The notes under the pieces: generated by a model
What the model saw: the letters and a program-made list of their open reading frames with translations, nothing else
Databases searched by the model: none
What the model was told of the DNA's origin: nothing
Shown: one piece after another, positions 1 through 64,000 of the stretch
Position numbering within the stretch: position 1 is the stretch's first letter
How the letters are laid out: each line of letters begins with the position of its first letter
Assembly (NCBI GenBank): GCA_024277615.1
Contig: JAJRUW010000075.1
Location: 11,012 to 75,011, forward strand
Origin: Fidelibacterota bacterium
Lineage (GTDB): Bacteria; Fidelibacterota; Marinisomatia; SCGC-AAA003-L08; JACNLC01
Length of the DNA: 64,000 nt
Direction: 5' to 3'
Translations under genes and position numbers: made by a program

Positions 1-2
1 AA

Positions 3-644
3 TTGTGGCTTGAGACGGAACACGCTGTGCGGGAAGCCCTGATCGAGGGCGGCATCAACTTCACCGAGATCCCAAACGAAGCCGCTTTTTACGGACCAAA
101 GATTGACGTAGAGGTCTGGTCCGCCATAGGCCGGGAATTTACACTGGCCACAAACCAGGTCGATTTTGCCGTGCCTAAACGATTTGGACTAACCTATGTG
201 GATGCAGATGGTTCAGAGAAAACTCCATTGTGCATCCACCGTGCCCCCCTGGGGACACATGAGCGTTTTATCGGATTTCTGCTGGAACATTATAAAGGTG
301 ATTTCCCGCTTTGGCTGGCACCGGTTCAGGTTGTAGTTCTGCCCATATCGGACAAATACCTGGATTATGCCCAAAAAATTTACGCTAAAATGTTCGAGGC
401 CGGGATCAGGGTTACGATTGATGCCCGTGCAGAAAAAATCGGAGCTAAAATCCGCCTGGCCGAAACCGGCAAAATTCCCATTATGGTCATTGCAGGCGAG
501 AAAGAACAGGTCTCGAATACAGTGTCCGTCAGGAGGAGATTCAAGGGCGATCTGGGGGCAGTTGACCTGGATAAATTTGCAGCCGAAGTTTTAGACGAGA
601 TAAAAAATAAAATAAGGAGTCATCCACATAAATCAAAAGAATGA
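3..644 (+). CDS. thrS: threonyl-tRNA synthetase, C-terminal 213 aa (5' end lies upstream of the window)
   Basis: The ORF is open from the window edge. It shows class II core and anticodon-binding motifs (FYGPKIDVEVW, CIHRAPLGTHERFIGFLLEHY, PLWLAPVQVVVLPI). It is followed by infC-rpmI-rplT as in the canonical operon. Confidence 0.95.
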   Translation: MWLETEHAVREALIEGGINFTEIPNEAAFYGPKIDVEVWSAIGREFTLATNQVDFAVPKRFGLTYVDADGSEKTPLCIHRAPLGTHERFIGFLLEHYKGDFPLWLAPVQVVVLPISDKYLDYAQKIYAKMFEAGIRVTIDARAEKIGAKIRLAETGKIPIMVIAGEKEQVSNTVSVRRRFKGDLGAVDLDKFAAEVLDEIKNKIRSHPHKSKE

Positions 645-1143
645 TGCAACCCGGATCAATGATCAGATAACCTCACCATCGGTAAGATTGATCGACAGTG
701 AAGGGAAACAAGTGGGGATCGTATCCCTGGGAGAAGCAAAGAGTAAAGCTTCTGCGGCAGGTATGGATCTGGTTGAAATTGCGCCCGATGCCAAACCGCC
801 GGTTTGTAAAATCCTCGATTTCGGTAAATACCGTTACGAGAAACAAAAAAAACAGAAGCTGAATAAAAAGAAACAACACGTTGTTCAGGTAAAAGAGATC
901 AGGCTCAGGCCCAATACCGGTGACCATGATCTGCTGACCAAACTCACGAAGGCAAAAAAATTCCTTGAAAACGGAAGCAAACTGAAAGTGACAATTCTCT
1001 TCCGCGGACGTGAAATGGCAAAGCAGGAAATGGGACTGGCTCTCCTCGACCGTGTTAGTGAGATACTTGATGAAATAGCAAAAGTAGAAAAGGCACCTGA
1101 AGCTGAAGGACGCAGAATGTCCTTGATCATGGCGCCAAGATAA
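628..1143 (+). CDS. infC: translation initiation factor IF-3 (non-AUG start, exact start uncertain)
   Basis: The ORF-track piece 688..1143 (TTG) is too short. The frame is open back to 616 and reads ..[26 protein letters not shown], the conserved IF-3 N-terminus. AAGGAG at 614-619 is followed by ATC(622) and ATA(628). IF-3 genes classically use AUU/AUA-type starts. Confidence 0.9.
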
Positions 1144-1153
1144 GGAGCATAAC

Positions 1154-1348
1154 ATGCCAAAAATGAAGACGAAAAGATGCGCAGCCAAGCGCTTCCGTAA
1201 AACAGGCTCTGGTAAGATTGTCCGCAACCAGTGCGGAGCAAGGCACATCCTGACGAAGAAGTCGAAAAAACGGAAAAGAAGACTCCGTTCGAAAAAGATT
1301 CTTTCGAGTGCGATGGTCAAAAGAACCAATAAAATGATTATTTCATAA
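1154..1348 (+). CDS. rpmI: 50S ribosomal protein L35
   Basis: 64-aa basic protein starting [28 protein letters not shown] lies upstream and the gene sits between infC and rplT. Confidence 0.95.
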
Positions 1349-1358
1349 GGAGGAGATC

Positions 1359-1709
1359 ATGCCAAGAGCTAACAGTTCGGTTCCGAGACACAGAAGACAT
1401 CGGAAACTCATCAAACAGGCCAAAGGTTACTTTGGCACCAGAAAATCAAATTATCGTACGGCAAAAGACGCTGTGCAGAAGGCTCTGCAATATGCCTATC
1501 GCGACCGCCGGAACAAAAAGAGAAGTTTCCGCAGGCTGTGGATAACGCGTATAAACGCCGGTGCCCGTCTTAACGGCACAACCTATTCCAAACTCATAGC
1601 CGGTTTGAAGAATAACGATATGACTCTTAACCGCAAGACTCTGGCCTATCTGGCCGTGCACCACCCTGACAGTTTTGCGGAAATTGTCAACTCCGCCGTC
1701 AGCAAATAG
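1359..1709 (+). CDS. rplT: 50S ribosomal protein L20
   Basis: Motifs MPRANSSV..RHRKLIKQAKGYFG and RDRRNKKRSFRRLWITRINA. AGGAGG lies upstream. Confidence 0.95.
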   Translation: MPRANSSVPRHRRHRKLIKQAKGYFGTRKSNYRTAKDAVQKALQYAYRDRRNKKRSFRRLWITRINAGARLNGTTYSKLIAGLKNNDMTLNRKTLAYLAVHHPDSFAEIVNSAVSK

Positions 1710-1712
1710 ATA

Positions 1713-2729
1713 ATGTCACTCAATTCCGCTATTGAAGAACTGCGCGAGCAGTTTGACCGGGACATTCAAAATGTCCGTAACGGTGGAGTAGATACTGAAC
1801 AGATCAGGGTCAAATATCTGGGACGAAAAGGACTTGTTGCAGGGTTATTTTCCGGAATGGGAAATATCCCTGCGGCAGACCGTCCGGCCGCCGGACAGGC
1901 TCTGAATGCCCTGAAAACGTATCTCGCAGAAGAACTGAATAAACTTCAACGCGATTTCTCTGCCGGGAAAGAAGATGTTCCGGCAGATCTTGATTACACT
2001 CTTCCCGGAGACCCCTTTCCAAAAGGCAGTATCCATCCCATCACACAGATAATGGAAGAGATTAAAGATATTTTTCACCATCTGGGATTTTCCGTTGCCT
2101 ACGGCCCCGAAATCGATACGGACTTTTATAATTTCGAAGCTCTCAATTTCCCTCCCAACCACCCTGCCCGGGATATGCAGGATACTTTTTACAGCGGGGA
2201 TGCAGTTTTGAGAACTCACACCTCCAATACGCAAATCCACCACATGATGGATTCCGACCCTCCGGTCAAGATCCTTGCGCCCGGGCGGGTCTTCCGGCAT
2301 GAGGATATAAGCGTCCGCAGCTATTGTCTGTTTCATCAGGTTGAAGGTCTTTTTGTGGACAAAACCGTCACCATGGCCAACCTGAAAGGCGACCTGGATT
2401 ATTTTGCCCGGAGTCTCTTCGGAAAAGCAGTAAAAACCCGTTTTCGTCCCAGCTTTTTCCCTTTTACGGAACCCAGCGCCGAGATGGATGTCTCCTGTAT
2501 TTTCTGTGGTGGAAAAGGCTGTAATATCTGTAAATACGCCGGCTGGCTCGAGATTCTCGGCTGCGGCATGGTGGACCCCGAAGTTTTTAAATCGGTAAAG
2601 TACGACCCCTCGGTCTGGCAGGGATACGCTTTTGGAATGGGCGTCGAACGTATTGCCATGCTGAAATTCGGTGTTGAAGATATCCGCCTGTTTTTTGAGG
2701 GCGATGTGAGATTTTTAAGGCAATTCTGA
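1713..2729 (+). CDS. pheS: phenylalanyl-tRNA synthetase alpha subunit
   Basis: Class II motifs (HPARDMQDTFY, RTHTSNTQI, FRPSFFPFTEPSAEMD, GMGVERIAMLKFG). The stop overlaps the pheT start (ATGA). Confidence 0.95.
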   Translation: MSLNSAIEELREQFDRDIQNVRNGGVDTEQIRVKYLGRKGLVAGLFSGMGNIPAADRPAAGQALNALKTYLAEELNKLQRDFSAGKEDVPADLDYTLPGDPFPKGSIHPITQIMEEIKDIFHHLGFSVAYGPEIDTDFYNFEALNFPPNHPARDMQDTFYSGDAVLRTHTSNTQIHHMMDSDPPVKILAPGRVFRHEDISVRSYCLFHQVEGLFVDKTVTMANLKGDLDYFARSLFGKAVKTRFRPSFFPFTEPSAEMDVSCIFCGGKGCNICKYAGWLEILGCGMVDPEVFKSVKYDPSVWQGYAFGMGVERIAMLKFGVEDIRLFFEGDVRFLRQF

Positions 2730-5113
2730 TGAAAATTTCATTAAACTGGATCCACGATTATATCGACACGAGCCTGTCACCTGCGGAGCTTGAAAGCAAA
2801 CTAACCGACCTCGGGCTGGAATGTGTAGTCGATGAAACACCGCTGAATTTTACAAATGTGGTTCTCGGATATGTCAAAACATGTGAGGCTCACCCGAATT
2901 CCGACCATTTATCAGTCTGTCAGGTAGATATCGGCGACGGTCGGCTTTACCCGATAGTTTGCGGCGCACCGAATGTGCGCCAGGGCATTAAAGTCCCGGT
3001 TGCAAAAGTCGGTGCTAAATTCAACGGCGGTGATTTCACCATAAAAAAAAGCAAATTGAGGGGCGCCGTTTCCGAAGGAATGATCTGCTCCGGGAAAGAA
3101 CTCGGCTACAATGAAGATGAAAAGGGGATCATGATCCTGGAGACGGAAGCGGCCCTCGGTACACCAATCGAACAGGTACTTGACTTCGGCCGGGATGCCG
3201 TCTTTGACATCGATCTGACGCCCAACAGAGGGGATTGCCTGAGCCATCTGGGAGTTGCCCGTGAGATCAGCATCATCGAAAATCGTCCCATCTGTTTGCG
3301 AAAAACAGTACTCAGCGAGGTCGAAAAGGCAACTGAAGATCTGATCAAAGTGACTATTGTCGACCCGGCAGGCTGTCCTCGATATGCAGCAAGAGTGGTG
3401 ACCGATGTAACTATCGGCCCGTCACCCCAATGGCTGGCTGACCGTATCACAGCAATTGGTCAAAAGAGTATCAACAATGTGGTGGATGCCGCCAACTTCA
3501 TCCTCATGGACACAGGACATCCCATGCACACTTTCGACCTCGATGAGATCAAAGCCGGCGAAATTGTTGTGCGCAGGGCAGCGGAAGGTGAAAAAATCAC
3601 ACTCCTGGATGAATCCGTGAAAGAACTCAGTACGCACCACCTGCTGATCTGTGACGGCAAAACGCCCGTGGCCCTGGCTGGTATTATGGGCGGATTGGGT
3701 AGCGGGATATCGGAGAAAACAAAAAATATACTCATTGAAAGTGCTTATTTTGACCCGGCGGTCATACGTAAAGGTGCCAAATCCCTGGACCTTGCTACAG
3801 AAGCTTCCCACCGCTTCGAGAGGGGAACGGATATTGAGAATGTAACCCGCTCACTGGATCAGCTGGCAGCACTCATCACCGAAGTCGCAGGTGGAAAGAT
3901 CACGAAGGGAATTGTAGATAATTACTCCCGACGGCTGGAAAAAAAACCGATTACATTTTCCGTTGAACGCTGCAACGGACTTTTAGGGACTCACCTCGCC
4001 TCAAAAGATATCGAAAATATCTTCTCCGCTCTGTCCGTCGACTTCCGGAATCAGTCTGACGGCTATCTCTGTACAGTGCCGACTTACCGCAACGACCTTG
4101 AAAGAGAAGTGGATCTAATTGAAGAAACAGCCCGGGTTTTCGGCTATAATAATTTACCTGTATCGGACAGCTTTTCAGGGAGTTACCTTACCTTTATTCC
4201 AGATAAGCATGAACTTGATAAAAAGCTGAGAGCATTGCTGCTTCCTCTGGGATTCAATGAGCATACGGCCAACAGTCTCATACCCGAGGCAGAGACCTCG
4301 CTTTTCTCGGGAGCGCAAGCGGTTAGGATCACGAACCCCATCAGTTCGGAAATGGCCTGTTTACGAACTTCTCTCCTGCCGGGTTTATTGAGAGCAGTAG
4401 CTTTTAACATAAACCGCAGGAGCAGCTTTTTTAAATTATATGAATTTGGAGCCATCCACGAATTCGATGAAGAAAGTGCAACCAACAGCCGTGAATCTTT
4501 CAGGTTGGGCATGGCCTGGTATGGCAATGCGCCTCAGCACTGGCGAAAGCTGCCGCCCCCGGATTTCTTCCGCATCAAAGGTGAACTCATGCAGTTATTT
4601 TCGCTGCTGGGCTGCAGGAGGCTGCGGGTCAGTTCTGTAGAGGTTGAAGGTTTCAGTTTTGCAGTTTCTCTTTATTCTGGTAAGCACCTTCTGGGTGTGC
4701 TGGGGCATCCCGTAAAAGCCATAAAAGAACACTTTGAGATTGGAGCCGAGGAGGTGATTTTATTCGAAGGCGCCCTGGAAGATCTGGAAAAAGCATTGTC
4801 CGCCGCACCAAAAAAATATACGGCCCCAAGTCAATATCCGGCCGTACAACGGGACATCGCCATTCTGGTTAAAAAAGCTGTCAATGCCGAATTGTTACTC
4901 AGAACGATTCGCTCCTCAGGCGGTGAACTGTTGAAGGAGATCAACCTCTTTGACCTGTATGAAAGTGATGAGATCGGGCTAGACCGCAAAAGCCTCGCAT
5001 TCGGACTGAACTTTCAATCCGATACAAAAAGCCTGCAGGCCAAAACCGTGGATAAGATCGTGGAAAAAATCATTAAAAATCTGGCCCGGCAACATCAGGC
5101 TGTCCAAAGATAG
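2729..5113 (+). CDS. pheT: phenylalanyl-tRNA synthetase beta subunit
   Basis: 794 aa. N-terminal tRNA-binding domain (MKISLNWIHDYID...HPNSDHLSVCQVDIG), B3/4 and B5 regions and a C-terminal FDX-ACB-like end. Confidence 0.95.
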   Translation: MKISLNWIHDYIDTSLSPAELESKLTDLGLECVVDETPLNFTNVVLGYVKTCEAHPNSDHLSVCQVDIGDGRLYPIVCGAPNVRQGIKVPVAKVGAKFNGGDFTIKKSKLRGAVSEGMICSGKELGYNEDEKGIMILETEAALGTPIEQVLDFGRDAVFDIDLTPNRGDCLSHLGVAREISIIENRPICLRKTVLSEVEKATEDLIKVTIVDPAGCPRYAARVVTDVTIGPSPQWLADRITAIGQKSINNVVDAANFILMDTGHPMHTFDLDEIKAGEIVVRRAAEGEKITLLDESVKELSTHHLLICDGKTPVALAGIMGGLGSGISEKTKNILIESAYFDPAVIRKGAKSLDLATEASHRFERGTDIENVTRSLDQLAALITEVAGGKITKGIVDNYSRRLEKKPITFSVERCNGLLGTHLASKDIENIFSALSVDFRNQSDGYLCTVPTYRNDLEREVDLIEETARVFGYNNLPVSDSFSGSYLTFIPDKHELDKKLRALLLPLGFNEHTANSLIPEAETSLFSGAQAVRITNPISSEMACLRTSLLPGLLRAVAFNINRRSSFFKLYEFGAIHEFDEESATNSRESFRLGMAWYGNAPQHWRKLPPPDFFRIKGELMQLFSLLGCRRLRVSSVEVEGFSFAVSLYSGKHLLGVLGHPVKAIKEHFEIGAEEVILFEGALEDLEKALSAAPKKYTAPSQYPAVQRDIAILVKKAVNAELLLRTIRSSGGELLKEINLFDLYESDEIGLDRKSLAFGLNFQSDTKSLQAKTVDKIVEKIIKNLARQHQAVQR

Positions 5114-5121
5114 GGGGGAGC

Positions 5122-5430
5122 ATGTCAAAAAATTCAGATGTGGTGAGAGTTTCCATAGCAGGTCAGGAATATTCCCTGAAAACCTCAGCCAACGCCGATT
5201 ATCTAAACTCCGTGGCGTATTACGTCAATCAGAAAATGGACGAGATCGAAAAATCATCTCCGGATTCACAGTCTCAACTGCGCACGGCAATTCTGGTTGC
5301 CATGAACATAACGGATGAGCTCTTCTCCGAACAAAAAAAGCGCAAACAGCTTGCAGACCGGGTCGAAGCCAAGACGATTGCCATACGGGAATATGTTGAG
5401 GAGCAAATCCAGAAGACTGAAACCAGGTGA
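5122..5430 (+). CDS. zapA: cell division protein ZapA
   Basis: 102 aa. VRVSIAGQEYSLKT...LRTAILVAMNITDELF followed by a C-terminal coiled coil, the typical ZapA pattern. Confidence 0.8.
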   Translation: MSKNSDVVRVSIAGQEYSLKTSANADYLNSVAYYVNQKMDEIEKSSPDSQSQLRTAILVAMNITDELFSEQKKRKQLADRVEAKTIAIREYVEEQIQKTETR

Positions 5431-6329
5431 CCATTTCGGCAGTGGAAACAATTCTTCTTGCCGGTAAGCCGGTAGCTGCTGAAATCAAATCAGGTCTTTC
5501 CCGTAGCATTGCAGCGCTCAAGAGCGGGGGTATTACACCTGGTTTGGCAGCTGTGTTAGTGGGTGAGGATCCCGCATCGCAAATCTATGTACGCAACAAG
5601 GCTAAAGCTTTCGTCAAAGCCGGCTGCTTTTCCGAGACTTTCCGTATGGCAGGAGATGTTCCGCAAGCAAAGCTTCTGCAACTAATCGAGGACTTGAATC
5701 GGGATGTGCGCTTTCACGGCATTCTGGTACAACTACCGCTGCCGGATCATATTGAAACCAAAAAAGTAATTTACCGCATTGCACCGGAGAAAGATGTTGA
5801 TGGTTTTCATCCGGTAAACCTGGGCAGACTGCTTGAGGGAGTTCCCAATTTTATCCCCTGCACACCACATGGAATTCTCAAAATTCTCGAACATTACCGG
5901 ATTCCTGTAAAAGGCAGGCAGGCGGTAATTCTGGGTCGAAGCAATATTGTCGGCAAACCTCTGTTTGCGCTGCTTTCTCAAAAGTCAAAATACGGCAACG
6001 CCACGGTAACACTCTGTCATACGGCCACACCTGATCTGGCGTATTTCACAAGACAGGCCGACCTTCTGATCGCCGCCTCGGGTGTGCCGGGACTCGTTAC
6101 CGGCTCCATGGTCAAGCAGGGTGTGGACATCATCGATGTGGGCATTAATCGTATTGCGGATTCATCGCCAAAAGGCTATCATATAACGGGCGATGTGGAC
6201 TTTGAGAGTGTTCAGGGTATCGCAAATTCAATTACACCGGTTCCGGGAGGTGTAGGGCCTATGACGATTACCATGCTGCTGTACAATACCGTGAAGGCCG
6301 CCCAAAATTTATTTGAAAGCCAAAACTAA
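5427..6329 (+). CDS. folD: bifunctional methylenetetrahydrofolate dehydrogenase/cyclohydrolase
   Basis: Motifs PGLAAVLVGEDPASQIYVRNK, HGILVQLPLP, EKDVDGFHP, GRSNIVGKP and TPVPGGVGPMTITML. GTG start overlaps the zapA stop. Confidence 0.95.
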   Translation: MTISAVETILLAGKPVAAEIKSGLSRSIAALKSGGITPGLAAVLVGEDPASQIYVRNKAKAFVKAGCFSETFRMAGDVPQAKLLQLIEDLNRDVRFHGILVQLPLPDHIETKKVIYRIAPEKDVDGFHPVNLGRLLEGVPNFIPCTPHGILKILEHYRIPVKGRQAVILGRSNIVGKPLFALLSQKSKYGNATVTLCHTATPDLAYFTRQADLLIAASGVPGLVTGSMVKQGVDIIDVGINRIADSSPKGYHITGDVDFESVQGIANSITPVPGGVGPMTITMLLYNTVKAAQNLFESQN

Positions 6330-6351
6330 AACCCTTTAGTTTTACGCCACC

Positions 6352-6423
6352 GCCCCCGTAGTTCAACGGATAGAATGAAGGATTCCGGTTCCTTTGATGC
6401 AGGTTCGATTCCTGCCGGGGGTA
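6352..6423 (+). tRNA. tRNA-Arg (anticodon CCG)
   Basis: Hand-folded 72-nt cloverleaf. Acceptor GCCCCCG/CGGGGGT, D-arm GTTC-AACGGATA-GAAT, anticodon arm AAGGA-TTCCGGT-TCCTT, T-arm GCAGG-TTCGATT-CCTGC, discriminator A. No encoded CCA. Confidence 0.85.
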
Positions 6424-6729
6424 CTTTCAAGCCCGCTTAAACTTATTTACATGTGCCTGCCGTAAAGTGACTGCACAGCAACGGTCGTTCACGAATCTTA
6501 TACCTTTTTACCCGGCTTCGGGTAGTACTGATCTGTTAGCAGCTACATGAAACTGCATCCGGACCTGCTGCCGAAAATTGAAGAGTAACCGAATAAAGTT
6601 GTAAAGCTTAGATTACGGCAGGATGTAAAGGTCTAAAATGCAACAATATTCTCAAAACCGTGACCCCCAATCAAGAGATTTCACAAAGTCCAAGGGGTAT
6701 GCAAAGATCACAAAAATAAATGAGGTACT

Positions 6730-7209
6730 ATGAAACCACTCATAAATTTAGATGAACTGGATAAGTTCAATGAACTCAACAAGGGATCCTTCCGGGCCAG
6801 ACATGCTGTAGTCAGTGATTTGCTCGGGGCAGTCCGCCTGGGGTATAATGTGACCATCGTACCACCGGGTAAAAAAGCTTGTCCCTTTCATAATCATCAG
6901 GTCAATGAAGAGATGTTTTTTATATTGTCCGGCGAGGGGCTCCTGCGCTTTGGTGAAAAAGAATACCCCGTAAAAACGCACGACATCATCGCCTGTCCTC
7001 CCGGCGGCCGTGAAGTTGCACATCAATTGATCAATACCGGTACGGCAGACCTGAAATACCTGGCGCTCAGCACCCGCGACCCTTACGAGATTTGTGAATA
7101 TCCGGACTCAAATAAAATACTGTCCATGGTGGGTGATTACAGAAATAAAAAACTCCGGCATATTGCAAGGGCAGATGACTCCGTGGACTATTTCGACGGT
7201 GAGGAGTAA
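6730..7209 (+). CDS. cupin domain protein
   Basis: 159 aa with the two-His cupin motif region (PFHNHQVNEEMFFILSGEGLLRFGEKEYPVKTHDIIACPPGG). Confidence 0.7.
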   Translation: MKPLINLDELDKFNELNKGSFRARHAVVSDLLGAVRLGYNVTIVPPGKKACPFHNHQVNEEMFFILSGEGLLRFGEKEYPVKTHDIIACPPGGREVAHQLINTGTADLKYLALSTRDPYEICEYPDSNKILSMVGDYRNKKLRHIARADDSVDYFDGEE

Positions 7210-7420
7210 CCCTCAATGTAAAGAAAAATGCTTATGCATCGCGGTAAAGCTGAATTTGTACAGACTTGTTTTGATTCGGTTGCGTCGGCGGGGAGTCCTT
7301 ATGCTGATCAATCATTTCCAGCGGTCTAAAAAGGACTGCCATCATTGACAGAATTCTGGAATGGAACCTTTTCCTGCCTTGCCATTTCATCTACGGTATT
7401 AACCATTTCAAAGGAAATAT

Positions 7421-8919
7421 ATGAAAACATTTTTACCAATTCTTATAATCTCCGTTTCAATCCTGTTTGCTCAACACGACTTGTACCTGTTGGTTCATGA
7501 CAAAGCAACATGAGAACCCTAAGTGGGAGCGAATATTTTTATCGCTGATCTCAATACAGGCACTACCAGCGATGAAAACGGAGCGGCCATAATTCGCCAT
7601 ATTCCTACAGGCTCCTTTGTGATTGATATTTCTTTTATGGGATATAAGAACGAACAGCGGCATATCTCCCTCGCGCAGGATGACAAACTGCAAAATTTAA
7701 AAATATACCTGGAACCGGTATTTCTACCCGGACTCACCGTAAAAGTCAATACGACACGAACAAACGGCATCCTCAATGAAGAACCGGTAAGAATTGAAGT
7801 CCTTGGTTCTGAAGAAGTCCGGGAGGAGACCGCCATAAAACCGGGGAATATTTCTAAACTTTCGGAGAAACCAGCGGCATTCAAATTCAGCAGACTTCTG
7901 CAACTTCAGGGAATGTGAGCTTCAGGATTCAGGGACTTGAGGGGAGATTTACCCAATTATTAAAGGATGGGTTTCCACTCTACAGCGGTTTCTCCAGCGG
8001 GTTGTCTTTACTGCAAATCCCGCCTTTGGATTTACTGCAAGTGGAAGTTATTAAAGGTTCGGCTTCGGCCCTGTACAGTGGGGATGCCATTGCCGGAATT
8101 GTCAATCTCATCACAAAAAAACCTGCTGATCAACCGGAATGGAATACTATCATTAATGCAACTCACAAAAAAGGAACGGATTTCAGTTCCTATTATTCCA
8201 ATCGGCTGGGCAAATGGGGTATGACCTTTCTCTTGAGTCACAGCCGGCAGTCTGCCTTTGATGTTGACCATGATGGTTACAGTGATATCCCCAAATTCAC
8301 ATCGTCCACGATAAACCCGAAAATTTTCTATTATTTTGATAAATCCAGCTCTCTGATGATCGGACTGACAACTTCAGTTGACCACCGCAGTGGTGGAGAT
8401 ATTTATATCATTGAAAACGGCCCCGGTAGCGGACACAGTTTTATCGAGATAAACAAAACCAACCGATTATTATCCAGGGCTGAATATAAACTTCAACTTG
8501 GTAACGGAGATCGGCTTTACGTGAAAACCAGCGTGAACCGATTCGTAAGGGAAATATCAATTCCAGGGACACTTTTTAAAGGCAGTCATACGATTATTTC
8601 AGGTATCAATTTTGTCACCGATACATTTAAGGCTGATCCTGCTTCCCAACCCTCGACCAGCTCGATGAACTATGCTTACACAACTCCCGGAATTTATTTG
8701 CAGGATGGTTGGAAGAAATCGGGTGCGCTGGGTCTTTATGCCACTATCAGAGCAGATCTGAATAATGAGTACGGTTTATTTTTAATTCCTCATTTTTCAC
8801 TGCTCTATAAATATTCCGACAGGCTGAACAGCCGCATCAGTATCGGAACCGGATACAAGCTGCCCACACTTTTTGCTGCAGAGGCCGGAGACGCCGATGC
8901 GCTATCTCAAAAAGAATGA
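7421..8919 (+). pseudogene. TonB-dependent receptor, decayed (2 in-frame stops, 1 frameshift, 3' truncated)
   Basis: A signal peptide at 7421 (MKTFLPILIISVSILFAQ) runs in frame into the CarboxypepD_reg domain of ORF 7523..7918, but through TGA (7511-7513) and TAA (7520-7522). The reading DKAT*EP*VGANIF corresponds to the usual ..TGEPL.GANV motif. The plug motif ..FGETSGIQIQQTSATSGNVSFRIQGL needs one extra T in the run at 7860-7862 to join ORF 7915..8919. The barrel ends about 150-250 aa early without a C-terminal aromatic residue. Confidence 0.8.
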
Positions 8920-9187
8920 CTGGACAAATATTGTTTAACAATTCACACGCAGGCCCGGCGGTTTCTGGGCTGCCTCCTATATGGGAAATGGTTCGCCTTT
9001 AAAGCGAAACTCTTCCCAACCTGTTCAGCATTCGGATTATCTTTAAAACAAATCCTCCAAAATTGAAATTTGTCATCTGATTGACATTTGGGAATTACCC
9101 TGACAGTCTAAATTAGGAACGAAGAGGAAACAAAAAAGATCACAAAACAAATCAGAAGAAAGGGCATCTCGACAGATAGAAAAATTT

Positions 9188-9415
9188 ATGAAGAATCCAT
9201 ATAAAAAATTAATCGTTCTGGGAGTCATTACACTCGTTATCGCCGGCTACTTTAACTTCGCCTATCTGAAAAACCGGCATACCGACTTTCAGCACTTCTA
9301 TATTCAACATCGGCCCGGGACGGTGGTTTCTGCTTATTGGGCGGGGCCCGGCAAATACCCCGACAGCACTTTTTGGCAATCCCTTTCAGTCAGTTTGATT
9401 GGGGTGAGTATATGA
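9188..9415 (+). CDS. hypothetical small membrane protein
   Basis: 75-aa ORF with one hydrophobic helix (KLIVLGVITLVIAGYFNFAYL). No recognisable family. It overlaps another open frame. Confidence 0.25.
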   Translation: MKNPYKKLIVLGVITLVIAGYFNFAYLKNRHTDFQHFYIQHRPGTVVSAYWAGPGKYPDSTFWQSLSVSLIGVSI

Positions 9416-9597
9416 GGAAAATGCTGGAAATTTCAGGGCCGGTAAATATTCTCGATATGTTGACGGGTGTTGATACGGCGGCCGACCTCAAAATTCTGCT
9501 GAATGAACTTAAAGGAGCGGCGTTACCTGAGCAGCTTGCCTTAAAGGAATGGTTGAAATCCCGGATCAGCCTGGAGGTGTCCTCGCTTGCTGAATGA
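9412..9597 (+). CDS. hypothetical protein (61 aa)
   Basis: ATG at 9412 is preceded by GGGGTGAG. No family recognised. It ends overlapping the start of the peroxiredoxin-like gene. Confidence 0.2.
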   Translation: MRKMLEISGPVNILDMLTGVDTAADLKILLNELKGAALPEQLALKEWLKSRISLEVSSLAE

Positions 9598-10165
9598 CAC
9601 AAACAGTAAACTATCTCCCGGGATGACGGCACCCAATTTTGTGCTGAAAGACATCCGCGGTGAATTGATCAATTTGCACGCCTTTCGGGGAAGTAAGGTA
9701 ATGCTGTCCTTCTTTCGCTATGCTTCCTGCCCTTTTTGTAATTTGAGAGTCCATAAGCTCATTGAACGATACCCAGCTTTCAAAGCCGCCGGTCTTCGCA
9801 TGATTGCCGTATTTGAATCTCCGGTTGAACAGATACAGAAATATGCGGGCAGGCAGAATCCGCCCTTTCCCGTCATTGCAGACCCCGGCCGCCGTCTCTA
9901 CGAAAAATACGGAATTCGCTCCTCCTGGTGGGCTTATTTGAAATCGATCCGGAAATTGGGTTCACTCATTGATGCTATTTTTTTAAAAGGCTATCATCTG
10001 GGCCAAATGGACGGGGATAAAGCCATCGTCCCCGGAGATTTCCTGATCAATGAGGACATGACTCTGCATACGGTGTTCTATGGCAGTGACATCGGTGACC
10101 ATCTGCCGCTGGCAGCGGTGGAGAAGTTTCTGCAGGCAGGTGACAGAGTACCGGAGCAGCATTAA
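9587..10165 (+). CDS. peroxiredoxin-like (AhpC/TSA family) thiol-redox protein
   Basis: Motifs APNFVLKDIRGELINLHAFRG, SFFRYASCPFCNLRVHKL and PFPVIADPGRRLYEKYGI. The start is TTG 9587 or ATG 9623. Confidence 0.8.
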   Translation: MLNDTNSKLSPGMTAPNFVLKDIRGELINLHAFRGSKVMLSFFRYASCPFCNLRVHKLIERYPAFKAAGLRMIAVFESPVEQIQKYAGRQNPPFPVIADPGRRLYEKYGIRSSWWAYLKSIRKLGSLIDAIFLKGYHLGQMDGDKAIVPGDFLINEDMTLHTVFYGSDIGDHLPLAAVEKFLQAGDRVPEQH

Positions 10166-10306
10166 GTTTTAATCCGTTGGGAAGTATTAGCAATATTTTT
10201 GTCCGCATTGCGACATTGCATGATCACGAGTTTCTGGTAAATTACAGCTTTCGAGGGAGTTTTAATTCCCGGTTTTCAGCAATCAATAATTAAGGATTTT
10301 CATTCT

Positions 10307-11410
10307 ATGGCATCACAATTCGATTTGATCATCATTGGCGGGGGCATTGCCGGTTCGGCGGCAGCCCTGCGCTCCGCTCAGAACGGACAGAAGGCAGTCT
10401 GGTTTTTGGGCAGCAAACACACACGCATACGCAGCCGGTCACAGTGGGTTCTGAACCTGGATAATATCATCGGATTTCATGAGGATATTATCAAAAGTCA
10501 AATACTCAAAACCCTGGTAAAAGCAAAGGAAAACAAAGCCGCTGAACTGGTTGGAGCTGAGCATTATCTCATCAACAACCGCATGATCATTCAGAACACC
10601 GTAGAACGGCTGCAGCGTGATTATAAAAGTATTGAGATTATCGAGGAAATTGCTGCTTCCGTTGAGAAAACCGATACCGGATTTTGCGTGCATTCGCCGG
10701 CAGGAGATTACTTCGCTGACGCCGTCATATCGGCCACGGGAGTCATGGATGAACAACCGGCCGTCACACTGCTTAACCGGGCCGGTGAACCTGAGACATC
10801 GCCGAAATGGATTTACCCCTTTGCAAATCGGGAACAACTGCTGTATTGCATCCGCTGTGAAGGCCATCTGACAAAAAACGAAACCGTGGCGATTCTCGGT
10901 CACGGAGCAACGGCGGCTGAACTGGCCATGATGCTCTTTGAACGCTATGAAAATAAAGTCTTCATCTTAACCAATGGCAGAAATCCAAAATTTTCAATCG
11001 AGCAGAAAAAAATTCTCACTGCCTATGGAATTGCTGTAAAAACATCCAAAATAACCGGCATCATCAGTGCCCGTCCCATCGAACTGAAAGGTTTTGTACT
11101 GGAGGGCGGGGAGGAGATCAATGTAAAATTTGCTCTTGTGTCCCTCGGTATTCACCGGGTTTACAATGATTTTGCCCGGCAGGTGGGGGCAGAGCTTCTG
11201 GATATTGACCAGCCTGTTGAAAAACGGCATATCCGCATCGACAGAAAAGGCGAGACCAGCGTAAGAAACTTTTTCGCCGTCGGGGATTCTGCCAAAAGAC
11301 CCGATGAACCCATCATGAAACAAGTTTACACAGCCATGGAATATGCTGTGCGAGCCATTGATACCATTGACAGCCGTAAACGCAAAGCCCGGAGGGCAAA
11401 ATTCTTATGA
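10307..11410 (+). CDS. FAD-dependent pyridine-nucleotide-disulfide oxidoreductase (thioredoxin-reductase-like)
   Basis: N-terminal dinucleotide fold FDLIIIGGGIAGSAAALRSA, redox-type Cys pair YCIRCEGH, second Rossmann VAILGHGATAAELA, and a FAVGDSA motif. Confidence 0.8.
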   Translation: MASQFDLIIIGGGIAGSAAALRSAQNGQKAVWFLGSKHTRIRSRSQWVLNLDNIIGFHEDIIKSQILKTLVKAKENKAAELVGAEHYLINNRMIIQNTVERLQRDYKSIEIIEEIAASVEKTDTGFCVHSPAGDYFADAVISATGVMDEQPAVTLLNRAGEPETSPKWIYPFANREQLLYCIRCEGHLTKNETVAILGHGATAAELAMMLFERYENKVFILTNGRNPKFSIEQKKILTAYGIAVKTSKITGIISARPIELKGFVLEGGEEINVKFALVSLGIHRVYNDFARQVGAELLDIDQPVEKRHIRIDRKGETSVRNFFAVGDSAKRPDEPIMKQVYTAMEYAVRAIDTIDSRKRKARRAKFL

Positions 11411-12215
11411 GAAAAATTTATTACTTCTATTTTCTTCTGACCCTTGCCCTTGCGCAGGACCAGACCTTTGATCACAGTACCTTTAATGACCTGTTGGGAA
11501 AATATGTCACAAATTGCAGAATCAATTACCCAAATTTCAAAAAGGATCAGTCCCGTTTGGAAATTTATCTGGCCTATCTGCAAAAGGTCGATGCTTCAGA
11601 ATTTGAGGCATGGGCGTGAATGAACAGAAAGCTTACTGGATCAATGCCTACAATGCACTGACCCTGAAAGCCATACTTGATCACTATCCCATCAAGCCGG
11701 GTGGTTTTATTGCCAGGGCAAGATTTCCCAAAAACAGCATCCGCCAGATTGCCGATGTATGGGATACGCCCATGCTGCGCCTGGCCGGAAAAATGAGGAT
11801 GTTGAATGAGATTGAGCACGAAATCCTGCGCAAACAATACCATGACCCCAGACTGCATTTTGTGCTGGTCTGTGCTTCTATCGGATGTCCGTTACTGGAA
11901 GAGAATGCCTTCACCGCTGCTGATCTGGAGGCGCGGCTGGATCAGGCTGCCCGTAATTTCCTGAATAATCCCGACAAATTGAGAATTGATTTGGCATCGA
12001 ACACCTTGTACTTATCCTCGATATTTGACTGGTTTGGGGAAGATTTTCAGTCCACAGGGGCAGGCGATCCGCCATTTAAAAATTATAAAAGTGATGAAAA
12101 TGGCGTGATCCGTTTTGTGTTAAAATATGCTTCGGCAGAAACGAAGGATTTCATCCGCCGGCAGCATCCGAAGATTGAATATCTGGATTACGACTGGTCA
12201 CTGAATGAACAATAA
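11407..12215 (+). pseudogene. DUF547 family protein, interrupted by a -1 frameshift in a G-run
   Basis: ORFs 11407..11619 (signal peptide, then ..FDHSTFNDLLGKYV..EFEAWA*) and 11610..12215 (..NEQKAYWINAYNALT..CASIGCP..) are the N- and C-parts of one DUF547 protein. Adding one G to GGG at 11612-11614 gives EAWGVNEQKAYW in a single frame. Confidence 0.8.
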
Positions 12216-12651
12216 ATCTCCTGCCGGACAGGATGATGCGGTAATTCCCGCCCTGACGGCCGCTGATTTTTACTCCACGGTTAAAGACCGGCAGGGACAG
12301 CTGCTGGTTCTGGTGAAGGCGGGATGGTGCCATCACTGCGATACACAGCTGGGGATTCTAAGAGGGCTTCTGAAAGAGAAACAGAACGATTTAAGCCTTT
12401 ATACATTGTCTGCCGATAACGAACGGGAGTTGCTGAAAGCGCTAAAGATCTTCGGTATTCCCACACTGCTGTACTACCGGCACGGTGTGCTGGTACGAAA
12501 AAAAGTTGGCGTCCATAGCGCCGGGAAGGTCACCGCAATATTGAATGAGATCCTGTCGTGGTCCCCTGTAGAAACCGAAGCTCACCGCCATCGCGGATTG
12601 CTGGAGAAACTCCTGGGGAAACGTACATCAGCCAAACCTTCCGGCAGCTAA
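12205..12651 (+). CDS. thioredoxin-like protein (WCHHC active site)
   Basis: 148 aa with LVLVKAGWCHHCDTQ and FGIPTLLYYRHGVLV, consistent with a thioredoxin fold. The start overlaps the end of the DUF547 gene. Confidence 0.7.
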   Translation: MNNKSPAGQDDAVIPALTAADFYSTVKDRQGQLLVLVKAGWCHHCDTQLGILRGLLKEKQNDLSLYTLSADNERELLKALKIFGIPTLLYYRHGVLVRKKVGVHSAGKVTAILNEILSWSPVETEAHRHRGLLEKLLGKRTSAKPSGS

Positions 12652-12695
12652 AACAGTGGATGGCGGAGTGAATCAGAAGCTCTCAGCAGAATTTT

Positions 12696-15600
12696 CTACT
12701 TTAAAAGTATAACTTTGCGCAGGGCAGAGTTTCTTCCGGATGTAAGCCTGATCAGATACAGTCCGCTGCTGAGGTCGCGGCCATCCAAATTATACCGATA
12801 TGTACCTGCCGGTTTGAATCCCGCTACAAGCTCGCGAATGAGCACTCCCTGAATATTGTAAAGTCCAAGCTGTATCTCCCTGTCATCGGGAAGATCATAA
12901 GTGATGGCGGTCACAGGATTAAACGGATTTGGACAGATCTGGCGAATGCCGAAGACTTCCGGGATTTCCACAACCCTGGCTGACAGGCTGTTTCCATGCC
13001 AGTCAGTAACCACATTATCCTGAATATCAAGTGACCCGGAATATCTGAATAGAATGCCCCGTTCGAGGGTTAAGCCCTGCAAATTGAATATGAGCAGTTG
13101 GCCATCGCCGCGGCGGAGCTGCCATCCCGCAGGCAATGAGGCCGGGTCAGGATTGAAATCACCACGGGTCATCAGCTGAAAGCCTGCGGCCGGTCCTTCG
13201 CTTTGCACCTCAACCAGAGTCGGTTTTAGTAACAGCGCAGCCGCAGTGAGGGGCGTCTCAAGGGCATAATCACCGATGATGATCTGGATGATCAGGACCA
13301 GATCGACCACCGTAATCTCACCTTCTCCGGTAAGATCGCATGTCAGCAGCAGATCATCCGTGGGCAGTTGGTTTGAGATAATCCAATCAACGATCAAAAC
13401 TACGTCGGAGACATCTGTGGTTCCGTCTCCGTTAAAATCGCCGGCATAGGCGCAGCTGTCATCTTCAAAATTTGACGAAGGATCATAATTGACAGCCTCG
13501 GGGTCGGTACAGCCGTAACAGGCATCCCCCGGAAGGCCTGTATCTCCCCCTACACAACCGCATTCATTTTCGCAGGCTATGCCGAAGCAGTCTCCATTGC
13601 AGTCGATGTCACTGCCGGCCTCATGGTTTGAATTTCCTCCGGAACAGACGCCGCAGGCATCCGGTTCAGCGCTGCCGAAACAATCCCCGTTGCAGTCCAT
13701 ATCGCTGTTGCTTTCATGAGCCGTATTCCCTCCGGAACAGACACCACAGTCATCTATTGCAGCGCTGCCGAAGCAATCGCCGTTACAGTCCATATCGCTG
13801 TTGGCTTCGTGATCCGAGCTCCCTGCAGAGCAAACGCCGCAGTCGTCTATAAAGGCTACGCCAAAGCACTCGCCGCTGCAGTCCGGGCCAGCGCCAAAGT
13901 CATACCCTTCCGGGGCGGGGTCGTTACTGCCGGTCCCCAACGAGCCATCCGGACAGACATTACAGGCGTCGATATCGCTGTTGGCTGCATGGCCTGAGCT
14001 GCCTCCGGAGCAGACATTGCAGTCATCAAAGAAGGCAGTGCCGAAGCAGTCTCCGTTGCAGTCGATGTCACTGCCGGCCTCATGGTTTGAATTTCCCCCG
14101 GAACAGACGCCGCAGTCATCTACTGCAGCGCTGCCGAAACAGTCCCCGTTGCAGTCCATATCACTATTGCTCTCATGAGCCGTATTCCCTCCGGAACACA
14201 CACCGCAGTAGTCTAGTGAAGCAGCTCCATTGCAGTCGCCGTTGCAGTCGATAATGCCGTCACAGGTCACGATTACATTGAACTGGATAGTGCCGGTTCC
14301 GCCATTTCCGTCGTAGGCTGATACGGTTACATCTGCAGTCCCCGGCCTGAGGGCTGCAACAGTTCCCAGCGTCTCCACCAGACTGACCTCGACCACACTT
14401 TCGTCCGAGGAGGTACCTGCATAGGTGAGCGGGTTGCCTTCGATGTCATCGAACAGATCAACATTGAAATCGGCAGAAGTGCCCGCAAGCAGCTCCAGGT
14501 CTCCAAGATCTGCAACCGGGAAAGGAGGGTCGTTTACAGAAGTAACGCTGAATTGTACCGCCGTCAGATCCGAAAGCTGAGTGGGCGTGTCATCGGTAAC
14601 AGCAATGAGCAGTTCTTCGCTGCCAAACCAGTTTTCGTCCGGCGGCGTGACAGTAAGCAGATTGTCGGCGTCCAGCAGAACTGTCAAATCCGTATTTCCC
14701 GAAACCGTCCAGAAAACCGGATCGCCGTCCAATTCCAGCAAATAATCATCTAAATCAAAGGGAACAAAGCTACTGCCCTCGTCAACAACCTGTTCCGGAA
14801 TGGGATTTATAAAAGGCGGAAGATCGAAAGGACCGGTATAAGAGTAAGTCACAAAATCCGATCCGGCAAAGGAATTCAAGGTATTCTGATCCGTGGCTGT
14901 GTAAACAATCGTTTCGCTGCCCAGCCAGTTCGGGTCTCTGATCTCGACTATGGCGTTATCCTGTGGGTCAATCGTTACGTGGAGGAACTCGGCCTGGAGA
15001 ATTTCCGGGTTCAGGGGCGATCCGAAAGCATAATTGTTAATGAAAACATAGGATTCACTGACCGGCAGCAGAATCGAATTGGTTGCGTCATAAAATTTCA
15101 GTGTGATTTCTTCTCCATTTTGATCTGCATAGACCGTCAGAAAGTAAAACCAGCTGTCTATGGCAAAAATGGGCGTGACCACTCCCCGGCATTCATTCCC
15201 CACGAAGGCTGCCAATTGATCAGCCGGATTCTCCGTTTCCATACCTCTGGCAACAACCCTGGCAGTGATGGTCATGGATAACTCAAAATCACCGGGGTTC
15301 ACGGACCAGGCAGGATCTTGGTCCTCAACCAGAGGGGGCAGGAAATGGTAACTCCAACTGACCTGGTCACCATCCAGTTCAACGAGATAGTCATCCAGTG
15401 CCACGTCCGTAAAACTCCCCCCGAAAGGAACCATTTGATCGGGGATATCCAGGACTGCAGGAGGGTGGTCAAAGGGCAGGACTGTGAACAGGGCATTGTC
15501 TGCCCCGGAGAGCCCCTGATCCATCAAATCGGTGGCGGTAAAAGTGAGCAGCTCACTGCCGGACCAGTCGGATGCGGGTGCCTGAACTGTCACTCCGTTT

Positions 15601-16187
15601 TCCGGATCAATGGTCACGAGCAGGTCCGTCTGCCCCGAAACATTCCAGGATACGGGATTGCCGTCAAGTTCAATGAGGTAGTCGTCAAGATCGAAGGCTG
15701 CAAAAGTACCCCCAGGAGGAATTTCCTGATCCGGAATATCCATCACACCCGGAGCATGATCAAGATAGATCAGCGCATTCAGAGGGATCGGGTCATAGGC
15801 CGACCCGTAATTAGCGCCGTTACTGAAAACGATGCTTTCGATGACCGGTACAACCACATCCTCACCGGCTACATAGGCCCGGAATGAGAGTTCTTCACCG
15901 TCGGTATTGGCATAAACAGTGAGGAAATAAATCCAGGTATCCAAAATATTCACCGGCTGGGACACACCTCTGCAGACATCTCCCGCGAAGGCTCCGAGAA
16001 TGTTTGCCGGGTCCGTGGCGAGAACTTCGTCCACGTACAACAGAGCCCGGACATTTGCAGTGCTGCTGTAATCTGCAGGATTAACGGACCACGCCGGCGG
16101 ATTAGCACTCAACAGCGATATTAGCAGCAAACTTAACAGTGTGATCTTCAGATTGAAAGGAGGATTATACGAGGTATTCATTGTCAT
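12696..16187 (-). CDS. secreted multidomain adhesin-like protein (1163 aa): 2 unknown ~110-aa modules, Ig/cadherin-like repeats, ~8 Cys-rich 32-aa repeats, dockerin-like pair, T9SS C-terminal sorting domain
   Basis: Signal peptide. Repeated IPDQ..P.GG.F..FDLDDYL.ELDG..V.W modules. DCNGDCFGSA..DDCGVCSGGN..HE..SD repeats. Dockerin-like GDFNGDGTTDVSDVVLIV...CDLTGEGEITVVDLVLII. C-terminal CPNPFNPVTAITYDLP...LRKVILLK. Confidence 0.85.
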   Translation of the reverse strand: MTMNTSYNPPFNLKITLLSLLLISLLSANPPAWSVNPADYSSTANVRALLYVDEVLATDPANILGAFAGDVCRGVSQPVNILDTWIYFLTVYANTDGEELSFRAYVAGEDVVVPVIESIVFSNGANYGSAYDPIPLNALIYLDHAPGVMDIPDQEIPPGGTFAAFDLDDYLIELDGNPVSWNVSGQTDLLVTIDPENGVTVQAPASDWSGSELLTFTATDLMDQGLSGADNALFTVLPFDHPPAVLDIPDQMVPFGGSFTDVALDDYLVELDGDQVSWSYHFLPPLVEDQDPAWSVNPGDFELSMTITARVVARGMETENPADQLAAFVGNECRGVVTPIFAIDSWFYFLTVYADQNGEEITLKFYDATNSILLPVSESYVFINNYAFGSPLNPEILQAEFLHVTIDPQDNAIVEIRDPNWLGSETIVYTATDQNTLNSFAGSDFVTYSYTGPFDLPPFINPIPEQVVDEGSSFVPFDLDDYLLELDGDPVFWTVSGNTDLTVLLDADNLLTVTPPDENWFGSEELLIAVTDDTPTQLSDLTAVQFSVTSVNDPPFPVADLGDLELLAGTSADFNVDLFDDIEGNPLTYAGTSSDESVVEVSLVETLGTVAALRPGTADVTVSAYDGNGGTGTIQFNVIVTCDGIIDCNGDCNGAASLDYCGVCSGGNTAHESNSDMDCNGDCFGSAAVDDCGVCSGGNSNHEAGSDIDCNGDCFGTAFFDDCNVCSGGSSGHAANSDIDACNVCPDGSLGTGSNDPAPEGYDFGAGPDCSGECFGVAFIDDCGVCSAGSSDHEANSDMDCNGDCFGSAAIDDCGVCSGGNTAHESNSDMDCNGDCFGSAEPDACGVCSGGNSNHEAGSDIDCNGDCFGIACENECGCVGGDTGLPGDACYGCTDPEAVNYDPSSNFEDDSCAYAGDFNGDGTTDVSDVVLIVDWIISNQLPTDDLLLTCDLTGEGEITVVDLVLIIQIIIGDYALETPLTAAALLLKPTLVEVQSEGPAAGFQLMTRGDFNPDPASLPAGWQLRRGDGQLLIFNLQGLTLERGILFRYSGSLDIQDNVVTDWHGNSLSARVVEIPEVFGIRQICPNPFNPVTAITYDLPDDREIQLGLYNIQGVLIRELVAGFKPAGTYRYNLDGRDLSSGLYLIRLTSGRNSALRKVILLK
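13540..14260 (-). repeat. in-frame ~96-bp tandem repeats encoding Cys-rich 32-aa units, with a ~175-bp higher-order duplication
   Basis: Segments 13581-13755 and 14040-14215 are about 90% identical by eye (gccgaagcagtctcc[a/g]ttgcagtcgatgtcactgccggcctcatggtttgaatttcc...). The whole tract lies inside CDS 12696..16187. Confidence 0.85.
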
Positions 16188-16196
16188 TTCTCCTGT

Positions 16197-19100
16197 TTAT
16201 TTGACCAAAGCCAGTTTGTGGTTTGCACTGAAATCACCTGCTGTCAGGCGGTAGAAATAAATTCCGGACGGCACAGCGCTGCCGGATTGATCCTCTCCGC
16301 GCCAGGTCACTGTTTTGTAACCGGCAGATTGAAATTCATCCACAAGGATCCGCACCACTTCACCGTGCAGGTTGTAAATGATGAGAGAGACCTTCACATC
16401 CACGGGCAAAGAGTATTCTATGGCAGTCACAGGATTAAAAGGATTTGGATAATTCTGACTGAGGCTGAAATTGTGCGGCAGCAGCACGCCCGGGTTGGTG
16501 GTTCCGGTGAGAATCAGCGGATCATCCGGTGAGCCCAGAATGCCATCAGCCTGATAGGGGATGGTTTCTGCCAGTGCAATGGTCTTATCGAGAATCGGGG
16601 AATACAACTGCAGGCGAAGATTGCTGTTGTCCAGATCCCCGTAAAGTGTGAGAAAGAACAGGTAGCGGTTCATTTCGGGCAGAAAAACGGGTTGTCCAAC
16701 ACCTCTGCATGCGAGACCGTCAAAAGCTCCCAAAAGCATATCCGGATCTTCCAGAACTGCAGAATCAATTCGGACTTGGGCGACAACGGACATGTTCGAC
16801 TGAAAAGCCATGGGATCGACCAGCCAGTTCTGCGAATTGCTTTCCGCCGGCGTGGGAGACCTTTTGGCCTCCATCCTCGGCAGGAGTTCACCGGGCATAG
16901 GATAGGTCAGCGTACCTGCGTTTTGCGCGTAAAGTTTATAACCGTATTGGGGATTCATGAAATTCAGATTACCCAGCCAGCCGACTCCCTCAAGATACAT
17001 GGAAAACGACTCTGTGCTCTTGATCAAATCCCCCGTGAAAGAGATCAGGGACAGGAGAGCATCGTTTACATTATAGGTCATCTGCGGCAGATACCCGATC
17101 CAGTTCCAGCCGTTACTAATGGGGATGGATTCGGTTTCCAGATCAACCGGGTACCCCGCGGCGACAAGTGTATCAATATTTGACAGATGGATCATGTACA
17201 TGGACTGATTGCTAAGAGAGGTTAGAGTTCCCAGCCAGCCATAGCTGCCGGCGAACTGGCTGTAGCTGTTCTGTGCTTTGATTTGATCATCCACGGCCGG
17301 GGACAGGGAAGCAAGTATATTGTTAATTCCGGCATCGGCAGGCGTCACATTCAGAGAAAACCAGGACCACCCCGGTGCAAAATCGAATGACTGAATGATC
17401 TGGTTTGTGGCGCTGATGGTGACGGGAGCGGTTGGGGTTCCCAGTACATCGTTGGCAACAAAGGTATAGTTTTCGATGACCTGCCCCATGAGACTGCAGG
17501 CCGAGGCATCCCAGACCTGAATTGCCAGATCCTCACCATCGACCTGATTGCTGAAGACGGTAAGATACACCTGATAAGCATGGGTGTTGGGGATATTCTC
17601 CAGTTCCGGGACATATTGAACATTTTGAAGGCCTCTTAATTCATCCCCAACAAAAACGGCAACCTTATCATAAGTATCCTCTGATAGGACATCGTCAACG
17701 GACAGCAGGGCAATGATGTTCATGGAGTATTCATAATTCATAGGTGAAAATTCCCAGGTTGGCGGATGACACAGAACCCTGATATCTACCGGCATCGGTT
17801 CGTCTCCCATGGTCCCGTGAGCATATACCGTCTGAATATAGTGCCCCGCACCGGGTTCCTGATTCAGTACAAAGGTAATGGTCTCTGCACCGCCGGGAGG
17901 TAAAATCCCTCCGGTGGGGAAGACGGTGAGCCAATCGGGAATATTGGTGATCTCGTAGGAACGGTTGCTGCCGCCCACATTCATCAGGGTACGGGTAGTC
18001 TGGAAAGAGTCTTCAACCCAGATCACTACATTGTTGATGGCATTTCCCACCCAGGCAAGGGGATTGCGGTTCACGAAAAATTCCCACTGAACGGGGTCTG
18101 ATGAGCGGTTGCCATAGAGGTCTTCCACGGGTCCCACAGAAGCCCGGAGGGTCTGGTTTTCGATGAAGGTATTCTCGATATTGGGATTGATCACAATGGT
18201 ATTACCGCCGCAGGTAAATGTGAAATCGATGGGGTTACCGGTTACGGTGTTCATCAGTGTGATGTCTCCTGCTCCCACATTGATAGCGCCGCATTGCAGA
18301 TCTTCATTAAAAGTAATGGCGATATCGTCATCCGGACCCAGAATGCCGTTCACAGGAGCCGGATTCCCCAGCAGTTCCGGTGGGTTTCGGTCAATAATAC
18401 CGGATACGATATTGGAAGTTCCGGGAACCAGTCCGGCATCACACACCGCCACCGCGCGCAACTGGTAAGCATTGTCAATAATGATCGCAGGGCTGATATT
18501 AAAAGGCAAAAGCACATAGTCATCAATGAGATTTTCAGCCTGCACAGAGGCAGTTGTAAACCAGTCTCCAACGCGTTCGCCATTGTTTTCGTCACGGATG
18601 CCCTCCAGGTTGGCCAGCAGGCTTCGGGGCTGGCCGGGAGCGAAATCTGATATGTCGTGCTCCCCGTCGAAGGAGGTGAGAAGGGGATATATGGGGGCAA
18701 TGTCGTCAGCTGCCGGCATAGATATGTCGTAATCTCCGGCAAGGTCACGAACGGCGGTATTTTCCCGGTATTGGAGATCAATGCGAAGTAAATTCGCATC
18801 ATAGCGGTCATAGCCATCAACCGTCACCCAGACGGAATCCGATCCGAAATCACCGGCAACCAGCCACCCGTCTTCCGGCACGGCAATGTGAGATTCACTG
18901 CAGGGCACCTGGAATTCCACAGACACACTCACTGTATCGGCCAGCACAAGGGGCCAGCCCGCCTGCCAGCTTTCATATTCACAAGGGGGGACTAACTGGA
19001 TCATCAGATCATTGTAGATATAGGCTTCCGGGCCCCGCGCAATGGTCATGACTGCATCAAGTACTTCACCGGCGGGCACGAAGAAATTAAGGGAACTCTG

Positions 19101-22100
19101 GATGATCACACCGTTGACGGCCACGACGGCGCCATCCGGATTGGTCCCCTGTATGACCCTGACAGAATATTCACGATCATCATCGGACTGGCTGTCGTTG
19201 CCGATGGAGAGACTGAATTCCGCCGCTTCATCCGGTGGGACATCGACTTGCGCATATGGTGTCACGTTCAGCACCGGACCATCCCGCGGAACCGTACCCT
19301 GCTGCCAGGGACAGCTGCTGAAACCGCTCTGGATCTGAAATACCGGTGTGGCATACACCTGATCCCGCAAAACATCAACGGTAAAGGAGTCTCCGATGTC
19401 ATCGTCTGCCAATGTATAGCCCGTTGTAGTTGTATGTGTTGAGCTGCTTCCCCCGCCGGCGCCCATGGTAACTCCAAGGTTAATTTTGGAGCCTCCGGAA
19501 GCTCCAACACCATTGATGGTGAGCCCTAATTCCGTAGCCAGTTCGGTATTGACCTCTGCTTCAACGACATAAGTCAGATTGTTGGTTGTTTCATAAACCT
19601 CTTCATATTGATATTCTACGCCGGCGTCGAATGAGAGATTCCGGTCAAATATGGCATCCTGTTTTGTCTGCTCATTCTGGGCCACAAAACCCTGCCAGAG
19701 GGCGGCGGAGACCGTGTCGCCTATCGTGATAAGGTTGGGGATGACTTCTTCCTCAATCTGGAATTCGGAATAAAAATAGGTTGTGGCGAACCCGTTGGGT
19801 GCAATGATGATATTGGCCGAATCGGCCGGTGAGCAGGTATTGTTATCGATGTACATAACATCGGTAACCCCGTAAAGCAGGTTCATAGCGCCTCCCATGT
19901 AAACATCACCCGCTCTGCCAACCGTAGAAACCGTCTCTGTTGTTGTCCAGGTCCAGACTTGTTCGTCCGCTGAAGCCGTGTGCATATTTATGCTGATGCT
20001 GGAAGTGAAGTCTGCAGTGACGTCAACATTGGTCCCGACGCTGATGAAAGGTGTGCCGGTTTCCATGTCGATGTCGGGTCCCAAATGTGCTGTGGCCCAT
20101 GTATTGGTACCCACATCAAGAGCTACAGAAAACTGCAATGACTGCTCAAAGGTACTGCTTTCAGACCAATAGGCGGAAGAACCGTCTCCTGGCGGTCTAT
20201 GTATGATCAGGAAGGGTATCTCCGGAGTTGTAGTCGCAAATGCCTGTTCATCCCGCGGCCTGAAGCCCACCACATAAGCCCATTCCGTTACGGTGGCCTG
20301 CCGGTTCAGCTCATCCGTGGCGATGGCCTGAATGCTTTTTTGGTAAGGATGACCACCACCACTGAGAATATTGGGAATTCCAGCCTCCACAATAATATCA
20401 ATGGCACTATCAAGAAATACAAACGTCGTATCCGTGGTTGAATTCCCAAAATCCGTAATGATTTGAACCATGCCGGTATCGATGGGACAGGTGTTGGTAT
20501 CCACGCCGCTGCTGCTGTAATTGATATAGGATTCAAAAACACTGATATTCAGGGGATAGGTTTCAAACTGATTAAGCACCCGTAAATAGCAGCTGTCAAG
20601 GGGAAAACCCGTAATGCTTACTTCGGGCAGAGCCCGGTAGATGAAATCCTTAACCCTGTCGGCTTGTCCAAGCTGAACCGTGTCACCGGAGAAGAAGTTG
20701 TCAATTGCAGGGTCAGGATGATCCACCGTGATGTTGTAAATCAAGGGGGGGAGATTCTGAAGCGACCAGGTCCCCAGGGAAGTATCCGGCACAACGGAAG
20801 TTTCGATACAGTTATTCACTGCCGTAAGAGTAACCGTAATATCACCCTGCGAAGGGGTAATGGGATATTCGCAAGCTCCGCCGGCGACAATCCCGCTAAT
20901 GTTATGAGTCATGGTGTCATCAAAATACAGGGCGGTCAGCGGCGCAGAGATCATGGGCAGTTCAATGAACGGAGGAATGAAGTCATGGTCCTGATAGCGG
21001 CAGCTCAGCAGGTCTCCGCTGGAGCCGGGTTCCAGTTCAACGATGAATTTACCATCCACATCGGTATAATTCGGGATGGGAAAAGGTTCACCGTTCAGAA
21101 GCATTTCGACGCCCTGCTGGAAACATGCTGTGTTCGCATAGCGCACATAACCGCTTACGGGGATCATGGAAATATCCGTAAAATTGACCAAATCCACAGA
21201 AGTATTACTTTGATTCAGTGTGGCCTGGCGGCTCTCGGGTTCATAAACATGTTCGAACACTTCATTCAGAGGAATGTCCATGTTCCAGGCAGCCTCGTGG
21301 ATGGTACCTGTCAGGAGATTACCGGTAGCGTCGGCAATCAAATCTCCCGATCCCTCATTCATTTTCCAGTAACCGGCAAGGCCGAATTCATCACCCACGA
21401 GAGGCAGGTTCATACTGCCGCCCACCTGGGCTTCGCTCCGGGCATAATTCCAATAACGGAATTCATCCAGTCTGCCCGAAAAATACAGGGCCGACAGCTC
21501 CGGTGCCTGACGCCCGATGACCATTTCCGAAAGATCCGGGACAGTCGTTCCCACGGCCGATGTTCCTGCGCTGGCGCCGTCAATATACAATGTCAGGTCC
21601 GTGTTATCGCAGGTCAGGGCAAAGTGGTGCCAGAGGTTATCATTAAAGGCAGTGGGGGAGATGATCTCAGTGGCATAATGTATGCCACGGACATTGCCGG
21701 CTGCAGTGAGCTCCACTGCAATTCTGGGAGAACCGTCCGCAGGATCAACGGCGGCAAAAAGGGTGGAGGCGGGTCCCCCCGCAGTCTTGAACCAACCTTC
21801 GATGGTATAGCCTGCTGTCAGATCGATCCGCTCTCCCGTGAAACTGATGTAGGAAGCTGTTCCGTTAAATACAAGTGAGCGGCCGATGGCGGTGGTCTTT
21901 GAGGGCGTAACCGTAAAAGTTGTACCGCCTGCGTAAAAGATTCCCCGTATGGCATAATTCCCTGTGCTGTCCGTCAGCGCTCCCACATATACGGGGGCCG
22001 TGAGATTATTATGGTTAACACCGCAGATTTTGCCATCGAAATTGTTATCTGTGAGATCAAAAATGGTCTCTCCTTCAGCCTCGTCAAATTTCCAGTAGGC

Positions 22101-23255
22101 GGCCAGTCCGGCTTCGTCACCGGACAGGGTGATATCCGCCTGCTTGAGCAGGTCTTCCCAACTGCGGGCCAAATTCCAGAGTCTGAAATCATCCAGACGT
22201 CCTTCAAAAAAGAGTTGTGAGGATTGCGGGTCCCGCTTACCAAGGAGGATCTCTGTTGAGTGATTAATGGGTCCGGCGGCCGCGGTACTCCCTACAATAG
22301 CGCCATCCACATACAGGGTCATGGCGTTACTCTCAAAAACTGCGGCGAGATGGTGCCATTCCGCATCTGTAGTAAAAGCGTTCACAGTGGTGATATCCGT
22401 TTCCTGACCTGCTGAAGGTCTGTGCTGCCAATGTAATTTTCCTTCGCTGTCCAGTTCTACCAAAACACTGATATTTGCCGTTGCAGAATCAACGGCTGCA
22501 AAAATTGTCTGCTGTGCCGTGACAATGGAGCGGAACCAGGTTTCGATGGTGTAATCCCCGGTGAGACCCCTAAACTGTCGATTGGCTCCACTTGTATCAT
22601 CAAAGAAATAGATATAGCTGCTGCCATCAAACTCGGCAGAACGTCCCAGGTTCGGCGTAAGCATTACCTTTGTATCCAGCATGGGATTGCCGCTGCGGGT
22701 CTCCACATGGCCCGTGATGACACCGTTGGGGTTCAGAAATCCGATATCATTTTGCGCATAGCTGACGCCCATATCATTGCCGCTGGTGACGCCATAATTA
22801 TAGTACTCACCTGCAAATACATTCATATCCTGATATTGGGTCTGTTCAACAGGGAGTTGGGTGAGCACATAGCCGTTGCGGTAGAGTGTCACCGAACTAT
22901 CCGTAACCGGCGGTCCTGTACGATCATCCTCCACCGTCCATTCAACCAGAACCATGTTTTGAAAATCGCCGTCCGAGGCTCTTACCAGGGGAGGTCGGGG
23001 CTCTTTGAGATAAAAGCCCCAGAAACCTAAAGCTGCACTGTTTTCCGAATAATTGGTGGCAGTGCCAATGAAAGGCTGGCCTAAGGTCATGAAAGTGCTG
23101 TACTGGTTATTGGTCATGCTGCCGGAAACCAGTGCATTGTTCAGTGTGGTGTAGGGCACCGAATAGTTTGGCTCACAGGTTTCCTGGGCCGCCAGCGCTA
23201 TGGGCAGGATCAGGATGATAGCTGATAGAAATTGCCTTTGAAATCGTTTATACAT
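16197..23255 (-). CDS. giant secreted protein (2352 aa) with two LamG/concanavalin-A-like (Laminin_G_3-type) domains, 2 unknown ~110-aa modules and a T9SS C-terminal sorting domain
   Basis: Signal peptide. LamG signatures ..WHHLAAVF..LYVDG..GRLDDFRLWNLARS (about 22160-22634) and ..WHHFALTC..LYIDG..GRLDEFRYWNYARS (about 21431-21872). C-terminal NYPNPFNPVTAIEYSLP...HKLALVK. Confidence 0.85.
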   Translation of the reverse strand: MYKRFQRQFLSAIILILPIALAAQETCEPNYSVPYTTLNNALVSGSMTNNQYSTFMTLGQPFIGTATNYSENSAALGFWGFYLKEPRPPLVRASDGDFQNMVLVEWTVEDDRTGPPVTDSSVTLYRNGYVLTQLPVEQTQYQDMNVFAGEYYNYGVTSGNDMGVSYAQNDIGFLNPNGVITGHVETRSGNPMLDTKVMLTPNLGRSAEFDGSSYIYFFDDTSGANRQFRGLTGDYTIETWFRSIVTAQQTIFAAVDSATANISVLVELDSEGKLHWQHRPSAGQETDITTVNAFTTDAEWHHLAAVFESNAMTLYVDGAIVGSTAAAGPINHSTEILLGKRDPQSSQLFFEGRLDDFRLWNLARSWEDLLKQADITLSGDEAGLAAYWKFDEAEGETIFDLTDNNFDGKICGVNHNNLTAPVYVGALTDSTGNYAIRGIFYAGGTTFTVTPSKTTAIGRSLVFNGTASYISFTGERIDLTAGYTIEGWFKTAGGPASTLFAAVDPADGSPRIAVELTAAGNVRGIHYATEIISPTAFNDNLWHHFALTCDNTDLTLYIDGASAGTSAVGTTVPDLSEMVIGRQAPELSALYFSGRLDEFRYWNYARSEAQVGGSMNLPLVGDEFGLAGYWKMNEGSGDLIADATGNLLTGTIHEAAWNMDIPLNEVFEHVYEPESRQATLNQSNTSVDLVNFTDISMIPVSGYVRYANTACFQQGVEMLLNGEPFPIPNYTDVDGKFIVELEPGSSGDLLSCRYQDHDFIPPFIELPMISAPLTALYFDDTMTHNISGIVAGGACEYPITPSQGDITVTLTAVNNCIETSVVPDTSLGTWSLQNLPPLIYNITVDHPDPAIDNFFSGDTVQLGQADRVKDFIYRALPEVSITGFPLDSCYLRVLNQFETYPLNISVFESYINYSSSGVDTNTCPIDTGMVQIITDFGNSTTDTTFVFLDSAIDIIVEAGIPNILSGGGHPYQKSIQAIATDELNRQATVTEWAYVVGFRPRDEQAFATTTPEIPFLIIHRPPGDGSSAYWSESSTFEQSLQFSVALDVGTNTWATAHLGPDIDMETGTPFISVGTNVDVTADFTSSISINMHTASADEQVWTWTTTETVSTVGRAGDVYMGGAMNLLYGVTDVMYIDNNTCSPADSANIIIAPNGFATTYFYSEFQIEEEVIPNLITIGDTVSAALWQGFVAQNEQTKQDAIFDRNLSFDAGVEYQYEEVYETTNNLTYVVEAEVNTELATELGLTINGVGASGGSKINLGVTMGAGGGSSSTHTTTTGYTLADDDIGDSFTVDVLRDQVYATPVFQIQSGFSSCPWQQGTVPRDGPVLNVTPYAQVDVPPDEAAEFSLSIGNDSQSDDDREYSVRVIQGTNPDGAVVAVNGVIIQSSLNFFVPAGEVLDAVMTIARGPEAYIYNDLMIQLVPPCEYESWQAGWPLVLADTVSVSVEFQVPCSESHIAVPEDGWLVAGDFGSDSVWVTVDGYDRYDANLLRIDLQYRENTAVRDLAGDYDISMPAADDIAPIYPLLTSFDGEHDISDFAPGQPRSLLANLEGIRDENNGERVGDWFTTASVQAENLIDDYVLLPFNISPAIIIDNAYQLRAVAVCDAGLVPGTSNIVSGIIDRNPPELLGNPAPVNGILGPDDDIAITFNEDLQCGAINVGAGDITLMNTVTGNPIDFTFTCGGNTIVINPNIENTFIENQTLRASVGPVEDLYGNRSSDPVQWEFFVNRNPLAWVGNAINNVVIWVEDSFQTTRTLMNVGGSNRSYEITNIPDWLTVFPTGGILPPGGAETITFVLNQEPGAGHYIQTVYAHGTMGDEPMPVDIRVLCHPPTWEFSPMNYEYSMNIIALLSVDDVLSEDTYDKVAVFVGDELRGLQNVQYVPELENIPNTHAYQVYLTVFSNQVDGEDLAIQVWDASACSLMGQVIENYTFVANDVLGTPTAPVTISATNQIIQSFDFAPGWSWFSLNVTPADAGINNILASLSPAVDDQIKAQNSYSQFAGSYGWLGTLTSLSNQSMYMIHLSNIDTLVAAGYPVDLETESIPISNGWNWIGYLPQMTYNVNDALLSLISFTGDLIKSTESFSMYLEGVGWLGNLNFMNPQYGYKLYAQNAGTLTYPMPGELLPRMEAKRSPTPAESNSQNWLVDPMAFQSNMSVVAQVRIDSAVLEDPDMLLGAFDGLACRGVGQPVFLPEMNRYLFFLTLYGDLDNSNLRLQLYSPILDKTIALAETIPYQADGILGSPDDPLILTGTTNPGVLLPHNFSLSQNYPNPFNPVTAIEYSLPVDVKVSLIIYNLHGEVVRILVDEFQSAGYKTVTWRGEDQSGSAVPSGIYFYRLTAGDFSANHKLALVK

Positions 23256-23310
23256 TGTCTTCCTCCAAAAGATTGGTCGATTAATGTTCAGTTTTGGGTA
23301 AGAAGGTCTG

Positions 23311-24870
23311 TTAACGATTCTCCAGAGCTTCGAGACGCTGCCGCAGATCGTTGATCAGAGCGTTTTGTGCTTCAATTTCCGCCTGTTGCTCCTGAATGGC
23401 AGCGGTGAGAATCGGGATCATACCGATCTGGTTGACGCCCTTGTAATGGATTTCCACCATATCCGGTTCAGCTTCCACATTGTCACCATTCTTGTTATAG
23501 ACATTAACTTCGTCTTTCACAAGTTCAGGGAATATTTCTTCAAGTTCCTGGGCGATGAAGCCGAATTGTGTCCCGGCGGGCAGGTTCATCTTCTCTGCCT
23601 CTCCGGTATGTTTGTAATTGTAGGTGTGGACTTTGATCTGTCCAATCCGGTTCAAAACAGGGTCCACAGGCTGCACATCGGTTTTGAATTTACGATCAGA
23701 TGGACCTGTCAGCGAGCCAGTGTAGTGCAGATCACCTTCAAAATAGCCTGCATAGTTAGTAGAGTTAGCATATATTGCGGCACCGGCAGAGTTCGGTGAG
23801 GAATTTAAAAACCACCCCGTTCTTAGTTGATCACTCAAAACTTCAAGGGGATAGCCGGAGGTTGTCCCAATCCATAATGAATTAGCAACTAAGGAGCCAT
23901 TAACTTGTAATTGAGCATTTGGTGTGTTACTACCGATACCAATACCGACTTTACCGGCAAATATCGCTGATATATTAGCATCAGATGGGTCCAGATAGTA
24001 GTTGTTATCATCTTTATCCAGGAAGATCGAACCGCTAATATCTCCATTTACATCCAGTTTAACAACCGGGGCATTAAGTCCGTTGCCAATACCTACATTG
24101 CCATTATTGGCCACCAGTATCTCTGTTGTGTTACCCACCTTAAACTGAACCTCTCCGGAACCATTATTATCGGCATCTGTCGTGATTACTGTGTTCCCGT
24201 TGCTGGTGAGGGAACTGGCAGAACCTCCAAAAAAAGCACTCGACAGCGAGCTGCCGTCACTAAACATAATCGCGCCGCCATTGCGCATTTTAAGATTCCC
24301 GTTGATGTCGAGGGCTTCTGCAGGTGTGGATACACGCACACCAAAATTGCCGGCGGGGTCAACGACTATGATGTCCTCACCGTTGGATTGTTCGATGTGC
24401 AGCTTTGTGTCAGCAGAATCTGCGATAATATGGAGAGCAGCATCAGGGCTGAAGGTACCCACACCCACGGGTCCTACGGACGGGAAAACATTTTCCGAAC
24501 CCAGCACGGACATGGCGGCCGGTGATTTCAACAGCTTGAAACGGGGTTCCAGTTCCACACCGCCCTCGATGGAAAGACCCAGCCAGTAAGTTGTATCGAA
24601 GGGGAGAGCATCCAGGGGAGTAACTGACCCCAGCTCGGCATTGTACACACCGTGTAGCACCTGAACGCTGCCCTGGGTTTCTTCCCACAGAGCTGTTCCG
24701 CCGGTCGCCTGATCATACAGGCGGAAGGTCATGGCATAGGTCCCGTCTGAAACGGTTTTACCGAGAGGGTCTCTTAAGACTCCCTGTACGCTGATAGTAT
24801 CGGCACAGAGAAGGGTGATCATCATGCAGAAAAGAAGATAATACAAACTCGTTTTTAAGGTTGATTTCAT
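23311..24870 (-). CDS. tail-fibre-like surface protein with C-terminal Peptidase_S74 intramolecular-chaperone (auto-processing) domain
   Basis: Signal peptide. N-terminal ISVQGVLRDPLGKTV..FRLYD..GGTALWEE module. Gly/Asn-rich beta-helix-like middle region. C-terminal SDRKFKTDVQPV...FGFIAQELEEIFPELV plus the coiled coil AAIQEQQAEIEAQNALINDLRQRLEALE. AAGGAG Shine-Dalgarno sequence upstream. Confidence 0.8.
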   Translation of the reverse strand: MKSTLKTSLYYLLFCMMITLLCADTISVQGVLRDPLGKTVSDGTYAMTFRLYDQATGGTALWEETQGSVQVLHGVYNAELGSVTPLDALPFDTTYWLGLSIEGGVELEPRFKLLKSPAAMSVLGSENVFPSVGPVGVGTFSPDAALHIIADSADTKLHIEQSNGEDIIVVDPAGNFGVRVSTPAEALDINGNLKMRNGGAIMFSDGSSLSSAFFGGSASSLTSNGNTVITTDADNNGSGEVQFKVGNTTEILVANNGNVGIGNGLNAPVVKLDVNGDISGSIFLDKDDNNYYLDPSDANISAIFAGKVGIGIGSNTPNAQLQVNGSLVANSLWIGTTSGYPLEVLSDQLRTGWFLNSSPNSAGAAIYANSTNYAGYFEGDLHYTGSLTGPSDRKFKTDVQPVDPVLNRIGQIKVHTYNYKHTGEAEKMNLPAGTQFGFIAQELEEIFPELVKDEVNVYNKNGDNVEAEPDMVEIHYKGVNQIGMIPILTAAIQEQQAEIEAQNALINDLRQRLEALENR

Positions 24871-25275
24871 GTTGTGCTCCTTTTGATTAAAAATATTAAT
24901 TTTGTTCGATTACCAGGAAAATCATCATTTTGGGTAAAAAAATCAAAGCATTCATACCATCAAACATTTGCCTTGAACCGGATCCGGGGCGGAACGATCG
25001 AATGGACAACCTGTGGGAATCTCGGACCAAGAAGTATTATGGCCAATAAATTAACATGGCTAACTCCGGATTAGCGAAAACACTTACATGACCACATTAG
25101 CTATGTATTAATTTAATAATGTTTAACTATATTCACAATCAAAATATTTAATATTTTATTCAACTTTTGGTAATCCAAATGTCAAGGGACATGGGGTAGA
25201 TTTATCCGCGTTGCTCCGAAGTCTGATCTTTGAATGTCTGCAAATTGGCAGGCTGTACAGCTGATACCGCTCCGG

Positions 25276-26679
25276 TCAGCGGTCAAAGTGGGTAATAGTA
25301 TTCTCCAGAATATCCCAGTAGTCGAAAATTTGGCTGACATAGCGAACGGGTTCGGTTCCCCGGGCATAGCCATGCTTCAGGCCTGAATAATATTTTTCCT
25401 GGCACAGGTAAGGCAGCACCTTTCCCAAATCCGCCCAGCTGTTTGGATTGTATCCGAGGTCCTCAGCGAGTTTACGGGCGTCCTGCATGTGTCCCGTGCC
25501 AATATTGTAAGCGGCCAGAGCGTAGGGGATGCGGTCGGATTCATAGAGGTCATCGGGCACATTCCGCAACAATCTGGAAAGATATTTTGCCCCGCCCATG
25601 ATACTTTGTTCCGGGTCAAGCCGGCTGGTAACGCCAACATTCTTAGCTGTGTCGAGGGTCAGCATCATGATACCCCTGACTCCCGTTGGACTTTTGGCGC
25701 GTTTTCGCCAGTGAGATTCCTGATAAGCCTGAGCAGCCAGAAGTGTCCAGGGGAGTCCGAATCGTTCACCTGCTGTAATGAAATAATCTTTATATATGGG
25801 CAGACGTGTCTCAATGCGGTCATGAAATTTGCGGATGTCCACGTAATCAAAAATATCTACAAAACTATAATATTTGATCTCAAGGTCTTTGAGTTTCCCG
25901 CTCTCGCGATATTGGTTTAACCAGCTTTCAATCAGCGGATACAGTTTTCGATTTTTTTTAGCTAGGACCCAGGCCAGCGCTTGTTTTTGACTGATGGAAA
26001 AGCCAATCTGTAATTCGGGGAAGTAGCGTCTGTTTAAAGCTGCGATATTATCATCGGCGATTGTAAAATCTATCTCACCCGTCCACACCTTGTACATGAG
26101 CTGATCGGTGGAGATATTCTCTGTTCTTCTCCAGGAAAGTTCCGGATAGGTTTTCTTTAGATTCTTCAGCAGTTCTTCATAGCTGCTGTTTGAGACAACT
26201 TCAAGTGTCCCTTTTGCAAGGTCGCTAATATTCCGGGGCTGCGGATTCCCGCGCTTATAGATAACAACCTGCTGTACCGTATAATAATCAGGGCCGAAAA
26301 AATATTTTTCTTCACGGTCGGCTGTTCTTGAGATAGCCCCGGAACCCAAATCACAGAATCCTGCGTTGACCGCATCCAAAAGATTGGTCAGGCCGGTTTT
26401 TACATCCAGTTCCAGCTCAACACCGAGATATTCGGCAAATTCTTTAAGCATCTCGTACTCGAACCCTTTTTGTCCCTCACGCCCTTCGTAATAAATGGTG
26501 GGAGCATTGCGGATAGCAACGATGAGCTTTCCTTTTTTATGAATCCTGTAAAGCAACATAGTGGGGGAGGTGAGGAATAAATACAGGCCTGCAATCAGGA
26601 GGAGACCGAAGATGATCCGGATTGATTTGGCTCTGATGAGCCTCAACAGGGGATTAAGCTTGATTTTATCGGTTCTCAC
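25276..26679 (-). CDS. mltF: membrane-bound lytic murein transglycosylase F (SBP_bac_3 domain + SLT domain)
   Basis: N-terminal TM anchor and a family-3 solute-binding fold. SLT catalytic region LLAAQAYQESHWRKRAKSPTGVRGIMMLT...AYNIGTGH. Confidence 0.85.
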   Translation of the reverse strand: MRTDKIKLNPLLRLIRAKSIRIIFGLLLIAGLYLFLTSPTMLLYRIHKKGKLIVAIRNAPTIYYEGREGQKGFEYEMLKEFAEYLGVELELDVKTGLTNLLDAVNAGFCDLGSGAISRTADREEKYFFGPDYYTVQQVVIYKRGNPQPRNISDLAKGTLEVVSNSSYEELLKNLKKTYPELSWRRTENISTDQLMYKVWTGEIDFTIADDNIAALNRRYFPELQIGFSISQKQALAWVLAKKNRKLYPLIESWLNQYRESGKLKDLEIKYYSFVDIFDYVDIRKFHDRIETRLPIYKDYFITAGERFGLPWTLLAAQAYQESHWRKRAKSPTGVRGIMMLTLDTAKNVGVTSRLDPEQSIMGGAKYLSRLLRNVPDDLYESDRIPYALAAYNIGTGHMQDARKLAEDLGYNPNSWADLGKVLPYLCQEKYYSGLKHGYARGTEPVRYVSQIFDYWDILENTITHFDR

Positions 26680-26989
26680 TGTAGCCTAATTTAGCAACTA
26701 CAGCCGAAGATTACCAAGTTCTTGGAAACGTCTTGCGCTGCGCTGTTTCCGGGTTTTTTATGAGGAATTCACCAGCTCAATATTAATTGAATTATGTGAA
26801 TAATTCCGATTGTTTCAAGCTTTAACTGACATGGAATAAATGAATTCATTCTGTTCATATATTACTTTATTCATTTAAATACAGCAAATGCATAAAGTAT
26901 GTCATGAGGTAGATATTCATGCTTATGAAAGTAAATTATATCTTCGGTCCCGGTCTGATGCAATAGCGGATTTATTCGCTAACGGAGCT

Positions 26990-27915
26990 TTATTCATCAA
27001 ACAGCTTGTGGTAAAAATGGCAATAAGGTGTCTCGCCGTTGTTTTGATAATAATCCTGATGATATGCTTCTGCCTCCCAGAATTTCGCAGCAGGTAATAG
27101 CTGAGTTGCTACATCTAAACCTTTATTTCTCAGACGTCCGATGAGGTTTTCGGCGATTTTTTTCTGCTGCTTATCGAAATAGAAGATTTTGGAAAGATAT
27201 TGTGCGCCGATGTCAGGCCCCTGTCCGTTTTTTTGCGTTGGGTCATGGGTTTCAAAAAAAAGTTTTGTAAGCTCTTCGTATGAAATTACCTCGGGATCAA
27301 AGGTAACCTTTACGGCTTCAACATGGCCGGTCGTACCCGAACTGACAGCCTGATAGTCGGGATCTTTCAGCTTTCCGCCGGTATATCCCACAGTGGTGGA
27401 TAGCACTCCCTGGGCTTTTTGAAAATAGAATTCAGTGCCCCAGAAACAGCCTGAGGCAAAAATAGCGGTTTCGATCGCTTCACGTTTAACGGCCGCCTGA
27501 AAATCCAGTGAAAGTGAATTGACACAATAGCGTGTATTCCGTGGAGTGAATCCCTCGCCGGTAAAGACGTGGCCCAAATGTCCGCCGCAATTTGCACAAA
27601 GAATCTCTGTGCGTCTGCCATCTGCATCGGATACTTTTTTATGGCATTCGGAATTGCGGCATCAAAACTCGGCCACCCGCATTGGGCATCAAATTTATCC
27701 GACGATCGATACAACTCCGCACCGCAGCGTTTGCAGGTATAAACACCATTTTCATCAAAATCATAATATTTGCCCGAAAAAGGTGCTTCGGTCCCCTTGT
27801 CGATTATGATGGCCTTTTCGGCTTCAGTGAGTGGGTTGAATTTCATATTATTATCTCCTGCAGTGACGAATAGTATAAATCCTGCCATCAGCAAGGTACG
27901 AATGCAATATTTCAT
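26990..27915 (-). pseudogene. msrAB: fused peptide-methionine sulfoxide reductase MsrB-MsrA, interrupted by a -1 frameshift in an A6 run
   Basis: ORF 27367..27915 carries the MsrB N-half ([26 protein letters not shown]). ORF 26990..27577 carries the MsrB end plus full MsrA ([20 protein letters not shown]...[10 protein letters not shown]...). Adding one A to the run at 27635-27640 reads [28 protein letters not shown] continuously. The start is 27915 (signal-peptide-like) or ATG 27846, which is preceded by GGAGAT. Confidence 0.85.
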
Positions 27916-28194
27916 GGCCTTTCATTCCTTATCAGTTTATGTAATCCTTTTAAATATTGTGGTAATATCTGCCCTAAATTACAAAAAGCTCATGAAATGC
28001 CCTTTAATAATTATGTTTCAGATCGTATAATGGTTTTATTCGATGAGGTTTAATTGCACTTAAAATATTACTCTTTTCCCTAAGACAGAAGTTTTATTAA
28101 GAATGTAAATGGTTTTAAAATTGGGCCTTGGTTTTTGGCAGTATTCTGCTCCATAGGCTGATTTGATGCGGAGTTGACTGCAAAATATTATATT

Positions 28195-28269
28195 CGGGGT
28201 GTAGCGCAGCCCGGTTAGCGCGCATCGTTCGGGACGATGAGGTCGGAGGTTCAAATCCTCTCACCCCGA
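28195..28269 (+). tRNA. tRNA-Pro (anticodon CGG)
   Basis: Hand-folded 75-nt cloverleaf. Acceptor CGGGGTG/CACCCCG, D-arm GCGC-AGCCCGGTTA-GCGC, anticodon arm CATCG-TTCGGGA-CGATG, T-arm GGAGG-TTCAAAT-CCTCT, discriminator A. No encoded CCA. Confidence 0.9.
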
Positions 28270-28467
28270 CTGAAAAGTCAATTTCGGAGCTCAAGACGGT
28301 TTTCAGCACAGCTTAAATGTATTCGATATTTACTTGATTATTTTTACGACCGGGTACCCATGGCCGGGCATCCGATGCAGACTAGATTATTCAGCGGTTG
28401 GTCAGTATAAAATTGTAATCGACTGTTAATTTTCAAACTTGGATTCTCAAAAAAATAAAATACTTTA

Positions 28468-30867
28468 ATGAGCAGTTATCCATTTAAAAAAATTGAAGCG
28501 AAGTGGCAGAAACTCTGGGACGAACGGGGTGACCATCTGGTAAATATGGATGTCATTGAGAACAAGTATTATTGTCTAAATATGTTCGGGTATCCGTCCG
28601 GAAGCCAATTTCATATCGGCCATTGGTACCAGTATGGTCCCGCCGATTCTTATGCTCGTTTCCTGAAAATGAAAGGCTATAACGTCTTTCAACCCCAGGG
28701 TTTTGATGCCTTTGGTCTGCCTGCCGAGAATTATGCCATCAAGCACGGTGTACATCCGGCTGTGAGCACTGCAAGAAATATCGAAAATATGCGCCAACAG
28801 CTCAAAAGGATGGGGGGGATGTATGACTGGACCCACGAAGTTAACACATCATCTCCTGAATATTATAAATGGACTCAATGGCTGTTTTTACAACTCTTTG
28901 AAATGGGGCTGGCCTATCAAAGAGAAGCTCCGGTTAACTGGTGCCCCAGCTGTGTCACCGTTCTTGCAAATGAACAAGTGACGGACGGACTCTGTGAACG
29001 CTGCGATTCACAAGTCACAAAAAAATTCTTAAAACAGTGGTTTTTCAGGATAACCGCCTATGCCGAGGAATTACTGACTTGCCTGGAGCAACTGCAGTGG
29101 CCTGAAAAAACGAAGCACATGCAGCGTAACTGGATAGGTAAAAGTACCGGATCATCAATAAAATTCAGGTTAAAAGATTTTGATGAAGATATTGAAGTTT
29201 TCACGACACGTGCGGACACTTTATACGGTGCTACTTATTTTGTACTGGCTCCGGAACACAATCTCGTTAAAAAGATCACCAAACCCGACAGGCTCAAAGC
29301 CGTTACTGACTATATTGAAGCCACAAATAAAAAAACCGAAATTGAAAGAACCTCTGTAGAACGTGAAAAAACCGGGGTCTTTACAGGTGCTTTTGTCATT
29401 AACCCTTTGAACGGCAGAGAATTACCAGTATGGATCGCAGATTATGTCATTGCCAGCTATGGTACCGGCGCAATCATGGCAGTACCTTCAGGTGATGAAA
29501 GAGATTTTGAATTTGCCAAAAAGTTCGGTCTGGATATTATTGAAGTCGTCACACCTGACGGCAGTGAACAGGGCACAGATGTTTGTTTTACTGAATATGG
29601 TGTTGTAATCAACTCCGGAGAATACAGCGGAATGTCCTCGCAGGCGGCACAGGAAGCTATTAATCGAAAACTTTCCCATATGGGCATTGGCGGACGGAAA
29701 GTACAGTATAAATTGCATGACTGGCTCATCAGTCGTCAGCGCTATTGGGGAGCTCCCATCCCGATTGTTCATTGCGAAAAGTGTGGAGCCGTATCTGTTC
29801 CCAAAGATCAGCTGCCTGTACGGCTGCCGGACGATATAGAGTTAAAACGAACCTATGGAGATGATATTTCGCCCTTGGCACACCATGATGAATTTATGCA
29901 GACAAGTTGTCCATCCTGCGGTGCTCCTGCTTTGAGAGATGCGGACACAATGGATACTTTTGTCTGCTCTTCCTGGTATTATTTGCGATACCCGCACGCT
30001 AAATACGCTGAGTTTGCATTTGACACGGAGCACATGGATTGGCTGCCTGTTGATCAATACATTGGTGGCGTTGAGCATGCAACTATGCATTTACTGTATG
30101 CCAGATTCATTACAAAAGCTTTGAGAGATGCCGGCTTGCTGAAGTTTGATGAACCTTTTATACGGCTTTTTCATCAGGGTACCATCACAAAAGACGGTGC
30201 AAAAATGTCGAAATCGAGGGGTAATACGGTTTCTCCCGATGATTTTATCGAAAAATATGGATCGGACACATTCAGGAACTATTTGATGTTCATGGGGCCC
30301 TATGATGAAGGCGGCGACTGGAACGATAAAGGGATTACCGGAATCCATCGCTTCCTGAACAAGATCTGGCGTATTTGCCAATTCGGTGAAAGCCAGGCGA
30401 CCAAATCGGATTTAAGAATTCTCCATCAAACCATTAAAAGTGTTACCGGAGATTTGGAAAATATGAAATTCAATACTGCCATCAGCCGATTAATGGAATT
30501 AGTAAACCATCTAAATCTGAAAGAGACTGTTGACAGTATTACAAAACGGACTTTAATATTACTACTGGCTCCGTTGGCCCCGCATATAGCAGAAGAACTT
30601 TGGCAAATGGCCGGGAATCAGAGGTCGGTGTTCAGGGAAAATTGGCCCCAATATAATCCGGAACTTGGCGAAAGTGAAAAAATGAAAATTGCTCTGCAGG
30701 TCAACGGTAAATTACGGGGTGAAATAGAAGTTGAAAAAAATATTTCAAAACCCGAACTAACGGCAATGGCTAAACAGCATCGCAACATGGCCGAGCATCT
30801 AAAGGGTAAAGAAATCCTGCGTGAGGTCATCGTTCCTGGCAGGCTGGTTAACTTTGTCGTGCGCTAA
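28468..30867 (+). CDS. leuS: leucyl-tRNA synthetase
   Basis: 799 aa. HIGH-type motif (PSGSQFHIGH), CP1 editing region, and a KMSKS motif (GAKMSKSRGN). Confidence 0.95.
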   Translation: MSSYPFKKIEAKWQKLWDERGDHLVNMDVIENKYYCLNMFGYPSGSQFHIGHWYQYGPADSYARFLKMKGYNVFQPQGFDAFGLPAENYAIKHGVHPAVSTARNIENMRQQLKRMGGMYDWTHEVNTSSPEYYKWTQWLFLQLFEMGLAYQREAPVNWCPSCVTVLANEQVTDGLCERCDSQVTKKFLKQWFFRITAYAEELLTCLEQLQWPEKTKHMQRNWIGKSTGSSIKFRLKDFDEDIEVFTTRADTLYGATYFVLAPEHNLVKKITKPDRLKAVTDYIEATNKKTEIERTSVEREKTGVFTGAFVINPLNGRELPVWIADYVIASYGTGAIMAVPSGDERDFEFAKKFGLDIIEVVTPDGSEQGTDVCFTEYGVVINSGEYSGMSSQAAQEAINRKLSHMGIGGRKVQYKLHDWLISRQRYWGAPIPIVHCEKCGAVSVPKDQLPVRLPDDIELKRTYGDDISPLAHHDEFMQTSCPSCGAPALRDADTMDTFVCSSWYYLRYPHAKYAEFAFDTEHMDWLPVDQYIGGVEHATMHLLYARFITKALRDAGLLKFDEPFIRLFHQGTITKDGAKMSKSRGNTVSPDDFIEKYGSDTFRNYLMFMGPYDEGGDWNDKGITGIHRFLNKIWRICQFGESQATKSDLRILHQTIKSVTGDLENMKFNTAISRLMELVNHLNLKETVDSITKRTLILLLAPLAPHIAEELWQMAGNQRSVFRENWPQYNPELGESEKMKIALQVNGKLRGEIEVEKNISKPELTAMAKQHRNMAEHLKGKEILREVIVPGRLVNFVVR

Positions 30868-31029
30868 AAACGGTTGCTAATCCAAAAATTCTTCAAAGTG
30901 GGGAAAAGCTAAAAGTCTGCACGACAGCAAATGCTGGTTACTTTACATAATATATATTATCGGTAATTACTTCAGGCAACTATCTGAAGCCCTGTACTTA
31001 ACCGCTTACCTGATAGCGTTGTAATTATC

Positions 31030-31338
31030 CTATCCTAGTTCCGAATGCAGCCATTGCCCATAAGTCTTCTCCAGTATATCCAGATCACCACAGACAATTT
31101 CAGGGACTTCATAGGGATGCCTGTTTTTAATAATCTCCACGGCGCGCTTTAAATGATGCCGATTCGTTTTAATCAGCATCACTGTTTCCAGCTCGGTTTC
31201 TATATTACCACGCCACCAATAACTTGAGATTACATTTTTAATCAGCTGCACACAGTCAGCAGCTTTCTCTTTTAATAAATATTCTGCAATTTGCTGTGCT
31301 TTTTCGCTCTAATTAATCGATGTTAAAATAACTTTCAT
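31030..31338 (-). pseudogene. cutA: divalent-cation tolerance protein CutA with in-frame TAG at codon 10
   Basis: ATG at 31338 gives MKVILTSIN*SEKAQQIAEYLLKEKAADCVQLIKNVISSYWWRGNIE..., in one frame with ORF 31030..31251. The TAG is at 31309-31311. The ORF-track version (GTG 31251) lacks the first strand and helix of the CutA fold. Confidence 0.75.
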
Positions 31339-31415
31339 TATACTGCCCTATATTTTATGTTGCCATGAGACCTTTAAATATTGAATTCACTTTGCTAAGC
31401 CGTGTATAAAATAAT

Positions 31416-31449
31416 AAAAAAAGGGACAGTTGCCTGCCCCTTTTTTTTA
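31416..31449 (-). terminator. rho-independent terminator downstream of the 1269-aa gene (A/T-flanked, possibly bidirectional)
   Basis: The minus strand reads AAAAAAAAAGGGGCAGGCAACTGTCCCTTTTTTT. This is a GC-rich hairpin followed by a T-run, 16 nt after the stop at 31465. Confidence 0.5.
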
Positions 31450-31464
31450 CAAGTTCATGGAGTG

Positions 31465-34400
31465 TTATTTCAGCAGAGTGATCTTCTGAGTCAACACTTC
31501 ATTTGGTGTATCCATCTTTACCAGGTAAATACCTGAAGGCATGGCATTGCCATTTTTATTAGTGCCGCTCCAGACAGCCGAATAGGTTCCGGCAGATCTG
31601 AATTCATTCACCAATGTGGAAACATTCTGTCCTAACATATTATACACCGAAATATTAACCAGTCCGTCCTGCGGAAGTGTAAAACTGATGTTTGTTTCGG
31701 GGTTAAACGGATTAGGATAGTTTGACAGTAATGCATACTCATCTGCTATAGTCAGTTCGAGATAGTTTGCACCTGAAGCTGCGGTGACTTCATCAATGCT
31801 GAAATCGCCCGTGGCAGTGAAAAGTTCACTCTGCGGTGCCAGTACGACTAAGGTCGTGACGCCATCCTGAGTATTATAGTCGGCGAGATATGCATCATCT
31901 GCCATCTCAATGGCAAAGTCATCTCCATGACTGAGCTTCATATAAACTCCGCCAATATCACCATTCCCTTGGATAGAAACGCTGCCGTTATTGTTGATGA
32001 TGCTAGCAGAAGTAGCAGGTGTCGTTCTCCCTCCCTGATTCAGGACGAAGTCGATCATGATGACGATATCGAGAATATCGATATTACCATTATTATCCAT
32101 ATCCGAGTGACAGAAAGTATATTGACTGTCGTCAATAGTACCCAGAATATAGCCTACTACGGCAACAATATCGAGGACATCGATATTACCATCACCGTTA
32201 ACATCTCCGTTTCCTACACATACACCGAGACAGGAAAGAGCTGTATTGTAATCTTCGACTTCCAGAGGTGGATCTAAGGTCCACACATCGGTTGGGAAAG
32301 TATAGTCACCGAAGACGCCGTCAACCGGGCACATATATCTGGCGCGGAAACGTCCGAAGGCAAAACCACCACCTTCCTGTACACCGGTGCCGTCGGCGTC
32401 AACATATTCCCAGACATAGATCTGATGCCAGGGTGCCGGTCCGTTGATCGTGACGGTTGCGGTAAATGTACCATCGCCATTGTCAGTGGCCAGCCAGCGT
32501 GAGCCGTCGCCATTGCCATAGCCGAATCCCTGAACATAATTAAACCATTTGTCTTTCAGGATCACATAGACTTCATCTCCCGGAGTATAAAATTCATTAC
32601 CGCTCATGTCGAGATTGAAGGTCATCGTGAGTGATTGTCCTTCAGGCAATACTGCACCCGCCGGCAGGTCATAATAACCGGCCAGTGGCAGCTGCAGGAT
32701 ATCACCATCGGCGGATGGTCCGAGGTTAAAGGTTCTGTTTCCGCCGCCAAACTGCGGTGAGTCTTCCCAACCCATGTCGCCGTTGTAAAACGGACCATAA
32801 ATTGCCTCGAGATAGGCTATGGATTCTTCACTCTGATTCAGGAAGAATTTATATTCCATCTGAGTGGAAGAATAATTAGTGATGGTCAATGGCAGGGTGA
32901 AAATATTCGTACCGGGCTGACGGACCATTACGCTTTCTTCCGGGGGATCTGCATTCCAGCCGTTAAATCCACCGCGAACCTGGACTTCATCGTTCCGGGC
33001 AAGACTGAACAGCGGCATACCGGTTGCGCCGGCTTCATCAAGCCATTCACTCATATCCACTGAAAAGATAACCGTCTTGGTAACGATTTCATCTTCGATA
33101 GGTGGCTGATCATTCCAGTAAACAAAGGCCAATGTGCCGTCTTCGGTCACATCTGCCGTACGATTGCCGATTGAAGATTCCCAGCCATCAGGACCGGCGA
33201 GGAATTTATATTCAATGGCCACGCGTCCGGGAACAAAATGATATGTTCCACCCCAGAATTCACCCGTACCTTCATCCGTTAGTGGTTCAGCAGACCAGCC
33301 GTTCATTGTTCCGGCAATATACATGGTAGTACCATCATACTGAGGAATTCCGGCAGTACTGACGCGGAAGTAAATATCAATATCGTCTGTGACATCATAG
33401 GGTGGTGTGTTTCCGGCTTCCCAGTAATCGATGGGAAGATCGATTGGCAGGCCATCTCCGGAGACGGCAAAACTGCGGTTACTGGTTGATTCCCATTGGT
33501 CGCCTCCCGGCGTTACGTTTACATATTTATACTCATAATTACCAACTGCGAGAGGATCTGCTGTGGTAAATGACCAATAGTCGCCGCCATCATTTGTAAT
33601 TTCCCAATCGACACCCGACCAGCCATTCATGCTGCCGCGGATCACGATTGTATTGGTACTGTCAGTGAATCCCGGTGCGGTTGAAGTATTGAGATGGAAG
33701 GTCACCAGACTCGGGTTAGTGTCAGCCGGACAGGCATCAGCCAAATTAAAGCAGACTACCGGCAGGACAGTGTCCACGTCGGGTACGAGCAATGATCTGT
33801 TAGAGGACTCGTCCGCACCCCAGGCATTGCCGTTGATAAATTTATACTCAACAGTTTCGCCCGGATTCAGGCTCAGTGTTACAGCATAGACGGCATCAGT
33901 AACGAGAGTCAATTCGATTCCTGCAGGATCCCAGAAGGGGTACGGGTCGGGGAAACCACCGGCGACATGTACTCCATCGCCTGACACAGTTTCCAGAGCC
34001 ATATCCACCTGGAAGGTTATTTCAACAGTGGTGGTACCACCTGAAACAGCAATATCAGCTTCTGATCTGGGCTGTAATTTATAAGCACCGTAGCTGTAGT
34101 CTCCCACGCCGGTAACGTCATAGGAAGTCCCGAGTTCAGGCAAGAATGCAAACAGTTTATCATCCACTACGGCGGGACCGGAACCGTCATCAACGGACCA
34201 TTCACCGTATCCCAGGTCGGCGTTGTCACAATTTGAGTTTGTAAACGAGACCAACACACCTTCATAGGCTTCCAGGAAGTCACCTGTTGAAATTGCTGCG
34301 GGGTCCGGTAGAACATCACGGGCTGAGTTAAGCGTAAATCCGGTGATATTACTGATCTCTGTGAGACCATAATATTCCGAGACACTACCAACTATGGTGA

Positions 34401-35274
34401 TATTGTTGCCTTCGGCAACGGTATTTGCACTGTCGTAAACGTAAACACCATTCCAGGCCCCTGAGCCATCCTGTAACCAGTAGCCGGTTCCGGGATATAC
34501 TGCAGTAACCACGCCGGTTGTTTCGACCCATTCACCCTCCCAGGGTGATGCATCGACCTGCCCCTGGATGTCATAAATAGTGACAGCTGAGGCATAAGCA
34601 CAGGAACCGTCATCAACGGTTGCATCCGGGTTATAATTGGCCGCTAAGGGATCAGTACAGCCGGGGATATCACTCGGTGGTGTTATGTGCCAGCCGATGT
34701 AATCAAAGGTATCCTGATCGTAAACTATCCATTCAGAATCGTCTGCATTTGTTCCTGCGGATGCGTACCAGTCCGTATTTCCGCTCGTGATGGCATCTTT
34801 ACGAACCAGGGTGTGGTTTTTAGTTGCTTCTGTAACACCTGCAACATCCCACCCTGCGCCCGGGTCACCATCCCAGTTGCCGATCCAGTCGAGGACAACA
34901 AAATCAGCCTCGGTACCCTGAACCAGGGCAAATCCGTCATCTCCGTTGCTGAGATAATTGAAGGTCTGGTCACAAGCCGAAAGAATTTCCGGTCCCGCAC
35001 TACCGTGACAAACGACGAATACACCACCGGGAGCAACCATTGCACCATCGTCAAAGGTGTTCCAATATTCGTACTCGCCTGGTACAGTCGGAGCATTTGA
35101 AACATTAGGAAATGCATAACCTGAGAGATCAATGGGAGCGTCGGTCGGGTTATAGATTTCCAGTGCTTTGTTATTGCTGCTGCCTTCAATATATTCGGAA
35201 AAGAACAAACCTTGGGCAGATAGCATTGACATGATGCCTAAAAGCATAAATGTCAATTTTAGCATCTTTTTCAT
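31465..35274 (-). CDS. secreted 1269-aa protein: lamin-tail-like N-domain, ~5 CBM20-like beta-sandwich modules, dockerin-like pair, T9SS C-terminal sorting domain
   Basis: Signal peptide. FFSEYIEGSSNNKALEIYNPTDAPIDLSGY (LTD-type). Repeated V.F.VDM...G.W....EYKF....WE...NR modules. GDVNGDGNIDVLDIVAVV...DMDNNGNIDILDIVIMI. C-terminal NYPNPFNPETNISFTLP...QKITLLK. Confidence 0.85.
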   Translation of the reverse strand: MKKMLKLTFMLLGIMSMLSAQGLFFSEYIEGSSNNKALEIYNPTDAPIDLSGYAFPNVSNAPTVPGEYEYWNTFDDGAMVAPGGVFVVCHGSAGPEILSACDQTFNYLSNGDDGFALVQGTEADFVVLDWIGNWDGDPGAGWDVAGVTEATKNHTLVRKDAITSGNTDWYASAGTNADDSEWIVYDQDTFDYIGWHITPPSDIPGCTDPLAANYNPDATVDDGSCAYASAVTIYDIQGQVDASPWEGEWVETTGVVTAVYPGTGYWLQDGSGAWNGVYVYDSANTVAEGNNITIVGSVSEYYGLTEISNITGFTLNSARDVLPDPAAISTGDFLEAYEGVLVSFTNSNCDNADLGYGEWSVDDGSGPAVVDDKLFAFLPELGTSYDVTGVGDYSYGAYKLQPRSEADIAVSGGTTTVEITFQVDMALETVSGDGVHVAGGFPDPYPFWDPAGIELTLVTDAVYAVTLSLNPGETVEYKFINGNAWGADESSNRSLLVPDVDTVLPVVCFNLADACPADTNPSLVTFHLNTSTAPGFTDSTNTIVIRGSMNGWSGVDWEITNDGGDYWSFTTADPLAVGNYEYKYVNVTPGGDQWESTSNRSFAVSGDGLPIDLPIDYWEAGNTPPYDVTDDIDIYFRVSTAGIPQYDGTTMYIAGTMNGWSAEPLTDEGTGEFWGGTYHFVPGRVAIEYKFLAGPDGWESSIGNRTADVTEDGTLAFVYWNDQPPIEDEIVTKTVIFSVDMSEWLDEAGATGMPLFSLARNDEVQVRGGFNGWNADPPEESVMVRQPGTNIFTLPLTITNYSSTQMEYKFFLNQSEESIAYLEAIYGPFYNGDMGWEDSPQFGGGNRTFNLGPSADGDILQLPLAGYYDLPAGAVLPEGQSLTMTFNLDMSGNEFYTPGDEVYVILKDKWFNYVQGFGYGNGDGSRWLATDNGDGTFTATVTINGPAPWHQIYVWEYVDADGTGVQEGGGFAFGRFRARYMCPVDGVFGDYTFPTDVWTLDPPLEVEDYNTALSCLGVCVGNGDVNGDGNIDVLDIVAVVGYILGTIDDSQYTFCHSDMDNNGNIDILDIVIMIDFVLNQGGRTTPATSASIINNNGSVSIQGNGDIGGVYMKLSHGDDFAIEMADDAYLADYNTQDGVTTLVVLAPQSELFTATGDFSIDEVTAASGANYLELTIADEYALLSNYPNPFNPETNISFTLPQDGLVNISVYNMLGQNVSTLVNEFRSAGTYSAVWSGTNKNGNAMPSGIYLVKMDTPNEVLTQKITLLK

Positions 35275-35520
35275 AAAAGAATTCCTCCTTGTTATTTGAA
35301 TATATACTTTATCATATTTTTGGTATCGTAACTATGGGGATAGTTACCGAATACAGTAATTTACAACAGCTATAGTCACAAATTCATTAATTGATTTATT
35401 CTCCACGAGAACTATTTGCGACCTAACTGTTTTGTTAACTCGTTAATTCTATCAGCATCACCTCCTTTTTCTATTAAACTGCTTAAGTTGATTGTTTCCT
35501 GTTTCTCAATATTTACAGAT

Positions 35521-36624
35521 TCAATGGTCATTTAATTTTTCATCCGTTTCAGCATCGAAAAGATGAATCTTTGCCTGATCAATTTTTACGTTGATCTTCT
35601 CCCCCGTTTTTATTTGCAGATTGCCATCAAAATTCGCTGTGAGGTGAAGCCCGCTTACAATCAGATGCGCCAGCAGGCTCGACCCCAGAGGTTCGGTTAT
35701 CTCTACCTCTGCCCTGAAAGTCAGTCCTGACTCTTCAGCGGAACCCTGCTTCAAAACAGGAATGATATCTTCAGGCCGGATTCCCAGGACGACCCTGCGT
35801 TCACTGCTCGCCGGTAAAGTATGCTGCCCGAGATTAATTTGGAAATCTCTGACTCTGAAAATATGACCGCTTACATTTCCGGGAATGATGCTTCCTTCGA
35901 TAAAATTCATCTGGGGTGTACCGATGAACCCGGCAACAAATTTGTTTTTCGGCCTGTCATAGGTGGCTTTTGGTGTGTCCAGTTGTTCGATATTGCCGCG
36001 GTTCATCACGGCAATACGGTCGCCCATCGTCATGGCCTCCACCTGGTCATGGGTAACATAGATCATGGTTGTAGTCAACAACTTATGCAGGCGTTTAATC
36101 TCAATGCGCATCTCAGAGCGTAATTTAGCATCGAGATTCGAAAGAGGTTCATCGAATAAAAATACTTTTGGTTTTCGTACAAGCGCCCGCCCCAGGGCAA
36201 CCCGCTGGCGCTGTCCTCCCGAGAGTTCCCGGGGTTTTCGCTCCAACAGGTCTGCGATTTGCAGAATATCAGCCGCCTCTTCAACCCGCTTCCTGATTAA
36301 GTCCGGATTCTGTTTCCGGATCTTCAGACCGAAGGCCATATTTTCATAGACATTCATGTGAGGATACAGTGCGTAATTTTGGAAAACCATCGCAATATCC
36401 CGATCTTTCGGGTCCACATCAGTGACTTTTGTATCTCCGATATAAATCTCTCCGGAAGTCGGTGCTTCCAGACCTGCAACGAGCCTTAAAGTAGTGGACT
36501 TGCCACAACCGGAAGGACCGACGAGTACGAGGAATTCTCCGTCTTCAATCTGGAGGTTGATATCTGATAGTACGGCAGTGCTGCCAAATGATTTGTGTAT
36601 GGATTTCAGAGAAACTAAACTCAT
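35521..36624 (-). CDS. sugar ABC transporter ATP-binding protein (MalK/MsiK/UgpC type)
   Basis: Walker A GPSGCGKST, signature LSGGQRQR, Walker B FLFDEPLSNLD, and a C-terminal TOBE-like regulatory domain. Confidence 0.9.
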   Translation of the reverse strand: MSLVSLKSIHKSFGSTAVLSDINLQIEDGEFLVLVGPSGCGKSTTLRLVAGLEAPTSGEIYIGDTKVTDVDPKDRDIAMVFQNYALYPHMNVYENMAFGLKIRKQNPDLIRKRVEEAADILQIADLLERKPRELSGGQRQRVALGRALVRKPKVFLFDEPLSNLDAKLRSEMRIEIKRLHKLLTTTMIYVTHDQVEAMTMGDRIAVMNRGNIEQLDTPKATYDRPKNKFVAGFIGTPQMNFIEGSIIPGNVSGHIFRVRDFQINLGQHTLPASSERRVVLGIRPEDIIPVLKQGSAEESGLTFRAEVEITEPLGSSLLAHLIVSGLHLTANFDGNLQIKTGEKINVKIDQAKIHLFDAETDEKLNDH

Positions 36625-36627
36625 GTG

Positions 36628-39525
36628 CTATCCTATTATCTGTGCAACCAGCATCACAATATCGATAATATCGATGGCATTATCGCCGTTCAGATCGGCT
36701 GCGCTAAAAATATCCCCGCTGGGCATGGGTCCGTTGATGATGAAGTCCACTATGGTCACTATATCCAATATGTCAACGAGGCCGTCAAGATTGACATCAC
36801 CGGGTGTTATATTTGAAAAATCCGGAATTTCATTCAGAAAGATGAAGGCGCTGCCCGGGGGAATATCAAAATTGTATAGCCAGTTCCCTTCGACAAGATG
36901 CTCTCCCCCATTTAAATAGTCGTACCATGTTCCGGGATGCGGAAATTCGATATCAACGTTATTACTGCTGTCTCCGAAATTAGCTGCCACAATTACTTCT
37001 TCGGGACTGCTCATGCGCCAATACACGATAGTTTTATTGGTTGAACTCTGAGACTTTATTTCCAGCGCCGAGCTTCTCAAGACCTCATAATTCCTGCGCA
37101 GCGCTATCAGCCTTGCGTAAACATCAAACAGTTCGGCGCCGGACTGATTATTCAGCAGATACCATTGCAAGGGCTGGGGGATAATATTGCCGCCTGAATG
37201 GCTGGTTCCGTTTTGACCGAACTCCTGTCCATGGTACAACATGGGCGTACCTTGCGATGTAAATAATATTTTTGCTCCAAGTTCTGATTTTGCCAGGGCC
37301 GTCTCAAGGGTCATGCCCTGATAATGGGTCGCCTCATAAATGATCCTGCCTTCATCGTGACTCTCAAAATAATTCAGCGGACCAGTATAGTCCCAGTATC
37401 CTTGCGAAGATGCCGAAAGGTGGTTGCCCAGATCGTACATGTCTCCCCAGGAATGCCCGCTGTCATTTATCTCCAGTAAGTTGGAATTCAGCATGTGGAA
37501 ATAACTATAATCCCAACCGGCATCGAAGTCAGTATGATTTATCTGCCAGGAATTGTCCTCTTCTGCAATGATGATGAGCGTGGAATCATAGGCATTCAGC
37601 ATATTACCGTAGTGAGTGGCGCCCCAGTTCCCTTCCGAATCCCAGCCTATTCCTGCCGTGTGGTCGAAGCGGAAACCGTCAAAATGGTATTCCTGAACCC
37701 AGGTCATCAGAGCGTCATCACAATATTTCCGGGTTCTCGGGCTCCAATGCTGGAGTTTGTACCCCCAGGGCGATTCCTGGTCGTGAAAATAGGGATCATT
37801 AATATAATCATGGTCCTGATAGTCCCAGCTGCCAACCGGTTGATACAGTAAAAATAATGGCGCCGATCCCCACATGTGGTTGAAGACAACATCCAGCAGC
37901 ACTGCAATTTGATGCTGATGAGCCGTATCGACGAGCTGCCGCAATTCATCCGGTGTGCCGTAGGCGGACTCCGGAGCCATGTAAAAAGAGGGATTGTAGC
38001 CCCACGAATTGGCGCCTTCAAATTCATTTACGGGCATGAGTTCCAAAGCCGTAATGCCGAGATCGTCAAAGTAGCCTTCATCCAGTTTATCGATAATATC
38101 CTGGTAATTCCCTATTTCGCCGGGAACTCCCTTGAAATCACCAACATGAGTTTCGTAAACCACAACATCCCTTTGTTCCGGGCGGGTAAATTGAGCGTCA
38201 TTCCAATTGTATTCCCCGGCACCCACGGCAAAGTTTGTGAGAGCATCTTCGTAGTATCCGCTCTCCCAGCCGCCGGCGGGGTCGGTCCATTGCACATCTT
38301 TTGACCAGGGATCTGCAATTCTCCTCAGACCCTCTACATTGAATTGGTAGGTATAATTACCGTCCGGCAGCGTGGTTTGATACCACCAGAGCGTATCCCC
38401 TGAGAGTTTCATAAGCTCACCGGCAGGGTTATTTTGGTTCCAACTGCCCAGTACCGTGACATAATCTTTCGCCGGCGCATAAAGTGTGATCAGGATGTCG
38501 TTACCGGTAACCGTTAAGCCATCATCAGTACCTTCGGGAACAGGTTCGTGAATGATTGAGAAAGAGAGATAAATATGGCGGAACAGGAAAGTCACGCGAT
38601 CATTACTGCCCAAAGCCCGGGCGACAATGGTCACATCTCCGAACAATGTCTCAGGTGGTGTCCAGGTAACCGAGAATGGTGAAGAAAAAGCATCACCTGC
38701 AAAATCTCCCTGGACATAATAGGCCACTTCTACGGCATCACCGACGACGGATAATTCGACATCACCGGATATTTCGGCCCCCTCTGCGGGAGAAATATAA
38801 AAAACATAGGGGTCTCCGTCCTGGGGTGTGTAGTCAAAATAAATATCGTAATTGATGATCTGTCCGTTATCACCGGTATCCCAGTTACCGTCATCCCATT
38901 TAATTCTGAACTTGATTGATTGCACCACCTGTTCTCCAAGATTGAAGGGGCCAAGCTGCAGCTGATAAGTATCCCGGTTCAACTGCAGCGGTGACATCAG
39001 CCAGCCATCTTCTTCAAAAGAGCCTGCAGGCCGGTAACTTTCAATGGGCAGAAGATATCCCGCTCCTGCATCAACTTTCCAGGCAATATGTCCCCCCTGC
39101 TGAACATTGTTCAGAACGATGGTAGCGATATCATTCGCCCCCGGGTTGAAAGGTGTCCAGTAATAATTCAGACTGATATGCCAGTCAACGCCGATGCCGC
39201 CGTTGTTATCCCAGTTACCGTCGAGATCCGTGAAAACAAAATCCACGGTTTCGGCGATTTCAGGAACCGTATAATTGTAACTCCACCAGCCGTTCCCAAG
39301 TGCCGGCTCAAAAGTCATAGCATAATCGTCAGTCTCCTGCCAGCCGTTATATCCAAGGTGAATATAAACTGGAGAAGTATTGTCCGGCAAAGTACCCTCC
39401 AGCGTATTATAATAAATAGTAATATTCCCTCCCGGTACGGGGATCTCAGGTTCCCAGTAAACTGCCTGAGCAGGCAGGATAGCGCATATAAATAACGCGG
39501 AGACTAAAATATTTTTCAATTGCAT
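36628..39525 (-). CDS. secreted GH13 alpha-amylase-family enzyme (965 aa) with two CBM25-like starch-binding modules, CBM48-like module and C-terminal dockerin-like pair
   Basis: Signal peptide. ..VYIHLGYNGWQ..FVFTD.DGNWDNNGG.. in two copies. GH13 regions DVVFNHM, FDGFRFDH, AEE and FESHDE. C-terminal GDVNLDGLVDILDIVTIV...ADLNGDNAIDIIDIVMLV at 36631-36812. Confidence 0.85.
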   Translation of the reverse strand: MQLKNILVSALFICAILPAQAVYWEPEIPVPGGNITIYYNTLEGTLPDNTSPVYIHLGYNGWQETDDYAMTFEPALGNGWWSYNYTVPEIAETVDFVFTDLDGNWDNNGGIGVDWHISLNYYWTPFNPGANDIATIVLNNVQQGGHIAWKVDAGAGYLLPIESYRPAGSFEEDGWLMSPLQLNRDTYQLQLGPFNLGEQVVQSIKFRIKWDDGNWDTGDNGQIINYDIYFDYTPQDGDPYVFYISPAEGAEISGDVELSVVGDAVEVAYYVQGDFAGDAFSSPFSVTWTPPETLFGDVTIVARALGSNDRVTFLFRHIYLSFSIIHEPVPEGTDDGLTVTGNDILITLYAPAKDYVTVLGSWNQNNPAGELMKLSGDTLWWYQTTLPDGNYTYQFNVEGLRRIADPWSKDVQWTDPAGGWESGYYEDALTNFAVGAGEYNWNDAQFTRPEQRDVVVYETHVGDFKGVPGEIGNYQDIIDKLDEGYFDDLGITALELMPVNEFEGANSWGYNPSFYMAPESAYGTPDELRQLVDTAHQHQIAVLLDVVFNHMWGSAPLFLLYQPVGSWDYQDHDYINDPYFHDQESPWGYKLQHWSPRTRKYCDDALMTWVQEYHFDGFRFDHTAGIGWDSEGNWGATHYGNMLNAYDSTLIIIAEEDNSWQINHTDFDAGWDYSYFHMLNSNLLEINDSGHSWGDMYDLGNHLSASSQGYWDYTGPLNYFESHDEGRIIYEATHYQGMTLETALAKSELGAKILFTSQGTPMLYHGQEFGQNGTSHSGGNIIPQPLQWYLLNNQSGAELFDVYARLIALRRNYEVLRSSALEIKSQSSTNKTIVYWRMSSPEEVIVAANFGDSSNNVDIEFPHPGTWYDYLNGGEHLVEGNWLYNFDIPPGSAFIFLNEIPDFSNITPGDVNLDGLVDILDIVTIVDFIINGPMPSGDIFSAADLNGDNAIDIIDIVMLVAQIIG

Positions 39526-41192
39526 TTTGTATTCCCCATTTCTCTGTTTTTCCTAAAATCAGATCCTTCGGACCTTCCAAGAATTTCTCCGATAAAAGTC
39601 ACAATGTCCAGAATGTCCACGGCAAAATCCTGGTTGGCATCCGCCAGACACTCCTGTTCCGTATTTAACTGTGAATCCCCGATGAGAGCGGAAACCAGTA
39701 TTACAACATCGAGGATATCCAGGGCCGCATCATCGTTTAGATCTCCGTCGGGATAACAGGCCAGTCCTTCCATAAGTGTAATACTCCGGTTAACCGGCAA
39801 TCCTTCATAACAAGTTGAACCACTCGGCCAATATACAATTAACGAGTCCACATCCGAATTTTCGCCGAGTCCGAAGTGCTTTGTATATGAGTTCTGCGAT
39901 AAAAATCCGTTTCCACTTTGGATGAAGGCAGCTTGCTGATCGCCGCCGGACCAGAGTGCGAGTCTGACGCCCAGAGCCAGACGATTAGGTGCATTTCCGG
40001 TCAGACTGACCTCAAGCCAGTTCCCTGCCGGTGATGTATCATTACGATAGAACTCAATCCCGTTTTCATCATCATAACCAACAGCGATAATATCCTGATC
40101 GCCGTCACCATCGAAATCTGCACAAGCGGTTCCGTAGCCGCTGTTGAAAGAATCCAAACCTGTGGCTTCTGCCATTTCCTGAAAAGTGCCGTCACCGAGA
40201 TTATGAAAAAAAGTATTGCTGATACTGCCAAATCCGGACTCGTTATTATTATAAATATCCTGCCAGCCGTCGTTATCGGCATCAAAAAATACCGTACCCC
40301 AGGTCATGCTGAAAAAAGGGTCTTGTGTGTTAGATTCGGCCGAAACATCGCTGAAAGTCCGGTCACCGTTGTTTCTGAAAAGCATGTTCTGGTGGAGATT
40401 TGAAAAATAAACATCGAACCAGCCATCACGGTTATAATCAGCCACTGTAAGACCCATACCCTGAAGGGACTCCATAGCCAGAATTCCCGTTTCGGCGGCC
40501 AGGTTTGCATACAGTCCATAGACTTGCATTTCCAGCAGATAGTTGCCCCGGTAACCGTCCTGTGTTCCCAGAATTTCGAAGTCACCGTCGTTGTCAAAAT
40601 CAAAAAATACAGCCATCATGCAAAGATCATTCATCGGTCCCTGGGCGCCGGTCTCTCCTGTAACATCCAAAAAGTTCCCTCCCGTATTTTCGTAAAGGTA
40701 GTTCTGACCCCCGAAATCCACAATGTACAGATCGGGCCAGCCGTCCCCGTTATAATCTCCCCAACTGCCTCCCAGTACATTGCCCTCATGGATCAATCCC
40801 GCTTCAGTGCTGACTTCAGTGAACGTGCCGTTACCCTCATTGCGGTATAACCTGCATTGAGCGTTCGTGACGCCTACGAACAGATCCGGATCCCCGTCGG
40901 CATCATAATCAGCAGCCAGACCTATTTGAGAGGCTCCGGCAGAGGCGACACCGGCCTGTCCGGAGACCTCTGTAAAAAAGAGTTCCCCGGCATTTCGAAA
41001 AAGCCGATCATCGCCGGAATGATTTGCCACAAAAATATCATCCAGTCCGTCCTGATCATAGTCAAAGACACAGACCCCTTTCCCCTGAACGGGCGCTGCC
41101 AGCCCAGACACTTCAGATATCTCGCTAAAGAGGATTTCGGAAAAGGCCATTGACACGGCAAATAAAAGACAGAATGGAACTCTAAAAATCAT
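39516..41192 (-). CDS. CRTAC1-family FG-GAP/VCBS repeat protein with ASPIC/UnbV region and C-terminal dockerin-like pair
   Basis: Repeated DYD.DG..D.+V.N.....LY.N motifs. ..RLALGVRLALWSGGDQQAAFIQSGNGFLSQNS.. (UnbV/ASPIC-like). C-terminal GDLNDDAALDILDVVILV...ADANQDFAVDILDIVTFI. Confidence 0.75.
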   Translation of the reverse strand: MIFRVPFCLLFAVSMAFSEILFSEISEVSGLAAPVQGKGVCVFDYDQDGLDDIFVANHSGDDRLFRNAGELFFTEVSGQAGVASAGASQIGLAADYDADGDPDLFVGVTNAQCRLYRNEGNGTFTEVSTEAGLIHEGNVLGGSWGDYNGDGWPDLYIVDFGGQNYLYENTGGNFLDVTGETGAQGPMNDLCMMAVFFDFDNDGDFEILGTQDGYRGNYLLEMQVYGLYANLAAETGILAMESLQGMGLTVADYNRDGWFDVYFSNLHQNMLFRNNGDRTFSDVSAESNTQDPFFSMTWGTVFFDADNDGWQDIYNNNESGFGSISNTFFHNLGDGTFQEMAEATGLDSFNSGYGTACADFDGDGDQDIIAVGYDDENGIEFYRNDTSPAGNWLEVSLTGNAPNRLALGVRLALWSGGDQQAAFIQSGNGFLSQNSYTKHFGLGENSDVDSLIVYWPSGSTCYEGLPVNRSITLMEGLACYPDGDLNDDAALDILDVVILVSALIGDSQLNTEQECLADANQDFAVDILDIVTFIGEILGRSEGSDFRKNREMGNTKCN

Positions 41193-42273
41193 TTATGGGA
41201 TAGGTTCCTATGGGTTCAATTTTTATGCGCTGAATGTCGAACGAATTCCCGGAGTAGGGTTCATCATTGGAATTATCCGCCAGATCATCAACGGCAACAA
41301 GAATGAAATTCCCTGACGGATTAATTGTAATTGCCCCCGTGCTTAACTTCCCGGCTGTGAGATAATAATTGCGCTGAAGAAAAGTCTCGTTGTCAAATTC
41401 AATCACAAAGGTTCCTGCACCGTCGGCTTTGGAGGGTGAGAAAAAGAGGCTTGTACCATCCGGGGTTGCCGCAACGGCCAGCGGCGCCGATTTGACATCG
41501 AATTGAGCCAATAAATTCAATTCCACCGGATCAAATAAGAAGGCGTGTTTTAATTCGTGACCTGCGAAGTCGGTGCCCGAGAGCGCAGCTATAATACCTG
41601 TTCCGGGGACGAATTCGAGATCGTTCAGTTCAACCGGATGCAGGGCGATATCCGATGACTGTGTATTTCCGGTCAGGTCATTTTCCGTGATTAGGAATTT
41701 GTACAGATTAACCCTTTCAAAAGAGTCGTCCAAAACATACACGGCCCCTTCAACGGAGTCAAGGGCAAGTTTACCGGCCTTTGATTTGGATGCAAGTAAT
41801 TCTCCGGACTGCAGGTCGTACATTTTTGTTTTATGATAAATGGATTGATCCGAGATGAATGTAGTGATCAGTTTGTCACCAAATACTTCAACATCCATGG
41901 GTGCATCTTCATCCAGTTGAAAATGTGTCACCGCCTGAGTCGCCACATCCACTATTGCAATCTGTGAACTGCCGGCAAGTCCTGCATAAAGCGTGGTTCC
42001 GTCAGCAGACAGACACAAGGAAGTCGGCATGGAACCTACCGAAATATTTGCAGTTCTGACCATCGTTTCACCCGAGATATCGATGAAAATAACCCGGTTG
42101 TTCCCCGAATCGGCCGCTATGAGCATTTTCCCGTCGGGAGTAATCACCAGGTCAACCAGATTAGAGCCAATCCGCAGGAGCTCAAAATTTTCGATGGTGT
42201 AGTAATAAGTGGGTGATTTCTCTGTACAACTGATCATAAAAAGTAAAATGGACAGGATAATTTTTTTCAGCAT
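41182..42273 (-). CDS. YVTN/YncE-like beta-propeller lipoprotein
   Basis: Lipobox LLFMISC. Repeated ..TPDGK.L..A.SGNN.V..ID.. propeller blades. Confidence 0.6.
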   Translation of the reverse strand: MLKKIILSILLFMISCTEKSPTYYYTIENFELLRIGSNLVDLVITPDGKMLIAADSGNNRVIFIDISGETMVRTANISVGSMPTSLCLSADGTTLYAGLAGSSQIAIVDVATQAVTHFQLDEDAPMDVEVFGDKLITTFISDQSIYHKTKMYDLQSGELLASKSKAGKLALDSVEGAVYVLDDSFERVNLYKFLITENDLTGNTQSSDIALHPVELNDLEFVPGTGIIAALSGTDFAGHELKHAFLFDPVELNLLAQFDVKSAPLAVAATPDGTSLFFSPSKADGAGTFVIEFDNETFLQRNYYLTAGKLSTGAITINPSGNFILVAVDDLADNSNDEPYSGNSFDIQRIKIEPIGTYPINDF

Positions 42274-42274
42274 T

Positions 42275-43222
42275 TCAAATCTCCGGAGTAAATGTCAGAT
42301 TCATACGCAGATACCCGGGTGAAACGAGCTGGCTTTCATTAACATACTGATATACACTGAGTGGGAATTCAACATCCAGTAATAAATCAGGACGCAGGCG
42401 CAAACCGAATCCCGGTACGGCATACAGCCAGCGGCCTCCTCGTTCCCGTTTTATGCGCATGCCATATTCATCCGTATCCCTGAAAGTGTAAATATAATCC
42501 AGTTTTGCCTGCAGGAAGAGAATATCGGAGCGGTCGTAATTCAAACCCAGACTGTAATGATATTCATCCCCGTATTCATAGCCGTAAATGTTGGGGCCGG
42601 ATGAGATTTTTGAGATGAAATTACCGGTAACCAGCCATTTTGAATTGAGACTGCTGGTTGAAGCAAAAATGGAGAATACAGGATCAATGGTACCGGAGCC
42701 AATCTGCAAATTGTCGCTGATGCGTTTGCCGGACGGATCCGGCTTATCCAGACGGCCGGTTGCAAGTTTGGCGCCTATCCCGATATTTACCTGTAGAGCC
42801 TCATCAAAAAATGAATAAGAATATCGCCCGAGAAGGATGAGGTCACCTAACCCGGATGTACGGCGTATGAAGCTTGGATTGTCATAGAGAATTTTATTAT
42901 TTACAACCGAACGCCAGGGCAGAATTGCTTCGACTGATAATTTAGCTGTGACACCATAATTTAAGTAGAGAAATGCAGTAGAATTTGAAGTTTTTTCATA
43001 TTTTGGATTTGGTGCTGAATGATCGCCGAACTGAGCATCTTCGAGGTATTCATATTCGTAACCGATACCTGTCAGCAGGGCTCCCGCTTCGGTGCTGTTG
43101 CGCTTCATAATACTTCCACCCGGAAGAATTGGTCTGCGTCAGGATACACCGGCAGTCAATAAGTTCACGCCTAACAGCAGAAATCCTAAAAGTCCTAACA
43201 GTTGTCTGTTTGCTTTATTCAT
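42275..43222 (-). pseudogene. outer-membrane beta-barrel (MetA-pathway/transporter-like) with in-frame TGA after the signal peptide
   Basis: ATG 43222 encodes the signal peptide MNKANRQLLGLLGFLLLGVNLLTAGVS. TGA follows at 43139-43141, then RRPILPGGSIMKRN.. in the same frame as ORF 42275..43108. The body has alternating beta-strand patterns and a C-terminal ..LTFTPEI. Confidence 0.6.
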
Positions 43223-43259
43223 GAGTTACTCCTGTATTTTGTAGGTATGTACCATTTAT

Positions 43260-44180
43260 CTAACCTTTAACGCTGCCCATCGTCAAACCTGATACGAGGT
43301 ATTTGGCAAGTGAAATGAACAGGATTGTCACCGGAATACTGACGACTACGGCTCCTGCCGAATAGAGTCCCCACTGGGTTGAAAGACTGGCCTGAAAAGA
43401 TTTCAATCCAAGTGGCAGTGTGTACAGATCCGGATCCTGCAAAATGATGTTGGCAACCACATACTCGTTCCAACTGGCCATAAAACTGAACAGGGCCGTG
43501 ATAACCAGAGCCGGTGATGAAAGAGGCAGAATGATCCTATAAAAGGCCGTAAAGCGGCTGCAGCCATCCAGCCTGGCAGACTCTTCCAAAGACACCGGTA
43601 TCGTATCGTAGTACCCTTTCATCTGCCAGATGCAGAAGGGCAGGGCTGTTGAAGAATATATGATGATAAGTCCGAGATACGAATTGATAAGACCCAACTT
43701 ACTGAGCAGAATAAAAAACGGCAGCAGAAGCATAGTGGCCGGAAACATCTGTGTAGTCAATAATGACAACATCGTAAACTGTTTACCTCTGAACTGAAAT
43801 CTGGAGAGAGCATAACCGCTGGTTGAAGCCAGTAAGACCCCCGTTAGGGTTACCATGAGGGTCACAAAAAATGAATTCCAGGCCCATCTCGGAAAGTCGG
43901 TTTTAGTGAAAAGCTCAAAATAAGCTTTAAATCCCGATCCGGCATCCCTGCGCCCGTTGTGATTATCATCATCAAAGGGCTCTCCTTTGTCCCACACACC
44001 GTTCCCGTTTTCATCTCTGAAGCTTTCACTTCTTTCGATAAAGGCCAGAGATTTTGTTTGGAAGGCATTGTCCGTCCGGAGTGAGATACTGATAATCCGA
44101 ATAGCAGGATAAATCGTCAGCAACGTGAAAAACGTCAGGAAGAGAAATATCGACCAGGTTTCAATTTTATGCTTGTTCAC
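43260..44180 (-). CDS. CUT1 sugar ABC permease (MalG-like) with inserted NGxWDxGEPF loop
   Basis: Six predicted TM segments and the EAA region LEESARLDGCSRFTAFYRIILPL. The first periplasmic loop carries FRDENGNGVWDKGEPFDDDNHNGRRD. Confidence 0.85.
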   Translation of the reverse strand: MNKHKIETWSIFLFLTFFTLLTIYPAIRIISISLRTDNAFQTKSLAFIERSESFRDENGNGVWDKGEPFDDDNHNGRRDAGSGFKAYFELFTKTDFPRWAWNSFFVTLMVTLTGVLLASTSGYALSRFQFRGKQFTMLSLLTTQMFPATMLLLPFFILLSKLGLINSYLGLIIIYSSTALPFCIWQMKGYYDTIPVSLEESARLDGCSRFTAFYRIILPLSSPALVITALFSFMASWNEYVVANIILQDPDLYTLPLGLKSFQASLSTQWGLYSAGAVVVSIPVTILFISLAKYLVSGLTMGSVKG

Positions 44181-46411
44181 AGTACCGTCCCGGTGGCTTT
44201 TGTTTTTTTCATAAAGAATATACCGAAGATCAACAGAATTAAGAAAATGACCATCGAAAGCGCTGCTCCATAACCATAACGGTACAGGTTAAAAGCCGCC
44301 TTGTAAACATAGCTTACGAGAATATGGGTCTGATCCGAGGGTTCGCCTGCATTACTTACCAGCCAGACCACATTAATATTGTTGAAAGTCCATACGATTC
44401 CAAGAACTATTGCCGGGATCATAACTGGTTTGAGCATGGGCACTGTAATTTTCCTGAATTGCTGAAACCTGCTGGCGCCGTCAACACGGGCTGCTTCGTA
44501 CAACTCCCGGGGTATGGACTGCAAACCACCCAGCGCGATCACCATCATGAAAGGAAACCCCAGCCAGATGTTAGTGATGATACAAGCTGAAAATGCTTCA
44601 AAGGGCTGGCTGAGCCACTGAATAGGTGAAAGATGAAATAACCTGCCCAAAATTAAATTTATGGAACCATATTCCTGATTGAACATACCCCGCCAGGTCA
44701 GGGCTGTGATATACTGTGGCAAAGCCCAGGGGATGATCATCAGGGTTCGCAGGGTTTTTTTGGCCGGAAGTGTTCTGTTGATGAGAACGGCCAGGAAAAC
44801 CCCGAGGGTCACATGAAAAACAATATTTACCACCGTCCAGATTATTGTTTTGAGGAGAATTCCGTAAAATCGTGCTTCCGTGAGGACTTCCCGGTAATGT
44901 TGGAATCCTACGAGCTGCCAGTTTTGAAAAGTACGCAGCGAGAAGTTGGAAAGGGACAACATGATATTGAATAAAAAGGGAAATATGACTACGGAAAATA
45001 TACCGATAACGGCCGGCAGCAACATATAATAGGCGAATTTTTGTTGATGAAACTCTCTGAAAAATAAAACGATCTGTTTACGATAGAAAGCTGTAAGAAT
45101 TATTAACAGCAGCGGTAAAATCCATTTTATGAGGATCACGGAAGGTCCCGGGTCCAGAATATCATTCATGTCCCGGATTTGCTTTTCCGCATTTAGCTGG
45201 GAAAGCCTGGCGGCTTCTTCAGGGCTCTTTTCACCGCCGAGAACAGCCTGGTACTGCGTCCTCAGGGCATCCCAGATAGCCCGCATCTCCGGTTGCACGG
45301 GCATCGGCCGCCCTACTTCTATACTCTTCGCTGATTCCCGTAACTCCTCGTTTTCAGTGACTGCCGAACTTTTAAGTGCGGCAATACTCGAGGGCTGCAT
45401 ATTCAGCTTGCTGGCGTAATAATATTGAACTTCATCACTGGTAAGGTACCGAATTACATCCGCACATTTATCAAGCAGATCACCCGTAACATTTACATTG
45501 ATTGAATAACCCTTTGTGCTGACCATCGGTGTGGGCCAGAGACCGGTAGCCGAGACTTTAGGGATCCTGGTAATCCCGAAATCGACTACACCTTCATAGT
45601 CACCGAGACTCCAGTCGCCATTGATGATCATGGCGGCAGCCCCGGTTTTGAACATGGCGTTTGCGATCTCGTAATCGGATTCTTTGGGAATGATCTTATA
45701 TTTATCCCGCAGAGATTTGATGAAGGTAAAAGCACTCACCATGGCTTCAGTGTCCAAATTGGGCTGTCCGTCGTCAGTAATTAGCCAGCTCCCGAAGCCC
45801 CCGACCCAGGGTGCAAAAAAGAAAGGTTCAGTGAAGTTCCATACCAGCCCGTACTGGTCAATCTTACCATCACCGTTAAGGTCTCTGGTCAGTTCTTGTC
45901 CGATACGGATCATCTCGTCCGTATTTTCGGGCGGAGATTTGACGAGATTCCGATTATAAAGCAGCATTAGATGATTTCCCATAACATCTCCGATCATCCA
46001 GATCCGGCCTTTGTACCTGACCACTGCATTATCGACAAACCTTGCGAAAAACTCAGGCTTAAAAATGTCATCAAGGGGTTTGATGATGCCCATGGTGGAA
46101 AAAGGACCCACCTGGTCGGAAGGTCCGTAAATTAGCTCGGGGCCGCTGCCCCCCATGGCCGCAGATTGATAATTCGATCGCAGTTCTTCGGTTTCTCTGT
46201 AAAGCAGGGAGATCTCGATGTCGGGATGCCTGGCTTCATAACGATCACACATCTCCCGTAATGCTTTACGGTTTTCATAGAGCATTTGATGCCAGATATG
46301 GATGCGGGTTTTTGCATCGGCAACAGCAGTGAGGGCAGCAATTACCAGAAAGCAGGCAAATAAGATTCGAAGGCCTGATTTCATAAAATCAAACAGCCCC
46401 GGCCTGTACAA
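44177..46411 (-). CDS. fusion protein: family-1 (MalE-like) solute-binding domain + MalF-like ABC permease
   Basis: Residues ~30-420 form an SBP fold (KTRIHIWHQM...INGDWSLG...PEMRAIWDAL). Residues ~425-744 form a permease with the EAA motif ELYEAARVDGASRFQQFRKITVPMLKP. It is one uninterrupted 744-aa frame. Confidence 0.85.
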   Translation of the reverse strand: MYRPGLFDFMKSGLRILFACFLVIAALTAVADAKTRIHIWHQMLYENRKALREMCDRYEARHPDIEISLLYRETEELRSNYQSAAMGGSGPELIYGPSDQVGPFSTMGIIKPLDDIFKPEFFARFVDNAVVRYKGRIWMIGDVMGNHLMLLYNRNLVKSPPENTDEMIRIGQELTRDLNGDGKIDQYGLVWNFTEPFFFAPWVGGFGSWLITDDGQPNLDTEAMVSAFTFIKSLRDKYKIIPKESDYEIANAMFKTGAAAMIINGDWSLGDYEGVVDFGITRIPKVSATGLWPTPMVSTKGYSINVNVTGDLLDKCADVIRYLTSDEVQYYYASKLNMQPSSIAALKSSAVTENEELRESAKSIEVGRPMPVQPEMRAIWDALRTQYQAVLGGEKSPEEAARLSQLNAEKQIRDMNDILDPGPSVILIKWILPLLLIILTAFYRKQIVLFFREFHQQKFAYYMLLPAVIGIFSVVIFPFLFNIMLSLSNFSLRTFQNWQLVGFQHYREVLTEARFYGILLKTIIWTVVNIVFHVTLGVFLAVLINRTLPAKKTLRTLMIIPWALPQYITALTWRGMFNQEYGSINLILGRLFHLSPIQWLSQPFEAFSACIITNIWLGFPFMMVIALGGLQSIPRELYEAARVDGASRFQQFRKITVPMLKPVMIPAIVLGIVWTFNNINVVWLVSNAGEPSDQTHILVSYVYKAAFNLYRYGYGAALSMVIFLILLIFGIFFMKKTKATGTVL

Positions 46412-46449
46412 AGAGCCGCCGTAATAAAGCTGTCGTATTCCGGTTTATG

Positions 46450-48165
46450 TTAAGGAAGTGTATAAAGACTGCTCTCATTATATTTGATTTTTGCAAATTT
46501 TGAAGTGTGATAATAATTGTCATGGTAATCTTTGACCATTCGCTGGGAAGTGAAATCCGCTGCTGTTACAATAGATGCTTTCATCATTTTGATCCAGGCC
46601 TCACGGTCTCCATAAAATAAGGGTATGACTTTCGTTTCGAGGAGATCATAGAGCAGAGCGGCATCTTTCTCATCTGTAGAATCGGTAGCATCACCAATTG
46701 CCCATCCGTTGACACCGTCGTGGCAGCCTTCCGCCCACCAGCCATCGAGAATAGAGAGATTGACCACACCGTTAAGAGCTGCTTTCATACCGCTGGTCCC
46801 GGAAGCTTCGTTTGGCCTCAAAGGTGTATTGAGCCAGATATCAGCACCTCCGCATAGCAGCTTTCCCAGCCACATATTATAATTTGAAAGGTACGAGATA
46901 AGCACTTTATCCGTAAGTTCCCGGGATTTTTCGACAATCGATTTGATTACAGCCTGCCCTCTTTCGTCATTGGGATGAGCTTTTCCCGCAAATATGATCT
47001 GAAGTTTACCTTTTGCAAGTTCCGTGAGACGTTCAAGATCATGAAAGATGAGGTTGGCCCTTTTGTAGGCCGCAGCTCTGCGGGCAAAAACGATGGTCAG
47101 CATGTCCGGATCATAACCCACCTGTTTATGGGCATTGGCATACTCCAGTAAACGGCGCTTGTTTTCGAGATGTGCCCGCCAAACAGCAAATGAGGGAATT
47201 CCGGAAGCTTCTTTCAGCATCCTGACGGGGTCCTCCCGCCAGCCGGGTAAATATTTTTCAAACAAGTCAACTGTAGGCGGCATGACCCAGGTCAGATGAT
47301 GCACACCATTGGTTATATGAGTGATCTTTTTTGCAGAGCGGGGGAACATTTTCCGCACGACTTCCCCGTTCAGCTTCGAAACACCGTTGGCTTTTCCTGA
47401 AAAATACAAAGCGAGTTTGGTCATGTTCAATTTAGCATTCAATACCGTATTGGCCAGGTCGGAAGGCAGAAGATCTCCCAGTACTTCCCGGACCTGCTGA
47501 GCATCAAATACATCATGCCCGGCAGGGACCGGTGTATGAATGGTGAACACAAAATGCTTACGAATTCTTTCGACACTCAACCCCGTTTTAGCTTTCAGTG
47601 CCAGCGGCAAAAAGGCTGCATGCCCTTCGTTCATGTGGTAAGTTTCTATTTCCAGCTGACCGATATCTTCCAGGGATCTTAATAATTCATAGCCGCCGAA
47701 GCCCAGCACTGCTTCCTGCAAAATGCGGTGTTTGTTATCGCCGTGATAGAGTCTGCGGGTTATCTCCTGCGCCATTGTACTGTTTTCCGGGATATCGGTA
47801 TCAAGAAAGTAGATTGGAACCTTATGGCCGGAATTGCCCACATGAATGTATCGCCAGACGGCTACCCGGATCAATTCGCCGAGCAGTTCAATCTCCAGCA
47901 GCAGGGGTAATTTTTCCAACAGCGAAGCCGGGTTAAAGCGAGGATATTCTGCTGTTTGATTGCCCCGGTCATCCAGGCGCTGTTTCATGTAACCTTCCCG
48001 GTAAAGCAGTGTGAAACCTGCCAGGGGAATCCCCAGATCAGCCGAAGATTTGATATGATCTCCTGCCAGTATTCCCAGTCCACCGGAATAAGAAGGGATA
48101 TTTGCGGAAAATCCTATTTCCAATGAAAAATAGGCTATTTTTACTTTCTTTTCAAGTGTTGCCAT
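46450..48165 (-). CDS. glgP: alpha-glucan phosphorylase (GT35, short GlgP/maltodextrin phosphorylase type)
   Basis: Motifs GGLGILAGDHIKSSADLGIPLAGFTLLYREGY and EASGTSGMKAALNG (PLP lysine region). Confidence 0.9.
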   Translation of the reverse strand: MATLEKKVKIAYFSLEIGFSANIPSYSGGLGILAGDHIKSSADLGIPLAGFTLLYREGYMKQRLDDRGNQTAEYPRFNPASLLEKLPLLLEIELLGELIRVAVWRYIHVGNSGHKVPIYFLDTDIPENSTMAQEITRRLYHGDNKHRILQEAVLGFGGYELLRSLEDIGQLEIETYHMNEGHAAFLPLALKAKTGLSVERIRKHFVFTIHTPVPAGHDVFDAQQVREVLGDLLPSDLANTVLNAKLNMTKLALYFSGKANGVSKLNGEVVRKMFPRSAKKITHITNGVHHLTWVMPPTVDLFEKYLPGWREDPVRMLKEASGIPSFAVWRAHLENKRRLLEYANAHKQVGYDPDMLTIVFARRAAAYKRANLIFHDLERLTELAKGKLQIIFAGKAHPNDERGQAVIKSIVEKSRELTDKVLISYLSNYNMWLGKLLCGGADIWLNTPLRPNEASGTSGMKAALNGVVNLSILDGWWAEGCHDGVNGWAIGDATDSTDEKDAALLYDLLETKVIPLFYGDREAWIKMMKASIVTAADFTSQRMVKDYHDNYYHTSKFAKIKYNESSLYTLP

Positions 48166-50215
48166 TGTTCCCCTCAGTCACAATTAGATGCAGTTCAAAA
48201 TTCAGATGGATACCCTCCTGGGGTTCGAGATTCACAGGCCAAACGGGCAATACGGCAGAGCTCTGATATATTCTCTCAAAACCGCTTTCAGACATAGAAA
48301 CCGTCTCCACCGGATAGCGCAATAGCTTTGTTTTCCCTTCAAATTTAAGCCGGCATTCAATTCCCTCCCACTCCGTGATTAATGAAAATATGGTGGCTAC
48401 GGTCATACCTGTGGAGTCTAAAAAAGGATTTTGCAGGTTTTTATCATCGATGCTGTAGTAACGATCAGGTGAATGTCCGCCCAGCATAGAAAAATTAAAT
48501 TCAGGGGCATAATAGCATTCGAGCCGGTCATCACTCAAATTGCGCAAATGAATTTTAAACCGGAGCCTTGAATCTTTGAGCCGTACCATTTTTTTTATTT
48601 CGACAAACTGTGAATTTACCTGCCCTGATCCGATCAGGACGATAGCATCGCCGTTTAGATTGGCTTTGTATTCTGCGGTCAAAAAATTTCCGCATTCAGT
48701 GTAATTATTTTTTCGCAGTTGATCGGCTTTAACCATAGATGAAAAAAAGTGGTCAATTAGCATCCAGCGGGGGTGTGCGTCATAAAACAAATAGTTTTCG
48801 AGATGGTCCTCTTTGGCAGTTATGCGGTCGTGGATTGAAGCGGTACCCGCTTCGCCCGTTTCCAGAGCATACAATTTTTCATGATAACTTTCTTCATGGC
48901 GGGCGAAAGTATTGACCAGATTGAATTTTTTCTTTTTTATATCAAGTTCGCGGATGGCTCCGCCGTGAGGCGTGAAGATGACCCGCAAATCCGGACTCGA
49001 CAGGATGATCTCCTTAGAACCGTCTTTGTCAATATCAACCTGCCTGGGGCCGGCAGCGGACAACAGATTTTCAGCTTCAATGATATTCTCAAAGATTGCA
49101 TTTCGTAAATGCGGTAAATACAAACCACCGAATACTCCGTGCCAGAAACCGCAATTGCATTGGCTGCGCCAGATGGCCTTGCGGGCGGCTTCGTTTTCCT
49201 GACCGTTCAGGAGTGTGGAAACATAATTGGCTCTTTTCATCATCCAATTGGATTCCTCATATTTTGTCAGGAAATCCCGCCAAGTTCCGCCTCTCAGGTA
49301 AGGCCTGATCTCATCAAAAGAGCCTTGTTGTTTTAAAGAATCTATGAGATGATTGTACTTTTTACCATGTGATATCGGCAGTGTCCATTCACCCATCTCA
49401 AAATAAGATGACGTGGGTAAATAGACCCTCCCCCGTGGCTTGTGGGCGTTGAAATATTGTGAAAAGGTCATTACTTCCAACCAGTCCCCTGCATCCGACA
49501 GATGTTTAAAAAACGAATTCAGCCAGTCGTCTTCACCAAAACAATGCTCACGGGTTCCGGGCCATACGCCGAATTTTTCCCCATCATCGGCCATCACTTT
49601 GACAGAAGCCGAATCCCGGGCGCTTTGACGTAAAAATTCAAGAGTCCGGTCCGGCTCGTCAAATGGAATGGCGTACCTCAATTTTTGTGAAATGGGAAAG
49701 ACGCCCAAAACATATCCCTGGTCTTCTGTCAGGTAATAACCGTCAAGTTCATCCAGCTGCCCGCGAGAGGCGGAAAAGTGCTGGTCATCAACGGCAATGT
49801 ATTTTATTCCGGCCCGGACGAGCGGTTTGACGAGTCCCGGCTCCCAGACCCGTTCCGTAAGCCAGAGTCCTTCCGGAGCTCTGCCGAAGCGTTTTTTTAT
49901 ATACGCATTCATCATCTCTATCTGACCCACTTTGTCCCTGTCGGAAATTGAAATGAGGATGGGTTCATAAAAGCCTGAAGAAAGGATTTCGCAGCGAGCA
50001 TCAGTAACCAGCGTCCCGACCCGGTCAATGTAATCGGGATGATGTTTTTCCAGCCATTCGATGAGAGGTCCGCTCACATGCAGGCTGAAATTGATCGCAC
50101 TGTATTTCGTGATCAAATCCAGAAAGGGCAAATAGGATTTCTGATAAGCTTCTTCAAAGATGTGGTCAAAATTCCCGACCGGTTGGTGATTATGAATTCC
50201 GAAAATAAATTTCAT
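48152..50215 (-). CDS. GH57 alpha-amylase/4-alpha-glucanotransferase family protein
   Basis: N-terminus MKFIFGIHNHQPVGNF, WLTERVWEP, and C-terminal beta-sandwich domains typical of the large GH57 enzymes. It overlaps the phosphorylase start by 14 nt. Confidence 0.85.
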   Translation of the reverse strand: MKFIFGIHNHQPVGNFDHIFEEAYQKSYLPFLDLITKYSAINFSLHVSGPLIEWLEKHHPDYIDRVGTLVTDARCEILSSGFYEPILISISDRDKVGQIEMMNAYIKKRFGRAPEGLWLTERVWEPGLVKPLVRAGIKYIAVDDQHFSASRGQLDELDGYYLTEDQGYVLGVFPISQKLRYAIPFDEPDRTLEFLRQSARDSASVKVMADDGEKFGVWPGTREHCFGEDDWLNSFFKHLSDAGDWLEVMTFSQYFNAHKPRGRVYLPTSSYFEMGEWTLPISHGKKYNHLIDSLKQQGSFDEIRPYLRGGTWRDFLTKYEESNWMMKRANYVSTLLNGQENEAARKAIWRSQCNCGFWHGVFGGLYLPHLRNAIFENIIEAENLLSAAGPRQVDIDKDGSKEIILSSPDLRVIFTPHGGAIRELDIKKKKFNLVNTFARHEESYHEKLYALETGEAGTASIHDRITAKEDHLENYLFYDAHPRWMLIDHFFSSMVKADQLRKNNYTECGNFLTAEYKANLNGDAIVLIGSGQVNSQFVEIKKMVRLKDSRLRFKIHLRNLSDDRLECYYAPEFNFSMLGGHSPDRYYSIDDKNLQNPFLDSTGMTVATIFSLITEWEGIECRLKFEGKTKLLRYPVETVSMSESGFERIYQSSAVLPVWPVNLEPQEGIHLNFELHLIVTEGNNGNT

Positions 50216-50303
50216 TTCAGCGGATCTTTCAACGACAATATTAAGAAAATAATGCAGCCGGTGTCAAATTCGGCTTCGGATATTTGAGTTGGTCTTCCGC
50301 TCA

Positions 50304-51347
50304 TTAAAAAGTCATCCGCAGTGTAAATTTGTGCAGATCTCCCAAATGCGTCATCAGTTCATAGGCATAATCAAAATAAAATATTCCGCCGTTTTTAATA
50401 GGGTAATTGATTCCTGCACCGAGCGTAAAGCGTTCTTCTCTGTCATTCATAAAAATGGCCTTTGAGCCGCCGCGAAAAACCAGTTGATTACCGAAAAAGC
50501 CAATTTGCGCGCCTGCATTGAGATATTCCGAGTTGTCATTGGGATGCAGAGCGTCCACAGCCCAGGTAACGGCAGCAATTTCGTGCACTGCGAAATCGCC
50601 TGATATGCCAACCCTGAGCAGCAGCGGCAGGTCGAAGTAATCAGTGTCAATCAGACCGTTGATGCTTTGGTTGTCCCCAGCCATATTCTGTGCCACATCA
50701 ACACGTACTAACAGGTCCTTCCCTGTCATTTTCATTTTGGGCCCGAAATTGGATATTGAAGTTCCCAGACGAAATCCGTAAGGTGTATCGAAGAGTGTTC
50801 CGATATCAATGGCCAGGCTGGAGGCCTTTTCATTCGAGATGTGTTCATTGATGTATTTGCCGTTGGCACCAATCGAAAAGCGGTCCGTCAGTTGCATTCC
50901 GTAGGAGATCCCAAGAGCATACTGACCGGCTCCGAACGTTTCTCCGGTGAATTCATCCGAACCATAAGCAGTTACATCCATTTCATTCATGGTGACGGCA
51001 GTTACATTCAGACCGAAAGCGGCACCGTTCTGCAGGGGTTGTACATAGCCAATATAGTTGAAAGATATATCGGCCACCCATTTGGTATGATTCACCAGAA
51101 ATTCCGGAGATTTGATGCGTGAGATACCGGCCGGATTCCAATACATCGCCGAGGCATCATCTGCAACAGCCGTAAAGGCTCCGCCCATACTGATGGCTTT
51201 GGAGCCGGCTCCGATGGAGAGGAATTTTGCCGCGGTGGTGCCGGTTTTTGTAACAGCAAAACCGGTACCGAGTATTGCCAGCGTTAGGAATGCCGGTCTG
51301 ATATATGTTTTTAAGTTTTCCATCAATCCTTCCATACTGTACCTCAT
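50304..51347 (-). CDS. PorV/PorQ-like outer-membrane beta-barrel
   Basis: Signal peptide followed by GTTAAKFLSIGAGSKAISMGGAFTAVADDASAMYWNPAGI, an alternating beta-strand body and a C-terminal F. The start codon overlaps the stop of the upstream CTD-encoding ORF (TAATG). Confidence 0.55.
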   Translation of the reverse strand: MRYSMEGLMENLKTYIRPAFLTLAILGTGFAVTKTGTTAAKFLSIGAGSKAISMGGAFTAVADDASAMYWNPAGISRIKSPEFLVNHTKWVADISFNYIGYVQPLQNGAAFGLNVTAVTMNEMDVTAYGSDEFTGETFGAGQYALGISYGMQLTDRFSIGANGKYINEHISNEKASSLAIDIGTLFDTPYGFRLGTSISNFGPKMKMTGKDLLVRVDVAQNMAGDNQSINGLIDTDYFDLPLLLRVGISGDFAVHEIAAVTWAVDALHPNDNSEYLNAGAQIGFFGNQLVFRGGSKAIFMNDREERFTLGAGINYPIKNGGIFYFDYAYELMTHLGDLHKFTLRMTF

Positions 51348-51652
51348 TATTTGACGATGGCAAATTTGCCAACATGTTCACCGACTCCCGGCGCTTCCAC
51401 ATGATAAATGTACACTCCGTAGGAAGCCGATAAATTATCTTTTGTCAGCAGGTCCCAGGACTCGGAGCCATTGTCGATCGTTGTATGATGATCAATTTTC
51501 TTCACCAGTTCGCCATTGATCGTAAAAATGCGGATTGTACAGTCGTCCGGTAATTTTCTAAATTGAATTTCACGGGGACCTCTGCCGGTGGAAAATGTAT
51601 TCTGTTTCTCCCAGGGCACGGCGGCATAATAGGGATTCGGCACAACATAGAT
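51347..51652 (-). CDS. detached C-terminal sorting-type domain (continues the 1221-aa ORF across an in-frame TAG)
   Basis: Directly after TAG (51653-51655) the same frame reads IYVVPNPYYAAVPWEKQ...IRIFTINGELVKKI...YIYHVEAP..GKFAIVK. This is a CTD-like beta-sandwich with no start context of its own (the ORF track uses an internal GTG at 51643). Confidence 0.7.
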   Translation of the reverse strand: MYVVPNPYYAAVPWEKQNTFSTGRGPREIQFRKLPDDCTIRIFTINGELVKKIDHHTTIDNGSESWDLLTKDNLSASYGVYIYHVEAPGVGEHVGKFAIVK

Positions 51653-54600
51653 CTATTTTAAGTCCCGTTTTGCGGCATCTTCGTCGATACTGGAAGGCTG
51701 CGTTGTGAATTCAAAAATATCGCGGCTTAGAAATGGTTTTTCCACGAACACATACGCTGTATCTCCGGGCTGTGGAAAGCGGATAACATGCTGCAGATCT
51801 CCTGCAGGCGGATTGACCATTCTGAAAGTCCAGCTGGGTGCGGGATTGCCGTCCGCATCGCTGTGATCCATAAAGACGATGGCATCATAATCCGTCTCTG
51901 TGTTACCGAAAATTCCATCACCACCTGAAGGCGTAAAATCACCGAATAGAAACGGTATATCAATCCAGTCCGCTGCATCATCGCCCGTTGAGCTAACCTG
52001 CTTCTGTACTTTAAAATTAACAGCCTGATTCTCGTAAAACCTCGAGGCACAATAAATTGATGAACCGCCCGGCCCGCAGGGATCTGAAAAGATGGGATTT
52101 GCGCAGAAACAGTCGGATTCAAACTCGTTGCTATCAGAGAATATAACCCGATAGTCCGCAGGCAAAGGCGTGCCGATAACATAGGGAATATCCAGATCGT
52201 ATTTACGAAGATCGAAAGGAACCAGACTGTCGTTAGACCAATAAGAACGATCTTCATTAAAGTAAAGAGCTTCGACATTGGTGAATTTCAGACGGAAGCC
52301 GTCGATGACATCAAAATCATCACCCTGGGGCAGCGGATTGGCATAGACTGAATCCCGCAAGGTGATGGTGATTGGCTGTCCCTGATCGTAGATCACTGAA
52401 TCGGTATCGAAATATTCCCATTCGGGTTTTACCAGCGTATCACCCGTTGTCAAATCAGTCAAAAACCAGTATTTGGTTGTGAGTGTGTCATATCCGACCG
52501 AGCCCTGATGATTTTCGAAGATCGTATCCGTAAAGCTGATCTGATAGCGGTGATAGGGTTGGATTCTCATCGGATCGATGATGGAATAATAGACCTCACC
52601 ACTGGATGTCCCCTGGACATGCTCAATCTCAATCCCCGAATCGGCCTCGATATATCCTGCCGAAGGAGGCGTTGGGACAACTTCGACAACATTGGGTCCC
52701 AGTTCCAGTACGCCGTTGATGGAGTTCACCCTAAGGCGCATGGGTGAATCGCTGGGTATGATCTCATTTGAAAGATCTCCTCCGTAGTCATAGGCCACCA
52801 CTGCATAATAGTAAGTTTGACCGTTTACTACATTTTCGTCAACATAAGAATGCTGCAGGCCCGTGTCACTCCCCAGCTGAAACTGGACTCCGTTCAGAGC
52901 GACCTCATGGAAGCCGGTGATGCCGTCAACAAGATCCCACTGGGCATCGACACCGCCCTGGGAATAGGGGGCGAAAAAAGTCGGATTGCCCTCACCATCC
53001 GTAATTTTGAGAGCATCTTTAAATTCAAAATCCGTAGCCCGGTAGATTTTATAGCCCTCAAAGTCCCGAAAAACTGCTCCGTCGGTAATCTTCTTCATAT
53101 AATTATCCTCTGAGTTTTCCGAGACGGTGTCCCAGTAAAGTGTAACCTTGCCGTCACCGGGCACGGCCGTCACATGTGGTGGAACGGGTGATTTTGCAAA
53201 TTGATAGTCGAAGTCATAAGTCGTCTGTGCCACAGCTTTATTGCGGATTGCATCTGCCTGGTCATTACCGAGGCAGACTGCCATGGCAATTCTTTCCGTC
53301 TGGCCGGCTTTCAGGGGGAAGAAACCCGAGGTGACAAAAAGATCATAATCGCCGGGCGGCTGGCCTCCGGGAGGTGGCTGCCAGAAATATCCCGGCGTCA
53401 TGTAGAAATTCCACAGGGACTGGTCACTGCCGGTGGGAATAGAGCCTGCCGGGTCATAGCCTACGGCCGTCAAACCCATTTGGTCGGATTCTGAAACATC
53501 GGTTTTATCTATGTCAGGCTCTCCCTGAAATCCGGTTCCGGAGCCCGAAGTCGGTTTCAGATCACCGGTACCTTCGCTCGGTCCGCCGGATCCGTCGCCA
53601 AAGAGCCCCACATCGTCTTCAGTAGTCCAGTCCCCGTCATTATCGATAAAATCGTCGCGGGATTCATCGATCATTTCATCAATGCCCTCGTCGATACCTT
53701 CGTCGATTGCCCCATCCAGGTCATTGTCTATGCCGTCTGCATAAGGTTTCCCAAGGTCATTTTCCTCCAGTTGATAGAGAATAATATTTGTACCGGGCAC
53801 CTTGTAGCGCAGATAGGGATCTGTTGCGGCCTCATCGATCATTTCCTGTGTAACTACCGGTCCGCCTACATCGGCTCCTGTGCCAAAGGGATACTCCAGA
53901 GCATAGGGTGCTTCGGGATCCGCATTGTTGTCGATATTATCTGCAAAGGCCAATCCCAGATCTTCGTCACCAACCATAATGAGATGAATAGTGCTGTCCT
54001 GAAGCTCGTCAGTTTCAGGTACGGGCGGCCAGCGAAACCAGTGGAAAAGAACCCCGTCAAGATTGATGAAGTCGCTGGCTGCATCGGCAATGATCTGCTC
54101 GGTAATGACTGCACAGCCCGGATCTGCGGCTTCGGGGCTGGAGTTATCGTTGTCAATTTTGTCCGCAAAGGAGACTCCCAATTGATTCCCGAAAGGTATA
54201 TGCGTCAGGTTTTCATCGATTAGCCCGTTCCGATTGTCATCGATACTATTGGCGAGGTCTTCTTCGCCGGGGTCTGCAACAATATAATCCAGGTCGCCGG
54301 GGCAGATTAGGTCTTCACCGCAGGCCAGCTCGCGACTGACAAAGGGGCCGGCTTCTTCTCCGTCACCATCATTATCAATGCGGTCAACGTTATTGCCGGG
54401 AGTTTCGATAAAGGAGGTTGCTGCCACACCGGTTGGCTCTCCATTGAAAGCGCTGTTACCGGTACAGTCTCCGGGTATGCAGTTGTCCATGGACCAGGCT
54501 ACATCATTCATCAGATCAAAATCCGGTGTGTCATCCATTGTATCTCCGTCACCTCCAACCATATCTGCCAGCCAAAGAGAAAAGGAGACTTTATCGATAT

Positions 54601-55318
54601 CTTTTGTACCATCATTTTTAATATCGTGAAGAATGAAAACCACATCTTCGATGAGGATCTGTTTCCACTCCATTACCCTGACGCCGGTGAGAAAACCGGC
54701 ACCCTGGCGGGAATAGTCGGTCGTATCGGGGATATAGGTGTATCCGTCGCGAAAGTTGCGGTCATCGGACACCTTATAATAAATCTCCTGCTCAGCACTG
54801 AATTGATTCTTTCCGAAATAACCGTTCCACGATCCTGACCAGCCGGGATCACTGGAATCTTCCATTTTATCAGGCCAGGTTTCAGGCCAGCTGTCAAGAT
54901 CGTCACTAATAGCAATTTTATCTGAATTTGGATTCAGATAGCCCGGTACCGGCTCCCAGGATTTTGAACTGCCGCTTTGGTCTTCCCTAAAGGTAATTGT
55001 GACCAGTGGTTTATAAACGCCCTCTTCCATGAGAACTTCTCCGCCAACGCTCAGAGCCGTCATGGCAACATACATACGGCCTGAGTTAACCGGCCATTCG
55101 TAGGGGATTTCGCCTACATTGGCGCCGGTTCTGCCGGTTATACCAAAATTGAAAACTGAGGTTCTGACTTTATTGACATCCTCATTTGTGGTGCGCCTGT
55201 AATTAGGATCTCCCCGCTCATCTGATGGAACATGTTCGCCGGCTTCGTACTGAGCAAAAACGAGCGACGCTCCTGTAAAAAGAATTGCAAAAGCTTTTTT
55301 CATTGTCTTTCCTACCAT
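51653..55318 (-). CDS. large secreted protein (1221 aa) with acidic IDNDGDG-type (thrombospondin-type-3/dockerin-like Ca-binding) motifs, encoded directly downstream of the TonB-dependent receptor
   Basis: Signal peptide MKKAFAILFTGASLVFAQ (the start may be ATG 55303). Motifs DRIDNDGDGE, SIDDNRNGLIDEN, ADNIDNNADPE and ADGIDNDLDGAIDEGIDEGIDEMIDESRDDFIDNDGD. No catalytic family recognised. Confidence 0.8.
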   Translation of the reverse strand: MVGKTMKKAFAILFTGASLVFAQYEAGEHVPSDERGDPNYRRTTNEDVNKVRTSVFNFGITGRTGANVGEIPYEWPVNSGRMYVAMTALSVGGEVLMEEGVYKPLVTITFREDQSGSSKSWEPVPGYLNPNSDKIAISDDLDSWPETWPDKMEDSSDPGWSGSWNGYFGKNQFSAEQEIYYKVSDDRNFRDGYTYIPDTTDYSRQGAGFLTGVRVMEWKQILIEDVVFILHDIKNDGTKDIDKVSFSLWLADMVGGDGDTMDDTPDFDLMNDVAWSMDNCIPGDCTGNSAFNGEPTGVAATSFIETPGNNVDRIDNDGDGEEAGPFVSRELACGEDLICPGDLDYIVADPGEEDLANSIDDNRNGLIDENLTHIPFGNQLGVSFADKIDNDNSSPEAADPGCAVITEQIIADAASDFINLDGVLFHWFRWPPVPETDELQDSTIHLIMVGDEDLGLAFADNIDNNADPEAPYALEYPFGTGADVGGPVVTQEMIDEAATDPYLRYKVPGTNIILYQLEENDLGKPYADGIDNDLDGAIDEGIDEGIDEMIDESRDDFIDNDGDWTTEDDVGLFGDGSGGPSEGTGDLKPTSGSGTGFQGEPDIDKTDVSESDQMGLTAVGYDPAGSIPTGSDQSLWNFYMTPGYFWQPPPGGQPPGDYDLFVTSGFFPLKAGQTERIAMAVCLGNDQADAIRNKAVAQTTYDFDYQFAKSPVPPHVTAVPGDGKVTLYWDTVSENSEDNYMKKITDGAVFRDFEGYKIYRATDFEFKDALKITDGEGNPTFFAPYSQGGVDAQWDLVDGITGFHEVALNGVQFQLGSDTGLQHSYVDENVVNGQTYYYAVVAYDYGGDLSNEIIPSDSPMRLRVNSINGVLELGPNVVEVVPTPPSAGYIEADSGIEIEHVQGTSSGEVYYSIIDPMRIQPYHRYQISFTDTIFENHQGSVGYDTLTTKYWFLTDLTTGDTLVKPEWEYFDTDSVIYDQGQPITITLRDSVYANPLPQGDDFDVIDGFRLKFTNVEALYFNEDRSYWSNDSLVPFDLRKYDLDIPYVIGTPLPADYRVIFSDSNEFESDCFCANPIFSDPCGPGGSSIYCASRFYENQAVNFKVQKQVSSTGDDAADWIDIPFLFGDFTPSGGDGIFGNTETDYDAIVFMDHSDADGNPAPSWTFRMVNPPAGDLQHVIRFPQPGDTAYVFVEKPFLSRDIFEFTTQPSSIDEDAAKRDLK

Positions 55319-58300
55319 GATAATTCCAGTCCGATTTGTATTTCACGCGGCGGTGAATACCACTCCGGGTGATTAAAATAATCTTCGATTGTATTTGGTC
55401 TTAAAGGTTGAGGTGCAGCAGCTTCCAAAGACAAGGCGGAGGCCTCCTCGATGGTCCTGTTAGCCCTGCCTGTGTCCGTCCAGATATTGATTTCATTTCT
55501 TTTGTCGAAGAGGTTGCGAATATTCAAATAGACCCGGCCACCGGCGAAATTACCGACCCTGATCTGCTGGATCAGTTTAAGGTCGAAATTCAGTGTGGGC
55601 TGTTTACGCCGGCTATTGTTAGGCAGATCGTTGACAATGTTCTGGCCTGAGTTTGAGTAAGTGACAATCGTCGGTGTGTATGGATAACCGCTGCCAAACT
55701 GCATCAGGAGATCCGCTCCAAATCCGCCCTGGCTGAAGTATAATTCGCCGTTTAGTGTATGCCGCTGATCCCAGTCCAGAGGCAGGATAAACCTCGTCGG
55801 TTCGGGAACGCCTTCCCCGCCTGTGAGAGAAGCATATTCCTGCCCGGGATCGGAATTAGAACCTTCCGCTACCTGAAAAGTGTAATCCAGATGCCAGCTG
55901 TAATGATCACTGAAGCGTTTGTCCACAGCAGCGATGATACCCCTCACATTTGAATAATCTTTATTTACATAAGTATAGTAAGTCTGTCCGCTGATACCCA
56001 GATCAATGGGTACTCCGGTAGATACCCAGTCCCTTACATCACGATAGTATCCAGTCACTTCCAGCTTAAGAGAATTGGTAAGTTCCTGCTGTAAACCCAG
56101 TTCGTAGCTCTGGGTACGTTGAGGTTTCAATTCCGGATTACCGAAAATTCCCGAGATTGAGGCTGTTTCATTAATAACATAGCCGGGGTTTTTATAAAGC
56201 AGCTCAAACTGAGGTATCTGGAAAAAGTAACCGTAACTGAAATGAATGACACCTGTCTCCGATATTGGATAAGCGATACCCAGCCGGGGACTGATTTGCG
56301 AAGTGGTTTTTGTCTTGCGCCACCAGCCCCGTTTAGTTTTCAGAGTCTCTTTATTTGGATAATCACCGAAATCCCCGTACATATACCAGGTTGTATCCAG
56401 ACCGTCAATGCTGGTAACATAGTACGATGTATCTCCCCAATCGATATTCAACAAATCGTTTAATCTTCCTTCGACCAGCAGTGAATCCAGACGGGGGTCC
56501 ATGGGGTTATAAAAAAACGGATCGTGAATATTTACCGGCATGAAACTGTTGGGGTCGAAATAGTCGTACCGGACTCCCAGATTGACGATCATATCACCGT
56601 ATTCGATTTTATCCTGCATGTAGGCTGAAAACTCCCGGGGTTCATTGACATAATAATGACCGAAAAGAACGAAGGGGCCGGCAAAATGCAATTTGGCCAC
56701 CCATGAGGGAATATTCCCGGAAAGCGGATCAAGACCACCCTGAACCAGCAGATTTGAGACATCAATGAGTTCAGGTACGAGCGGGTCATAGAGCTGATCA
56801 TTGGTCAGGTCGATGGGCGTAGCATCCTCCATCTGAAGTTTGTGCTGCTTAAAGTCAAGTCCCAATTTGACCTGATTGTATTTATTCATCTGGCTGGTCA
56901 GATCTATCTTGAACTGGATTGTATTTGTCTCTCTGCGAAAATGATTACCGTCCACCCCCCAGCGACCGAAGGAGTAATTGGGATTATAACGGGCGTAATT
57001 TTCTCCGTATTCGGCCCTGATATAATTGGGAACTTCTTCGTCGGAATGTGCCCAGAACAGGCTGTCCGGGGTGACATAGCGCGGATCATAAGGATCTTCA
57101 TATAGATAGGATTTAAAAACTTTTTTAAACTGCGATAGATTCACTTCTATAAAAGTCCTTGAGGAAAATGAGTGGGAGAGATTCAAACCTTTAAAGTCGC
57201 CGATATCATAATCGGTTTTCCGGCCGTCCTGAGCCATTTGGCGTGCATGATCGTAATTCTGTTTCCGCTGGAAAGAATAGATAAAATTAAATTTTAATTT
57301 AGTTTTGGGTGAGAACTTCAAAGTGAGCTTGTTCTGAGTTGACCACTTTTCCAGCCAGTTCATACCCTTGTAGTAGGGCGTTCTCAAAGGCTCTGCCGGG
57401 TCCCACTGTCCGTTACCAGTATCGTTAAAAGGTTCACCCCGGTCATAGACACCGTTTTCGTTTTGATCTTCAAAACTTTCACCCTCGTCCCAGATGCCGT
57501 TCCCCCGGTCAGCGAAAGTTTCTCCTGCATCCCAATTTGGCTTTGTTATGCTTTCATCCCAGACGAACTTTTCACCACTGTCCCATTTACGATTTCCGAC
57601 TATATCGGTGAAGGGCTCACCCTGATCCCAGATTCCGTTGGCGTTTTGGTCTTCATAAGGATCTCCTTCATCCCAGCGACCATTCCCCCTGTCGAGAAAC
57701 TGACCGTTTATCACCCATTTCTGGTTCTGTTCATCAAAATAGTTCTCGGCAAAATCGCGGAATCGATTGCCATTTTTATCCGTAAACAGGGTGTCTCCGT
57801 ACATGGTGAAAGTGTTAAGACCATTCAGCCAGCCGTCAGACCTGAAATAGCGTCCTGAACTGTAAAAAGTGATTTTGTTTTTCCAGAGTGGACCTGATAG
57901 ACTGCCCTCAAAATCAATGTCATTGACCGGATCATAGGAATTTAAATCCCGGTAAATGGGATCAAAAGAAAAATGATCTCCGGAGTAGTAGCTCAGGCCG
58001 CCGTCGAAGCGATTTCCACCGTCTTTAGTGACCATATTGATAATTCCGGACATGGCCTTTCCGTATTCGGCATTGAAGGTTCCGCTGATGACCTGGAGTT
58101 CCTGAATATTGTTATTTTCAATATTGACCGAGAGCCCGCCGTTAAAGACATCCGTCATAGAGACACCGTCAACCATGTAAACAACCTCGCTGGTACGTCC
58201 TCCCCGGATATGTATGCCGCCTCCGGCATCCTGGGTTACGCCGCCCTGGAGTTTAATCACGTCCCCCACATCCGTAATGGGCATGACATCCAGCTGTTTG

Positions 58301-58704
58301 GAAGAAATTCGGGACTCTGAATTCGTCACATCAAACTGAATTACTTTTGCAGCTGCATTGACTGTTACCTCGGCGCCTTCCAGCGCCTGGACATTTAATT
58401 TAAAATTCTGGTGGGTGGTCTTGTCAATATTAATGACCACATCCGTAACGGTTGCAATCTGATAACCGATCATCATAGCCCTGATGCGATAGGAACCCGG
58501 AGGCAGATTCATTATTAAATATTCACCCTGAGCATCAGTAGCTGTGCCGATATCGCTGTCTTCGACCATAATATTGCAGCCCACCAGTGCCTCGCCGGTC
58601 CTGCCGTCGGTAACCTTTCCTACCAGCTTTCCGGTTGTCCCCCCGATGAGCAGATTAAAGATTATGACTCCTATAGCCAGCTTAATAATTCTTATAATTC
58701 CCAT
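55312..58704 (-). CDS. TonB-dependent receptor (CarboxypepD_reg + plug + 22-strand-type barrel) with a repeat insertion
   Basis: GKLVGKVTDGRTGEALVGCNIMV (CarboxypepD_reg), plug region ..VIKLQGGVTQD..IHIRGGRTSEVVYMVDG.., and a C-terminal ..REIQIGLELSW. Confidence 0.9.
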   Translation of the reverse strand: MGIIRIIKLAIGVIIFNLLIGGTTGKLVGKVTDGRTGEALVGCNIMVEDSDIGTATDAQGEYLIMNLPPGSYRIRAMMIGYQIATVTDVVINIDKTTHQNFKLNVQALEGAEVTVNAAAKVIQFDVTNSESRISSKQLDVMPITDVGDVIKLQGGVTQDAGGGIHIRGGRTSEVVYMVDGVSMTDVFNGGLSVNIENNNIQELQVISGTFNAEYGKAMSGIINMVTKDGGNRFDGGLSYYSGDHFSFDPIYRDLNSYDPVNDIDFEGSLSGPLWKNKITFYSSGRYFRSDGWLNGLNTFTMYGDTLFTDKNGNRFRDFAENYFDEQNQKWVINGQFLDRGNGRWDEGDPYEDQNANGIWDQGEPFTDIVGNRKWDSGEKFVWDESITKPNWDAGETFADRGNGIWDEGESFEDQNENGVYDRGEPFNDTGNGQWDPAEPLRTPYYKGMNWLEKWSTQNKLTLKFSPKTKLKFNFIYSFQRKQNYDHARQMAQDGRKTDYDIGDFKGLNLSHSFSSRTFIEVNLSQFKKVFKSYLYEDPYDPRYVTPDSLFWAHSDEEVPNYIRAEYGENYARYNPNYSFGRWGVDGNHFRRETNTIQFKIDLTSQMNKYNQVKLGLDFKQHKLQMEDATPIDLTNDQLYDPLVPELIDVSNLLVQGGLDPLSGNIPSWVAKLHFAGPFVLFGHYYVNEPREFSAYMQDKIEYGDMIVNLGVRYDYFDPNSFMPVNIHDPFFYNPMDPRLDSLLVEGRLNDLLNIDWGDTSYYVTSIDGLDTTWYMYGDFGDYPNKETLKTKRGWWRKTKTTSQISPRLGIAYPISETGVIHFSYGYFFQIPQFELLYKNPGYVINETASISGIFGNPELKPQRTQSYELGLQQELTNSLKLEVTGYYRDVRDWVSTGVPIDLGISGQTYYTYVNKDYSNVRGIIAAVDKRFSDHYSWHLDYTFQVAEGSNSDPGQEYASLTGGEGVPEPTRFILPLDWDQRHTLNGELYFSQGGFGADLLMQFGSGYPYTPTIVTYSNSGQNIVNDLPNNSRRKQPTLNFDLKLIQQIRVGNFAGGRVYLNIRNLFDKRNEINIWTDTGRANRTIEEASALSLEAAAPQPLRPNTIEDYFNHPEWYSPPREIQIGLELSW
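57390..57700 (-). repeat. coding repeats of an ~11-12-aa NGxWDxGEPFxD motif inside the receptor
   Basis: RGNGRWDEGDPYEDQNANGIWDQGEPFTDIVGNRKWDSGEKFVWDESITKPNWDAGETFADRGNGIWDEGESFEDQNENGVYDRGEPFNDTGNGQWDPAEP. Confidence 0.8.
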
Positions 58705-58756
58705 ATTTAGATTTCCAACTTATTGTGGCCGCCTGGTTTTGTCAGGCAGTCTGATT

Positions 58757-60034
58757 CTACATTATGAATGATGCTAATAATTCTTTATTGACCTCTATTG
58801 CCGTGTGGTCCTTCAAATTGTTAATGAAATCGATGTATAATTTTCTTTTCACCACTTCACTGGCCGTATCTCCCTGTGCCGCCTGGATGCGGGAGACCAG
58901 CAGACTCAGTATACGCCGTGATTTACGCTCCTGAAGATTTGCCACAAAATCAGGAGTCTTCAACCATTGCGATGCTTCAATGCGATTGAATATTTCCTCT
59001 CTGACTGAAAGCCCGACGAGCATTTCGTGAAGATCATCCGGAGTCTTAATTTGACGGCGCTGTGTATCCCGTGTGAGGCGCAGTTTTTCAGCGAGTTTGG
59101 CAAAATCCCAATCAAAATATTTTGTTTTCAAATGGACGTTACGCAAATTCCGATCTCTGAAAACCGACAGGTTGCGCTTTGCAAATATGGCCTCCAGGTT
59201 CTCAAACAAAAGCTGCAAGTCCTTATCACTGATCTGCAGGTCAAGTGTGCCGGCCACTTCGTCAGTGTAGGCTTTCACCAGCTTCTGCAACTTTCGGTTT
59301 TTTACTTTCGTCTCGAAATCGGTTTTATGAAGCTGATAATCCTGTTCGGTGATAAAGGGCTCATATTCACGGTCAATCACCTGCAGGATGCTGTATCCCC
59401 AGGCAGTTTTAACGGGATCTGATATTTGTCCGTCATCCAGAGAATAGGCCGCATCTTCAAAAGCCGGATCCATCTCATCATAAGTAAAATAGCCTAGATC
59501 ACCACCTGAATTCGCCAGGGCTGAATCCTGAAAGGTTTCCCTGGCAAGAGCTTCAAATGTTTCCCCCTTTTTCAGACGGTTCCTCAAGGTCCGGGCTTCT
59601 TCCATGGAACGGGCGTACAGGTGCCTGGCATGGATTTTTATTTTCGATCGACGAAAGGCTTCCCGAATATCCGCATCAGCAACTTTATAAGGATCAGCTA
59701 ATTCCTTTTGGTAGAACTGATTCAGAATGATTTGGCCGGTGGCAGCGGAGACAGATTCTTTGATTTCCGGTAATTCCGAAAATCCGGAAGTATCTGCATA
59801 AGTTGTGAGAATCATTTTCTCAATCTCGTTTTTCACAAAAACATTCCTGCTCATGAGATTATCCTCAACATGTGTAAAAGTCAAAAAATCGCTGTAATCG
59901 GTTTTAAAACTTTCAAGGTCAAGCGTCTGGTCTCCCACACGAGCGAGGTAATCCTGTTGTTGGTCAGGCAGATGTGAACAGCCTAACAAGAGGGCCAAAG
60001 CCATTCCTGCCATACCGGTTTTACTGCTGCGCAT
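58757..60034 (-). CDS. parvulin-type peptidyl-prolyl isomerase lipoprotein (SurA/PpiD-like)
   Basis: Lipoprotein signal MRSSKTGMAGMALALLLGC at ATG 60034 (the longer ORF to 60178 overlaps the upstream gene). PpiC domain IHARHLY...SGGDLGYFTYDEMDPAFEDAAYSL..GQISDPVKTAWGYSILQV. Confidence 0.8.
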   Translation of the reverse strand: MRSSKTGMAGMALALLLGCSHLPDQQQDYLARVGDQTLDLESFKTDYSDFLTFTHVEDNLMSRNVFVKNEIEKMILTTYADTSGFSELPEIKESVSAATGQIILNQFYQKELADPYKVADADIREAFRRSKIKIHARHLYARSMEEARTLRNRLKKGETFEALARETFQDSALANSGGDLGYFTYDEMDPAFEDAAYSLDDGQISDPVKTAWGYSILQVIDREYEPFITEQDYQLHKTDFETKVKNRKLQKLVKAYTDEVAGTLDLQISDKDLQLLFENLEAIFAKRNLSVFRDRNLRNVHLKTKYFDWDFAKLAEKLRLTRDTQRRQIKTPDDLHEMLVGLSVREEIFNRIEASQWLKTPDFVANLQERKSRRILSLLVSRIQAAQGDTASEVVKRKLYIDFINNLKDHTAIEVNKELLASFIM

Positions 60035-61886
60035 AGATAATAATTCCTTTAGCCGGTATGATAGATTCGTTCTCGTTAACGGCAGGATTTGCGAGAATAC
60101 GCTGCCAGCTCTGTTTTGCATTCCGGGTATTTTCCAGCAGCTGCGAAATTTCAAAGGGTTCAGCCGTTTTCGAGGCATTAAAAACGCAGATGAGGGCTTC
60201 GTCAGGCAATTCCCTTTTGAAGGCGAATATCAGGCGTCGATCATCTGCCAGTAAAACCTCATAGCTGCCACGACGCAGGGACTCATGTTCTCTGCGTAAG
60301 CGGATCATCTGCCGGTAAAAGGATAGCAGATCATTATCCACATTAACGGAGTCCCGGGGTCTTGGCAAACCGAAAGGATGGTGCGTCTCATCTTCATAAG
60401 TCAAATCCGCCCATACCATGGGTTTGCGTTCATCAGGATCGTCCGCGCCCCACATACCGACCTCGTCACCGTAATAAATATAGGGCGCTCCGGGGAATGT
60501 AAACTGAAAAGCCAGACCAATTTTCTGTTTGCGTCTCTCGTCTGCATTGGGTTTGCGTACCAGGTAATCTTTTTCATATTGCACATTATTGGCATGGTCG
60601 ATCCACCTGTCGGGATTCACGCAGGCTGAGGCAAAACGTTCATTGTCGTGACTGCCGATCAGATTTTGAATTTGAAGCATTGTGGGATAACCGTAATCTG
60701 AAATTATTCCATCCAGGAGACTGCCGAAAGCTGTGGCGTTGATCTGTTTTTGCTCAAAGAGAAAAAACTTGTAGATTGCATCACCAAAACGATAATTCAT
60801 CACCGCATCGAAGGCATCGCCCTGCAGCCACGGTGCTGCATTGAACATAATATTGTGCTCGTAATCTTTCCACCATACTTCTCCGGTGAGGTAACTGTCG
60901 GGGTTGATCGCAGTGGTCCAGCTACGGAACTTCCGCCAGAAATTCAGGGGTACCATATCGGCTACATCCAGGCGCCAGCCATCGATACCATCAGAAGGAT
61001 CGCCATCCCCGTTTGGATCCATCCAGCGTCTGACCACGGCATGAATATGCTCTTCGATTGGTGGTATCAGTCCCGCCTTATCTTCCTTCAGTTCGGCGAG
61101 GTCCTTAATACCGAACCAGCCTTCATAGGAAAACTCGTTTTCGGCCGTCTCCGGATCATCCCAGCTGGTAATCGTAAACCAGTCTTTGTAGAGACTTTCA
61201 GGACCATTTTTGCGTACATCCTCCAGGGCCCAGAACGGAATACCCACATGGTTAAAAACACCGTCGATGATGATGTGCATATCCCGCTTATGGACTTCCC
61301 TGACCAGTTTTAAAAAGAGTTTATCGGCCGATGTCCAGGTCCAGGTGTCGGGGTCGCCGGGGTTTTCAGTTTTCCAGAGGGCGGCATCACCGGCCGGATC
61401 AGGGCCAAAATTATTGTCGATGTGATGATAATATACAGCACCGTATTTGTGAGATGAAGGCGATTCAAAAACAGGGTTCAGGTAAATAGCGTTGATACCA
61501 AGTGACACCAGATAATCCAGTTCATCAATGATGCCCTGCAGATCCCCCCCATACCGCCTTAACTGGGCATTATAGTAAAAGCCTTGGCCATTTGCAGCCT
61601 CCCAGGGCTGCAGCTTATACCAGTCATCAGTCCAGGGAGTGATCTGCCAATAGGTTTGAACATCATAAGGCCAGGTTCCTGCCAGGGTTTCAATGGTGGG
61701 ATCGTTGGTGGTATCGCCATTCCTGAAGCGTTCAGGGAATATCTGATACCACACAGCGTCCCCGGCCCATACCGGCCCGGCAGTGGTTTTTTTATTTTTA
61801 GCATGTTGGAGGAAACAGCCCGCCAGAAGCAGCACCAGTAATAAAAAACCGGTTTTGTTAAAATGTTTAATTTGGCTGTTTAGCAT
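60021..61886 (-). CDS. GH13 lipoprotein, neopullulanase/cyclomaltodextrinase-like alpha-amylase family
   Basis: Lipobox at ATG 61886 (LLLAGC). Motifs WYQIFPERFRNGD, GINAIYLNPVFESPSSHKYG, DGVFNHVG, DGWRLDVA, GEVW and GSHDNERF. Confidence 0.9.
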   Translation of the reverse strand: MLNSQIKHFNKTGFLLLVLLLAGCFLQHAKNKKTTAGPVWAGDAVWYQIFPERFRNGDTTNDPTIETLAGTWPYDVQTYWQITPWTDDWYKLQPWEAANGQGFYYNAQLRRYGGDLQGIIDELDYLVSLGINAIYLNPVFESPSSHKYGAVYYHHIDNNFGPDPAGDAALWKTENPGDPDTWTWTSADKLFLKLVREVHKRDMHIIIDGVFNHVGIPFWALEDVRKNGPESLYKDWFTITSWDDPETAENEFSYEGWFGIKDLAELKEDKAGLIPPIEEHIHAVVRRWMDPNGDGDPSDGIDGWRLDVADMVPLNFWRKFRSWTTAINPDSYLTGEVWWKDYEHNIMFNAAPWLQGDAFDAVMNYRFGDAIYKFFLFEQKQINATAFGSLLDGIISDYGYPTMLQIQNLIGSHDNERFASACVNPDRWIDHANNVQYEKDYLVRKPNADERRKQKIGLAFQFTFPGAPYIYYGDEVGMWGADDPDERKPMVWADLTYEDETHHPFGLPRPRDSVNVDNDLLSFYRQMIRLRREHESLRRGSYEVLLADDRRLIFAFKRELPDEALICVFNASKTAEPFEISQLLENTRNAKQSWQRILANPAVNENESIIPAKGIIIYAQQ

Positions 61887-61908
61887 GGTGTTAAAATTAG
61901 TAACTCTG

Positions 61909-62796
61909 TTATGAGTTACCAACCCCTTTTTTTGCCAGATCCGCTGCTCCGAGTTTTGCGGACAACTCTTTTTTCCGGCTCTCGGAAATCGGAGTCGAAA
62001 AGTGGGCATAAGCCGGTGAATGTGCTTTGAGCTCTTCTTTAAGAGCCTCTACGAAAAAGCCGTATGCAGCTGAAATCCCGCCGCCAATAACTACCCTGTG
62101 AGGATCAAAGATATTGACAATATGCGAAATAAACAGACCAACTCTGCTCCCGTAGATTTCCCAGATCGCCAGAGCTGCCGCATTTCCGTCGGCCGCGAGG
62201 GTGCAGAGTTCTGCAGGAGACAGCCTGTGGCCAAATTTCAGGTAACTCTGCTCTTCAAGAAAACGGATGGAAATCCCTTCTTCCCAGCGCCCCCAATTTA
62301 CAGGTGAGATGCCATACTCGGCAGCCATACCATGTGCGCCTGTGTAGCAGGCACCATCCATAACAACCCCCAGACCGGTACCGGTACCTAAGGTAATACC
62401 CACCAGAATCCCCTGATTCGAACCCAACTGAAGGAACTCTCCCATAGCGAACAGATTGGCATCATTTTCTATCATAACCGGGACTTCAAGGTATTCTTTA
62501 AGGCGTTGTGCTACGGGGTAATTTTGAAACAATTTCAAATTGGGAGTCTCTAGTATTGTCCCGGCTTTTGCATCCAGCGGCCCGGGACAGGCAAGCCCTA
62601 CTCCTCCGAGCGTAATCAAATCTTTACCGGCGAGTGTATTGATCTGGTTCCCGATCCCTAGTATGAGCTCATCTCCGCTGTTAAAGTCATTGATGAGGCC
62701 CTTAGGTGACGAACGCAGTAAATTCAAATTCGCATCAAACAATGAACTGGAGAAGGTCGTCCCTCCAATATCGGTGCCGATAAAGACGGACTTCAC
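61909..62796 (-). CDS. ROK-family sugar kinase (glucokinase-like)
   Basis: IGTDIGGTTF ATP motif and ..GLACPGPLD...ENDANLFAMGE... ROK signature. It overlaps the upstream GH13 stop by 4 nt. Confidence 0.85.
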   Translation of the reverse strand: MKSVFIGTDIGGTTFSSSLFDANLNLLRSSPKGLINDFNSGDELILGIGNQINTLAGKDLITLGGVGLACPGPLDAKAGTILETPNLKLFQNYPVAQRLKEYLEVPVMIENDANLFAMGEFLQLGSNQGILVGITLGTGTGLGVVMDGACYTGAHGMAAEYGISPVNWGRWEEGISIRFLEEQSYLKFGHRLSPAELCTLAADGNAAALAIWEIYGSRVGLFISHIVNIFDPHRVVIGGGISAAYGFFVEALKEELKAHSPAYAHFSTPISESRKKELSAKLGAADLAKKGVGNS

Positions 62797-64000
62797 TGAA
62801 TACTGTAAATCCTGGTTTCGTAAGCTTGCAGTGTTACCGTCAGGCGATTACCAACCGGAATGATCATGCCTCGGTCCAGCAGGGATTTTCCCTGTGTGAA
62901 AGTGAAATAGTCATCCAGGGGCACCGTGAAAGATTTTAGCCTTGCAGAGTTATTAAAAAGCAGGATCAACCGTTCGTCAAAGTATTGTTTAAGCCATACG
63001 GCCCCCTGCTCATCGTGATATAAAACCCTGAGGTCACCCAGTGCCAGTGCAGGCTGCTGCCGGCGCAGATGAAGCAGTGTGCTCATTTTCAATTTAAGCG
63101 CCTGTTCTTCCACTGTGAGCGCAGCATCAAAGCGCATCATGCGGCGGTTATCAGGATCATTGGCACCGATCTGCCCAAACTCTTCACCATAGTAAATGAC
63201 GGGCACTCCGGGAAGTGAGAGATTCACAGCAGTAAACATGAAGAGTTTGTCATAACTCTCGGGATGCAATACTACCTCGGGGGGACTGGAAAAAGCTCTT
63301 TCGGTGCCGTTTTCATCGAAGGCCATCTGACCATCGGCAAAACCCATAAACCGCACCTGATCATGACTGCTGGTGAGCGTTCCCATTAAATTCACGGGCT
63401 GGAAATAATCAAGATTTCCTACTACTGTACGATCAAAATCTCTGAAGTCCTGATCGTCTCCGGCAAATTCCCGGCGACCTGCAAAATAAATCTCAAAATT
63501 GAATTGACTGTCAAGTTCTCCCGGATTTACATAGGCATTGATGAGGGCATTGCTGCCGTAGGATTCTCCAATCTGAAAATAAGTTCTGTCCGGTAACTCC
63601 GATAGTAGTTTGTGTCTTAAGGTTTTCCAAAATTCATGGGGAATGTGTTTTGTTGCATCCTGTCGAAAGCCGTCAAAGTCATATTCCCGCAGCCATAATA
63701 CGGCGTCATCAGTTACGGTCTGTACAGCCGCTGAATTGGAATAGTCGAAAGATGGCAGGAATTTATCGAACCAGGTTGTGAGCATGGTCTCTCCCGACCA
63801 GTTGCGCAGGTTTAAAGTTCCGTCCGGCATTTCCAGTTTCCCGAACCAATCACGATGTTCTTTGTAATAGGGATGCTCTTCGTGAACATGATTTGCCACA
63901 AAATCCAGCAGCATAGAGATCTGCCGCTCATGGGCACTTTTGGTAAGTTGTTTTAGTTCGGAGGCTGTCCCGAAACGGGCATCGACGGAGCGGGGTTTGA
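62793..64000 (-). CDS. GH13 alpha-amylase-family enzyme (N-terminus beyond the window end)
   Basis: The frame stays open to position 64000 (..SVDARFGTASELKQLTKSAHERQISMLLDFVANHV). Catalytic regions DGFRQDATKH, QIGESYG and TSSHDQ. Confidence 0.85.
   Translation of the reverse strand, partial: KPRSVDARFGTASELKQLTKSAHERQISMLLDFVANHVHEEHPYYKEHRDWFGKLEMPDGTLNLRNWSGETMLTTWFDKFLPSFDYSNSAAVQTVTDDAVLWLREYDFDGFRQDATKHIPHEFWKTLRHKLLSELPDRTYFQIGESYGSNALINAYVNPGELDSQFNFEIYFAGRREFAGDDQDFRDFDRTVVGNLDYFQPVNLMGTLTSSHDQVRFMGFADGQMAFDENGTERAFSSPPEVVLHPESYDKLFMFTAVNLSLPGVPVIYYGEEFGQIGANDPDNRRMMRFDAALTVEEQALKLKMSTLLHLRRQQPALALGDLRVLYHDEQGAVWLKQYFDERLILLFNNSARLKSFTVPLDDYFTFTQGKSLLDRGMIIPVGNRLTVTLQAYETRIYSIQ

Follow-up and report, generated by a model that had tools for sequence, protein, structure and literature searches.

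The stretch studied, from an uncultured marine Marinimicrobia-like bacterium, carries a chromosomal cassette of three minus-strand genes (Table 1), which encode a protein resembling phage tail fibres (g1), a giant protein with LamG domains (g2) and a third protein (g3) that shares with the giant a module of ~110 aa, D110. Genes for the fibre, the LamG giant and a D110-bearing T9SS protein follow one another in the same order in at least five genera from three families of one order, and the N-terminal domain of the fibre co-diverges specifically with the N-terminal ~400 residues of the giant. The chances seem to us about even that the three products form one cell-surface attachment device, in which a stalk anchored by the T9SS bears an exchangeable trimeric fibre. 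We found no published description of this three-gene unit in the literature.

Table 1. Features of the three-gene cassette. Positions refer to the window, i.e. the whole 64-kb stretch of DNA that was analysed.
Feature	Residues	Position	Strand	Basis
Upstream intergenic region, A+T-rich, 405 bp; likely promoter region		24871-25275	-	sequence read
g1	519 aa	23311-24870	-	ORF
g1 signal peptide	1-23	24802-24870	-	hydrophobic N-terminus MKSTLKTSLYYLLFCMMITLLCA
g1 fibN, beta-rich N-terminal domain	24-150	24421-24801	-	conserved in homologues
g1 fibre shaft	151-390	23701-24420	-	capping-loop-like motifs; MAT structure matches
g1 Peptidase_S74 intramolecular chaperone	391-519	23314-23700	-	PF13884 + SDxxxK
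g1-g2 spacer, 55 bp		23256-23310	-	GGAGGA RBS
g2	2352 aa	16197-23255	-	ORF
g2 signal peptide + g2N	1-200	22656-23255	-	conserved in syntenic giants
g2 two LamG (Laminin_G_3) domains	~201-655	21291-22655	-	PF13385
g2 three Ig-like beta-sandwich domains	~698-960	20376-21164	-	AF2, pLDDT 80-90
g2 family-defining core	~965-1320	19296-20363	-	AF2 + motifs + family conservation
g2 beta-sandwich domains, acidic disordered insert (1503-1561), Big_5/Ig region	~1325-1830	17766-19283	-	AF2, PF13205
g2 D110 - d190 - D110 cassette	1832-2249	16509-17762	-	BLASTP to g3
g2 T9SS type A CTD		16200-16451	-	TIGR04183, 28.4 bits (cut-off 23)
g3	1163 aa	12696-16187	-	ORF
g3 signal peptide, D110, two Ig-like repeats, second D110	1-399	14991-16187	-	BLASTP vs g2
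g3 Ig-like / Big_9 repeats	400-640	14268-14990	-	PF17963, 40 bits; tandem-95 repeat, E 1.6e-5
g3 eight Cys-rich 31-aa repeats, four Cys each		13503-14267	-	Cys positions; 93-bp DNA period
g3 dockerin-like module (915-969), linker, T9SS type A CTD (1085-1160)		12708-13445	-	PF00404, 4uyq_B, TIGR04183

The gene boundaries, the 9-bp gap between g2 and g3 and the total of 4034 aa agree with an earlier sequence-only reading of this DNA. The same holds for its domain calls, which were checked with HMMs (the S74 domain of g1, the LamG domains of g2 and the CTDs of g2 and g3), for the Cys-rich character of g3, where the supposed Cys-knots correspond to eight 31-aa repeats of four Cys each, and for the statement that no enzyme domain can be recognized: Pfam and NCBIfam give no enzymatic family at E <= 0.01 in any of the three proteins. 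The N-termini of all three are hydrophobic and resemble signal peptides by eye. The start codon of g1 is preceded at 8 nt by the RBS-like AAGGAG, and no terminator-like site is present in the gaps between the three genes. The A+T-rich region 5' of g1 is likely the promoter region of the cassette; a scan of it for the sigma-70 consensus gave scores no better than those of shuffled sequences and no promoter was mapped.

The fibN domain begins immediately past the signal peptide in the homologues of g1, and it is the conserved portion of 470 of them, while their C-termini vary. The only NCBIfam family matched by the g1 family is Bdello_MAT_N (NF053851), the N-terminal domain model of the MAT fibres. 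Residues 21-85 of g1 itself (P0001) match this model with an E-value of 0.002 and 17.9 bits at a cut-off of 60, over the first ~78 of the 162 model positions only; the homology to MAT fibres therefore rests on matches at the level of the family. Thirteen of 17 family members match the model (best E 8e-12), and two paralogues of g1 in the same genome do so at 1e-9 and 1e-7. The shaft contains four capping-loop-like motifs, G-x-[VF]-G-[VI]...P-x-x-x-L, found by a regular expression at residues 133, 174, 257 and 306, and they agree with the capping loop of MAT fibres (V-G-G/N-pi-x-x-P-x-x-x-L). Solved MAT fibres are weakly matched among the PDB sequences (Bd2133, 8ond, E 1e-3; also 8oml and 8on4). 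By these sequence matches, g1 is most probably a distant homologue of MAT fibres which lies outside the curated Bdello_MAT_N subfamily.

The C-terminus of g1 is formed by the S74 domain (PF13884 at residues 391-452, 61.5 bits, cut-off 22). It harbors the Ser/Lys dyad in the motif SDRKFK (SDxxxK, residues 391-396) and aligns to the ICA domain of MYRF (7dc3, E 1.4e-8). Self-cleavage at Ser391 is predicted from this dyad. No T9SS CTD was found in g1 with Pfam and NCBIfam. Among ten fibres adjoining giants six end in S74 and four in other tips, as is the case for MAT fibres.

The giant begins with g2N, which is 47-57% identical among syntenic giants, followed by two LamG stretches (PF13385, 150.6 bits). 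In the AF2 model of g2, some eight Ig-like domains accompany a unique core; Big_5 (PF13205) is recognized with 26.7 bits. The core of ~360 aa is carried by 2868 cluster representatives and is marked by the motifs PPGDxS, GDVYxGGAxN, GFATTxxYSE, SFDAG, LADDDxGDxF, VYxTPVF and SSCPW. It is modelled by AF2 (pLDDT 79.6, pTM 0.74) as beta-hairpins that are long and amphipathic, together with a helical hairpin. The core sequence has no match in Pfam and PDB, and a Foldseek search against PDB and BFVD gave no credible match. The family of T9SS giants to which g2 belongs is large and uncharacterised, and we recognised no relatives of its core in sequence or fold. This large conserved core has no role in the stalk-plus-fibre model.

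Two D110 modules lie near the C-terminus of g2 and two at the N-terminus of g3 (BLASTP of g2 1830-2249 vs g3 29-397, E 3e-21). D110 has no match among Pfam and PDB sequences and seems to be undescribed. Both proteins have the features of type A cargo of the T9SS: a signal peptide, a CTD above the cut-off (30.2 bits for g3 with TIGR04183, cut-off 23) and the machinery in the same genome. SprA is encoded on contig C9 (620 bits), and a PorU-like ORF scores 306 bits, under the cut-off of 420, being cut short in this 77%-complete MAG. At least 39 ORFs of the genome bear CTDs. The dockerin-like module of g3 is marginal (Dockerin_1, PF00404, 23.1 bits at a cut-off of 22.9; 4uyq_B, E 5.6e-5). The part from residue ~913 to 1163 matches dozens of other ORFs; numerous unrelated T9SS proteins of this order share the cassette of dockerin and CTD. 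The Cys repeats are lineage-specific, and repeats of their type recur in a large number of further T9SS proteins from the order.

Besides Marinimicrobia, the cassette is present in Cloacimonadota, Ignavibacteriota (Ignavibacteriales) and Bacteroidota (Phaeodactylibacter); it is carried on the chromosomes of hundreds of species. Among LamG-type giants whose upstream DNA was sufficient, 33 of 35 are directly preceded by a fibre gene at less than 400 bp, as against none of eight short giants without LamG. The D110 - d190 - D110 cassette is also missing from the short giants that have no fibre gene. The genes downstream of the giant in other phyla likewise start with D110, but the third protein bears there cadherin, HYR or Ig repeats in place of the dockerin and Cys-rich parts. 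The proposal of the sequence-only reading that the three genes are a dedicated unit is thus upheld as concerns the arrangement, which recurs within the order and in other phyla, so that the genes cannot be said never to co-occur elsewhere; the dockerin and Cys-rich parts do not belong to the conserved core of the unit.

The divergence of fibN tracks that of g2N best (r 0.88, partial r 0.66, permutation p 5e-4, 24 related pairs), followed by that of the first LamG domain (partial r 0.52, permutation p 5e-4), and for the other nine segments the values are about 0. The S74 domain, although physically nearer to g2, has no g2N-specific signal (0.06 vs 0.54 for fibN in the same 9 pairs). A part of this mirror-tree signal could stem from recombination blocks.

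In the device envisaged, the type A CTDs would fix g2 and g3 to the cell surface, and as these domains are C-terminal, the N-termini of both would point outwards. The fibre would be exported by Sec, and its C-terminal S74 chaperone would help trimerisation and then cleave itself off at Ser391, which would expose the fibre tip. Docking of fibN on the outermost N-terminal part of the giant, made up of g2N and the first LamG domain, would make the giant the stalk and anchor and the fibre its exchangeable recognition tip. The shared D110 modules would couple g2 to g3, and the whole would attach the cell to a target, be it another cell, a particle or a polymer. The stalk-plus-fibre model offers g1, which has no CTD, no route across the outer membrane. 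A more far-reaching version, which we hold only tentatively, is that the LamG giant serves as surface receptor or anchor of MAT-type fibres through the contact of fibN with g2N and the first LamG domain, that the fibre, having no sorting domain, perhaps even rides the giant through the T9SS across the outer membrane, and that the giant carries in addition an active core of a new fold. The activity of the core would possibly be insertion into the membrane of the target cell. On this version the cassette would represent a widespread new two-part system of the FCB group for contact and recognition, perhaps also for attack.

It is also conceivable, though rather unlikely, that the three proteins are co-regulated but act separately and form no complex, the fibre being anchored to LPS or to an outer-membrane protein and the giants serving as independent adhesins or binding proteins. 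Fibres with fibN (family f5) exist in genomes of the order that have no giant, so the fibre does not need it, and in three related genomes (G004, G006, G008) giants are found without an adjacent fibre gene. Bdellovibrio MATs, too, work without a known giant partner (PMC10769870), and tandem fibre paralogues diverge evenly over their whole length, the N-domain being not strictly constant. Adjacency in 33 of 35 cases over several phyla, and with the LamG form only, exceeds however what co-regulation usually preserves, and the co-divergence of fibN is limited to the g2N and first LamG segments.

Somewhat less probable still is that the giant is a contact-dependent effector, delivered by the fibre to prey, host or competitor, with a core that forms beta-pores or otherwise inserts its hairpins into membranes. 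This would give the core a function. The beta-hairpins of the AF2 model are 20-33 residues long with tips of low confidence, are accompanied by the helical hairpin and strictly alternate hydrophobic and polar residues throughout the family, with turns rich in Ser, Thr and Gly; such alternation is however expected of any two-layer beta-sheet, and the modelled core is a packed soluble domain set between Ig domains. The only recurrent weak hints in Pfam are CEL_III_C and ETX_MTX2 (3 of 79 members each) and outer-membrane beta-barrel families, and the best PDB profile match of the core is 7y79, an entry named 'Toxin' (E 0.023). All these matches are far under significance (E >= 0.002 for ETX_MTX2 and CEL_III_C) and concern less than 4% of members. 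No aerolysin, ETX-MTX2 or CEL-III pore-forming module is significantly matched by the core in sequence or fold, and Foldseek finds no pore-forming toxin fold in PDB and BFVD (best TM about 0.1). Many carriers are Saprospiraceae, a group with known predatory or algicidal habits. A covalently anchored protein of 2352 aa would nevertheless be an unusual format for a pore-former.

The type I dockerin-like module of g3, the lectin-type fold of LamG and the presence of dockerin-bearing starch-locus proteins in the same window bring to mind a nutrient-capture scaffold like the cellulosome or amylosome, where LamG would bind carbohydrate and the dockerin would plug in enzymes or partners for degradation of polymers. 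We regard it as very unlikely. No cohesin was detected in the cassette, and enzyme, SusC/D and transporter genes are unlinked to it in all lineages examined. The dockerin belongs to the generic cassette described above and, with the Cys repeats, is replaced in other phyla, and a trimeric fibre of phage type has no obvious role in such a scaffold.

A prophage or phage-tail-like remnant with g1 as a true tail fibre can be practically discounted, in spite of an S74 domain and fibre repeats such as phage tail fibres and tailspikes typically have and of the labels 'tail fiber domain-containing' or 'phage tail protein' given to g1 homologues in several databases, given the Sec signal peptide of g1, the recurrence of the cassette on the chromosomes of hundreds of species and flanks of housekeeping genes (a thioredoxin cluster, an MltF-like protein, MsrAB, LeuRS, two tRNA genes nearby) with no capsid, tail, baseplate, integrase or terminase gene among the ORFs scanned. 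The suspected elevation of G+C over the surroundings is real but small against the genome: the stretch of g2 and g3 has 51.8% vs 46.6% for the genome (99.9th percentile of windows of the same size), but gene by gene the excess in GC and GC3 (GC3 0.56 vs the mean 0.507) amounts to no more than about +1 to +1.5 SD. This modest bias does not clearly point to foreign DNA.

With phage tail fibres and tailspikes (K1F endosialidase, T5 pb1, phi29 gp12; PF13884) and with MYRF ICA, g1 shares the S74 Ser-Lys dyad. In those proteins S74 drives folding of the trimer and then cleaves itself off. In contrast to phage fibres, g1 has a signal peptide, is surrounded by no phage, and carries a cellular N-terminal domain, proposed here to serve docking, in place of the phage attachment domain.

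The giant resembles SprB and GhpA, large surface appendages of Bacteroidota anchored by the T9SS, in being a giant Sec and T9SS substrate with Ig-like domains and a CTD (Lien et al. 2024, bioRxiv 10.1101/2024.01.29.577165). The gliding adhesin SprB (6497 aa) and the 'grappling hook' GhpA (5898 aa) extend their N-terminal binding region away from the outer membrane on long arrays of Ig-like repeats, 52 of them in GhpA, and GhpA forms heptamers and is encoded beside PorP/PorE homologues (10.1101/2024.01.29.577165). In g2 there are only about eight Ig-like domains together with the two LamG domains, the unique core and the D110 modules; moreover, its CTD is of type A, the trimeric fibre has a separate gene, and no PorP/PorE neighbour is present in the flanks scanned. 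The assignment of g2 to Ig-repeat filaments of this type was rejected in view of its few Ig-like domains and its thioredoxin and MltF-like flanks.

The closest known counterparts of the fibre are the MAT fibres of Bdellovibrio bacteriovorus, whose surface location and S74 self-cleavage have been demonstrated, the partner of their N-domain being stated to be unknown (Caulton et al. 2024, PMC10769870). In both, a Sec signal peptide leads into a conserved beta-rich N-domain (about 125-130 aa), the shaft has V-G-x-x...P-x-x-x-L capping loops, and the protein ends in an S74 chaperone with SDxxxK or, in relatives, in other tips; each genome has several such paralogues, which are chromosomal and not part of a phage. 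The differences are that g1 matches the MAT N-domain model only distantly, under the NCBI cut-off, that g1 is short (519 aa vs about 1000), that its host is a Marinimicrobia-like FCB bacterium, no known predator, and that its gene has a constant place immediately upstream of that for a T9SS LamG giant, for which no equivalent has been described with MATs. The LamG giant is a candidate for the unknown surface anchor of MAT-type fibres.

The three minus-strand open reading frames delineated by the sequence-only reading, with intergenic gaps of 55 bp (g1-g2) and 9 bp (g2-g3), were recovered exactly on ORF reading, and its domain calls were confirmed by Pfam and NCBIfam searches of all three proteins. 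The genes encode a fibre (g1), a LamG giant (g2) and a T9SS protein (g3) that carries D110, a module of ~110 aa common to g2 and g3. Clear ribosome-binding sites lie ahead of both g1 and g2, a 405-bp A+T-rich spacer precedes g1, and neither intergenic gap contains a terminator-like site. The scan for sigma-70 promoters and terminators gave scores no better than those of shuffled sequences and is uninformative for an FCB organism.

Coordinates of the cassette genes and of other features mentioned in the text (window positions unless a genome or locus precedes the numbers; G000 is the genome of the window)
Feature	Location	Strand	Description
g1, fibre	23311-24870	minus	519 aa ORF
g2, giant	16197-23255	minus	2352 aa ORF
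g3, D110-bearing T9SS protein	12696-16187	minus	1163 aa ORF
Acidic disordered insert of g2	18563-18740 (g2 ~1503-1561)		~60 residues; AF2 pLDDT ~30; poor alignment to homologues
d190 of g2	16842-17408		region between the two D110 copies
Fibre paralogue L047	G000:C16:29105-30481		in-frame TAA
Fibre paralogue L046	G000:C66:3131-3646		in-frame TAA
SelR (MsrB) and PMSR (MsrA) domains	26990-27915	minus	two overlapping ORFs, 27367-27915 and 26990-27577
Part of a TonB-dependent receptor	7915-8919		334-aa ORF
Further large T9SS protein	31465-35274		1269 aa
Fibre-less cassette variant (L035-L040)	G004:C15:236-33185; G006:C27:37-37664; G008:C154:14976-35077		two tandem giants and D110 protein
TPR regulators upstream of fibre genes	L026:3456-5024; L029:6906-8420; L033:9337-11145; L034:1650-3401; L043:5024-7120; L044:4734-6386		other lineages

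The order fibre(s)-giant-D110 protein is conserved within the order in the related genomes G001, G002, G005 (twice), G011 and G015, and fibre and giant alone are found at a second G015 locus as well as in G014 and G022; G005 and likewise G011 carry three tandem fibre genes. Outside the order, the three proteins of a Cloacimonadota contig are an S74 fibre of 781 aa, a giant of 2387 aa and a cadherin/Big_9 T9SS protein of 2170 aa; two fibre-giant pairs occur in an Ignavibacteriales genome, and in Phaeodactylibacter xiamenensis three small fibre proteins with tips other than S74 accompany a giant of 2291 aa and an HYR protein of 1311 aa. Scanning one genome per species with a 5-sequence alignment of the giant's core revealed 419 stretches encoding this core, 80 loci of which were retrieved for neighbourhood counts. 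Among the LamG-type giants, 35 have 2 kb or more of upstream DNA; in 33 of these a same-strand gene with the conserved fibre N-domain (fibN) lies no further than 400 bp upstream, and in the other two it lies within 2.5 kb. The counted loci are related and not independent, yet they span several phyla. None of the eight short giants (~1600 aa), which lack LamG, D110 and d190, has an adjacent fibN gene, and fibre genes accompany only giants of the LamG form. There are two exceptions to the pairing: genomes from one family of the order possess fibN fibres without a giant, and in G004, G006 and G008 two tandem giants and a D110 protein (5300 aa or more) have no fibre gene next to them. The giants of this fibre-less variant are 2750-2860 aa long, with an extra N-terminal LamG bearing Cys-rich insertions; its D110 protein measures 5318 to 6861 aa (6861 aa in G006, the G008 copy being cut by the contig end).

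Fibre genes of other lineages are repeatedly preceded, at a short distance, by a transcription regulator whose TPR part is combined with LuxR/GerE in the Marinimicrobia relatives, with a sigma-54 activator in Cloacimonadota and with AraC in Phaeodactylibacter. In the window its place is occupied by an MltF-like gene, and no homologue of the TPR-LuxR regulator was found in the 77%-complete genome.

The pairwise divergence of fibre and giant was compared segment by segment over 24 fibre-giant pairs, the partial r being the correlation after removal of the mean of the other segments. The strongest relation was that of fibN (g1 residues 24-150) with g2N, the conserved N-terminal region of the giant (r 0.88, partial r 0.66, permutation p 5e-4), followed by that with the first LamG domain (LamG1; r 0.84, partial r 0.52, permutation p 5e-4); partial r with the other nine giant segments was about -0.3 to 0.1. 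Recombination blocks could give this signal, because g2N and LamG1 are encoded nearest the fibre gene. The S74 chaperone domain of the fibre, encoded even nearer to g2 than fibN, served as a control: in the nine pairs that bear it, partial r with g2N is 0.06 for S74 and 0.54 for fibN, which, in this small sample, argues against physical linkage alone. It appears unlikely that the three genes encode co-regulated but independent proteins.

The giant contains two Laminin_G_3 domains, Big_5 and a T9SS type A sorting domain (Pfam/NCBIfam). The order of its parts was derived from the sequence and from an AF2 model of residues 655-1840 (pLDDT 78.5). The signal peptide is followed by g2N (24-200), the two LamG domains, three Ig-like domains and a core of ~360 residues (~965-1320); after these come more beta-sandwich domains, the acidic insert, a Big_5/Ig region, the D110-d190-D110 cassette and the sorting domain, the insert being situated between the beta-sandwich and Big_5 regions. 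The region d190 is an internal duplication of an ~85-aa unit with the motifs GW(N/S)W ... D.IK.Q ... GW.G.L; it has no family match and is present only in long, fibre-linked giants. Identity of g2 with the grappling hook GhpA is ruled out by the architecture.

The core is formed by beta-hairpins of 20-33 residues and a helical hairpin in the AF2 model, and harbors the invariant motifs PPGDxS, GDVYxGGAxN, GFATTxxYSE, SFDAG, LADDDxGDxF, VYxTPVF and SSCPW. The Foldseek search with the 1186-residue model was uninformative, being swamped by multi-Ig proteins at TM ~0.1, and for this reason the core was modelled alone (79 sequences, pLDDT 79.6, pTM 0.74). The isolated core has no credible fold relative in PDB or BFVD (TM ~0.1, probability <0.3). 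Comparison with Pfam and PDB sequence profiles gave sub-threshold matches only: ETX_MTX2 and CEL_III_C (3 of the 79 members each), some outer-membrane barrel families and a 'Toxin' entry, 7y79 (E 0.023). The hairpins show a strict hydrophobic/polar alternation kept throughout the family, and this pattern is compatible with either a packed sheet or membrane insertion. A membrane-active effector guided by the fibre, the reading that these sub-threshold matches and the alternation bring to mind, is in our view rather improbable. The core family comprises 2868 cluster representatives (50% identity) at E <= 1e-3, 1414 of them at E <= 1e-30, from Marinimicrobia, Cloacimonadota, Ignavibacteriota, Bacteroidota (especially Saprospiraceae), Latescibacterota, KSB1 and Fibrobacterota. 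The names given to its members in databases go no further than 'LamG domain-containing' or 'T9SS type A sorting domain-containing'.

In the fibre, fibN directly follows the signal peptide and Peptidase_S74 occupies residues 391-452 (61.5 bits, Pfam), opening with SDRKFK, which corresponds to the SDxxxK motif. The g1 protein has 470 detectable homologues that share the N-terminal ~125 residues and differ in their C-termini (S74, phage tail collar PF07484/PF21939, PF07603 and others). The sole NCBIfam family matched by the N-domain is Bdello_MAT_N, the N-domain model of the mosaic adhesive trimer (MAT) fibres of Bdellovibrio; 13 of the 17 fibre family members match it (best E 8e-12), g1 itself at E 0.002, far under the NCBI curated cut-off. 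The shaft bears four G-x-V-G-I...P-x-x-x-L motifs resembling MAT capping loops. Sequence search of the PDB with g1 retrieved the MYRF ICA domain (E 1.4e-8), the MAT fibres Bd2133 (8ond), 8oml and 8on4, and phage fibre chaperones. Since these features match those defining MAT fibres and the Bdellovibrio model is matched only under its cut-off, g1 is, judged by its sequence, a short protein distantly related to the S74-type MAT fibres and not one of them. Tip types vary between loci and not within them: tandem fibre paralogues diverge evenly (40-55%), and the idea of a constant N-domain with a hypervariable tip was rejected. The genome contains two more fibN paralogues, L047 and L046, which outscore g1 on Bdello_MAT_N (1e-7 and 1e-9); each is interrupted by a stop codon, owing either to decay of the copy or to an error of assembly.

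The third gene begins with D110, the module that also flanks d190 in g2 (BLASTP of g2 1830-2249 against g3 29-397, E 3e-21) and has no match in Pfam or among PDB sequences. It is followed by Ig-like/Big_9 repeats, eight 31-aa four-Cys repeats (93-bp period in DNA), a dockerin-like module (Dockerin_1, marginal, with 23.1 bits for a cut-off of 22.9) and, last, a type A sorting domain. Dozens of other T9SS proteins of the same order also possess the Cys repeats and the dockerin-sorting domain cassette, and in other phyla the equivalent gene has cadherin, HYR or Ig repeats in their place; both elements are a lineage decoration outside the conserved cassette core. The 1269-aa T9SS protein shares with g3 this dockerin-sorting domain cassette, with the same FlgD_ig/Por_Secre_tail C-terminus, and has in addition a lamin-tail domain and CBM20. 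As the sequence-only reading had noted, no enzyme family from Pfam or NCBIfam is found in g1-g3. A nutrient-capture scaffold seems very unlikely.

The window is part of contig C58 of a 2.4-Mb metagenome-assembled genome, and the nearest homologues carry the label FCB group bacterium or Candidatus (Neo)marinimicrobiota. The higher G+C noticed by eye is real: G+C is 51.8% in the 10.5-kb g2+g3 stretch and 46.6% in the genome, and the stretch ranks at the 99.9th percentile among windows of the same size. This stretch is extreme, yet the per-gene G+C excess is only ~+1 to +1.5 SD and GC3 is 0.56 against a mean of 0.507 (~+1 SD), and foreign origin is not claimed. Phage-type tips occur among the fibre homologues, and the flanking genes scanned are all housekeeping (thiol-redox cluster, MltF-like transglycosylase, MsrB/A, LeuRS, two tRNAs); in view of this setting a prophage origin was rejected, and a prophage remnant is hardly credible. 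The overlapping SelR and PMSR frames look like a frameshifted msrBA fusion gene, and the 334-aa ORF is a broken or truncated TonB-dependent receptor: all it contains is the last part of the Plug domain and a portion of the barrel.

The genome encodes a T9SS: it has a SprA translocon (620 bits) and a PorU-like protein, and no fewer than 39 ORFs carry a sorting domain. From sequence, models and gene order we infer that g2 and g3 would be exported and anchored at the surface via their sorting domains, with the N-termini distal. The fibre would trimerise and then remove its own chaperone by cutting at Ser391; its N-domain may dock onto g2N/LamG1, D110 modules may couple g2 to g3, and the assembled device would mediate attachment. 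The fibre has no sorting domain, and one possibility is that it crosses the outer membrane by co-export with the giant.

No paper on the cassette of fibre and giant, on the core domain or on D110 came up in literature searches, and the giant family has no studied member. Groups that are abundant in marine and fresh waters carry the family (Marinimicrobia, Saprospiraceae, Cloacimonadota, Ignavibacteriota), and the device may shape the attachment of its carriers to particles, algae or other cells. Genetics and cryo-ET are possible since there are cultivable carriers, namely P. xiamenensis, Neolewinella aquimaris and Flavilitoribacter nigricans.

Both g2 and g3 are T9SS type A cargo with an architecture unlike that of the Ig-repeat filaments SprB and GhpA. 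The closest known system to the g1 fibre is the MAT fibres, described in 2024 as prey-recognition fibres of Bdellovibrio (Caulton et al., PMC10769870). Their tips are split into S74 and non-S74 types, the same as in cassette-linked fibres (S74 in six of ten sampled adjacent fibres, other tips in four). According to Caulton et al. (PMC10769870), the cell-surface partner holding the MAT N-domain is unknown; relatives in other bacteria are mentioned there and the partner is not named. The giant is a concrete, testable candidate for the surface element that holds a MAT-type N-domain; its gene is fixed beside the fibre gene in four phyla and its N-terminal region co-diverges with fibN.

Follow-up and report, generated by a model that had tools for sequence, protein, structure and literature searches.

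The stretch 31465-64000 of the window, i.e., of the 64,000 nucleotides that were analysed, is very likely a conserved alpha-glucan utilisation locus. The cluster is ordinary in its enzymes; its undescribed part is a three-protein outer-membrane module, made of a TonB-dependent transporter (g13), a large secreted protein (g12) and a PorV/PorQ-family barrel (g11). The source organism belongs to Marinimicrobia (Fidelibacterota), not to Bacteroidia. As a whole, the observation made in the sequence-only reading is confirmed, and its interpretation is partly supported.

The ORF listing gives 17 consecutive ORFs on the minus strand between 31465 and the end of the window (64000), at the same coordinates as first described. 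The cluster has at least 17 genes and 32.5 kb, since the last ORF (62793 to 64000) is clipped by the window edge and runs past it. The features are the following, from the 5' side of the cluster.

62793..64000, minus strand: g17, GH13 enzyme, N-terminus beyond the window (Pfam Alpha-amylase, 72.5 bits)
61909..62796, minus strand: g16, ROK-family sugar kinase, 295 aa, cytoplasmic (Pfam ROK, 158.8 bits)
60021..61886, minus strand: g15, GH13 lipoprotein, neopullulanase / cyclomaltodextrinase / maltodextrin-glucosidase-like (Pfam Alpha-amylase, 176.6 bits; lipobox LLAG/C)
58757..60034, minus strand: g14, parvulin-type PPIase lipoprotein (Pfam Rotamase, 69.7 bits; likely start 60034; lipobox LLLG/C)
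55312..58704, minus strand: g13, TonB-dependent transporter, 1130 aa (Pfam CarboxypepD_reg, N-terminal; Plug; TonB_dep_Rec_b-barrel)
51347..55318, minus strand: g12, secreted beta-rich protein of an uncharacterised family, ~1300 aa (1221 codons, TAG, 101-codon T9SS-CTD-like domain, TAA overlapping the g11 start)
50304..51347, minus strand: g11, PorV/PorQ-family outer-membrane beta-barrel (NCBIfam NF033709, 185.8 bits, cut-off 90)
48152..50215, minus strand: g10, GH57 of the 4-alpha-glucanotransferase type, cytoplasmic (Pfam Glyco_hydro_57, AmyA-A_glucT_m, AmyA-gluTrfs_C)
46450..48165, minus strand: g09, short-type GT35 alpha-glucan phosphorylase, cytoplasmic, 571 aa (TIGR02094, 532.8 bits, cut-off 191.7; Pfam Phosphorylase, 113 bits)
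44177..46411, minus strand: g08, maltodextrin-binding protein fused to MalF permease (Pfam SBP_bac_8/1 and BPD_transp_1; NCBIfam MalE, MalF; likely start 46384)
43260..44180, minus strand: g07, MalG-type ABC permease (Pfam BPD_transp_1, 70 bits)
42275..43222, minus strand: g06, small outer-membrane barrel, Phenol_MetA_deg family (Pfam PF13557, 30.1 bits)
43099..43141, minus strand: SECIS-like stem-loop beginning at the g06 TGA (RNA folding: outer stem plus 8-bp hairpin, apical loop GGGU)
41182..42273, minus strand: g05, beta-propeller lipoprotein (weak Pfam Lactonase/YNCE; NCBIfam beta-propeller repeat; lipobox MIS/C)
39516..41192, minus strand: g04, FG-GAP/ASPIC (CRTAC1-like) secreted protein, weak dockerin-like C-terminus (FG-GAP_3, 160.7 bits; UnbV_ASPIC, 52.4 bits)
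36628..39525, minus strand: g03, secreted CBM53-GH13-dockerin enzyme (Pfam CBM53, Alpha-amylase, Alpha-amylase_C, Dockerin_1)
35521..36624, minus strand: g02, MalK-type ABC ATPase (Pfam ABC_tran, OB_MalK, TOBE_2)
31465..35274, minus strand: g01, LTD-CBM20-dockerin protein with a canonical type-A T9SS CTD (Pfam LTD, CBM_20, Dockerin_1, Por_Secre_tail)
31416-31447, minus strand: intrinsic-terminator-like hairpin of 14 pairs (14-bp stem) with a T run, 3' of the last gene g01 (promoter/terminator scan)

Overlaps are found at the junctions g13/g12 (7 nt), g12/g11 (TAATG), g08/g07 (4 nt), g04/g03 (10 nt), g05/g04 (11 nt) and g10/g09 (14 nt). The junctions that do not overlap have gaps of at most 88 nt, apart from the 246 bp (35275-35520) before g01. 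The latter is the only gap above 100 bp, as had been stated, provided that 51350-51652 and 43142-43222, which a mechanical ORF list leaves as apparent gaps, are counted as coding. At g14/g15 and g15/g16 the ORFs overlap at length only because the first possible start was taken; the likely starts, i.e., 60034 for g14 and 61886 for g15, lead to lipoprotein signal peptides. No terminator-like site as strong as that at 31416-31447 was found within the cluster by the promoter/terminator scan, and sigma-70-like matches occur inside it at chance frequency only. No regulator gene was found within the window (SusR, HTCS and TrmB included), and the 5' end of the cluster lies beyond it. T9SS core genes are absent from the window.

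All the proposed family assignments (GH13 three times, GH57, GT35, ROK, MalK, MalG, SBP-MalF, TonB-dependent receptor, PorV-like barrel, parvulin, T9SS and dockerin) are supported by Pfam and NCBIfam, and the catalytic residues of GH57 and of the three GH13 enzymes are present. GH13 regions I-IV are all there in g17 (DFVANH, GFRQDATKH, IGE, SSHD), whose homologue in the related locus L081 has 788 aa and a weak CBM48-type match; the catalytic regions are also found in g15 and in g03 (DVVFNH, GFRFD, AEE, ESHD). The NCBIfam matches of g15 to maltodextrin glucosidase (240 bits) and cyclomaltodextrinase (236 bits) are both under cut-off, and those of g16 to ROK glucokinase and allose kinase are under the equivalog cut-offs; g16 has no HTH domain. 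The match of g10 to the T. litoralis 4-alpha-glucanotransferase 1K1W reaches 480 bits, and the residues aligned to catalytic E123 and D214 are conserved. For g09, the Thermococcales maltodextrin phosphorylase model gives 441 bits, under that model's cut-off. The binding domain of g08 matches PDB 6FFL, a maltose/maltodextrin permease homologue (E=2.6e-141). The g08-type fusion is unbroken in 69 of 80 loci; in about ten loci from Bacteroidota/Ignavibacteria, SBP and MalF are encoded by two separate genes that share a frame. In relatives, g07 always comes after g08.

T9SS and dockerin surface proteins had also been announced. The families are supported, g01 reaching 42 bits with TIGR04183 (cut-off 23), but the surface location of g03 and g04 is not: both have a signal peptide and no T9SS CTD, and no cohesin partner was detected for the dockerins of the cluster. 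The Dockerin_1 match of g04 (18.3 bits) is under the Pfam cut-off.

The signal peptide of g06 (43142-43222) joins the barrel ORF in frame via a TGA at 43139-43141, and the predicted mature N-terminus is GVS-(TGA)-RRPILPGG. This TGA is kept in 9 distinct sequences, with synonymous codon variation on both sides of it. The TGA is evidently decoded, and g06 is a candidate selenoprotein. In the stem-loop, 89.7% of cells are paired vs. at most 65% in slid controls, and 3 pairs are changed on both sides; 17 of 500 shuffles attain its score, and it has no Rfam match.

The order g13-g12-g11-(g10)-g09-g08-g07-(g06-g05-g04)-g03-g02-g01 is kept in nine Marinimicrobia loci, down to ~50% protein identity, and 14 of the 17 genes (g17 to g05) are found in the same order in L081, to the end of the fetched locus. 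HMM support for the enzyme families and conservation of gene order had both been set as tests by the sequence-only reading, and both hold. Since synteny is conserved in many independent genomes, the arrangement is not due to chance, and the alpha-glucan reading is supported by it. The locus is nevertheless modular across relatives, i.e., GH57, the g06-g05-g04 block and the ABC importer are variable: (i) the GH57 gene is missing in L006, L019 and L023; (ii) the g06-g05-g04 block is missing in six loci; (iii) the trio has moved to downstream of MalK in L022; (iv) in the variant locus L082 the GH13-parvulin-TBDT-g12-PorV core is kept, and an SSF symporter and a TrmB regulator replace the ABC system. 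TrmB-family regulators are present in L085 as well as in L082. A g05 homologue adjoins a g06 homologue in L094 too. The g14 homologue adjoins the transporter in the alpha-glucan loci L081, L082/83, L019 and L085, either upstream or, in L085, divergently transcribed.

The succession TBDT, g12-like protein and PorV-family barrel is collinear wherever the context has enough flank. These contexts include xylulokinase/xylose-isomerase, MFS plus ROK and GDSL genes, and the trio is also found beside MFS or SSF transporters. In L081-L088 the three proteins co-diverge (29-58% identity for g13, 26-67% for g12, 34-58% for g11). The start/stop overlaps at g13/g12 and g12/g11 suggest that their translation may be coupled. 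For g13, which is not of the SusC/RagA family, no match to the model TIGR04056 (NCBIfam) was obtained at E<=1e-3, nor any to PDB sequences at the same threshold. For g11, the scores of PorQ (80 bits) and PorV (69 bits) are both under their cut-offs, so that it is a paralog rather than PorV or PorQ proper; its sole PDB match is F. johnsoniae PorV 6H3I (E=9.9e-9). No Pfam or NCBIfam model matches g12. Its 786 homologues are all annotated as hypothetical, and the family contains 1315 representative clusters. The full-length AF2 model of g12 (pLDDT 72, pTM 0.51) matches only generic FN3/Ig chains in Foldseek.

The C-terminal domain of g12 is nearly invariant across the family and forms the very end of the protein in 87 of 107 long representatives. 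Its HMM matches are sub-threshold: PorZ C-terminus (E=4.5e-4), PorU C-terminus (7.8e-4) and TIGR04183 (15.7 vs. 23 bits). The best Foldseek match of its model is PorZ 5M11 (TM 0.60, 2.7 A), followed by the CTDs of T9SS-bound NucA and RemA, with marginal E-values (1e-3 to 2e-2) and a model pLDDT of 66. As modelled, this domain resembles the retained T9SS CTD of PorZ. There is a precedent (PMC10202324) in which the CTD is not removed and binds a cognate barrel of the PorV-like type.

The comparison with the Sus system of B. thetaiotaomicron and other SusC-SusD PULs shows common traits: surface binding and cutting of alpha-glucan, TonB-dependent import, a periplasmic GH13 lipoprotein, one same-strand cluster, a transporter with N-terminal CarboxypepD_reg and, as next gene, the presumed surface partner. 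On the contrary, g13 is outside the SusC/RagA model and no SusD-family match was obtained for any of the 17 products, as had been noted. In Sus the partner is an alpha-helical lipoprotein; here it is a beta-rich protein of ~1300 aa that ends in a T9SS-CTD-like domain, together with a PorV/PorQ-family barrel. At the inner membrane an ABC importer is used instead of an MFS transporter, the cytoplasmic enzymes are included, and no SusR/HTCS regulator lies within the window. The lack of SusD had been considered unusual. It is not, since the host is a marinimicrobial one, the transporter is not SusC/RagA and susCD is reported to be scarce or absent in neighbouring lineages (PMC10576277).

Similarities with T9SS attachment pairs are also observed. 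In PorZ-PorQ, PorU-PorV and type-B CTD cargo with PorP/SprF, the secreted protein keeps its C-terminal beta-sandwich and is held by a cognate PorV-like barrel, and the genes of type-B cargo and cognate barrel are clustered (PMC10202324). The same is proposed for g12, whose CTD has PorZ and PorU as best HMM and fold matches, with g11 in the PorV/PorQ family. Nevertheless, g11 is no ortholog of PorV, PorQ or PorP/SprF, g12 is unrelated to PorZ/PorU outside the CTD, and the genes with which the pair is associated are those of a nutrient transporter and of sugar use, not of secretion machinery.

The importer is like the maltose/maltodextrin ABC transporter of Bdellovibrio bacteriovorus (PDB 6FFL, attributed to Licht et al. 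2019) in its MalE-MalF fusion, with MalG and MalK encoded nearby, and differs from it in that outer-membrane uptake and catabolic enzymes belong to the same, larger locus. The bit scores of g10 and g09 given above and the TrmB genes of L082 and L085 recall Thermococcales maltodextrin catabolism, but here the host is bacterial, the phosphorylase is shorter (571 aa) and the window contains no TrmB. In Proteobacterial CUT loci (Caulobacter crescentus MalA maltodextrin transporter, Xanthomonas), the genes for a TonB-dependent transporter without SusD, an inner-membrane transporter and glycoside hydrolases, all for one substrate, likewise lie together. These loci are not known to have an obligatory gene pair after the transporter or to involve the T9SS, and regulators are normally included.

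The best overall explanation, which is probable, is that the region serves the use of alpha-1,4/1,6-glucans (starch, glycogen, maltodextrin) as a locus of the polysaccharide-utilisation type. Judging from their domains, the CBM-bearing g01 and g03 would bind and cut the polymer outside the cell. Oligosaccharides would pass the outer membrane via g13, working with the partners g12 and g11 encoded directly 3'. g12 would be held on the surface because its unusually conserved CTD would remain bound to g11, like PorZ with PorQ, and would act as a glycan-capturing or lid-like partner, i.e., in the role of SusD without kinship to it. The lipoprotein parvulin g14 probably helps assembly, and g15 would trim dextrins in the periplasm. 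The CUT1 ABC importer (g08, g07 and g02) would bring maltodextrins into the cytoplasm, where g10, g09, g16 and g17 would turn them into glucose-1-phosphate and glucose-6-phosphate, following a MalQ/MalP/Glk logic with other enzyme families. The g06-g05-g04 proteins may be an optional accessory block.

It is also possible, though doubtful, that the cluster consists of neighbouring, independently regulated operons (outer-membrane module, maltodextrin ABC, glycogen-type enzymes, surface proteins) sharing a substrate and no promoter or regulon. The shuffling of modules in relatives, the 246-bp gap ahead of g01 and the internal sigma-70-like matches, at chance frequency as they are, go in this direction; the overlapping or tight junctions along 30 kb, the strong terminator-like site at the cluster end with none comparable inside, and the gene order retained over deep divergence argue against it. 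It is very unlikely that GH57, GT35, ROK and g17 serve the turnover of the cell's own glycogen and are linked to uptake by chance or convenience. GT35 phosphorylases and glucanotransferases also work in endogenous glycogen metabolism, and GH57 is dispensable in some syntenic loci. However, the conserved gene order has them flanked by the outer-membrane module on one side and the ABC importer on the other, Pfam revealed neither a glycogen synthase nor a branching-enzyme gene in the cluster, and phosphorylase, 4-alpha-glucanotransferase and glucokinase are the classical maltodextrin catabolic set.

Concerning the outer membrane, g12 could be an adhesin or S-layer-like surface protein of the T9SS and g11 the barrel that anchors it, both lying next to the transporter without a part in glycan uptake. 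No carbohydrate-binding module or SusD-like fold was detected in g12, its model is like FN3/Ig chains with an S-layer protein as best full-length match (very low TM-score), and it carries Asp-rich calcium-binding-type repeats, typical of adhesins. This is unlikely all the same: the adjacency persists across 26-67% g12 identity and differing sugar genes, the junctions of the trio overlap, and co-divergence in fixed order with a transporter is not expected of an unrelated adhesin. It is even quite unlikely that the locus is decaying in this genome. On this view the TAG at 51653-51655 (GAG, CAG or AAC in relatives) would be a true nonsense codon, the export/anchor domain lost and the outer-membrane module non-functional; disruptions also affect other genes of the window (a TBDT at ~7.4-9.3 kb, MsrB/MsrA at an A6 run). 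Yet the 101 codons past the TAG (51350-51652) are intact, continue the 1221-aa ORF in frame and are under strong purifying selection (dN/dS 0.035 at dS 0.55 vs. L001), and the homopolymer frameshift elsewhere suggests sequence errors. Thus, either the stop arose very recently, or it is a minority variant or an error of sequencing or assembly; the TAG is probably an error or recent. If real, g12 would lose here its proposed export/anchor signal.

For the preferred alpha-glucan locus, the chances are about even that g13, g12 and g11 act as a single uptake complex, with a partner anchored in a T9SS/PorV-like manner. The transporter has its conserved partners in the PorV-like barrel and the 1221-aa protein, which were first regarded as incidental surface proteins and are what is most novel in the locus. 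In place of the SusC/SusD pair of Bacteroides, the cluster seems to use this trio.

The new element of this locus is its outer-membrane module, the enzymes being ordinary. Interest lies foremost in the conserved trio formed by a TonB-dependent transporter (TBDT, g13), a beta-rich protein of about 1300 residues (g12) and a PorV/PorQ-like barrel (g11), and secondly in the apparently recoded TGA of g06, both deduced computationally. In a mechanical ORF list, 17 minus-strand ORFs succeed one another from 31465 to the window end, at the coordinates already read from the sequence alone, where they had been described as a 32-kb alpha-glucan supercluster without SusD. Since the ORF of g17 extends past the window, the size of the cluster and its gene count are lower bounds.

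[quoted passage not shown]
g01, 31465-35274, minus strand: LTD, CBM20, dockerin and canonical type-A T9SS CTD (TIGR04183, 42 bits, cut-off 23)
g02, minus strand: MalK (Pfam ABC_tran, OB_MalK, TOBE_2)
g03, minus strand: CBM53, GH13 and dockerin (Pfam)
g04, minus strand: six FG-GAP repeats, ASPIC/UnbV and a weak dockerin (Pfam)
g05, minus strand: beta-propeller lipoprotein
g06, 42275-43222, minus strand: Phenol_MetA_deg-type barrel
g07, minus strand: MalG-type permease (BPD_transp_1)
g08, minus strand: solute-binding protein (SBP) fused to MalF
g09, minus strand: alpha-glucan phosphorylase, GT35 (TIGR02094, 532.8 bits, cut-off 191.7)
g10, minus strand: GH57 with both 4-alpha-glucanotransferase C-terminal domains (three Pfam domains)
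g11, minus strand: PorV/PorQ family (NF033709, 185.8 bits, cut-off 90; under the PorV and PorQ equivalog cut-offs)
g12, minus strand: no Pfam or NCBIfam family
g13, minus strand: TonB-dependent transporter (CarboxypepD_reg, Plug and barrel; no SusC/RagA match)
g14, minus strand: parvulin PPIase lipoprotein
g15, minus strand: GH13 lipoprotein of the maltodextrin-glucosidase / cyclomaltodextrinase type
g16, minus strand: ROK kinase without DNA-binding domain
g17, 62793 to beyond 64000, minus strand: GH13, the ORF crossing the window end

Neighbouring genes overlap or are separated by little DNA. In the ORF list, three stretches longer than 100 bp look like gaps, i.e., 35275-35520 (246 bp), 43109-43259 (151 bp) and 51348-51652 (305 bp). 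The second and the third are coding (signal-peptide part of g06 and putative CTD of g12, respectively), so the earlier statement that 35275-35520 is the only gap of that size is right. The long ORF overlaps g14/g15 and g15/g16 vanish with the likely starts 60034 and 61886, which yield lipoprotein signal peptides. A strong terminator-like hairpin followed by a T run is found after g01 (31416-31447), and the promoter/terminator scan gave no comparable site inside the cluster. Sigma-70-like promoter matches in the cluster are at chance level and are uninformative on operon structure in this phylum.

All the family assignments made by the sequence-only reading are backed by Pfam and NCBIfam searches. 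Glycan-linked CAZymes and binding modules are co-located in the cluster: three GH13, GH57, GT35, CBM20 and CBM53. The three GH13 proteins (g03, g15 and g17) contain all four signature regions, including the catalytic Asp/Glu/Asp. The GH57 protein g10 was aligned over its full length to the Thermococcus litoralis 4-alpha-glucanotransferase 1K1W (480 bits), and the equivalents of E123 and D214, which we take to be the catalytic Glu and Asp of that enzyme, are kept. The MalQ/MalP/Glk scheme is an established pathway; in this locus the GH57 glucanotransferase, the phosphorylase and the ROK kinase would fulfil the same scheme with members of other families. No sensor or regulator (SusR, HTCS, ECF/anti-sigma) was found among the 17 products, the 5' end of the cluster lying outside the window; related loci bear TrmB or a Y_Y_Y/HATPase sensor. 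Type-I dockerin-like modules are localized at about residues 1023-1077 of g01, 908-962 of g03 and 483-536 of g04. No T9SS CTD was detected in g03 and g04, and no cohesin family was matched by Pfam in any of the 17 products.

The importer gene g08 is a single ORF of 744 codons joining the binding domain and the MalF permease. No identical sequence was retrieved for g08, whose start codon is uncertain. The binding domain matches PDB 6FFL (E=2.6e-141), deposited as a maltose/maltodextrin transport permease homologue and presumably the MalE domain of a Bdellovibrio MalE-MalF fusion; MalE-type NCBIfam matches were obtained too. A crude scan gives six hydrophobic segments after the binding domain, seven being expected from the topology. 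The g08 scan, with one genome per species, yielded 80 loci. In 69 of them (Marinimicrobia, Bdellovibrio, Planctomycetota, Ignavibacteria and Cloacimonadota) the SBP-MalF frame is uninterrupted; the fusion is therefore a known and widespread architecture. It must be noted that the binding protein and MalF are separate genes in the Bacteroidota/Ignavibacteria-type loci L047, L050, L051, L054-L056, L059, L065, L075 and L079. These separate genes share one reading frame, matching the fused gene of other phyla, which points to a single site where the genes were joined or split.

The closest g08 loci belong to Marinimicrobia/Neomarinimicrobiota or «FCB group» MAGs (92%, 85%, 74%, etc.), and the source labels of the g12 homologs are Marinimicrobia or Fidelibacterota. 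Synteny was assessed by tblastn of the 17 products against the g08 loci. In the relatives' loci L001-L006, L019, L023 and L049, the order g13-g12-g11-(g10)-g09-g08-g07-(g06-g05-g04)-g03-g02-g01 is observed down to about 50% identity, with GH57 absent in three of them and the g06-g05-g04 block absent in six. Locus L081 (g12 67% identical) has the upstream half too: GH13-ROK-GH13-parvulin-TBDT-g12-PorV-GH57-GT35-SBP/MalF-MalG-barrel-propeller. In L082/L083 (51%) the series GH13-parvulin-TBDT-g12-PorV-CBM20/T9SS is kept, an SSF symporter stands in place of the ABC importer, and a TrmB regulator is present along with two additional GH13s. As judged from these comparisons, the alpha-glucan locus is conserved but modular. 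HMM support for the families and synteny in relatives, the two points on which the sequence-only reading had made itself depend, both came out in its favour (Pfam/NCBIfam searches and tblastn loci, respectively), and the alpha-glucan interpretation of the cluster is well supported; that it forms a single regulon is a possible further reading.

Functionally, the cluster is a PUL/CUT-type locus. It shares with the SusC/SusD PULs the CarboxypepD_reg, Plug and barrel Pfam architecture of the transporter g13. It differs from them in two respects: (i) g13 has no match to TIGR04056 (SusC/RagA) at E<=1e-3, only weak matches of the siderophore-receptor type being obtained with NCBIfam; (ii) the helical-TPR lipoprotein SusD/RagB is absent, the gene following g13 having a predicted beta-rich product, and no SusD-family Pfam match is found in any of the 17 products. 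Both defining elements of a SusC/SusD PUL are thus lacking. The «no SusD» claim is therefore borne out as to the absence itself. The stress laid on it was misplaced, since its lack is expected for this phylum: susCD is reported to be scarce among Ignavibacteriales and to be missing from Kapabacteria (PMC10576277).

The g12 family is large and every source name in it is «hypothetical». A word-indexed search returned 786 matches, and an exhaustive search 1315 representative clusters at E<=1e-3, including 331 at E<=1e-30. The protein is characterized by a cleavable signal peptide, Asp-rich repeats of the calcium-binding type and an FN3-like segment. The AlphaFold model of a member 51% identical to g12 is beta-rich and multidomain with few helices (pLDDT 72, pTM 0.51). 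With this full-length family model, Foldseek gave generic FN3/Ig chains only (TM <0.1-0.2) and no fold-based function; PorZ and PorU are among the better matches, at very low TM-scores. No SusD-like or cohesin-like fold occurs in the top 50 matches, and on the basis of the model g12 does not appear to be SusD-like. Sequence searches of the PDB gave no match for g12, for the g12 family profile or for g13; g11 matches PorV (6H3I, E=9.9e-9). An «amylosome», in which g12 would be the cohesin-bearing scaffold to which g01, g03 and g04 attach by their dockerins, was considered and was not adopted, there being neither a cohesin Pfam match nor structural support.

The order TBDT (CarboxypepD_reg type), g12-family gene, PorV-family gene is found in every context inspected, and the three genes co-diverge across loci. 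The contexts of four further loci bearing the trio are as follows.

Genomic contexts of the trio in other loci
L084: xylulokinase and xylose isomerase
L085: alpha-glucan locus with unfused SBP, TrmB and Y_Y_Y sensor
L086: MFS and ROK
L087: GDSL esterase

The trio thus lies beside varied sugar and transport genes, which argues for a generic module, not specific to alpha-glucans. In L050 (labelled Chlorobiaceae MAG) and L056 (Bacteroidetes MAG), g12-like and g11-like genes lie beside an alpha-glucan cluster.

The homologs of g12 exceed the 1221-aa ORF by about 90 residues. The window sequence has a TAG in frame (51653-51655) between this ORF and 101 more in-frame codons (51350-51652), which encode a putative CTD and end in a TAA overlapping the ATG of g11. 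This CTD is nearly invariant within the family and forms the extreme C-terminus in 87 of 107 long representatives. Its match with the canonical CTD of g01 is marginal only, and it scores 15.7 bits with the type-A model TIGR04183 (cut-off 23). None of its NCBIfam matches reaches the threshold; the leading ones are to the C-terminal ends of PorZ (E=4.5e-4) and PorU (7.8e-4), with the type-A model next. The AF2 model of the window CTD has seven strands (pLDDT 66); Foldseek places PorZ (5M11) first (TM 0.60, 2.7 A), and the CTDs of NucA and RemA, bound to T9SS, third and sixth. Its fold class appears to be that of the T9SS CTDs.

In the T9SS proteins PorZ and PorU the CTD is not cleaved off and remains attached to a barrel, PorQ and PorV, respectively. 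Because of this likeness, of the gene order and of the family of g11, it is proposed that T9SS would export g12 and that g11 would hold it anchored beside g13, where g12 would contact the transporter, bind glycans and serve uptake by g13. That CTDs are protected, and their cargo anchored, by cognate PorV-like barrels is put forward explicitly in a review (PMC10202324).

Either the TAG itself arose very recently, or it is a minority variant or erroneous. At this codon the closest relative has GAG, and others have CAG or AAC. When compared with L001, the 101 codons past the TAG show a dN/dS of 0.035 at a dS of 0.55, so that purifying selection has acted on the CTD throughout practically the whole divergence. 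Given this constraint on the downstream codons, the TAG is likely to be erroneous or to have arisen very recently. An error is plausible since other genes of the window are disrupted too. A frameshift at an A6/T6 run within 27629-27643 divides the MsrB-MsrA fusion gene (26990-27915, minus strand) into two ORFs that overlap, probably a sequencing/assembly error or a pseudogene. A second TBDT gene (about 7420-9300, plus strand) contains several in-frame stops and frameshifts, leaving Plug and barrel fragments only, and is a further sign of pseudogenes or of low sequence quality in the window.

The canonical type-A CTD proteins of the window are g01 and those encoded in 12696-23255; they are an indirect sign of a T9SS in this genome. 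The region 12696-24870 (minus strand) encodes two giant T9SS-CTD proteins, of 1163 aa (Big_9, dockerin) and 2352 aa (Laminin_G_3), then one of 519 aa bearing Peptidase_S74 (endosialidase chaperone). No connection of these proteins with the alpha-glucan cluster is apparent.

Ahead of g06, the apparent 151-bp gap reads in frame as MNKANRQLLGLLGFLLLGVNLLTAGVS-TGA-RRPILPGGS-IMKRN..., with the TGA at 43139-43141, between the signal peptide and the barrel. The motif G(V/I)S-TGA-RRP(I/L)LPGG is present in nine distinct sequences (window, L001, L002, L005/L090/L092, L091/L093, L081, L089, L094/L095), whose g06 identity ranges from 37 to 93%, the lowest values being about 37-42%, and whose signal peptides diverge freely. 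The flanking codons (Gly-Val/Ile-Ser on one side, Arg-Arg-Pro on the other) vary synonymously, Ser being TCN or AGC and both Arg CGN or AGR. The signal peptide is found upstream of the TGA only, and the L005-type sequences have no start codon past it. The conservation of the site, its synonymous flanks, the lack of a downstream start in the L005 type and the need of the barrel for the upstream signal peptide all argue that the TGA is translated. Gene callers cut the g06 homologs short or read the TGA as Trp (code 4), and a search with the 148-aa fragment gave one protein only.

The homologous protein P0281 has W at the site in its called product (protein level only). Six of the 17 cluster genes end in TGA as an ordinary stop. 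The L094 contig (TARA Oceans), which bears a g06 homolog, contains at 19100-19900 gene fragments with TGA at the FTPG-U-T site of a peroxiredoxin and at the C-S-A-U site of an Rdx/SelW-like protein; a marine relative thus uses selenocysteine, and the lineage decodes it. On this contig, too, g06 is accompanied by g05 and a g04-like protein, and it lies next to a GH13. A conserved stem-loop (43099-43141) starts at the TGA; its 8-bp hairpin, capped by a GGGY loop, comes about 17 nt further downstream. Among six sequences, 89.7% of its cells are paired vs. at most 65% in slid controls, and three pairs are changed on both sides; its covariation score is reached by 17 of 500 shuffles (same n=6), and the MFE of the window copy is no better than that of shuffles. 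The Rfam scan of the g06 region (E<=10) gave no match. The Sec machinery (SelA, SelB, SelD, tRNA-Sec) was not found in the window. No homolog with Cys in place of Sec was found by a metagenome motif scan and a full-length search, the homologs readable over their full length having TGA (annotated as W under code 4) or being cut off directly behind it. Selenocysteine is considered the most likely reading of the TGA, and rather probable, and g06 is a candidate new selenoprotein family. The candidate Sec would sit at the N-terminus of the mature outer-membrane barrel. In the open-access papers searched, no selenoprotein outer-membrane barrel is described, and if the TGA does encode Sec, g06 would be a new family of selenoproteins, located where they are not expected in the cell.

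The open-access papers searched likewise describe neither the trio nor, for Marinimicrobia, a T9SS or an uptake linked to it. Taken as a whole, a wider proposal is tentative and somewhat doubtful: the trio may be an unrecognised and widespread class of outer-membrane nutrient-uptake complex in Marinimicrobia and other non-Bacteroidia FCB lineages, with g12, exported by the T9SS and anchored to its own barrel through an uncleaved CTD, as the substrate-capturing protein in the role of SusD, the trio marking PULs as susCD does, and g06 being the first outer-membrane selenoprotein.

Marinimicrobia (SAR406) are abundant in the dark, oxygen-poor ocean, and to our knowledge almost nothing has been established experimentally about their polymer uptake. 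If the trio is an uptake complex, it would provide (i) a marker for glycan-utilisation loci where PUL prediction based on susCD fails; (ii) a defined target for structural work; (iii) a new link between type IX secretion and nutrient import.

Follow-up and report, generated by a model that had tools for sequence, protein, structure and literature searches.

A TonB-dependent receptor, a large secreted protein and a PorV-family barrel as a possible SusD-independent glycan-capture module in Marinimicrobia

In a marine Marinimicrobia (Fidelibacterota, SAR406) bacterium, a TonB-dependent transporter (TBDT) is encoded among genes for α-glucan breakdown. All open reading frames (ORFs) of at least 277 aa between 31.4 and 64 kb of the locus were scanned, and none matches a SusD-like Pfam family; where a canonical susC/susD pair would have susD, i.e., 3′ of the transporter gene, the locus carries an unmodelled protein of 1221 + 101 aa, followed by an outer-membrane β-barrel. 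A preliminary description proposed that these three genes form a triad. All three are real, while two details of that description, a C-terminal domain (CTD) and a TAATG overlap that it ascribed to the 1221-aa ORF, belong elsewhere, as discussed below. The window, i.e., the whole stretch of DNA that was analysed, is 64,000 nucleotides long; coordinates refer to it, and all features given with coordinates lie on the minus strand.

The α-glucan locus around the triad spans roughly 33 kb. Its upstream block (60021..63914) encodes a cyclomaltodextrinase-like GH13 (60021-62009), a ROK kinase (61909-62796) and a second GH13 (62793-63914). On the other side, 3′ of the barrel, a block for catabolism and import (43260..50215) consists of a GH57 (48152-50215), an α-glucan phosphorylase (46450-48165), a MalE-MalF fusion (44177-46411) and MalG (43260-44180), and the order from GH57 to MalG is identical in the related loci L001-L005 and L061. 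The distal part (31465..43108) encodes a small outer-membrane barrel (42275-43108), a β-propeller protein (41182-42273), an FG-GAP/ASPIC protein (39516-41192), a CBM53-GH13-dockerin protein (36628-39525), MalK (35521-36624) and an LTD-CBM20-dockerin protein with a canonical Por_Secre_tail CTD (31465-35274); this CBM20/CTD protein comes directly 3′ of the barrel in most Marinimicrobia relatives. Carbohydrate-active enzymes and an importer are thus clustered as in a polysaccharide utilisation locus (PUL), with three to four GH13 proteins, GH57, the phosphorylase, CBM20 and CBM53 proteins, MalEFGK and the ROK kinase, and GH13, GH57, phosphorylase, MalEFGK and CBM20/CBM53 genes surround the triad in relatives as they do in the window. 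Elsewhere in the window a few genes look disrupted, namely an msrB-msrA pair with a frameshift and a fragmented small TBDT.

A fourth gene belongs to this setting. A PPIC-type peptidyl-prolyl isomerase (PPIase), SurA/PrsA-like (58757..60178; 473-aa ORF; Pfam Rotamase, 4.4e-19), is a conserved first gene of the module; almost every orthologous locus with sufficient flank has it directly 5′ of the receptor, and most have a GH13 gene 5′ of it in turn. In locus L090, a distant triad is likewise flanked by a Rotamase gene. In the reading that we prefer, these genes make up the outer-membrane core of an α-glucan (starch, glycogen, maltodextrin) utilisation locus. [quoted passage not shown]

The receptor (55312..58704) is a TBDT of 1130 aa with a signal peptide and three Pfam domains, all above their cutoffs: CarboxypepD_reg (PF13620, residues 27-103), plug (PF07715, 125-220) and the TonB_dep_Rec barrel (PF00593, 564-1065). 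The CarboxypepD_reg domain, which spans residues 27-115, resembles the N-terminal extension (NTE) of SusC, and a TonB-box-like EVTVNA was read from the sequence near residue 112. A profile built from 12 orthologues matches the CirA plug (1e-16) as well as the NTE of the SusC homologue 9hfj (9hfj_A, 4.7e-5), so that the layout known from SusC/RagA, i.e., N-terminal extension, plug and large barrel, is present. The SusC/RagA model TIGR04056 does not match the window receptor at E ≤ 0.01; it matches 8 of the 12 orthologues at E ≤ 1e-5 (best 2.8e-24), values that are E-values and not the curated cutoff. By these models, the window receptor carries a SusC-like N-terminal domain, yet stands outside the SusC family.

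The gene of the large protein (ORF of 1221 aa, 51653-55318) overlaps the receptor TAG by 7 nt. Its true start is likely Met6 (55303), from which translation would begin 8 nt past that TAG; the record in public collections is the corresponding 1216-aa form. The start and signal peptide (55253..55318), read from the sequence as MVGKTMKKAFAILFTGASLVFA followed by QY, hold no lipobox cysteine. Acidic motifs are found at residues 315 (DRIDNDGDGE), 360 (IDDNRNGLIDEN) and 531 (DGIDNDLDGAIDEGIDEGIDEMIDE), and aspartate makes up 16.5% of residues 311-620. Neither Pfam, NCBIfam nor the PDB yielded a match, and no enzyme family appeared at any threshold. Homologues with 50-96% identity occur in hundreds of genomes, which means that these genes are not chance ORFs. 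On the receptor reading frame, on its overlapping or adjoining junction with the next gene, and on a secreted, acidic product with no recognisable catalytic domain, the preliminary description was accurate.

Several segments can be distinguished in this protein. A conserved, Trp-rich N-terminal domain (residues 23-320, 54359..55252), delimited by invariant alignment columns, is shared with P0270, a distant member from a mannoside locus (36% identity, BLASTP); its AlphaFold2 (AF2) confidence is low, and a fold search returned only non-significant supersandwich matches. It is followed by a variable cassette (residues 321-526, 53741..54358) between the DRIDNDGDG and DGIDNDLDG motifs, for which pLDDT is 62-91 over most of its part of the model of the N-terminal half. 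Insertions in this cassette are ortholog-specific and confined to the α-glucan orthologues, orthologue-paralogue identity is at its lowest here (0.24-0.28), and in P0270, which shares the N-terminal domain and 700 aa at the C-terminus, the cassette is missing or replaced. Judged from such patterns, the cassette is a candidate for the substrate-specific region. The acidic core, IDEGIDEGIDEMIDESRDDFIDNDGDW ... GEPDIDKTDVSESDQMGL, and a middle domain (residues 527-710, 53189..53740) carry motifs that are unchanged across orthologues and paralogues, and the core is putatively Ca-binding; many members of the superfamily are common only from this core to the C-terminus. The remainder (residues 711-1221, 51656..53188) is modelled as FnIII-like and then further β-sandwich domains (AF2 pLDDT 83.8, pTM 0.76), with tandem FnIII arrays as the best Foldseek matches of the C-terminal half (E = 3.7e-4); the model suggests a stalk-like array, and neither it nor Foldseek revealed a catalytic fold in these residues. 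The N-terminal half has a pLDDT of 60 and no significant structural match, and a half modelled this poorly may contain an unrecognised catalytic fold.

An alternative reading takes the protein for an enzyme of novel fold, such as an endo-acting α-glucanase or another depolymerase, displayed on the PorV-like barrel beside the transporter. The N-terminal 700 aa, which have no recognisable fold, contain many invariant Asp, Glu and His residues, and the supersandwich domains that were matched non-significantly are those of glycoside phosphorylases and lyases. However, secreted GH13 and CBM proteins are already encoded in the locus, no catalytic family was detected, and an N-terminal domain common to α-glucan and mannoside loci is easier to understand as a scaffold than as a single catalytic specificity. 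We consider an enzyme unlikely.

The segment that follows the 1221-aa ORF bears on how the large protein may be held at the membrane. The ORF ends at an in-frame TAG (51653..51655, read 51655-51653), and the same frame continues for 101 codons (51350..51652) with a divergent, T9SS-CTD-like domain (IYVVPNPYY...ASYGVYIYHV...GKFAIVK). The preliminary description had placed a sorting-type CTD within the 1221-aa ORF and had fused the stop of that ORF to the barrel start; the domain sits past the TAG, at 51652-51350, and the TAATG (51349-51345) consists of the TAA of the CTD segment overlapping the ATG of the barrel. In relatives, sense codons stand in place of the TAG (GAG in L001, CAA in L002) and the protein is continuous (1310-1322 aa); the CTD is in frame with the large protein in 77 of 80. 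It is also the most conserved segment (mean column identity 72% vs 54% for the whole protein).

Assignment of this domain to the T9SS signals is by similarity below curated cutoffs. For CTDs of type A the models are PF18962/TIGR04183, for type B PF13585/TIGR04131. The window CTD scores 13.8 (FlgD_ig), 12.7 (CHU_C) and 12.4 bits (Por_Secre_tail), each against a cutoff of 27; the best T9SS-CTD E-value among 13 orthologues is 0.0056, and the paralogue P0175 reaches 17.8 bits with CHU_C, all of them below cutoff. All sub-threshold matches fall either in families of T9SS signals (FlgD_ig, CHU_C, Por_Secre_tail) or on the CTDs that PorZ and PorU retain, and these last two, both weak, are the only matches in NCBIfam. 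Motifs that can be read in the sequence are VVPNPY, YGVYIYH and GKFAIVK. Three window proteins carry Por_Secre_tail or FlgD_ig above cutoff, which implies that the organism has a T9SS, and hhalign aligned the divergent CTD to these three canonical CTDs with 73% probability (E = 3e-5, 61 columns).

The third gene (50304..51347) encodes an outer-membrane β-barrel of 347 aa that matches the PorV/PorQ family model NF033709 over its full length (1-326 of 326) with 185.8 bits (cutoff 90) and Pfam PorV (PF19572) with 44.5 bits (cutoff 27); the nearest solved structure is Flavobacterium johnsoniae PorV (6h3i_F, E = 1e-8). It stays below the equivalog cutoffs for PorV (NF033710, 69.4 vs 250), PorQ (NF033711, 80.3 vs 220) and PorV2 (NF052325, 71.1 vs 325), and so is, by profile score, a separate subfamily within PorV/PorQ. 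Among other barrel families, the PorP/SprF models of Pfam and NCBIfam gave no match at E ≤ 0.01, and the BamG model NF053685 gave a faint one (23 bits vs a cutoff of 250). A FadL/OmpP1/TodX porin was considered and rejected: PF03349 (Toluene_X) scores 21.9 bits, below its cutoff of 29.7, over residues 53-105 only (E = 7.3e-5).

The three genes also occur together elsewhere. The synteny set comprised 80 related loci from four phyla of the FCB (Fibrobacterota-Chlorobiota-Bacteroidota) group outside Bacteroidota, i.e., Marinimicrobia, Calditrichota, Ignavibacteria (including a Melioribacter roseus MAG) and Zhuqueibacterota. In 66 of 66 loci the receptor lies directly upstream of the large gene, and in 75 of 76 the barrel lies directly downstream; the distance from the stop of the large gene to the barrel ATG is mostly −4 to +11 nt, with −4 nt (ATGA) the most common. 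No SusD was found in the triad loci of these four phyla. The superfamily of the large protein counts 8179 clusters (50% identity) at E ≤ 1e-3, and paralogous or distant members are likewise accompanied by receptor and barrel in L083 (two tandem triads), L085, L089 and L090. Locus L081 keeps the triad as well, and one paralogous module in it has receptor and large protein with no barrel of its own. Both the PorV/PorQ-like nature of the barrel and the recurrence of the triad, as proposed in the preliminary description, are thereby borne out. Loci for other substrates reuse the triad with a different variable cassette; that of L086/L087 is flanked by GH38, GH130, MFS and ROK genes (a mannoside locus). 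Several paralogous triads have no adjoining CAZymes, so that glycans need not be the substrate throughout the wider family.

These data also bear on the possibility that the barrel serves as a FadL-type diffusion channel or as a general transporter accessory, with the CTD a mere Ig-like domain, such that adjacency would reflect co-regulation of outer-membrane proteins rather than a cargo and its anchor. The failure of the CTD to pass any T9SS-CTD model, the weak Toluene_X match, the barrel-free module of L081 and the non-T9SS scaffold roles possible for FadL-like barrels, e.g., BamG (PMC12578637), are compatible with this. But the PorV-family score far exceeds that for FadL, in most of the 76 loci the barrel start overlaps or directly adjoins the CTD stop, and across the superfamily no part of the protein is more conserved than the CTD, so that we regard this reading as quite unlikely.

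The tight coupling of the receptor and large genes could also be understood if the TonB-dependent protein exported the large protein, as Myxococcus Oar does with PopC; the triad would then be a device for secretion and display rather than uptake. Receptors of paralogous triads do have CarboxypepD_reg together with OMP_b-brl_4/OMP_b-brl_3 signatures. This combination is typical of large Oar-like TBDTs. One study (PMC6434023) reportedly describes TBDT-dependent secretion. However, its own CTD-like signal and a PorV-family partner already provide the large protein with a T9SS route, and the maltodextrin ABC importer of the inner membrane and the cytoplasmic catabolic genes alongside fit uptake, which makes export very unlikely.

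Other genes of the window use TAG as a normal stop; the in-frame TAG of the large gene is either a nonsense mutation, i.e., a very recent loss-of-function allele, or an assembly error. The body of the protein and the CTD are each 96% identical to L001 at the protein level despite ~18% divergence of the DNA, which means that the CTD was under purifying selection until very recently. That the triad of this genome is a cluster of decaying pseudogenes that no longer functions, to which this TAG and the disrupted-looking genes elsewhere in the window might point, is therefore improbable, since the TAG is a single base away from a sense codon (GAG in L001), this protein identity is maintained, and the neighbouring genes of the locus are all intact.

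In our preferred reading, to which we assign a probability of about 0.5, the large protein is a T9SS-delivered surface capture protein, held by its uncleaved CTD on its own PorV-like barrel and feeding the receptor. It would be exported by Sec and carried across the outer membrane by the type IX system, where it would be neither cleaved nor released; by analogy with PorZ on PorQ and with type B cargo on PorP/SprF, the conserved CTD would stay bound to the cognate barrel. The β-sandwich stalk would hold a head, probably stabilised by Ca2+, above the membrane. This head may capture α-glucan chains, or oligosaccharides freed by the co-encoded secreted CBM/GH13 proteins, and hand them to the adjoining TBDT, after which periplasmic and cytoplasmic GH13, GH57, the phosphorylase and the MalEFGK transporter would complete breakdown and import.

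Parts of this arrangement have precedents. The preliminary description knew of no characterised example, but dedicated pairs of barrel and cargo have been characterised in type IX secretion (PMC10202324, PMC9143113, PMC12618676). In the PorZ-PorQ and PorU-PorV pairs, an uncleaved CTD is retained on the barrel (PMC10202324). As in these Porphyromonas gingivalis proteins, the proposed holder in the triad is a PorV/PorQ-family barrel acting through an uncleaved C-terminal β-sandwich domain. In contrast, PorQ/Z and PorV/U serve the secretion machine as housekeeping components and have no part in nutrient uptake, their genes are not coupled to a TBDT, and the triad barrel falls below the PorV, PorQ and PorV2 equivalog cutoffs. 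Cargo with a type B CTD shows genetic linkage to its cognate PorP/SprF shuttle (SprB-SprF, PG1035-PorP and the specialised shuttles of F. johnsoniae), and such a barrel is thought to extract and anchor its own cargo, with many paralogous pairs per genome (PMC9143113, PMC12618676). Here too the cargo gene adjoins that of a dedicated barrel; however, the triad barrel is of the PorV/PorQ family, its CTD has a layout closer to type A/FlgD_ig, with a 20-residue insertion, and the known pairs comprise adhesins and gliding proteins rather than partners of a transporter. In the Bacteroidota BAM complex, the FadL/PorV-like, 14-stranded barrel of BamG-BamH docks to another barrel and forms a platform for extracellular proteins (PMC12578637), so that an architecture of this kind is physically possible, although BamG matches the triad barrel only faintly, BamH is a lipoprotein and the function is outer-membrane protein biogenesis.

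The triad also resembles the Sus-like systems of Bacteroidota (SusC/SusD with SusE/F/G; PULs, “utilisomes”) in having an NTE-bearing TBDT directly 5′ of the gene of a large surface partner, non-catalytic in our proposal, in its place among substrate-specific CAZymes and inner-membrane importers, and in the reuse of the module with different partners for different glycans. Unlike these systems, the triad locus has no SusD-family gene and its transporter is not a TIGR04056 member; the partner, a Sec/CTD-type protein of ~1320 aa whose family is unmodelled and which is paired with a PorV-family barrel of its own, is not a lipoprotein; and the hosts belong to Marinimicrobia, Calditrichota, Ignavibacteria and Zhuqueibacterota rather than to Bacteroidota. 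The idea of a SusD-independent TBDT partner is well supported by this genomic context, with the reservation that in the window the gene is interrupted by the TAG before the CTD. It is about an even bet that the large protein functionally fills the role of SusD and SusE/F without being a lipoprotein. We found no paper describing a system of receptor, large protein and PorV-like barrel, and the proposed arrangement brings two known themes together in a novel fashion.

More tentatively, and with the balance slightly against it, the triad, often together with the PPIase, may represent a distinct and widespread class of TonB-dependent polymer uptake in non-Bacteroidota FCB phyla, in which a Ca-dependent, modular, T9SS-delivered protein permanently docked on its own PorV-family barrel takes the SusD/SGBP role and an exchangeable cassette sets the specificity. 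In that case it would rank among the main routes by which SAR406/Marinimicrobia, Calditrichota, Ignavibacteria and KSB1/Zhuqueibacterota capture polysaccharides, and would link the T9SS directly to nutrient import.

A GH13 protein (60021-62009) and a PPIC-type prolyl isomerase (PPIase, 58757-60178), both identified from the ORF list and from Pfam and NCBIfam matches, are encoded on the (-) strand upstream of three genes of the same orientation: a TonB-dependent transporter (TBDT, here called the receptor) of 1130 aa with CarboxypepD_reg, Plug and barrel domains (55312-58704), a 1221-aa ORF (51653-55318) that belongs to what we refer to as the big protein, and a 347-aa barrel ORF of the PorV/PorQ family (50304-51347). 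The assignment of the barrel as PorV/PorQ-like in the preliminary description was borne out: it scores 185.8 bits with the PorV/PorQ family model NF033709 (cutoff 90) and 44.5 bits with Pfam PorV (cutoff 27), F. johnsoniae PorV (6h3i_F) is the closest structure in the PDB (E = 1e-8), and its scores lie far under the NCBIfam equivalog cutoffs of PorV, PorQ and PorV2. A FadL-type porin was rejected, because the Toluene_X/FadL score of 21.9 bits is below the family threshold of 29.7. Comparison of NCBIfam models also led us to reject the receptor as a member of the SusC family (TIGR04056), and a phmmer search with the receptor against PDB sequences gave zero matches.

The big protein has no match in Pfam (E ≤ 5), in NCBIfam or among PDB sequences (phmmer and profile searches), nor does a profile of 12 of its homologues. 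It carries the acidic motifs reported earlier, and Asp makes up 16.5% of residues 311-620. The C-terminal sorting-type domain (CTD) is not, as had been proposed, part of the 1221-aa ORF, which terminates ahead of it at a TAG codon (51655-51653). Beyond this codon the reading frame is open for 101 further codons (51350-51652; IYVVPNPYY...GKFAIVK). The TAATG junction with the barrel ATG is real, but is made by the TAA of this segment rather than by the stop of the 1221-aa ORF.

At least 786 relatives of the big protein were found in a word-indexed database, the named ones being from Marinimicrobia, Fidelibacterota or the "FCB group". A scan of one genome per species yielded 464 matching stretches, of which the best 80 loci were taken; these belong to Marinimicrobia, Calditrichota, Ignavibacteria (including a Melioribacter roseus MAG, L080) and Zhuqueibacterota, and the few labelled Bacteroidota are suspected to be mis-binned. 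Synteny was counted by phmmer, using the window proteins against all ORFs of the 80 loci. The receptor is found directly upstream of the big gene in every locus having enough flank (66/66), the barrel directly downstream in 75 of 76, and the CTD within the big-protein ORF in 77 of 80; the PPIase is located upstream of the receptor almost everywhere. The big-gene stop and the barrel ATG usually overlap (ATGA) or are 1-11 nt apart. Most loci also harbor alpha-glucan genes, i.e., GH13 upstream and either a CBM20 protein or GH57, phosphorylase and MalEFG downstream.

Three of the loci contain a second pair of big protein and barrel upstream. With one of these paralogues as query, at least 3181 proteins were retrieved, none with a Pfam match; they measure about 1120-1170 aa and belong to KSB1, Calditrichota and Fidelibacterota. 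When 1.84 billion cluster representatives were searched with a profile, there were 8179 matches at E ≤ 1e-3 (4481 at ≤ 1e-10 and 1315 at ≤ 1e-30), i.e., a superfamily of about 8,000 clusters at 50% identity, in which many matches share only the conserved acidic core and the part composed of FnIII, beta-sandwich and CTD. The loci of paralogous and distant members are varied: L089 has one triad of receptor, big protein and barrel, in L085 the triad is followed by a CBM4_9/CTD protein, and L090 encodes GntR, receptor, big protein, barrel, PPIase, an FG-GAP/CTD protein and a second receptor. Paralogous units are found in tandem on single contigs in L083 (two triads, 1-14441) and L081 (1-13396), where a triad is accompanied by a receptor and big protein without a barrel, followed by a MEDS/PAS histidine kinase; barrels may thus sometimes be shared. 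A PPIC-type rotamase stands beside the triad both in distant members (L090, 12237-13898) and in the alpha-glucan orthologues, which suggests that the module has its own periplasmic chaperone.

In L086/L087 the triad is flanked by GH38 alpha-mannosidases, GH130, an MFS transporter and a ROK kinase; the module is general and not confined to starch use. With the big protein of this mannoside locus (P0270), two stretches of the window protein can be aligned, residues 6-320 (36% identity) and those from 527 to the end (29%), with no alignment across residues 321-526, where the alpha-glucan orthologues carry specific insertions. A common scaffold bearing a substrate-specific cassette would give such a pattern.

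We propose that Sec exports the big protein and a type IX secretion system (T9SS) then moves it across the outer membrane, that its CTD would remain uncleaved and hold it on its own PorV-family barrel, and that a stalk would display a probably Ca-stabilised head, which would capture alpha-glucan and hand it to the TBDT; the conserved PPIase may chaperone assembly. We assign this chain as a whole a probability of about one half. Confidence is much higher for the genomic facts, of which we regard as established the gene identities, the near-invariant order of PPIase, receptor, big protein with CTD and barrel, the embedding of the module in substrate-specific catabolic loci, and the exchangeable cassette. 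Retention of cargo on a barrel has precedents in PorZ-PorQ, in PorU-PorV and in the PorP/SprF shuttles that keep their cognate type B cargo (PMC9143113, PMC12618676), and BamG provides one for a FadL-like barrel that serves as a docking platform beside another barrel (PMC12578637).

The putative stalk is rendered with confidence in an AF2 model of residues 700-1221 (pLDDT 83.8, pTM 0.76) as a chain of FnIII-like and other beta-sandwich domains, for which a fold search against the PDB returned only generic tandem FnIII arrays as best matches. For residues 23-715 the model is of low confidence (pLDDT 60); Foldseek against the PDB gave nothing better than E = 0.5, and a faint, non-significant likeness to galactose-mutarotase-like supersandwich domains is not relied on. 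The big protein could be a novel enzyme instead of a binding protein, and a head without a recognised fold would leave room for one; in agreement with the preliminary description, no enzyme family is found by sequence or profile, and we consider an enzyme unlikely.

The CTD is the most conserved part of the big protein, which is more in keeping with a specific protein interface than with a signal that is discarded. It misses the curated T9SS-CTD thresholds, and all sub-threshold matches are to FlgD_ig, CHU_C, Por_Secre_tail, or the CTDs of PorZ or PorU. The latter two proteins retain their CTDs, bound to PorQ and PorV, respectively (PMC10202324). Profile comparison with the three canonical CTDs of the window gave a probability of 73%, and the domain displays PNP and GxY motifs, a terminal Lys and a 20-residue insertion behind the PNP motif. 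Three window proteins with canonical T9SS CTDs make the presence of a T9SS in this organism very probable. The barrel might have nothing to do with the CTD, and the failure of the CTD to reach the curated T9SS-CTD thresholds is compatible with such a separation; set beside the nearly constant adjacency of the two genes, we find this slightly less likely than an enzyme. Oar-like export via the TBDT is compatible with the adjacency of receptor and big gene; given also a CTD and a barrel kept in nearly all loci, it is less likely again.

In the nearest relatives the big protein is continuous (1310-1322 aa), and the codon at the TAG position is GAG in L001 and CAA in L002. Because the receptor, PPIase, MalG and further window genes normally end at TAG, recoding is excluded, and programmed read-through is also ruled out by the sense codons (GAG, CAA and others) at the site in relatives. 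Protein identity between the window and L001 is 96% in body and CTD alike, with a DNA identity of 81.6%, which indicates that purifying selection acted on the CTD up to very recent times. The TAG is a nonsense allele of very recent origin or else an assembly error. The public genome record calls the big gene as a 1216-aa product starting at Met6, and two further window genes appear disrupted, which is compatible with either reading. The big gene is also broken into at least two ORFs in other MAGs (L016, L031, L032 and L033); such frequent interruption of a long gene in metagenome assemblies favors the assembly-error reading for stops of this kind. Simple gene decay in this genome, to which the TAG might point, is as improbable as Oar-like export, given the selection seen on the CTD.

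An msrB-msrA (SelR and PMSR) fusion gene (26990-27915, (-)) appears to be split by a frameshift into two overlapping ORFs, 27367-27915 (SelR positions 1-77) and 26990-27577 (SelR 89-115 and PMSR), and is either another disrupted gene or the result of base errors in the assembly. A small TonB-dependent receptor (7523-9597, (+)) seems fragmented into 7523-7918, 7915-8919 (partial Plug and partial barrel), 9188-9415 and 9337-9597, i.e., a pseudogene or sequencing errors.

The triad of the window resides in an alpha-glucan locus of about 33 kb. A second GH13 and a ROK kinase are found upstream; downstream are GH57, alpha-glucan phosphorylase, a MalE-MalF fusion, MalG, a small barrel, a beta-propeller and an FG-GAP/ASPIC protein, followed farther on by a CBM53-GH13-dockerin protein, MalK and an LTD-CBM20-dockerin protein with a canonical Por_Secre_tail CTD. 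Among the scanned locus ORFs none has a SusD-family domain, and promoter and terminator scans of 43.0-62.9 kb gave sites no more numerous than in shuffled sequence. The MalE-MalF fusion (44177-46411, (-)) combines maltose-binding protein and MalF permease in one 744-aa ORF (SBP_bac_8 and BPD_transp_1); it is kept in Marinimicrobia L001-L005, L030, L035, L041, L045 and L061, and the two are separate genes in Calditrichota L065 and L075. Dockerin_1 matches on three secreted proteins (12696-16187, 31465-35274 and 36628-39525, (-)), one of which is the CBM53-GH13 amylase without a T9SS CTD, hint at dockerin-type surface tethering of enzymes on this Marinimicrobia cell. No cohesin partner was identified for the window dockerins, the fold search with the C-terminal half of the big protein giving no cohesin-like match, and a dockerin/cohesin-style "amylosome" on the big protein is speculation. 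A 2352-aa protein (16197-23255, (-)) with Laminin_G_3 domains, Big_5 and a FlgD_ig/Por_Secre_tail CTD has as its neighbour a Peptidase_S74 (endosialidase chaperone) protein of 519 aa (23311-24870), and the two resemble a giant cluster of adhesin-like T9SS cargo.

The triad locus works similarly to a Sus-type locus, except that there is no SusD, the receptor falls outside TIGR04056 and its partner is not a lipoprotein. T9SS attachment pairs likewise use a PorV-family barrel together with a CTD-like domain, but at equivalog level the barrel is none of PorV, PorQ and PorP/SprF. To our knowledge, no T9SS barrel-cargo pair is coupled to a transporter, and no published description of the arrangement was found in the full-text open-access literature. 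We rate it as one that joins two known kinds of system and is built on a large, wholly uncharacterised protein family.

In the dark ocean, Marinimicrobia (SAR406) rank with the most abundant bacteria, and sediments and subsurface habitats commonly harbor Ignavibacteria, Calditrichota and KSB1. Because these loci contain no SusD-family gene, polymer capture by these bacteria is unexplained by the SusC/SusD model of Bacteroidota, a gap that would be closed by a partner of TonB-dependent transporters that is conserved and modular. Direct testing is feasible in cultured carriers or their near relatives, i.e., Melioribacter roseus and Caldithrix abyssi, the genus of which is represented by L075 and which grows on starch (PMC5317091). 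The combination of transporter, big protein and barrel would be a simple genomic marker for substrate-specific uptake loci in uncultured FCB lineages. Characterisation of the big-protein family, which has neither a Pfam model nor a solved relative, would give a function to many "hypothetical proteins" of ocean and sediment metagenomes and would show PorV-family barrels at work in nutrient acquisition as well as in secretion housekeeping.
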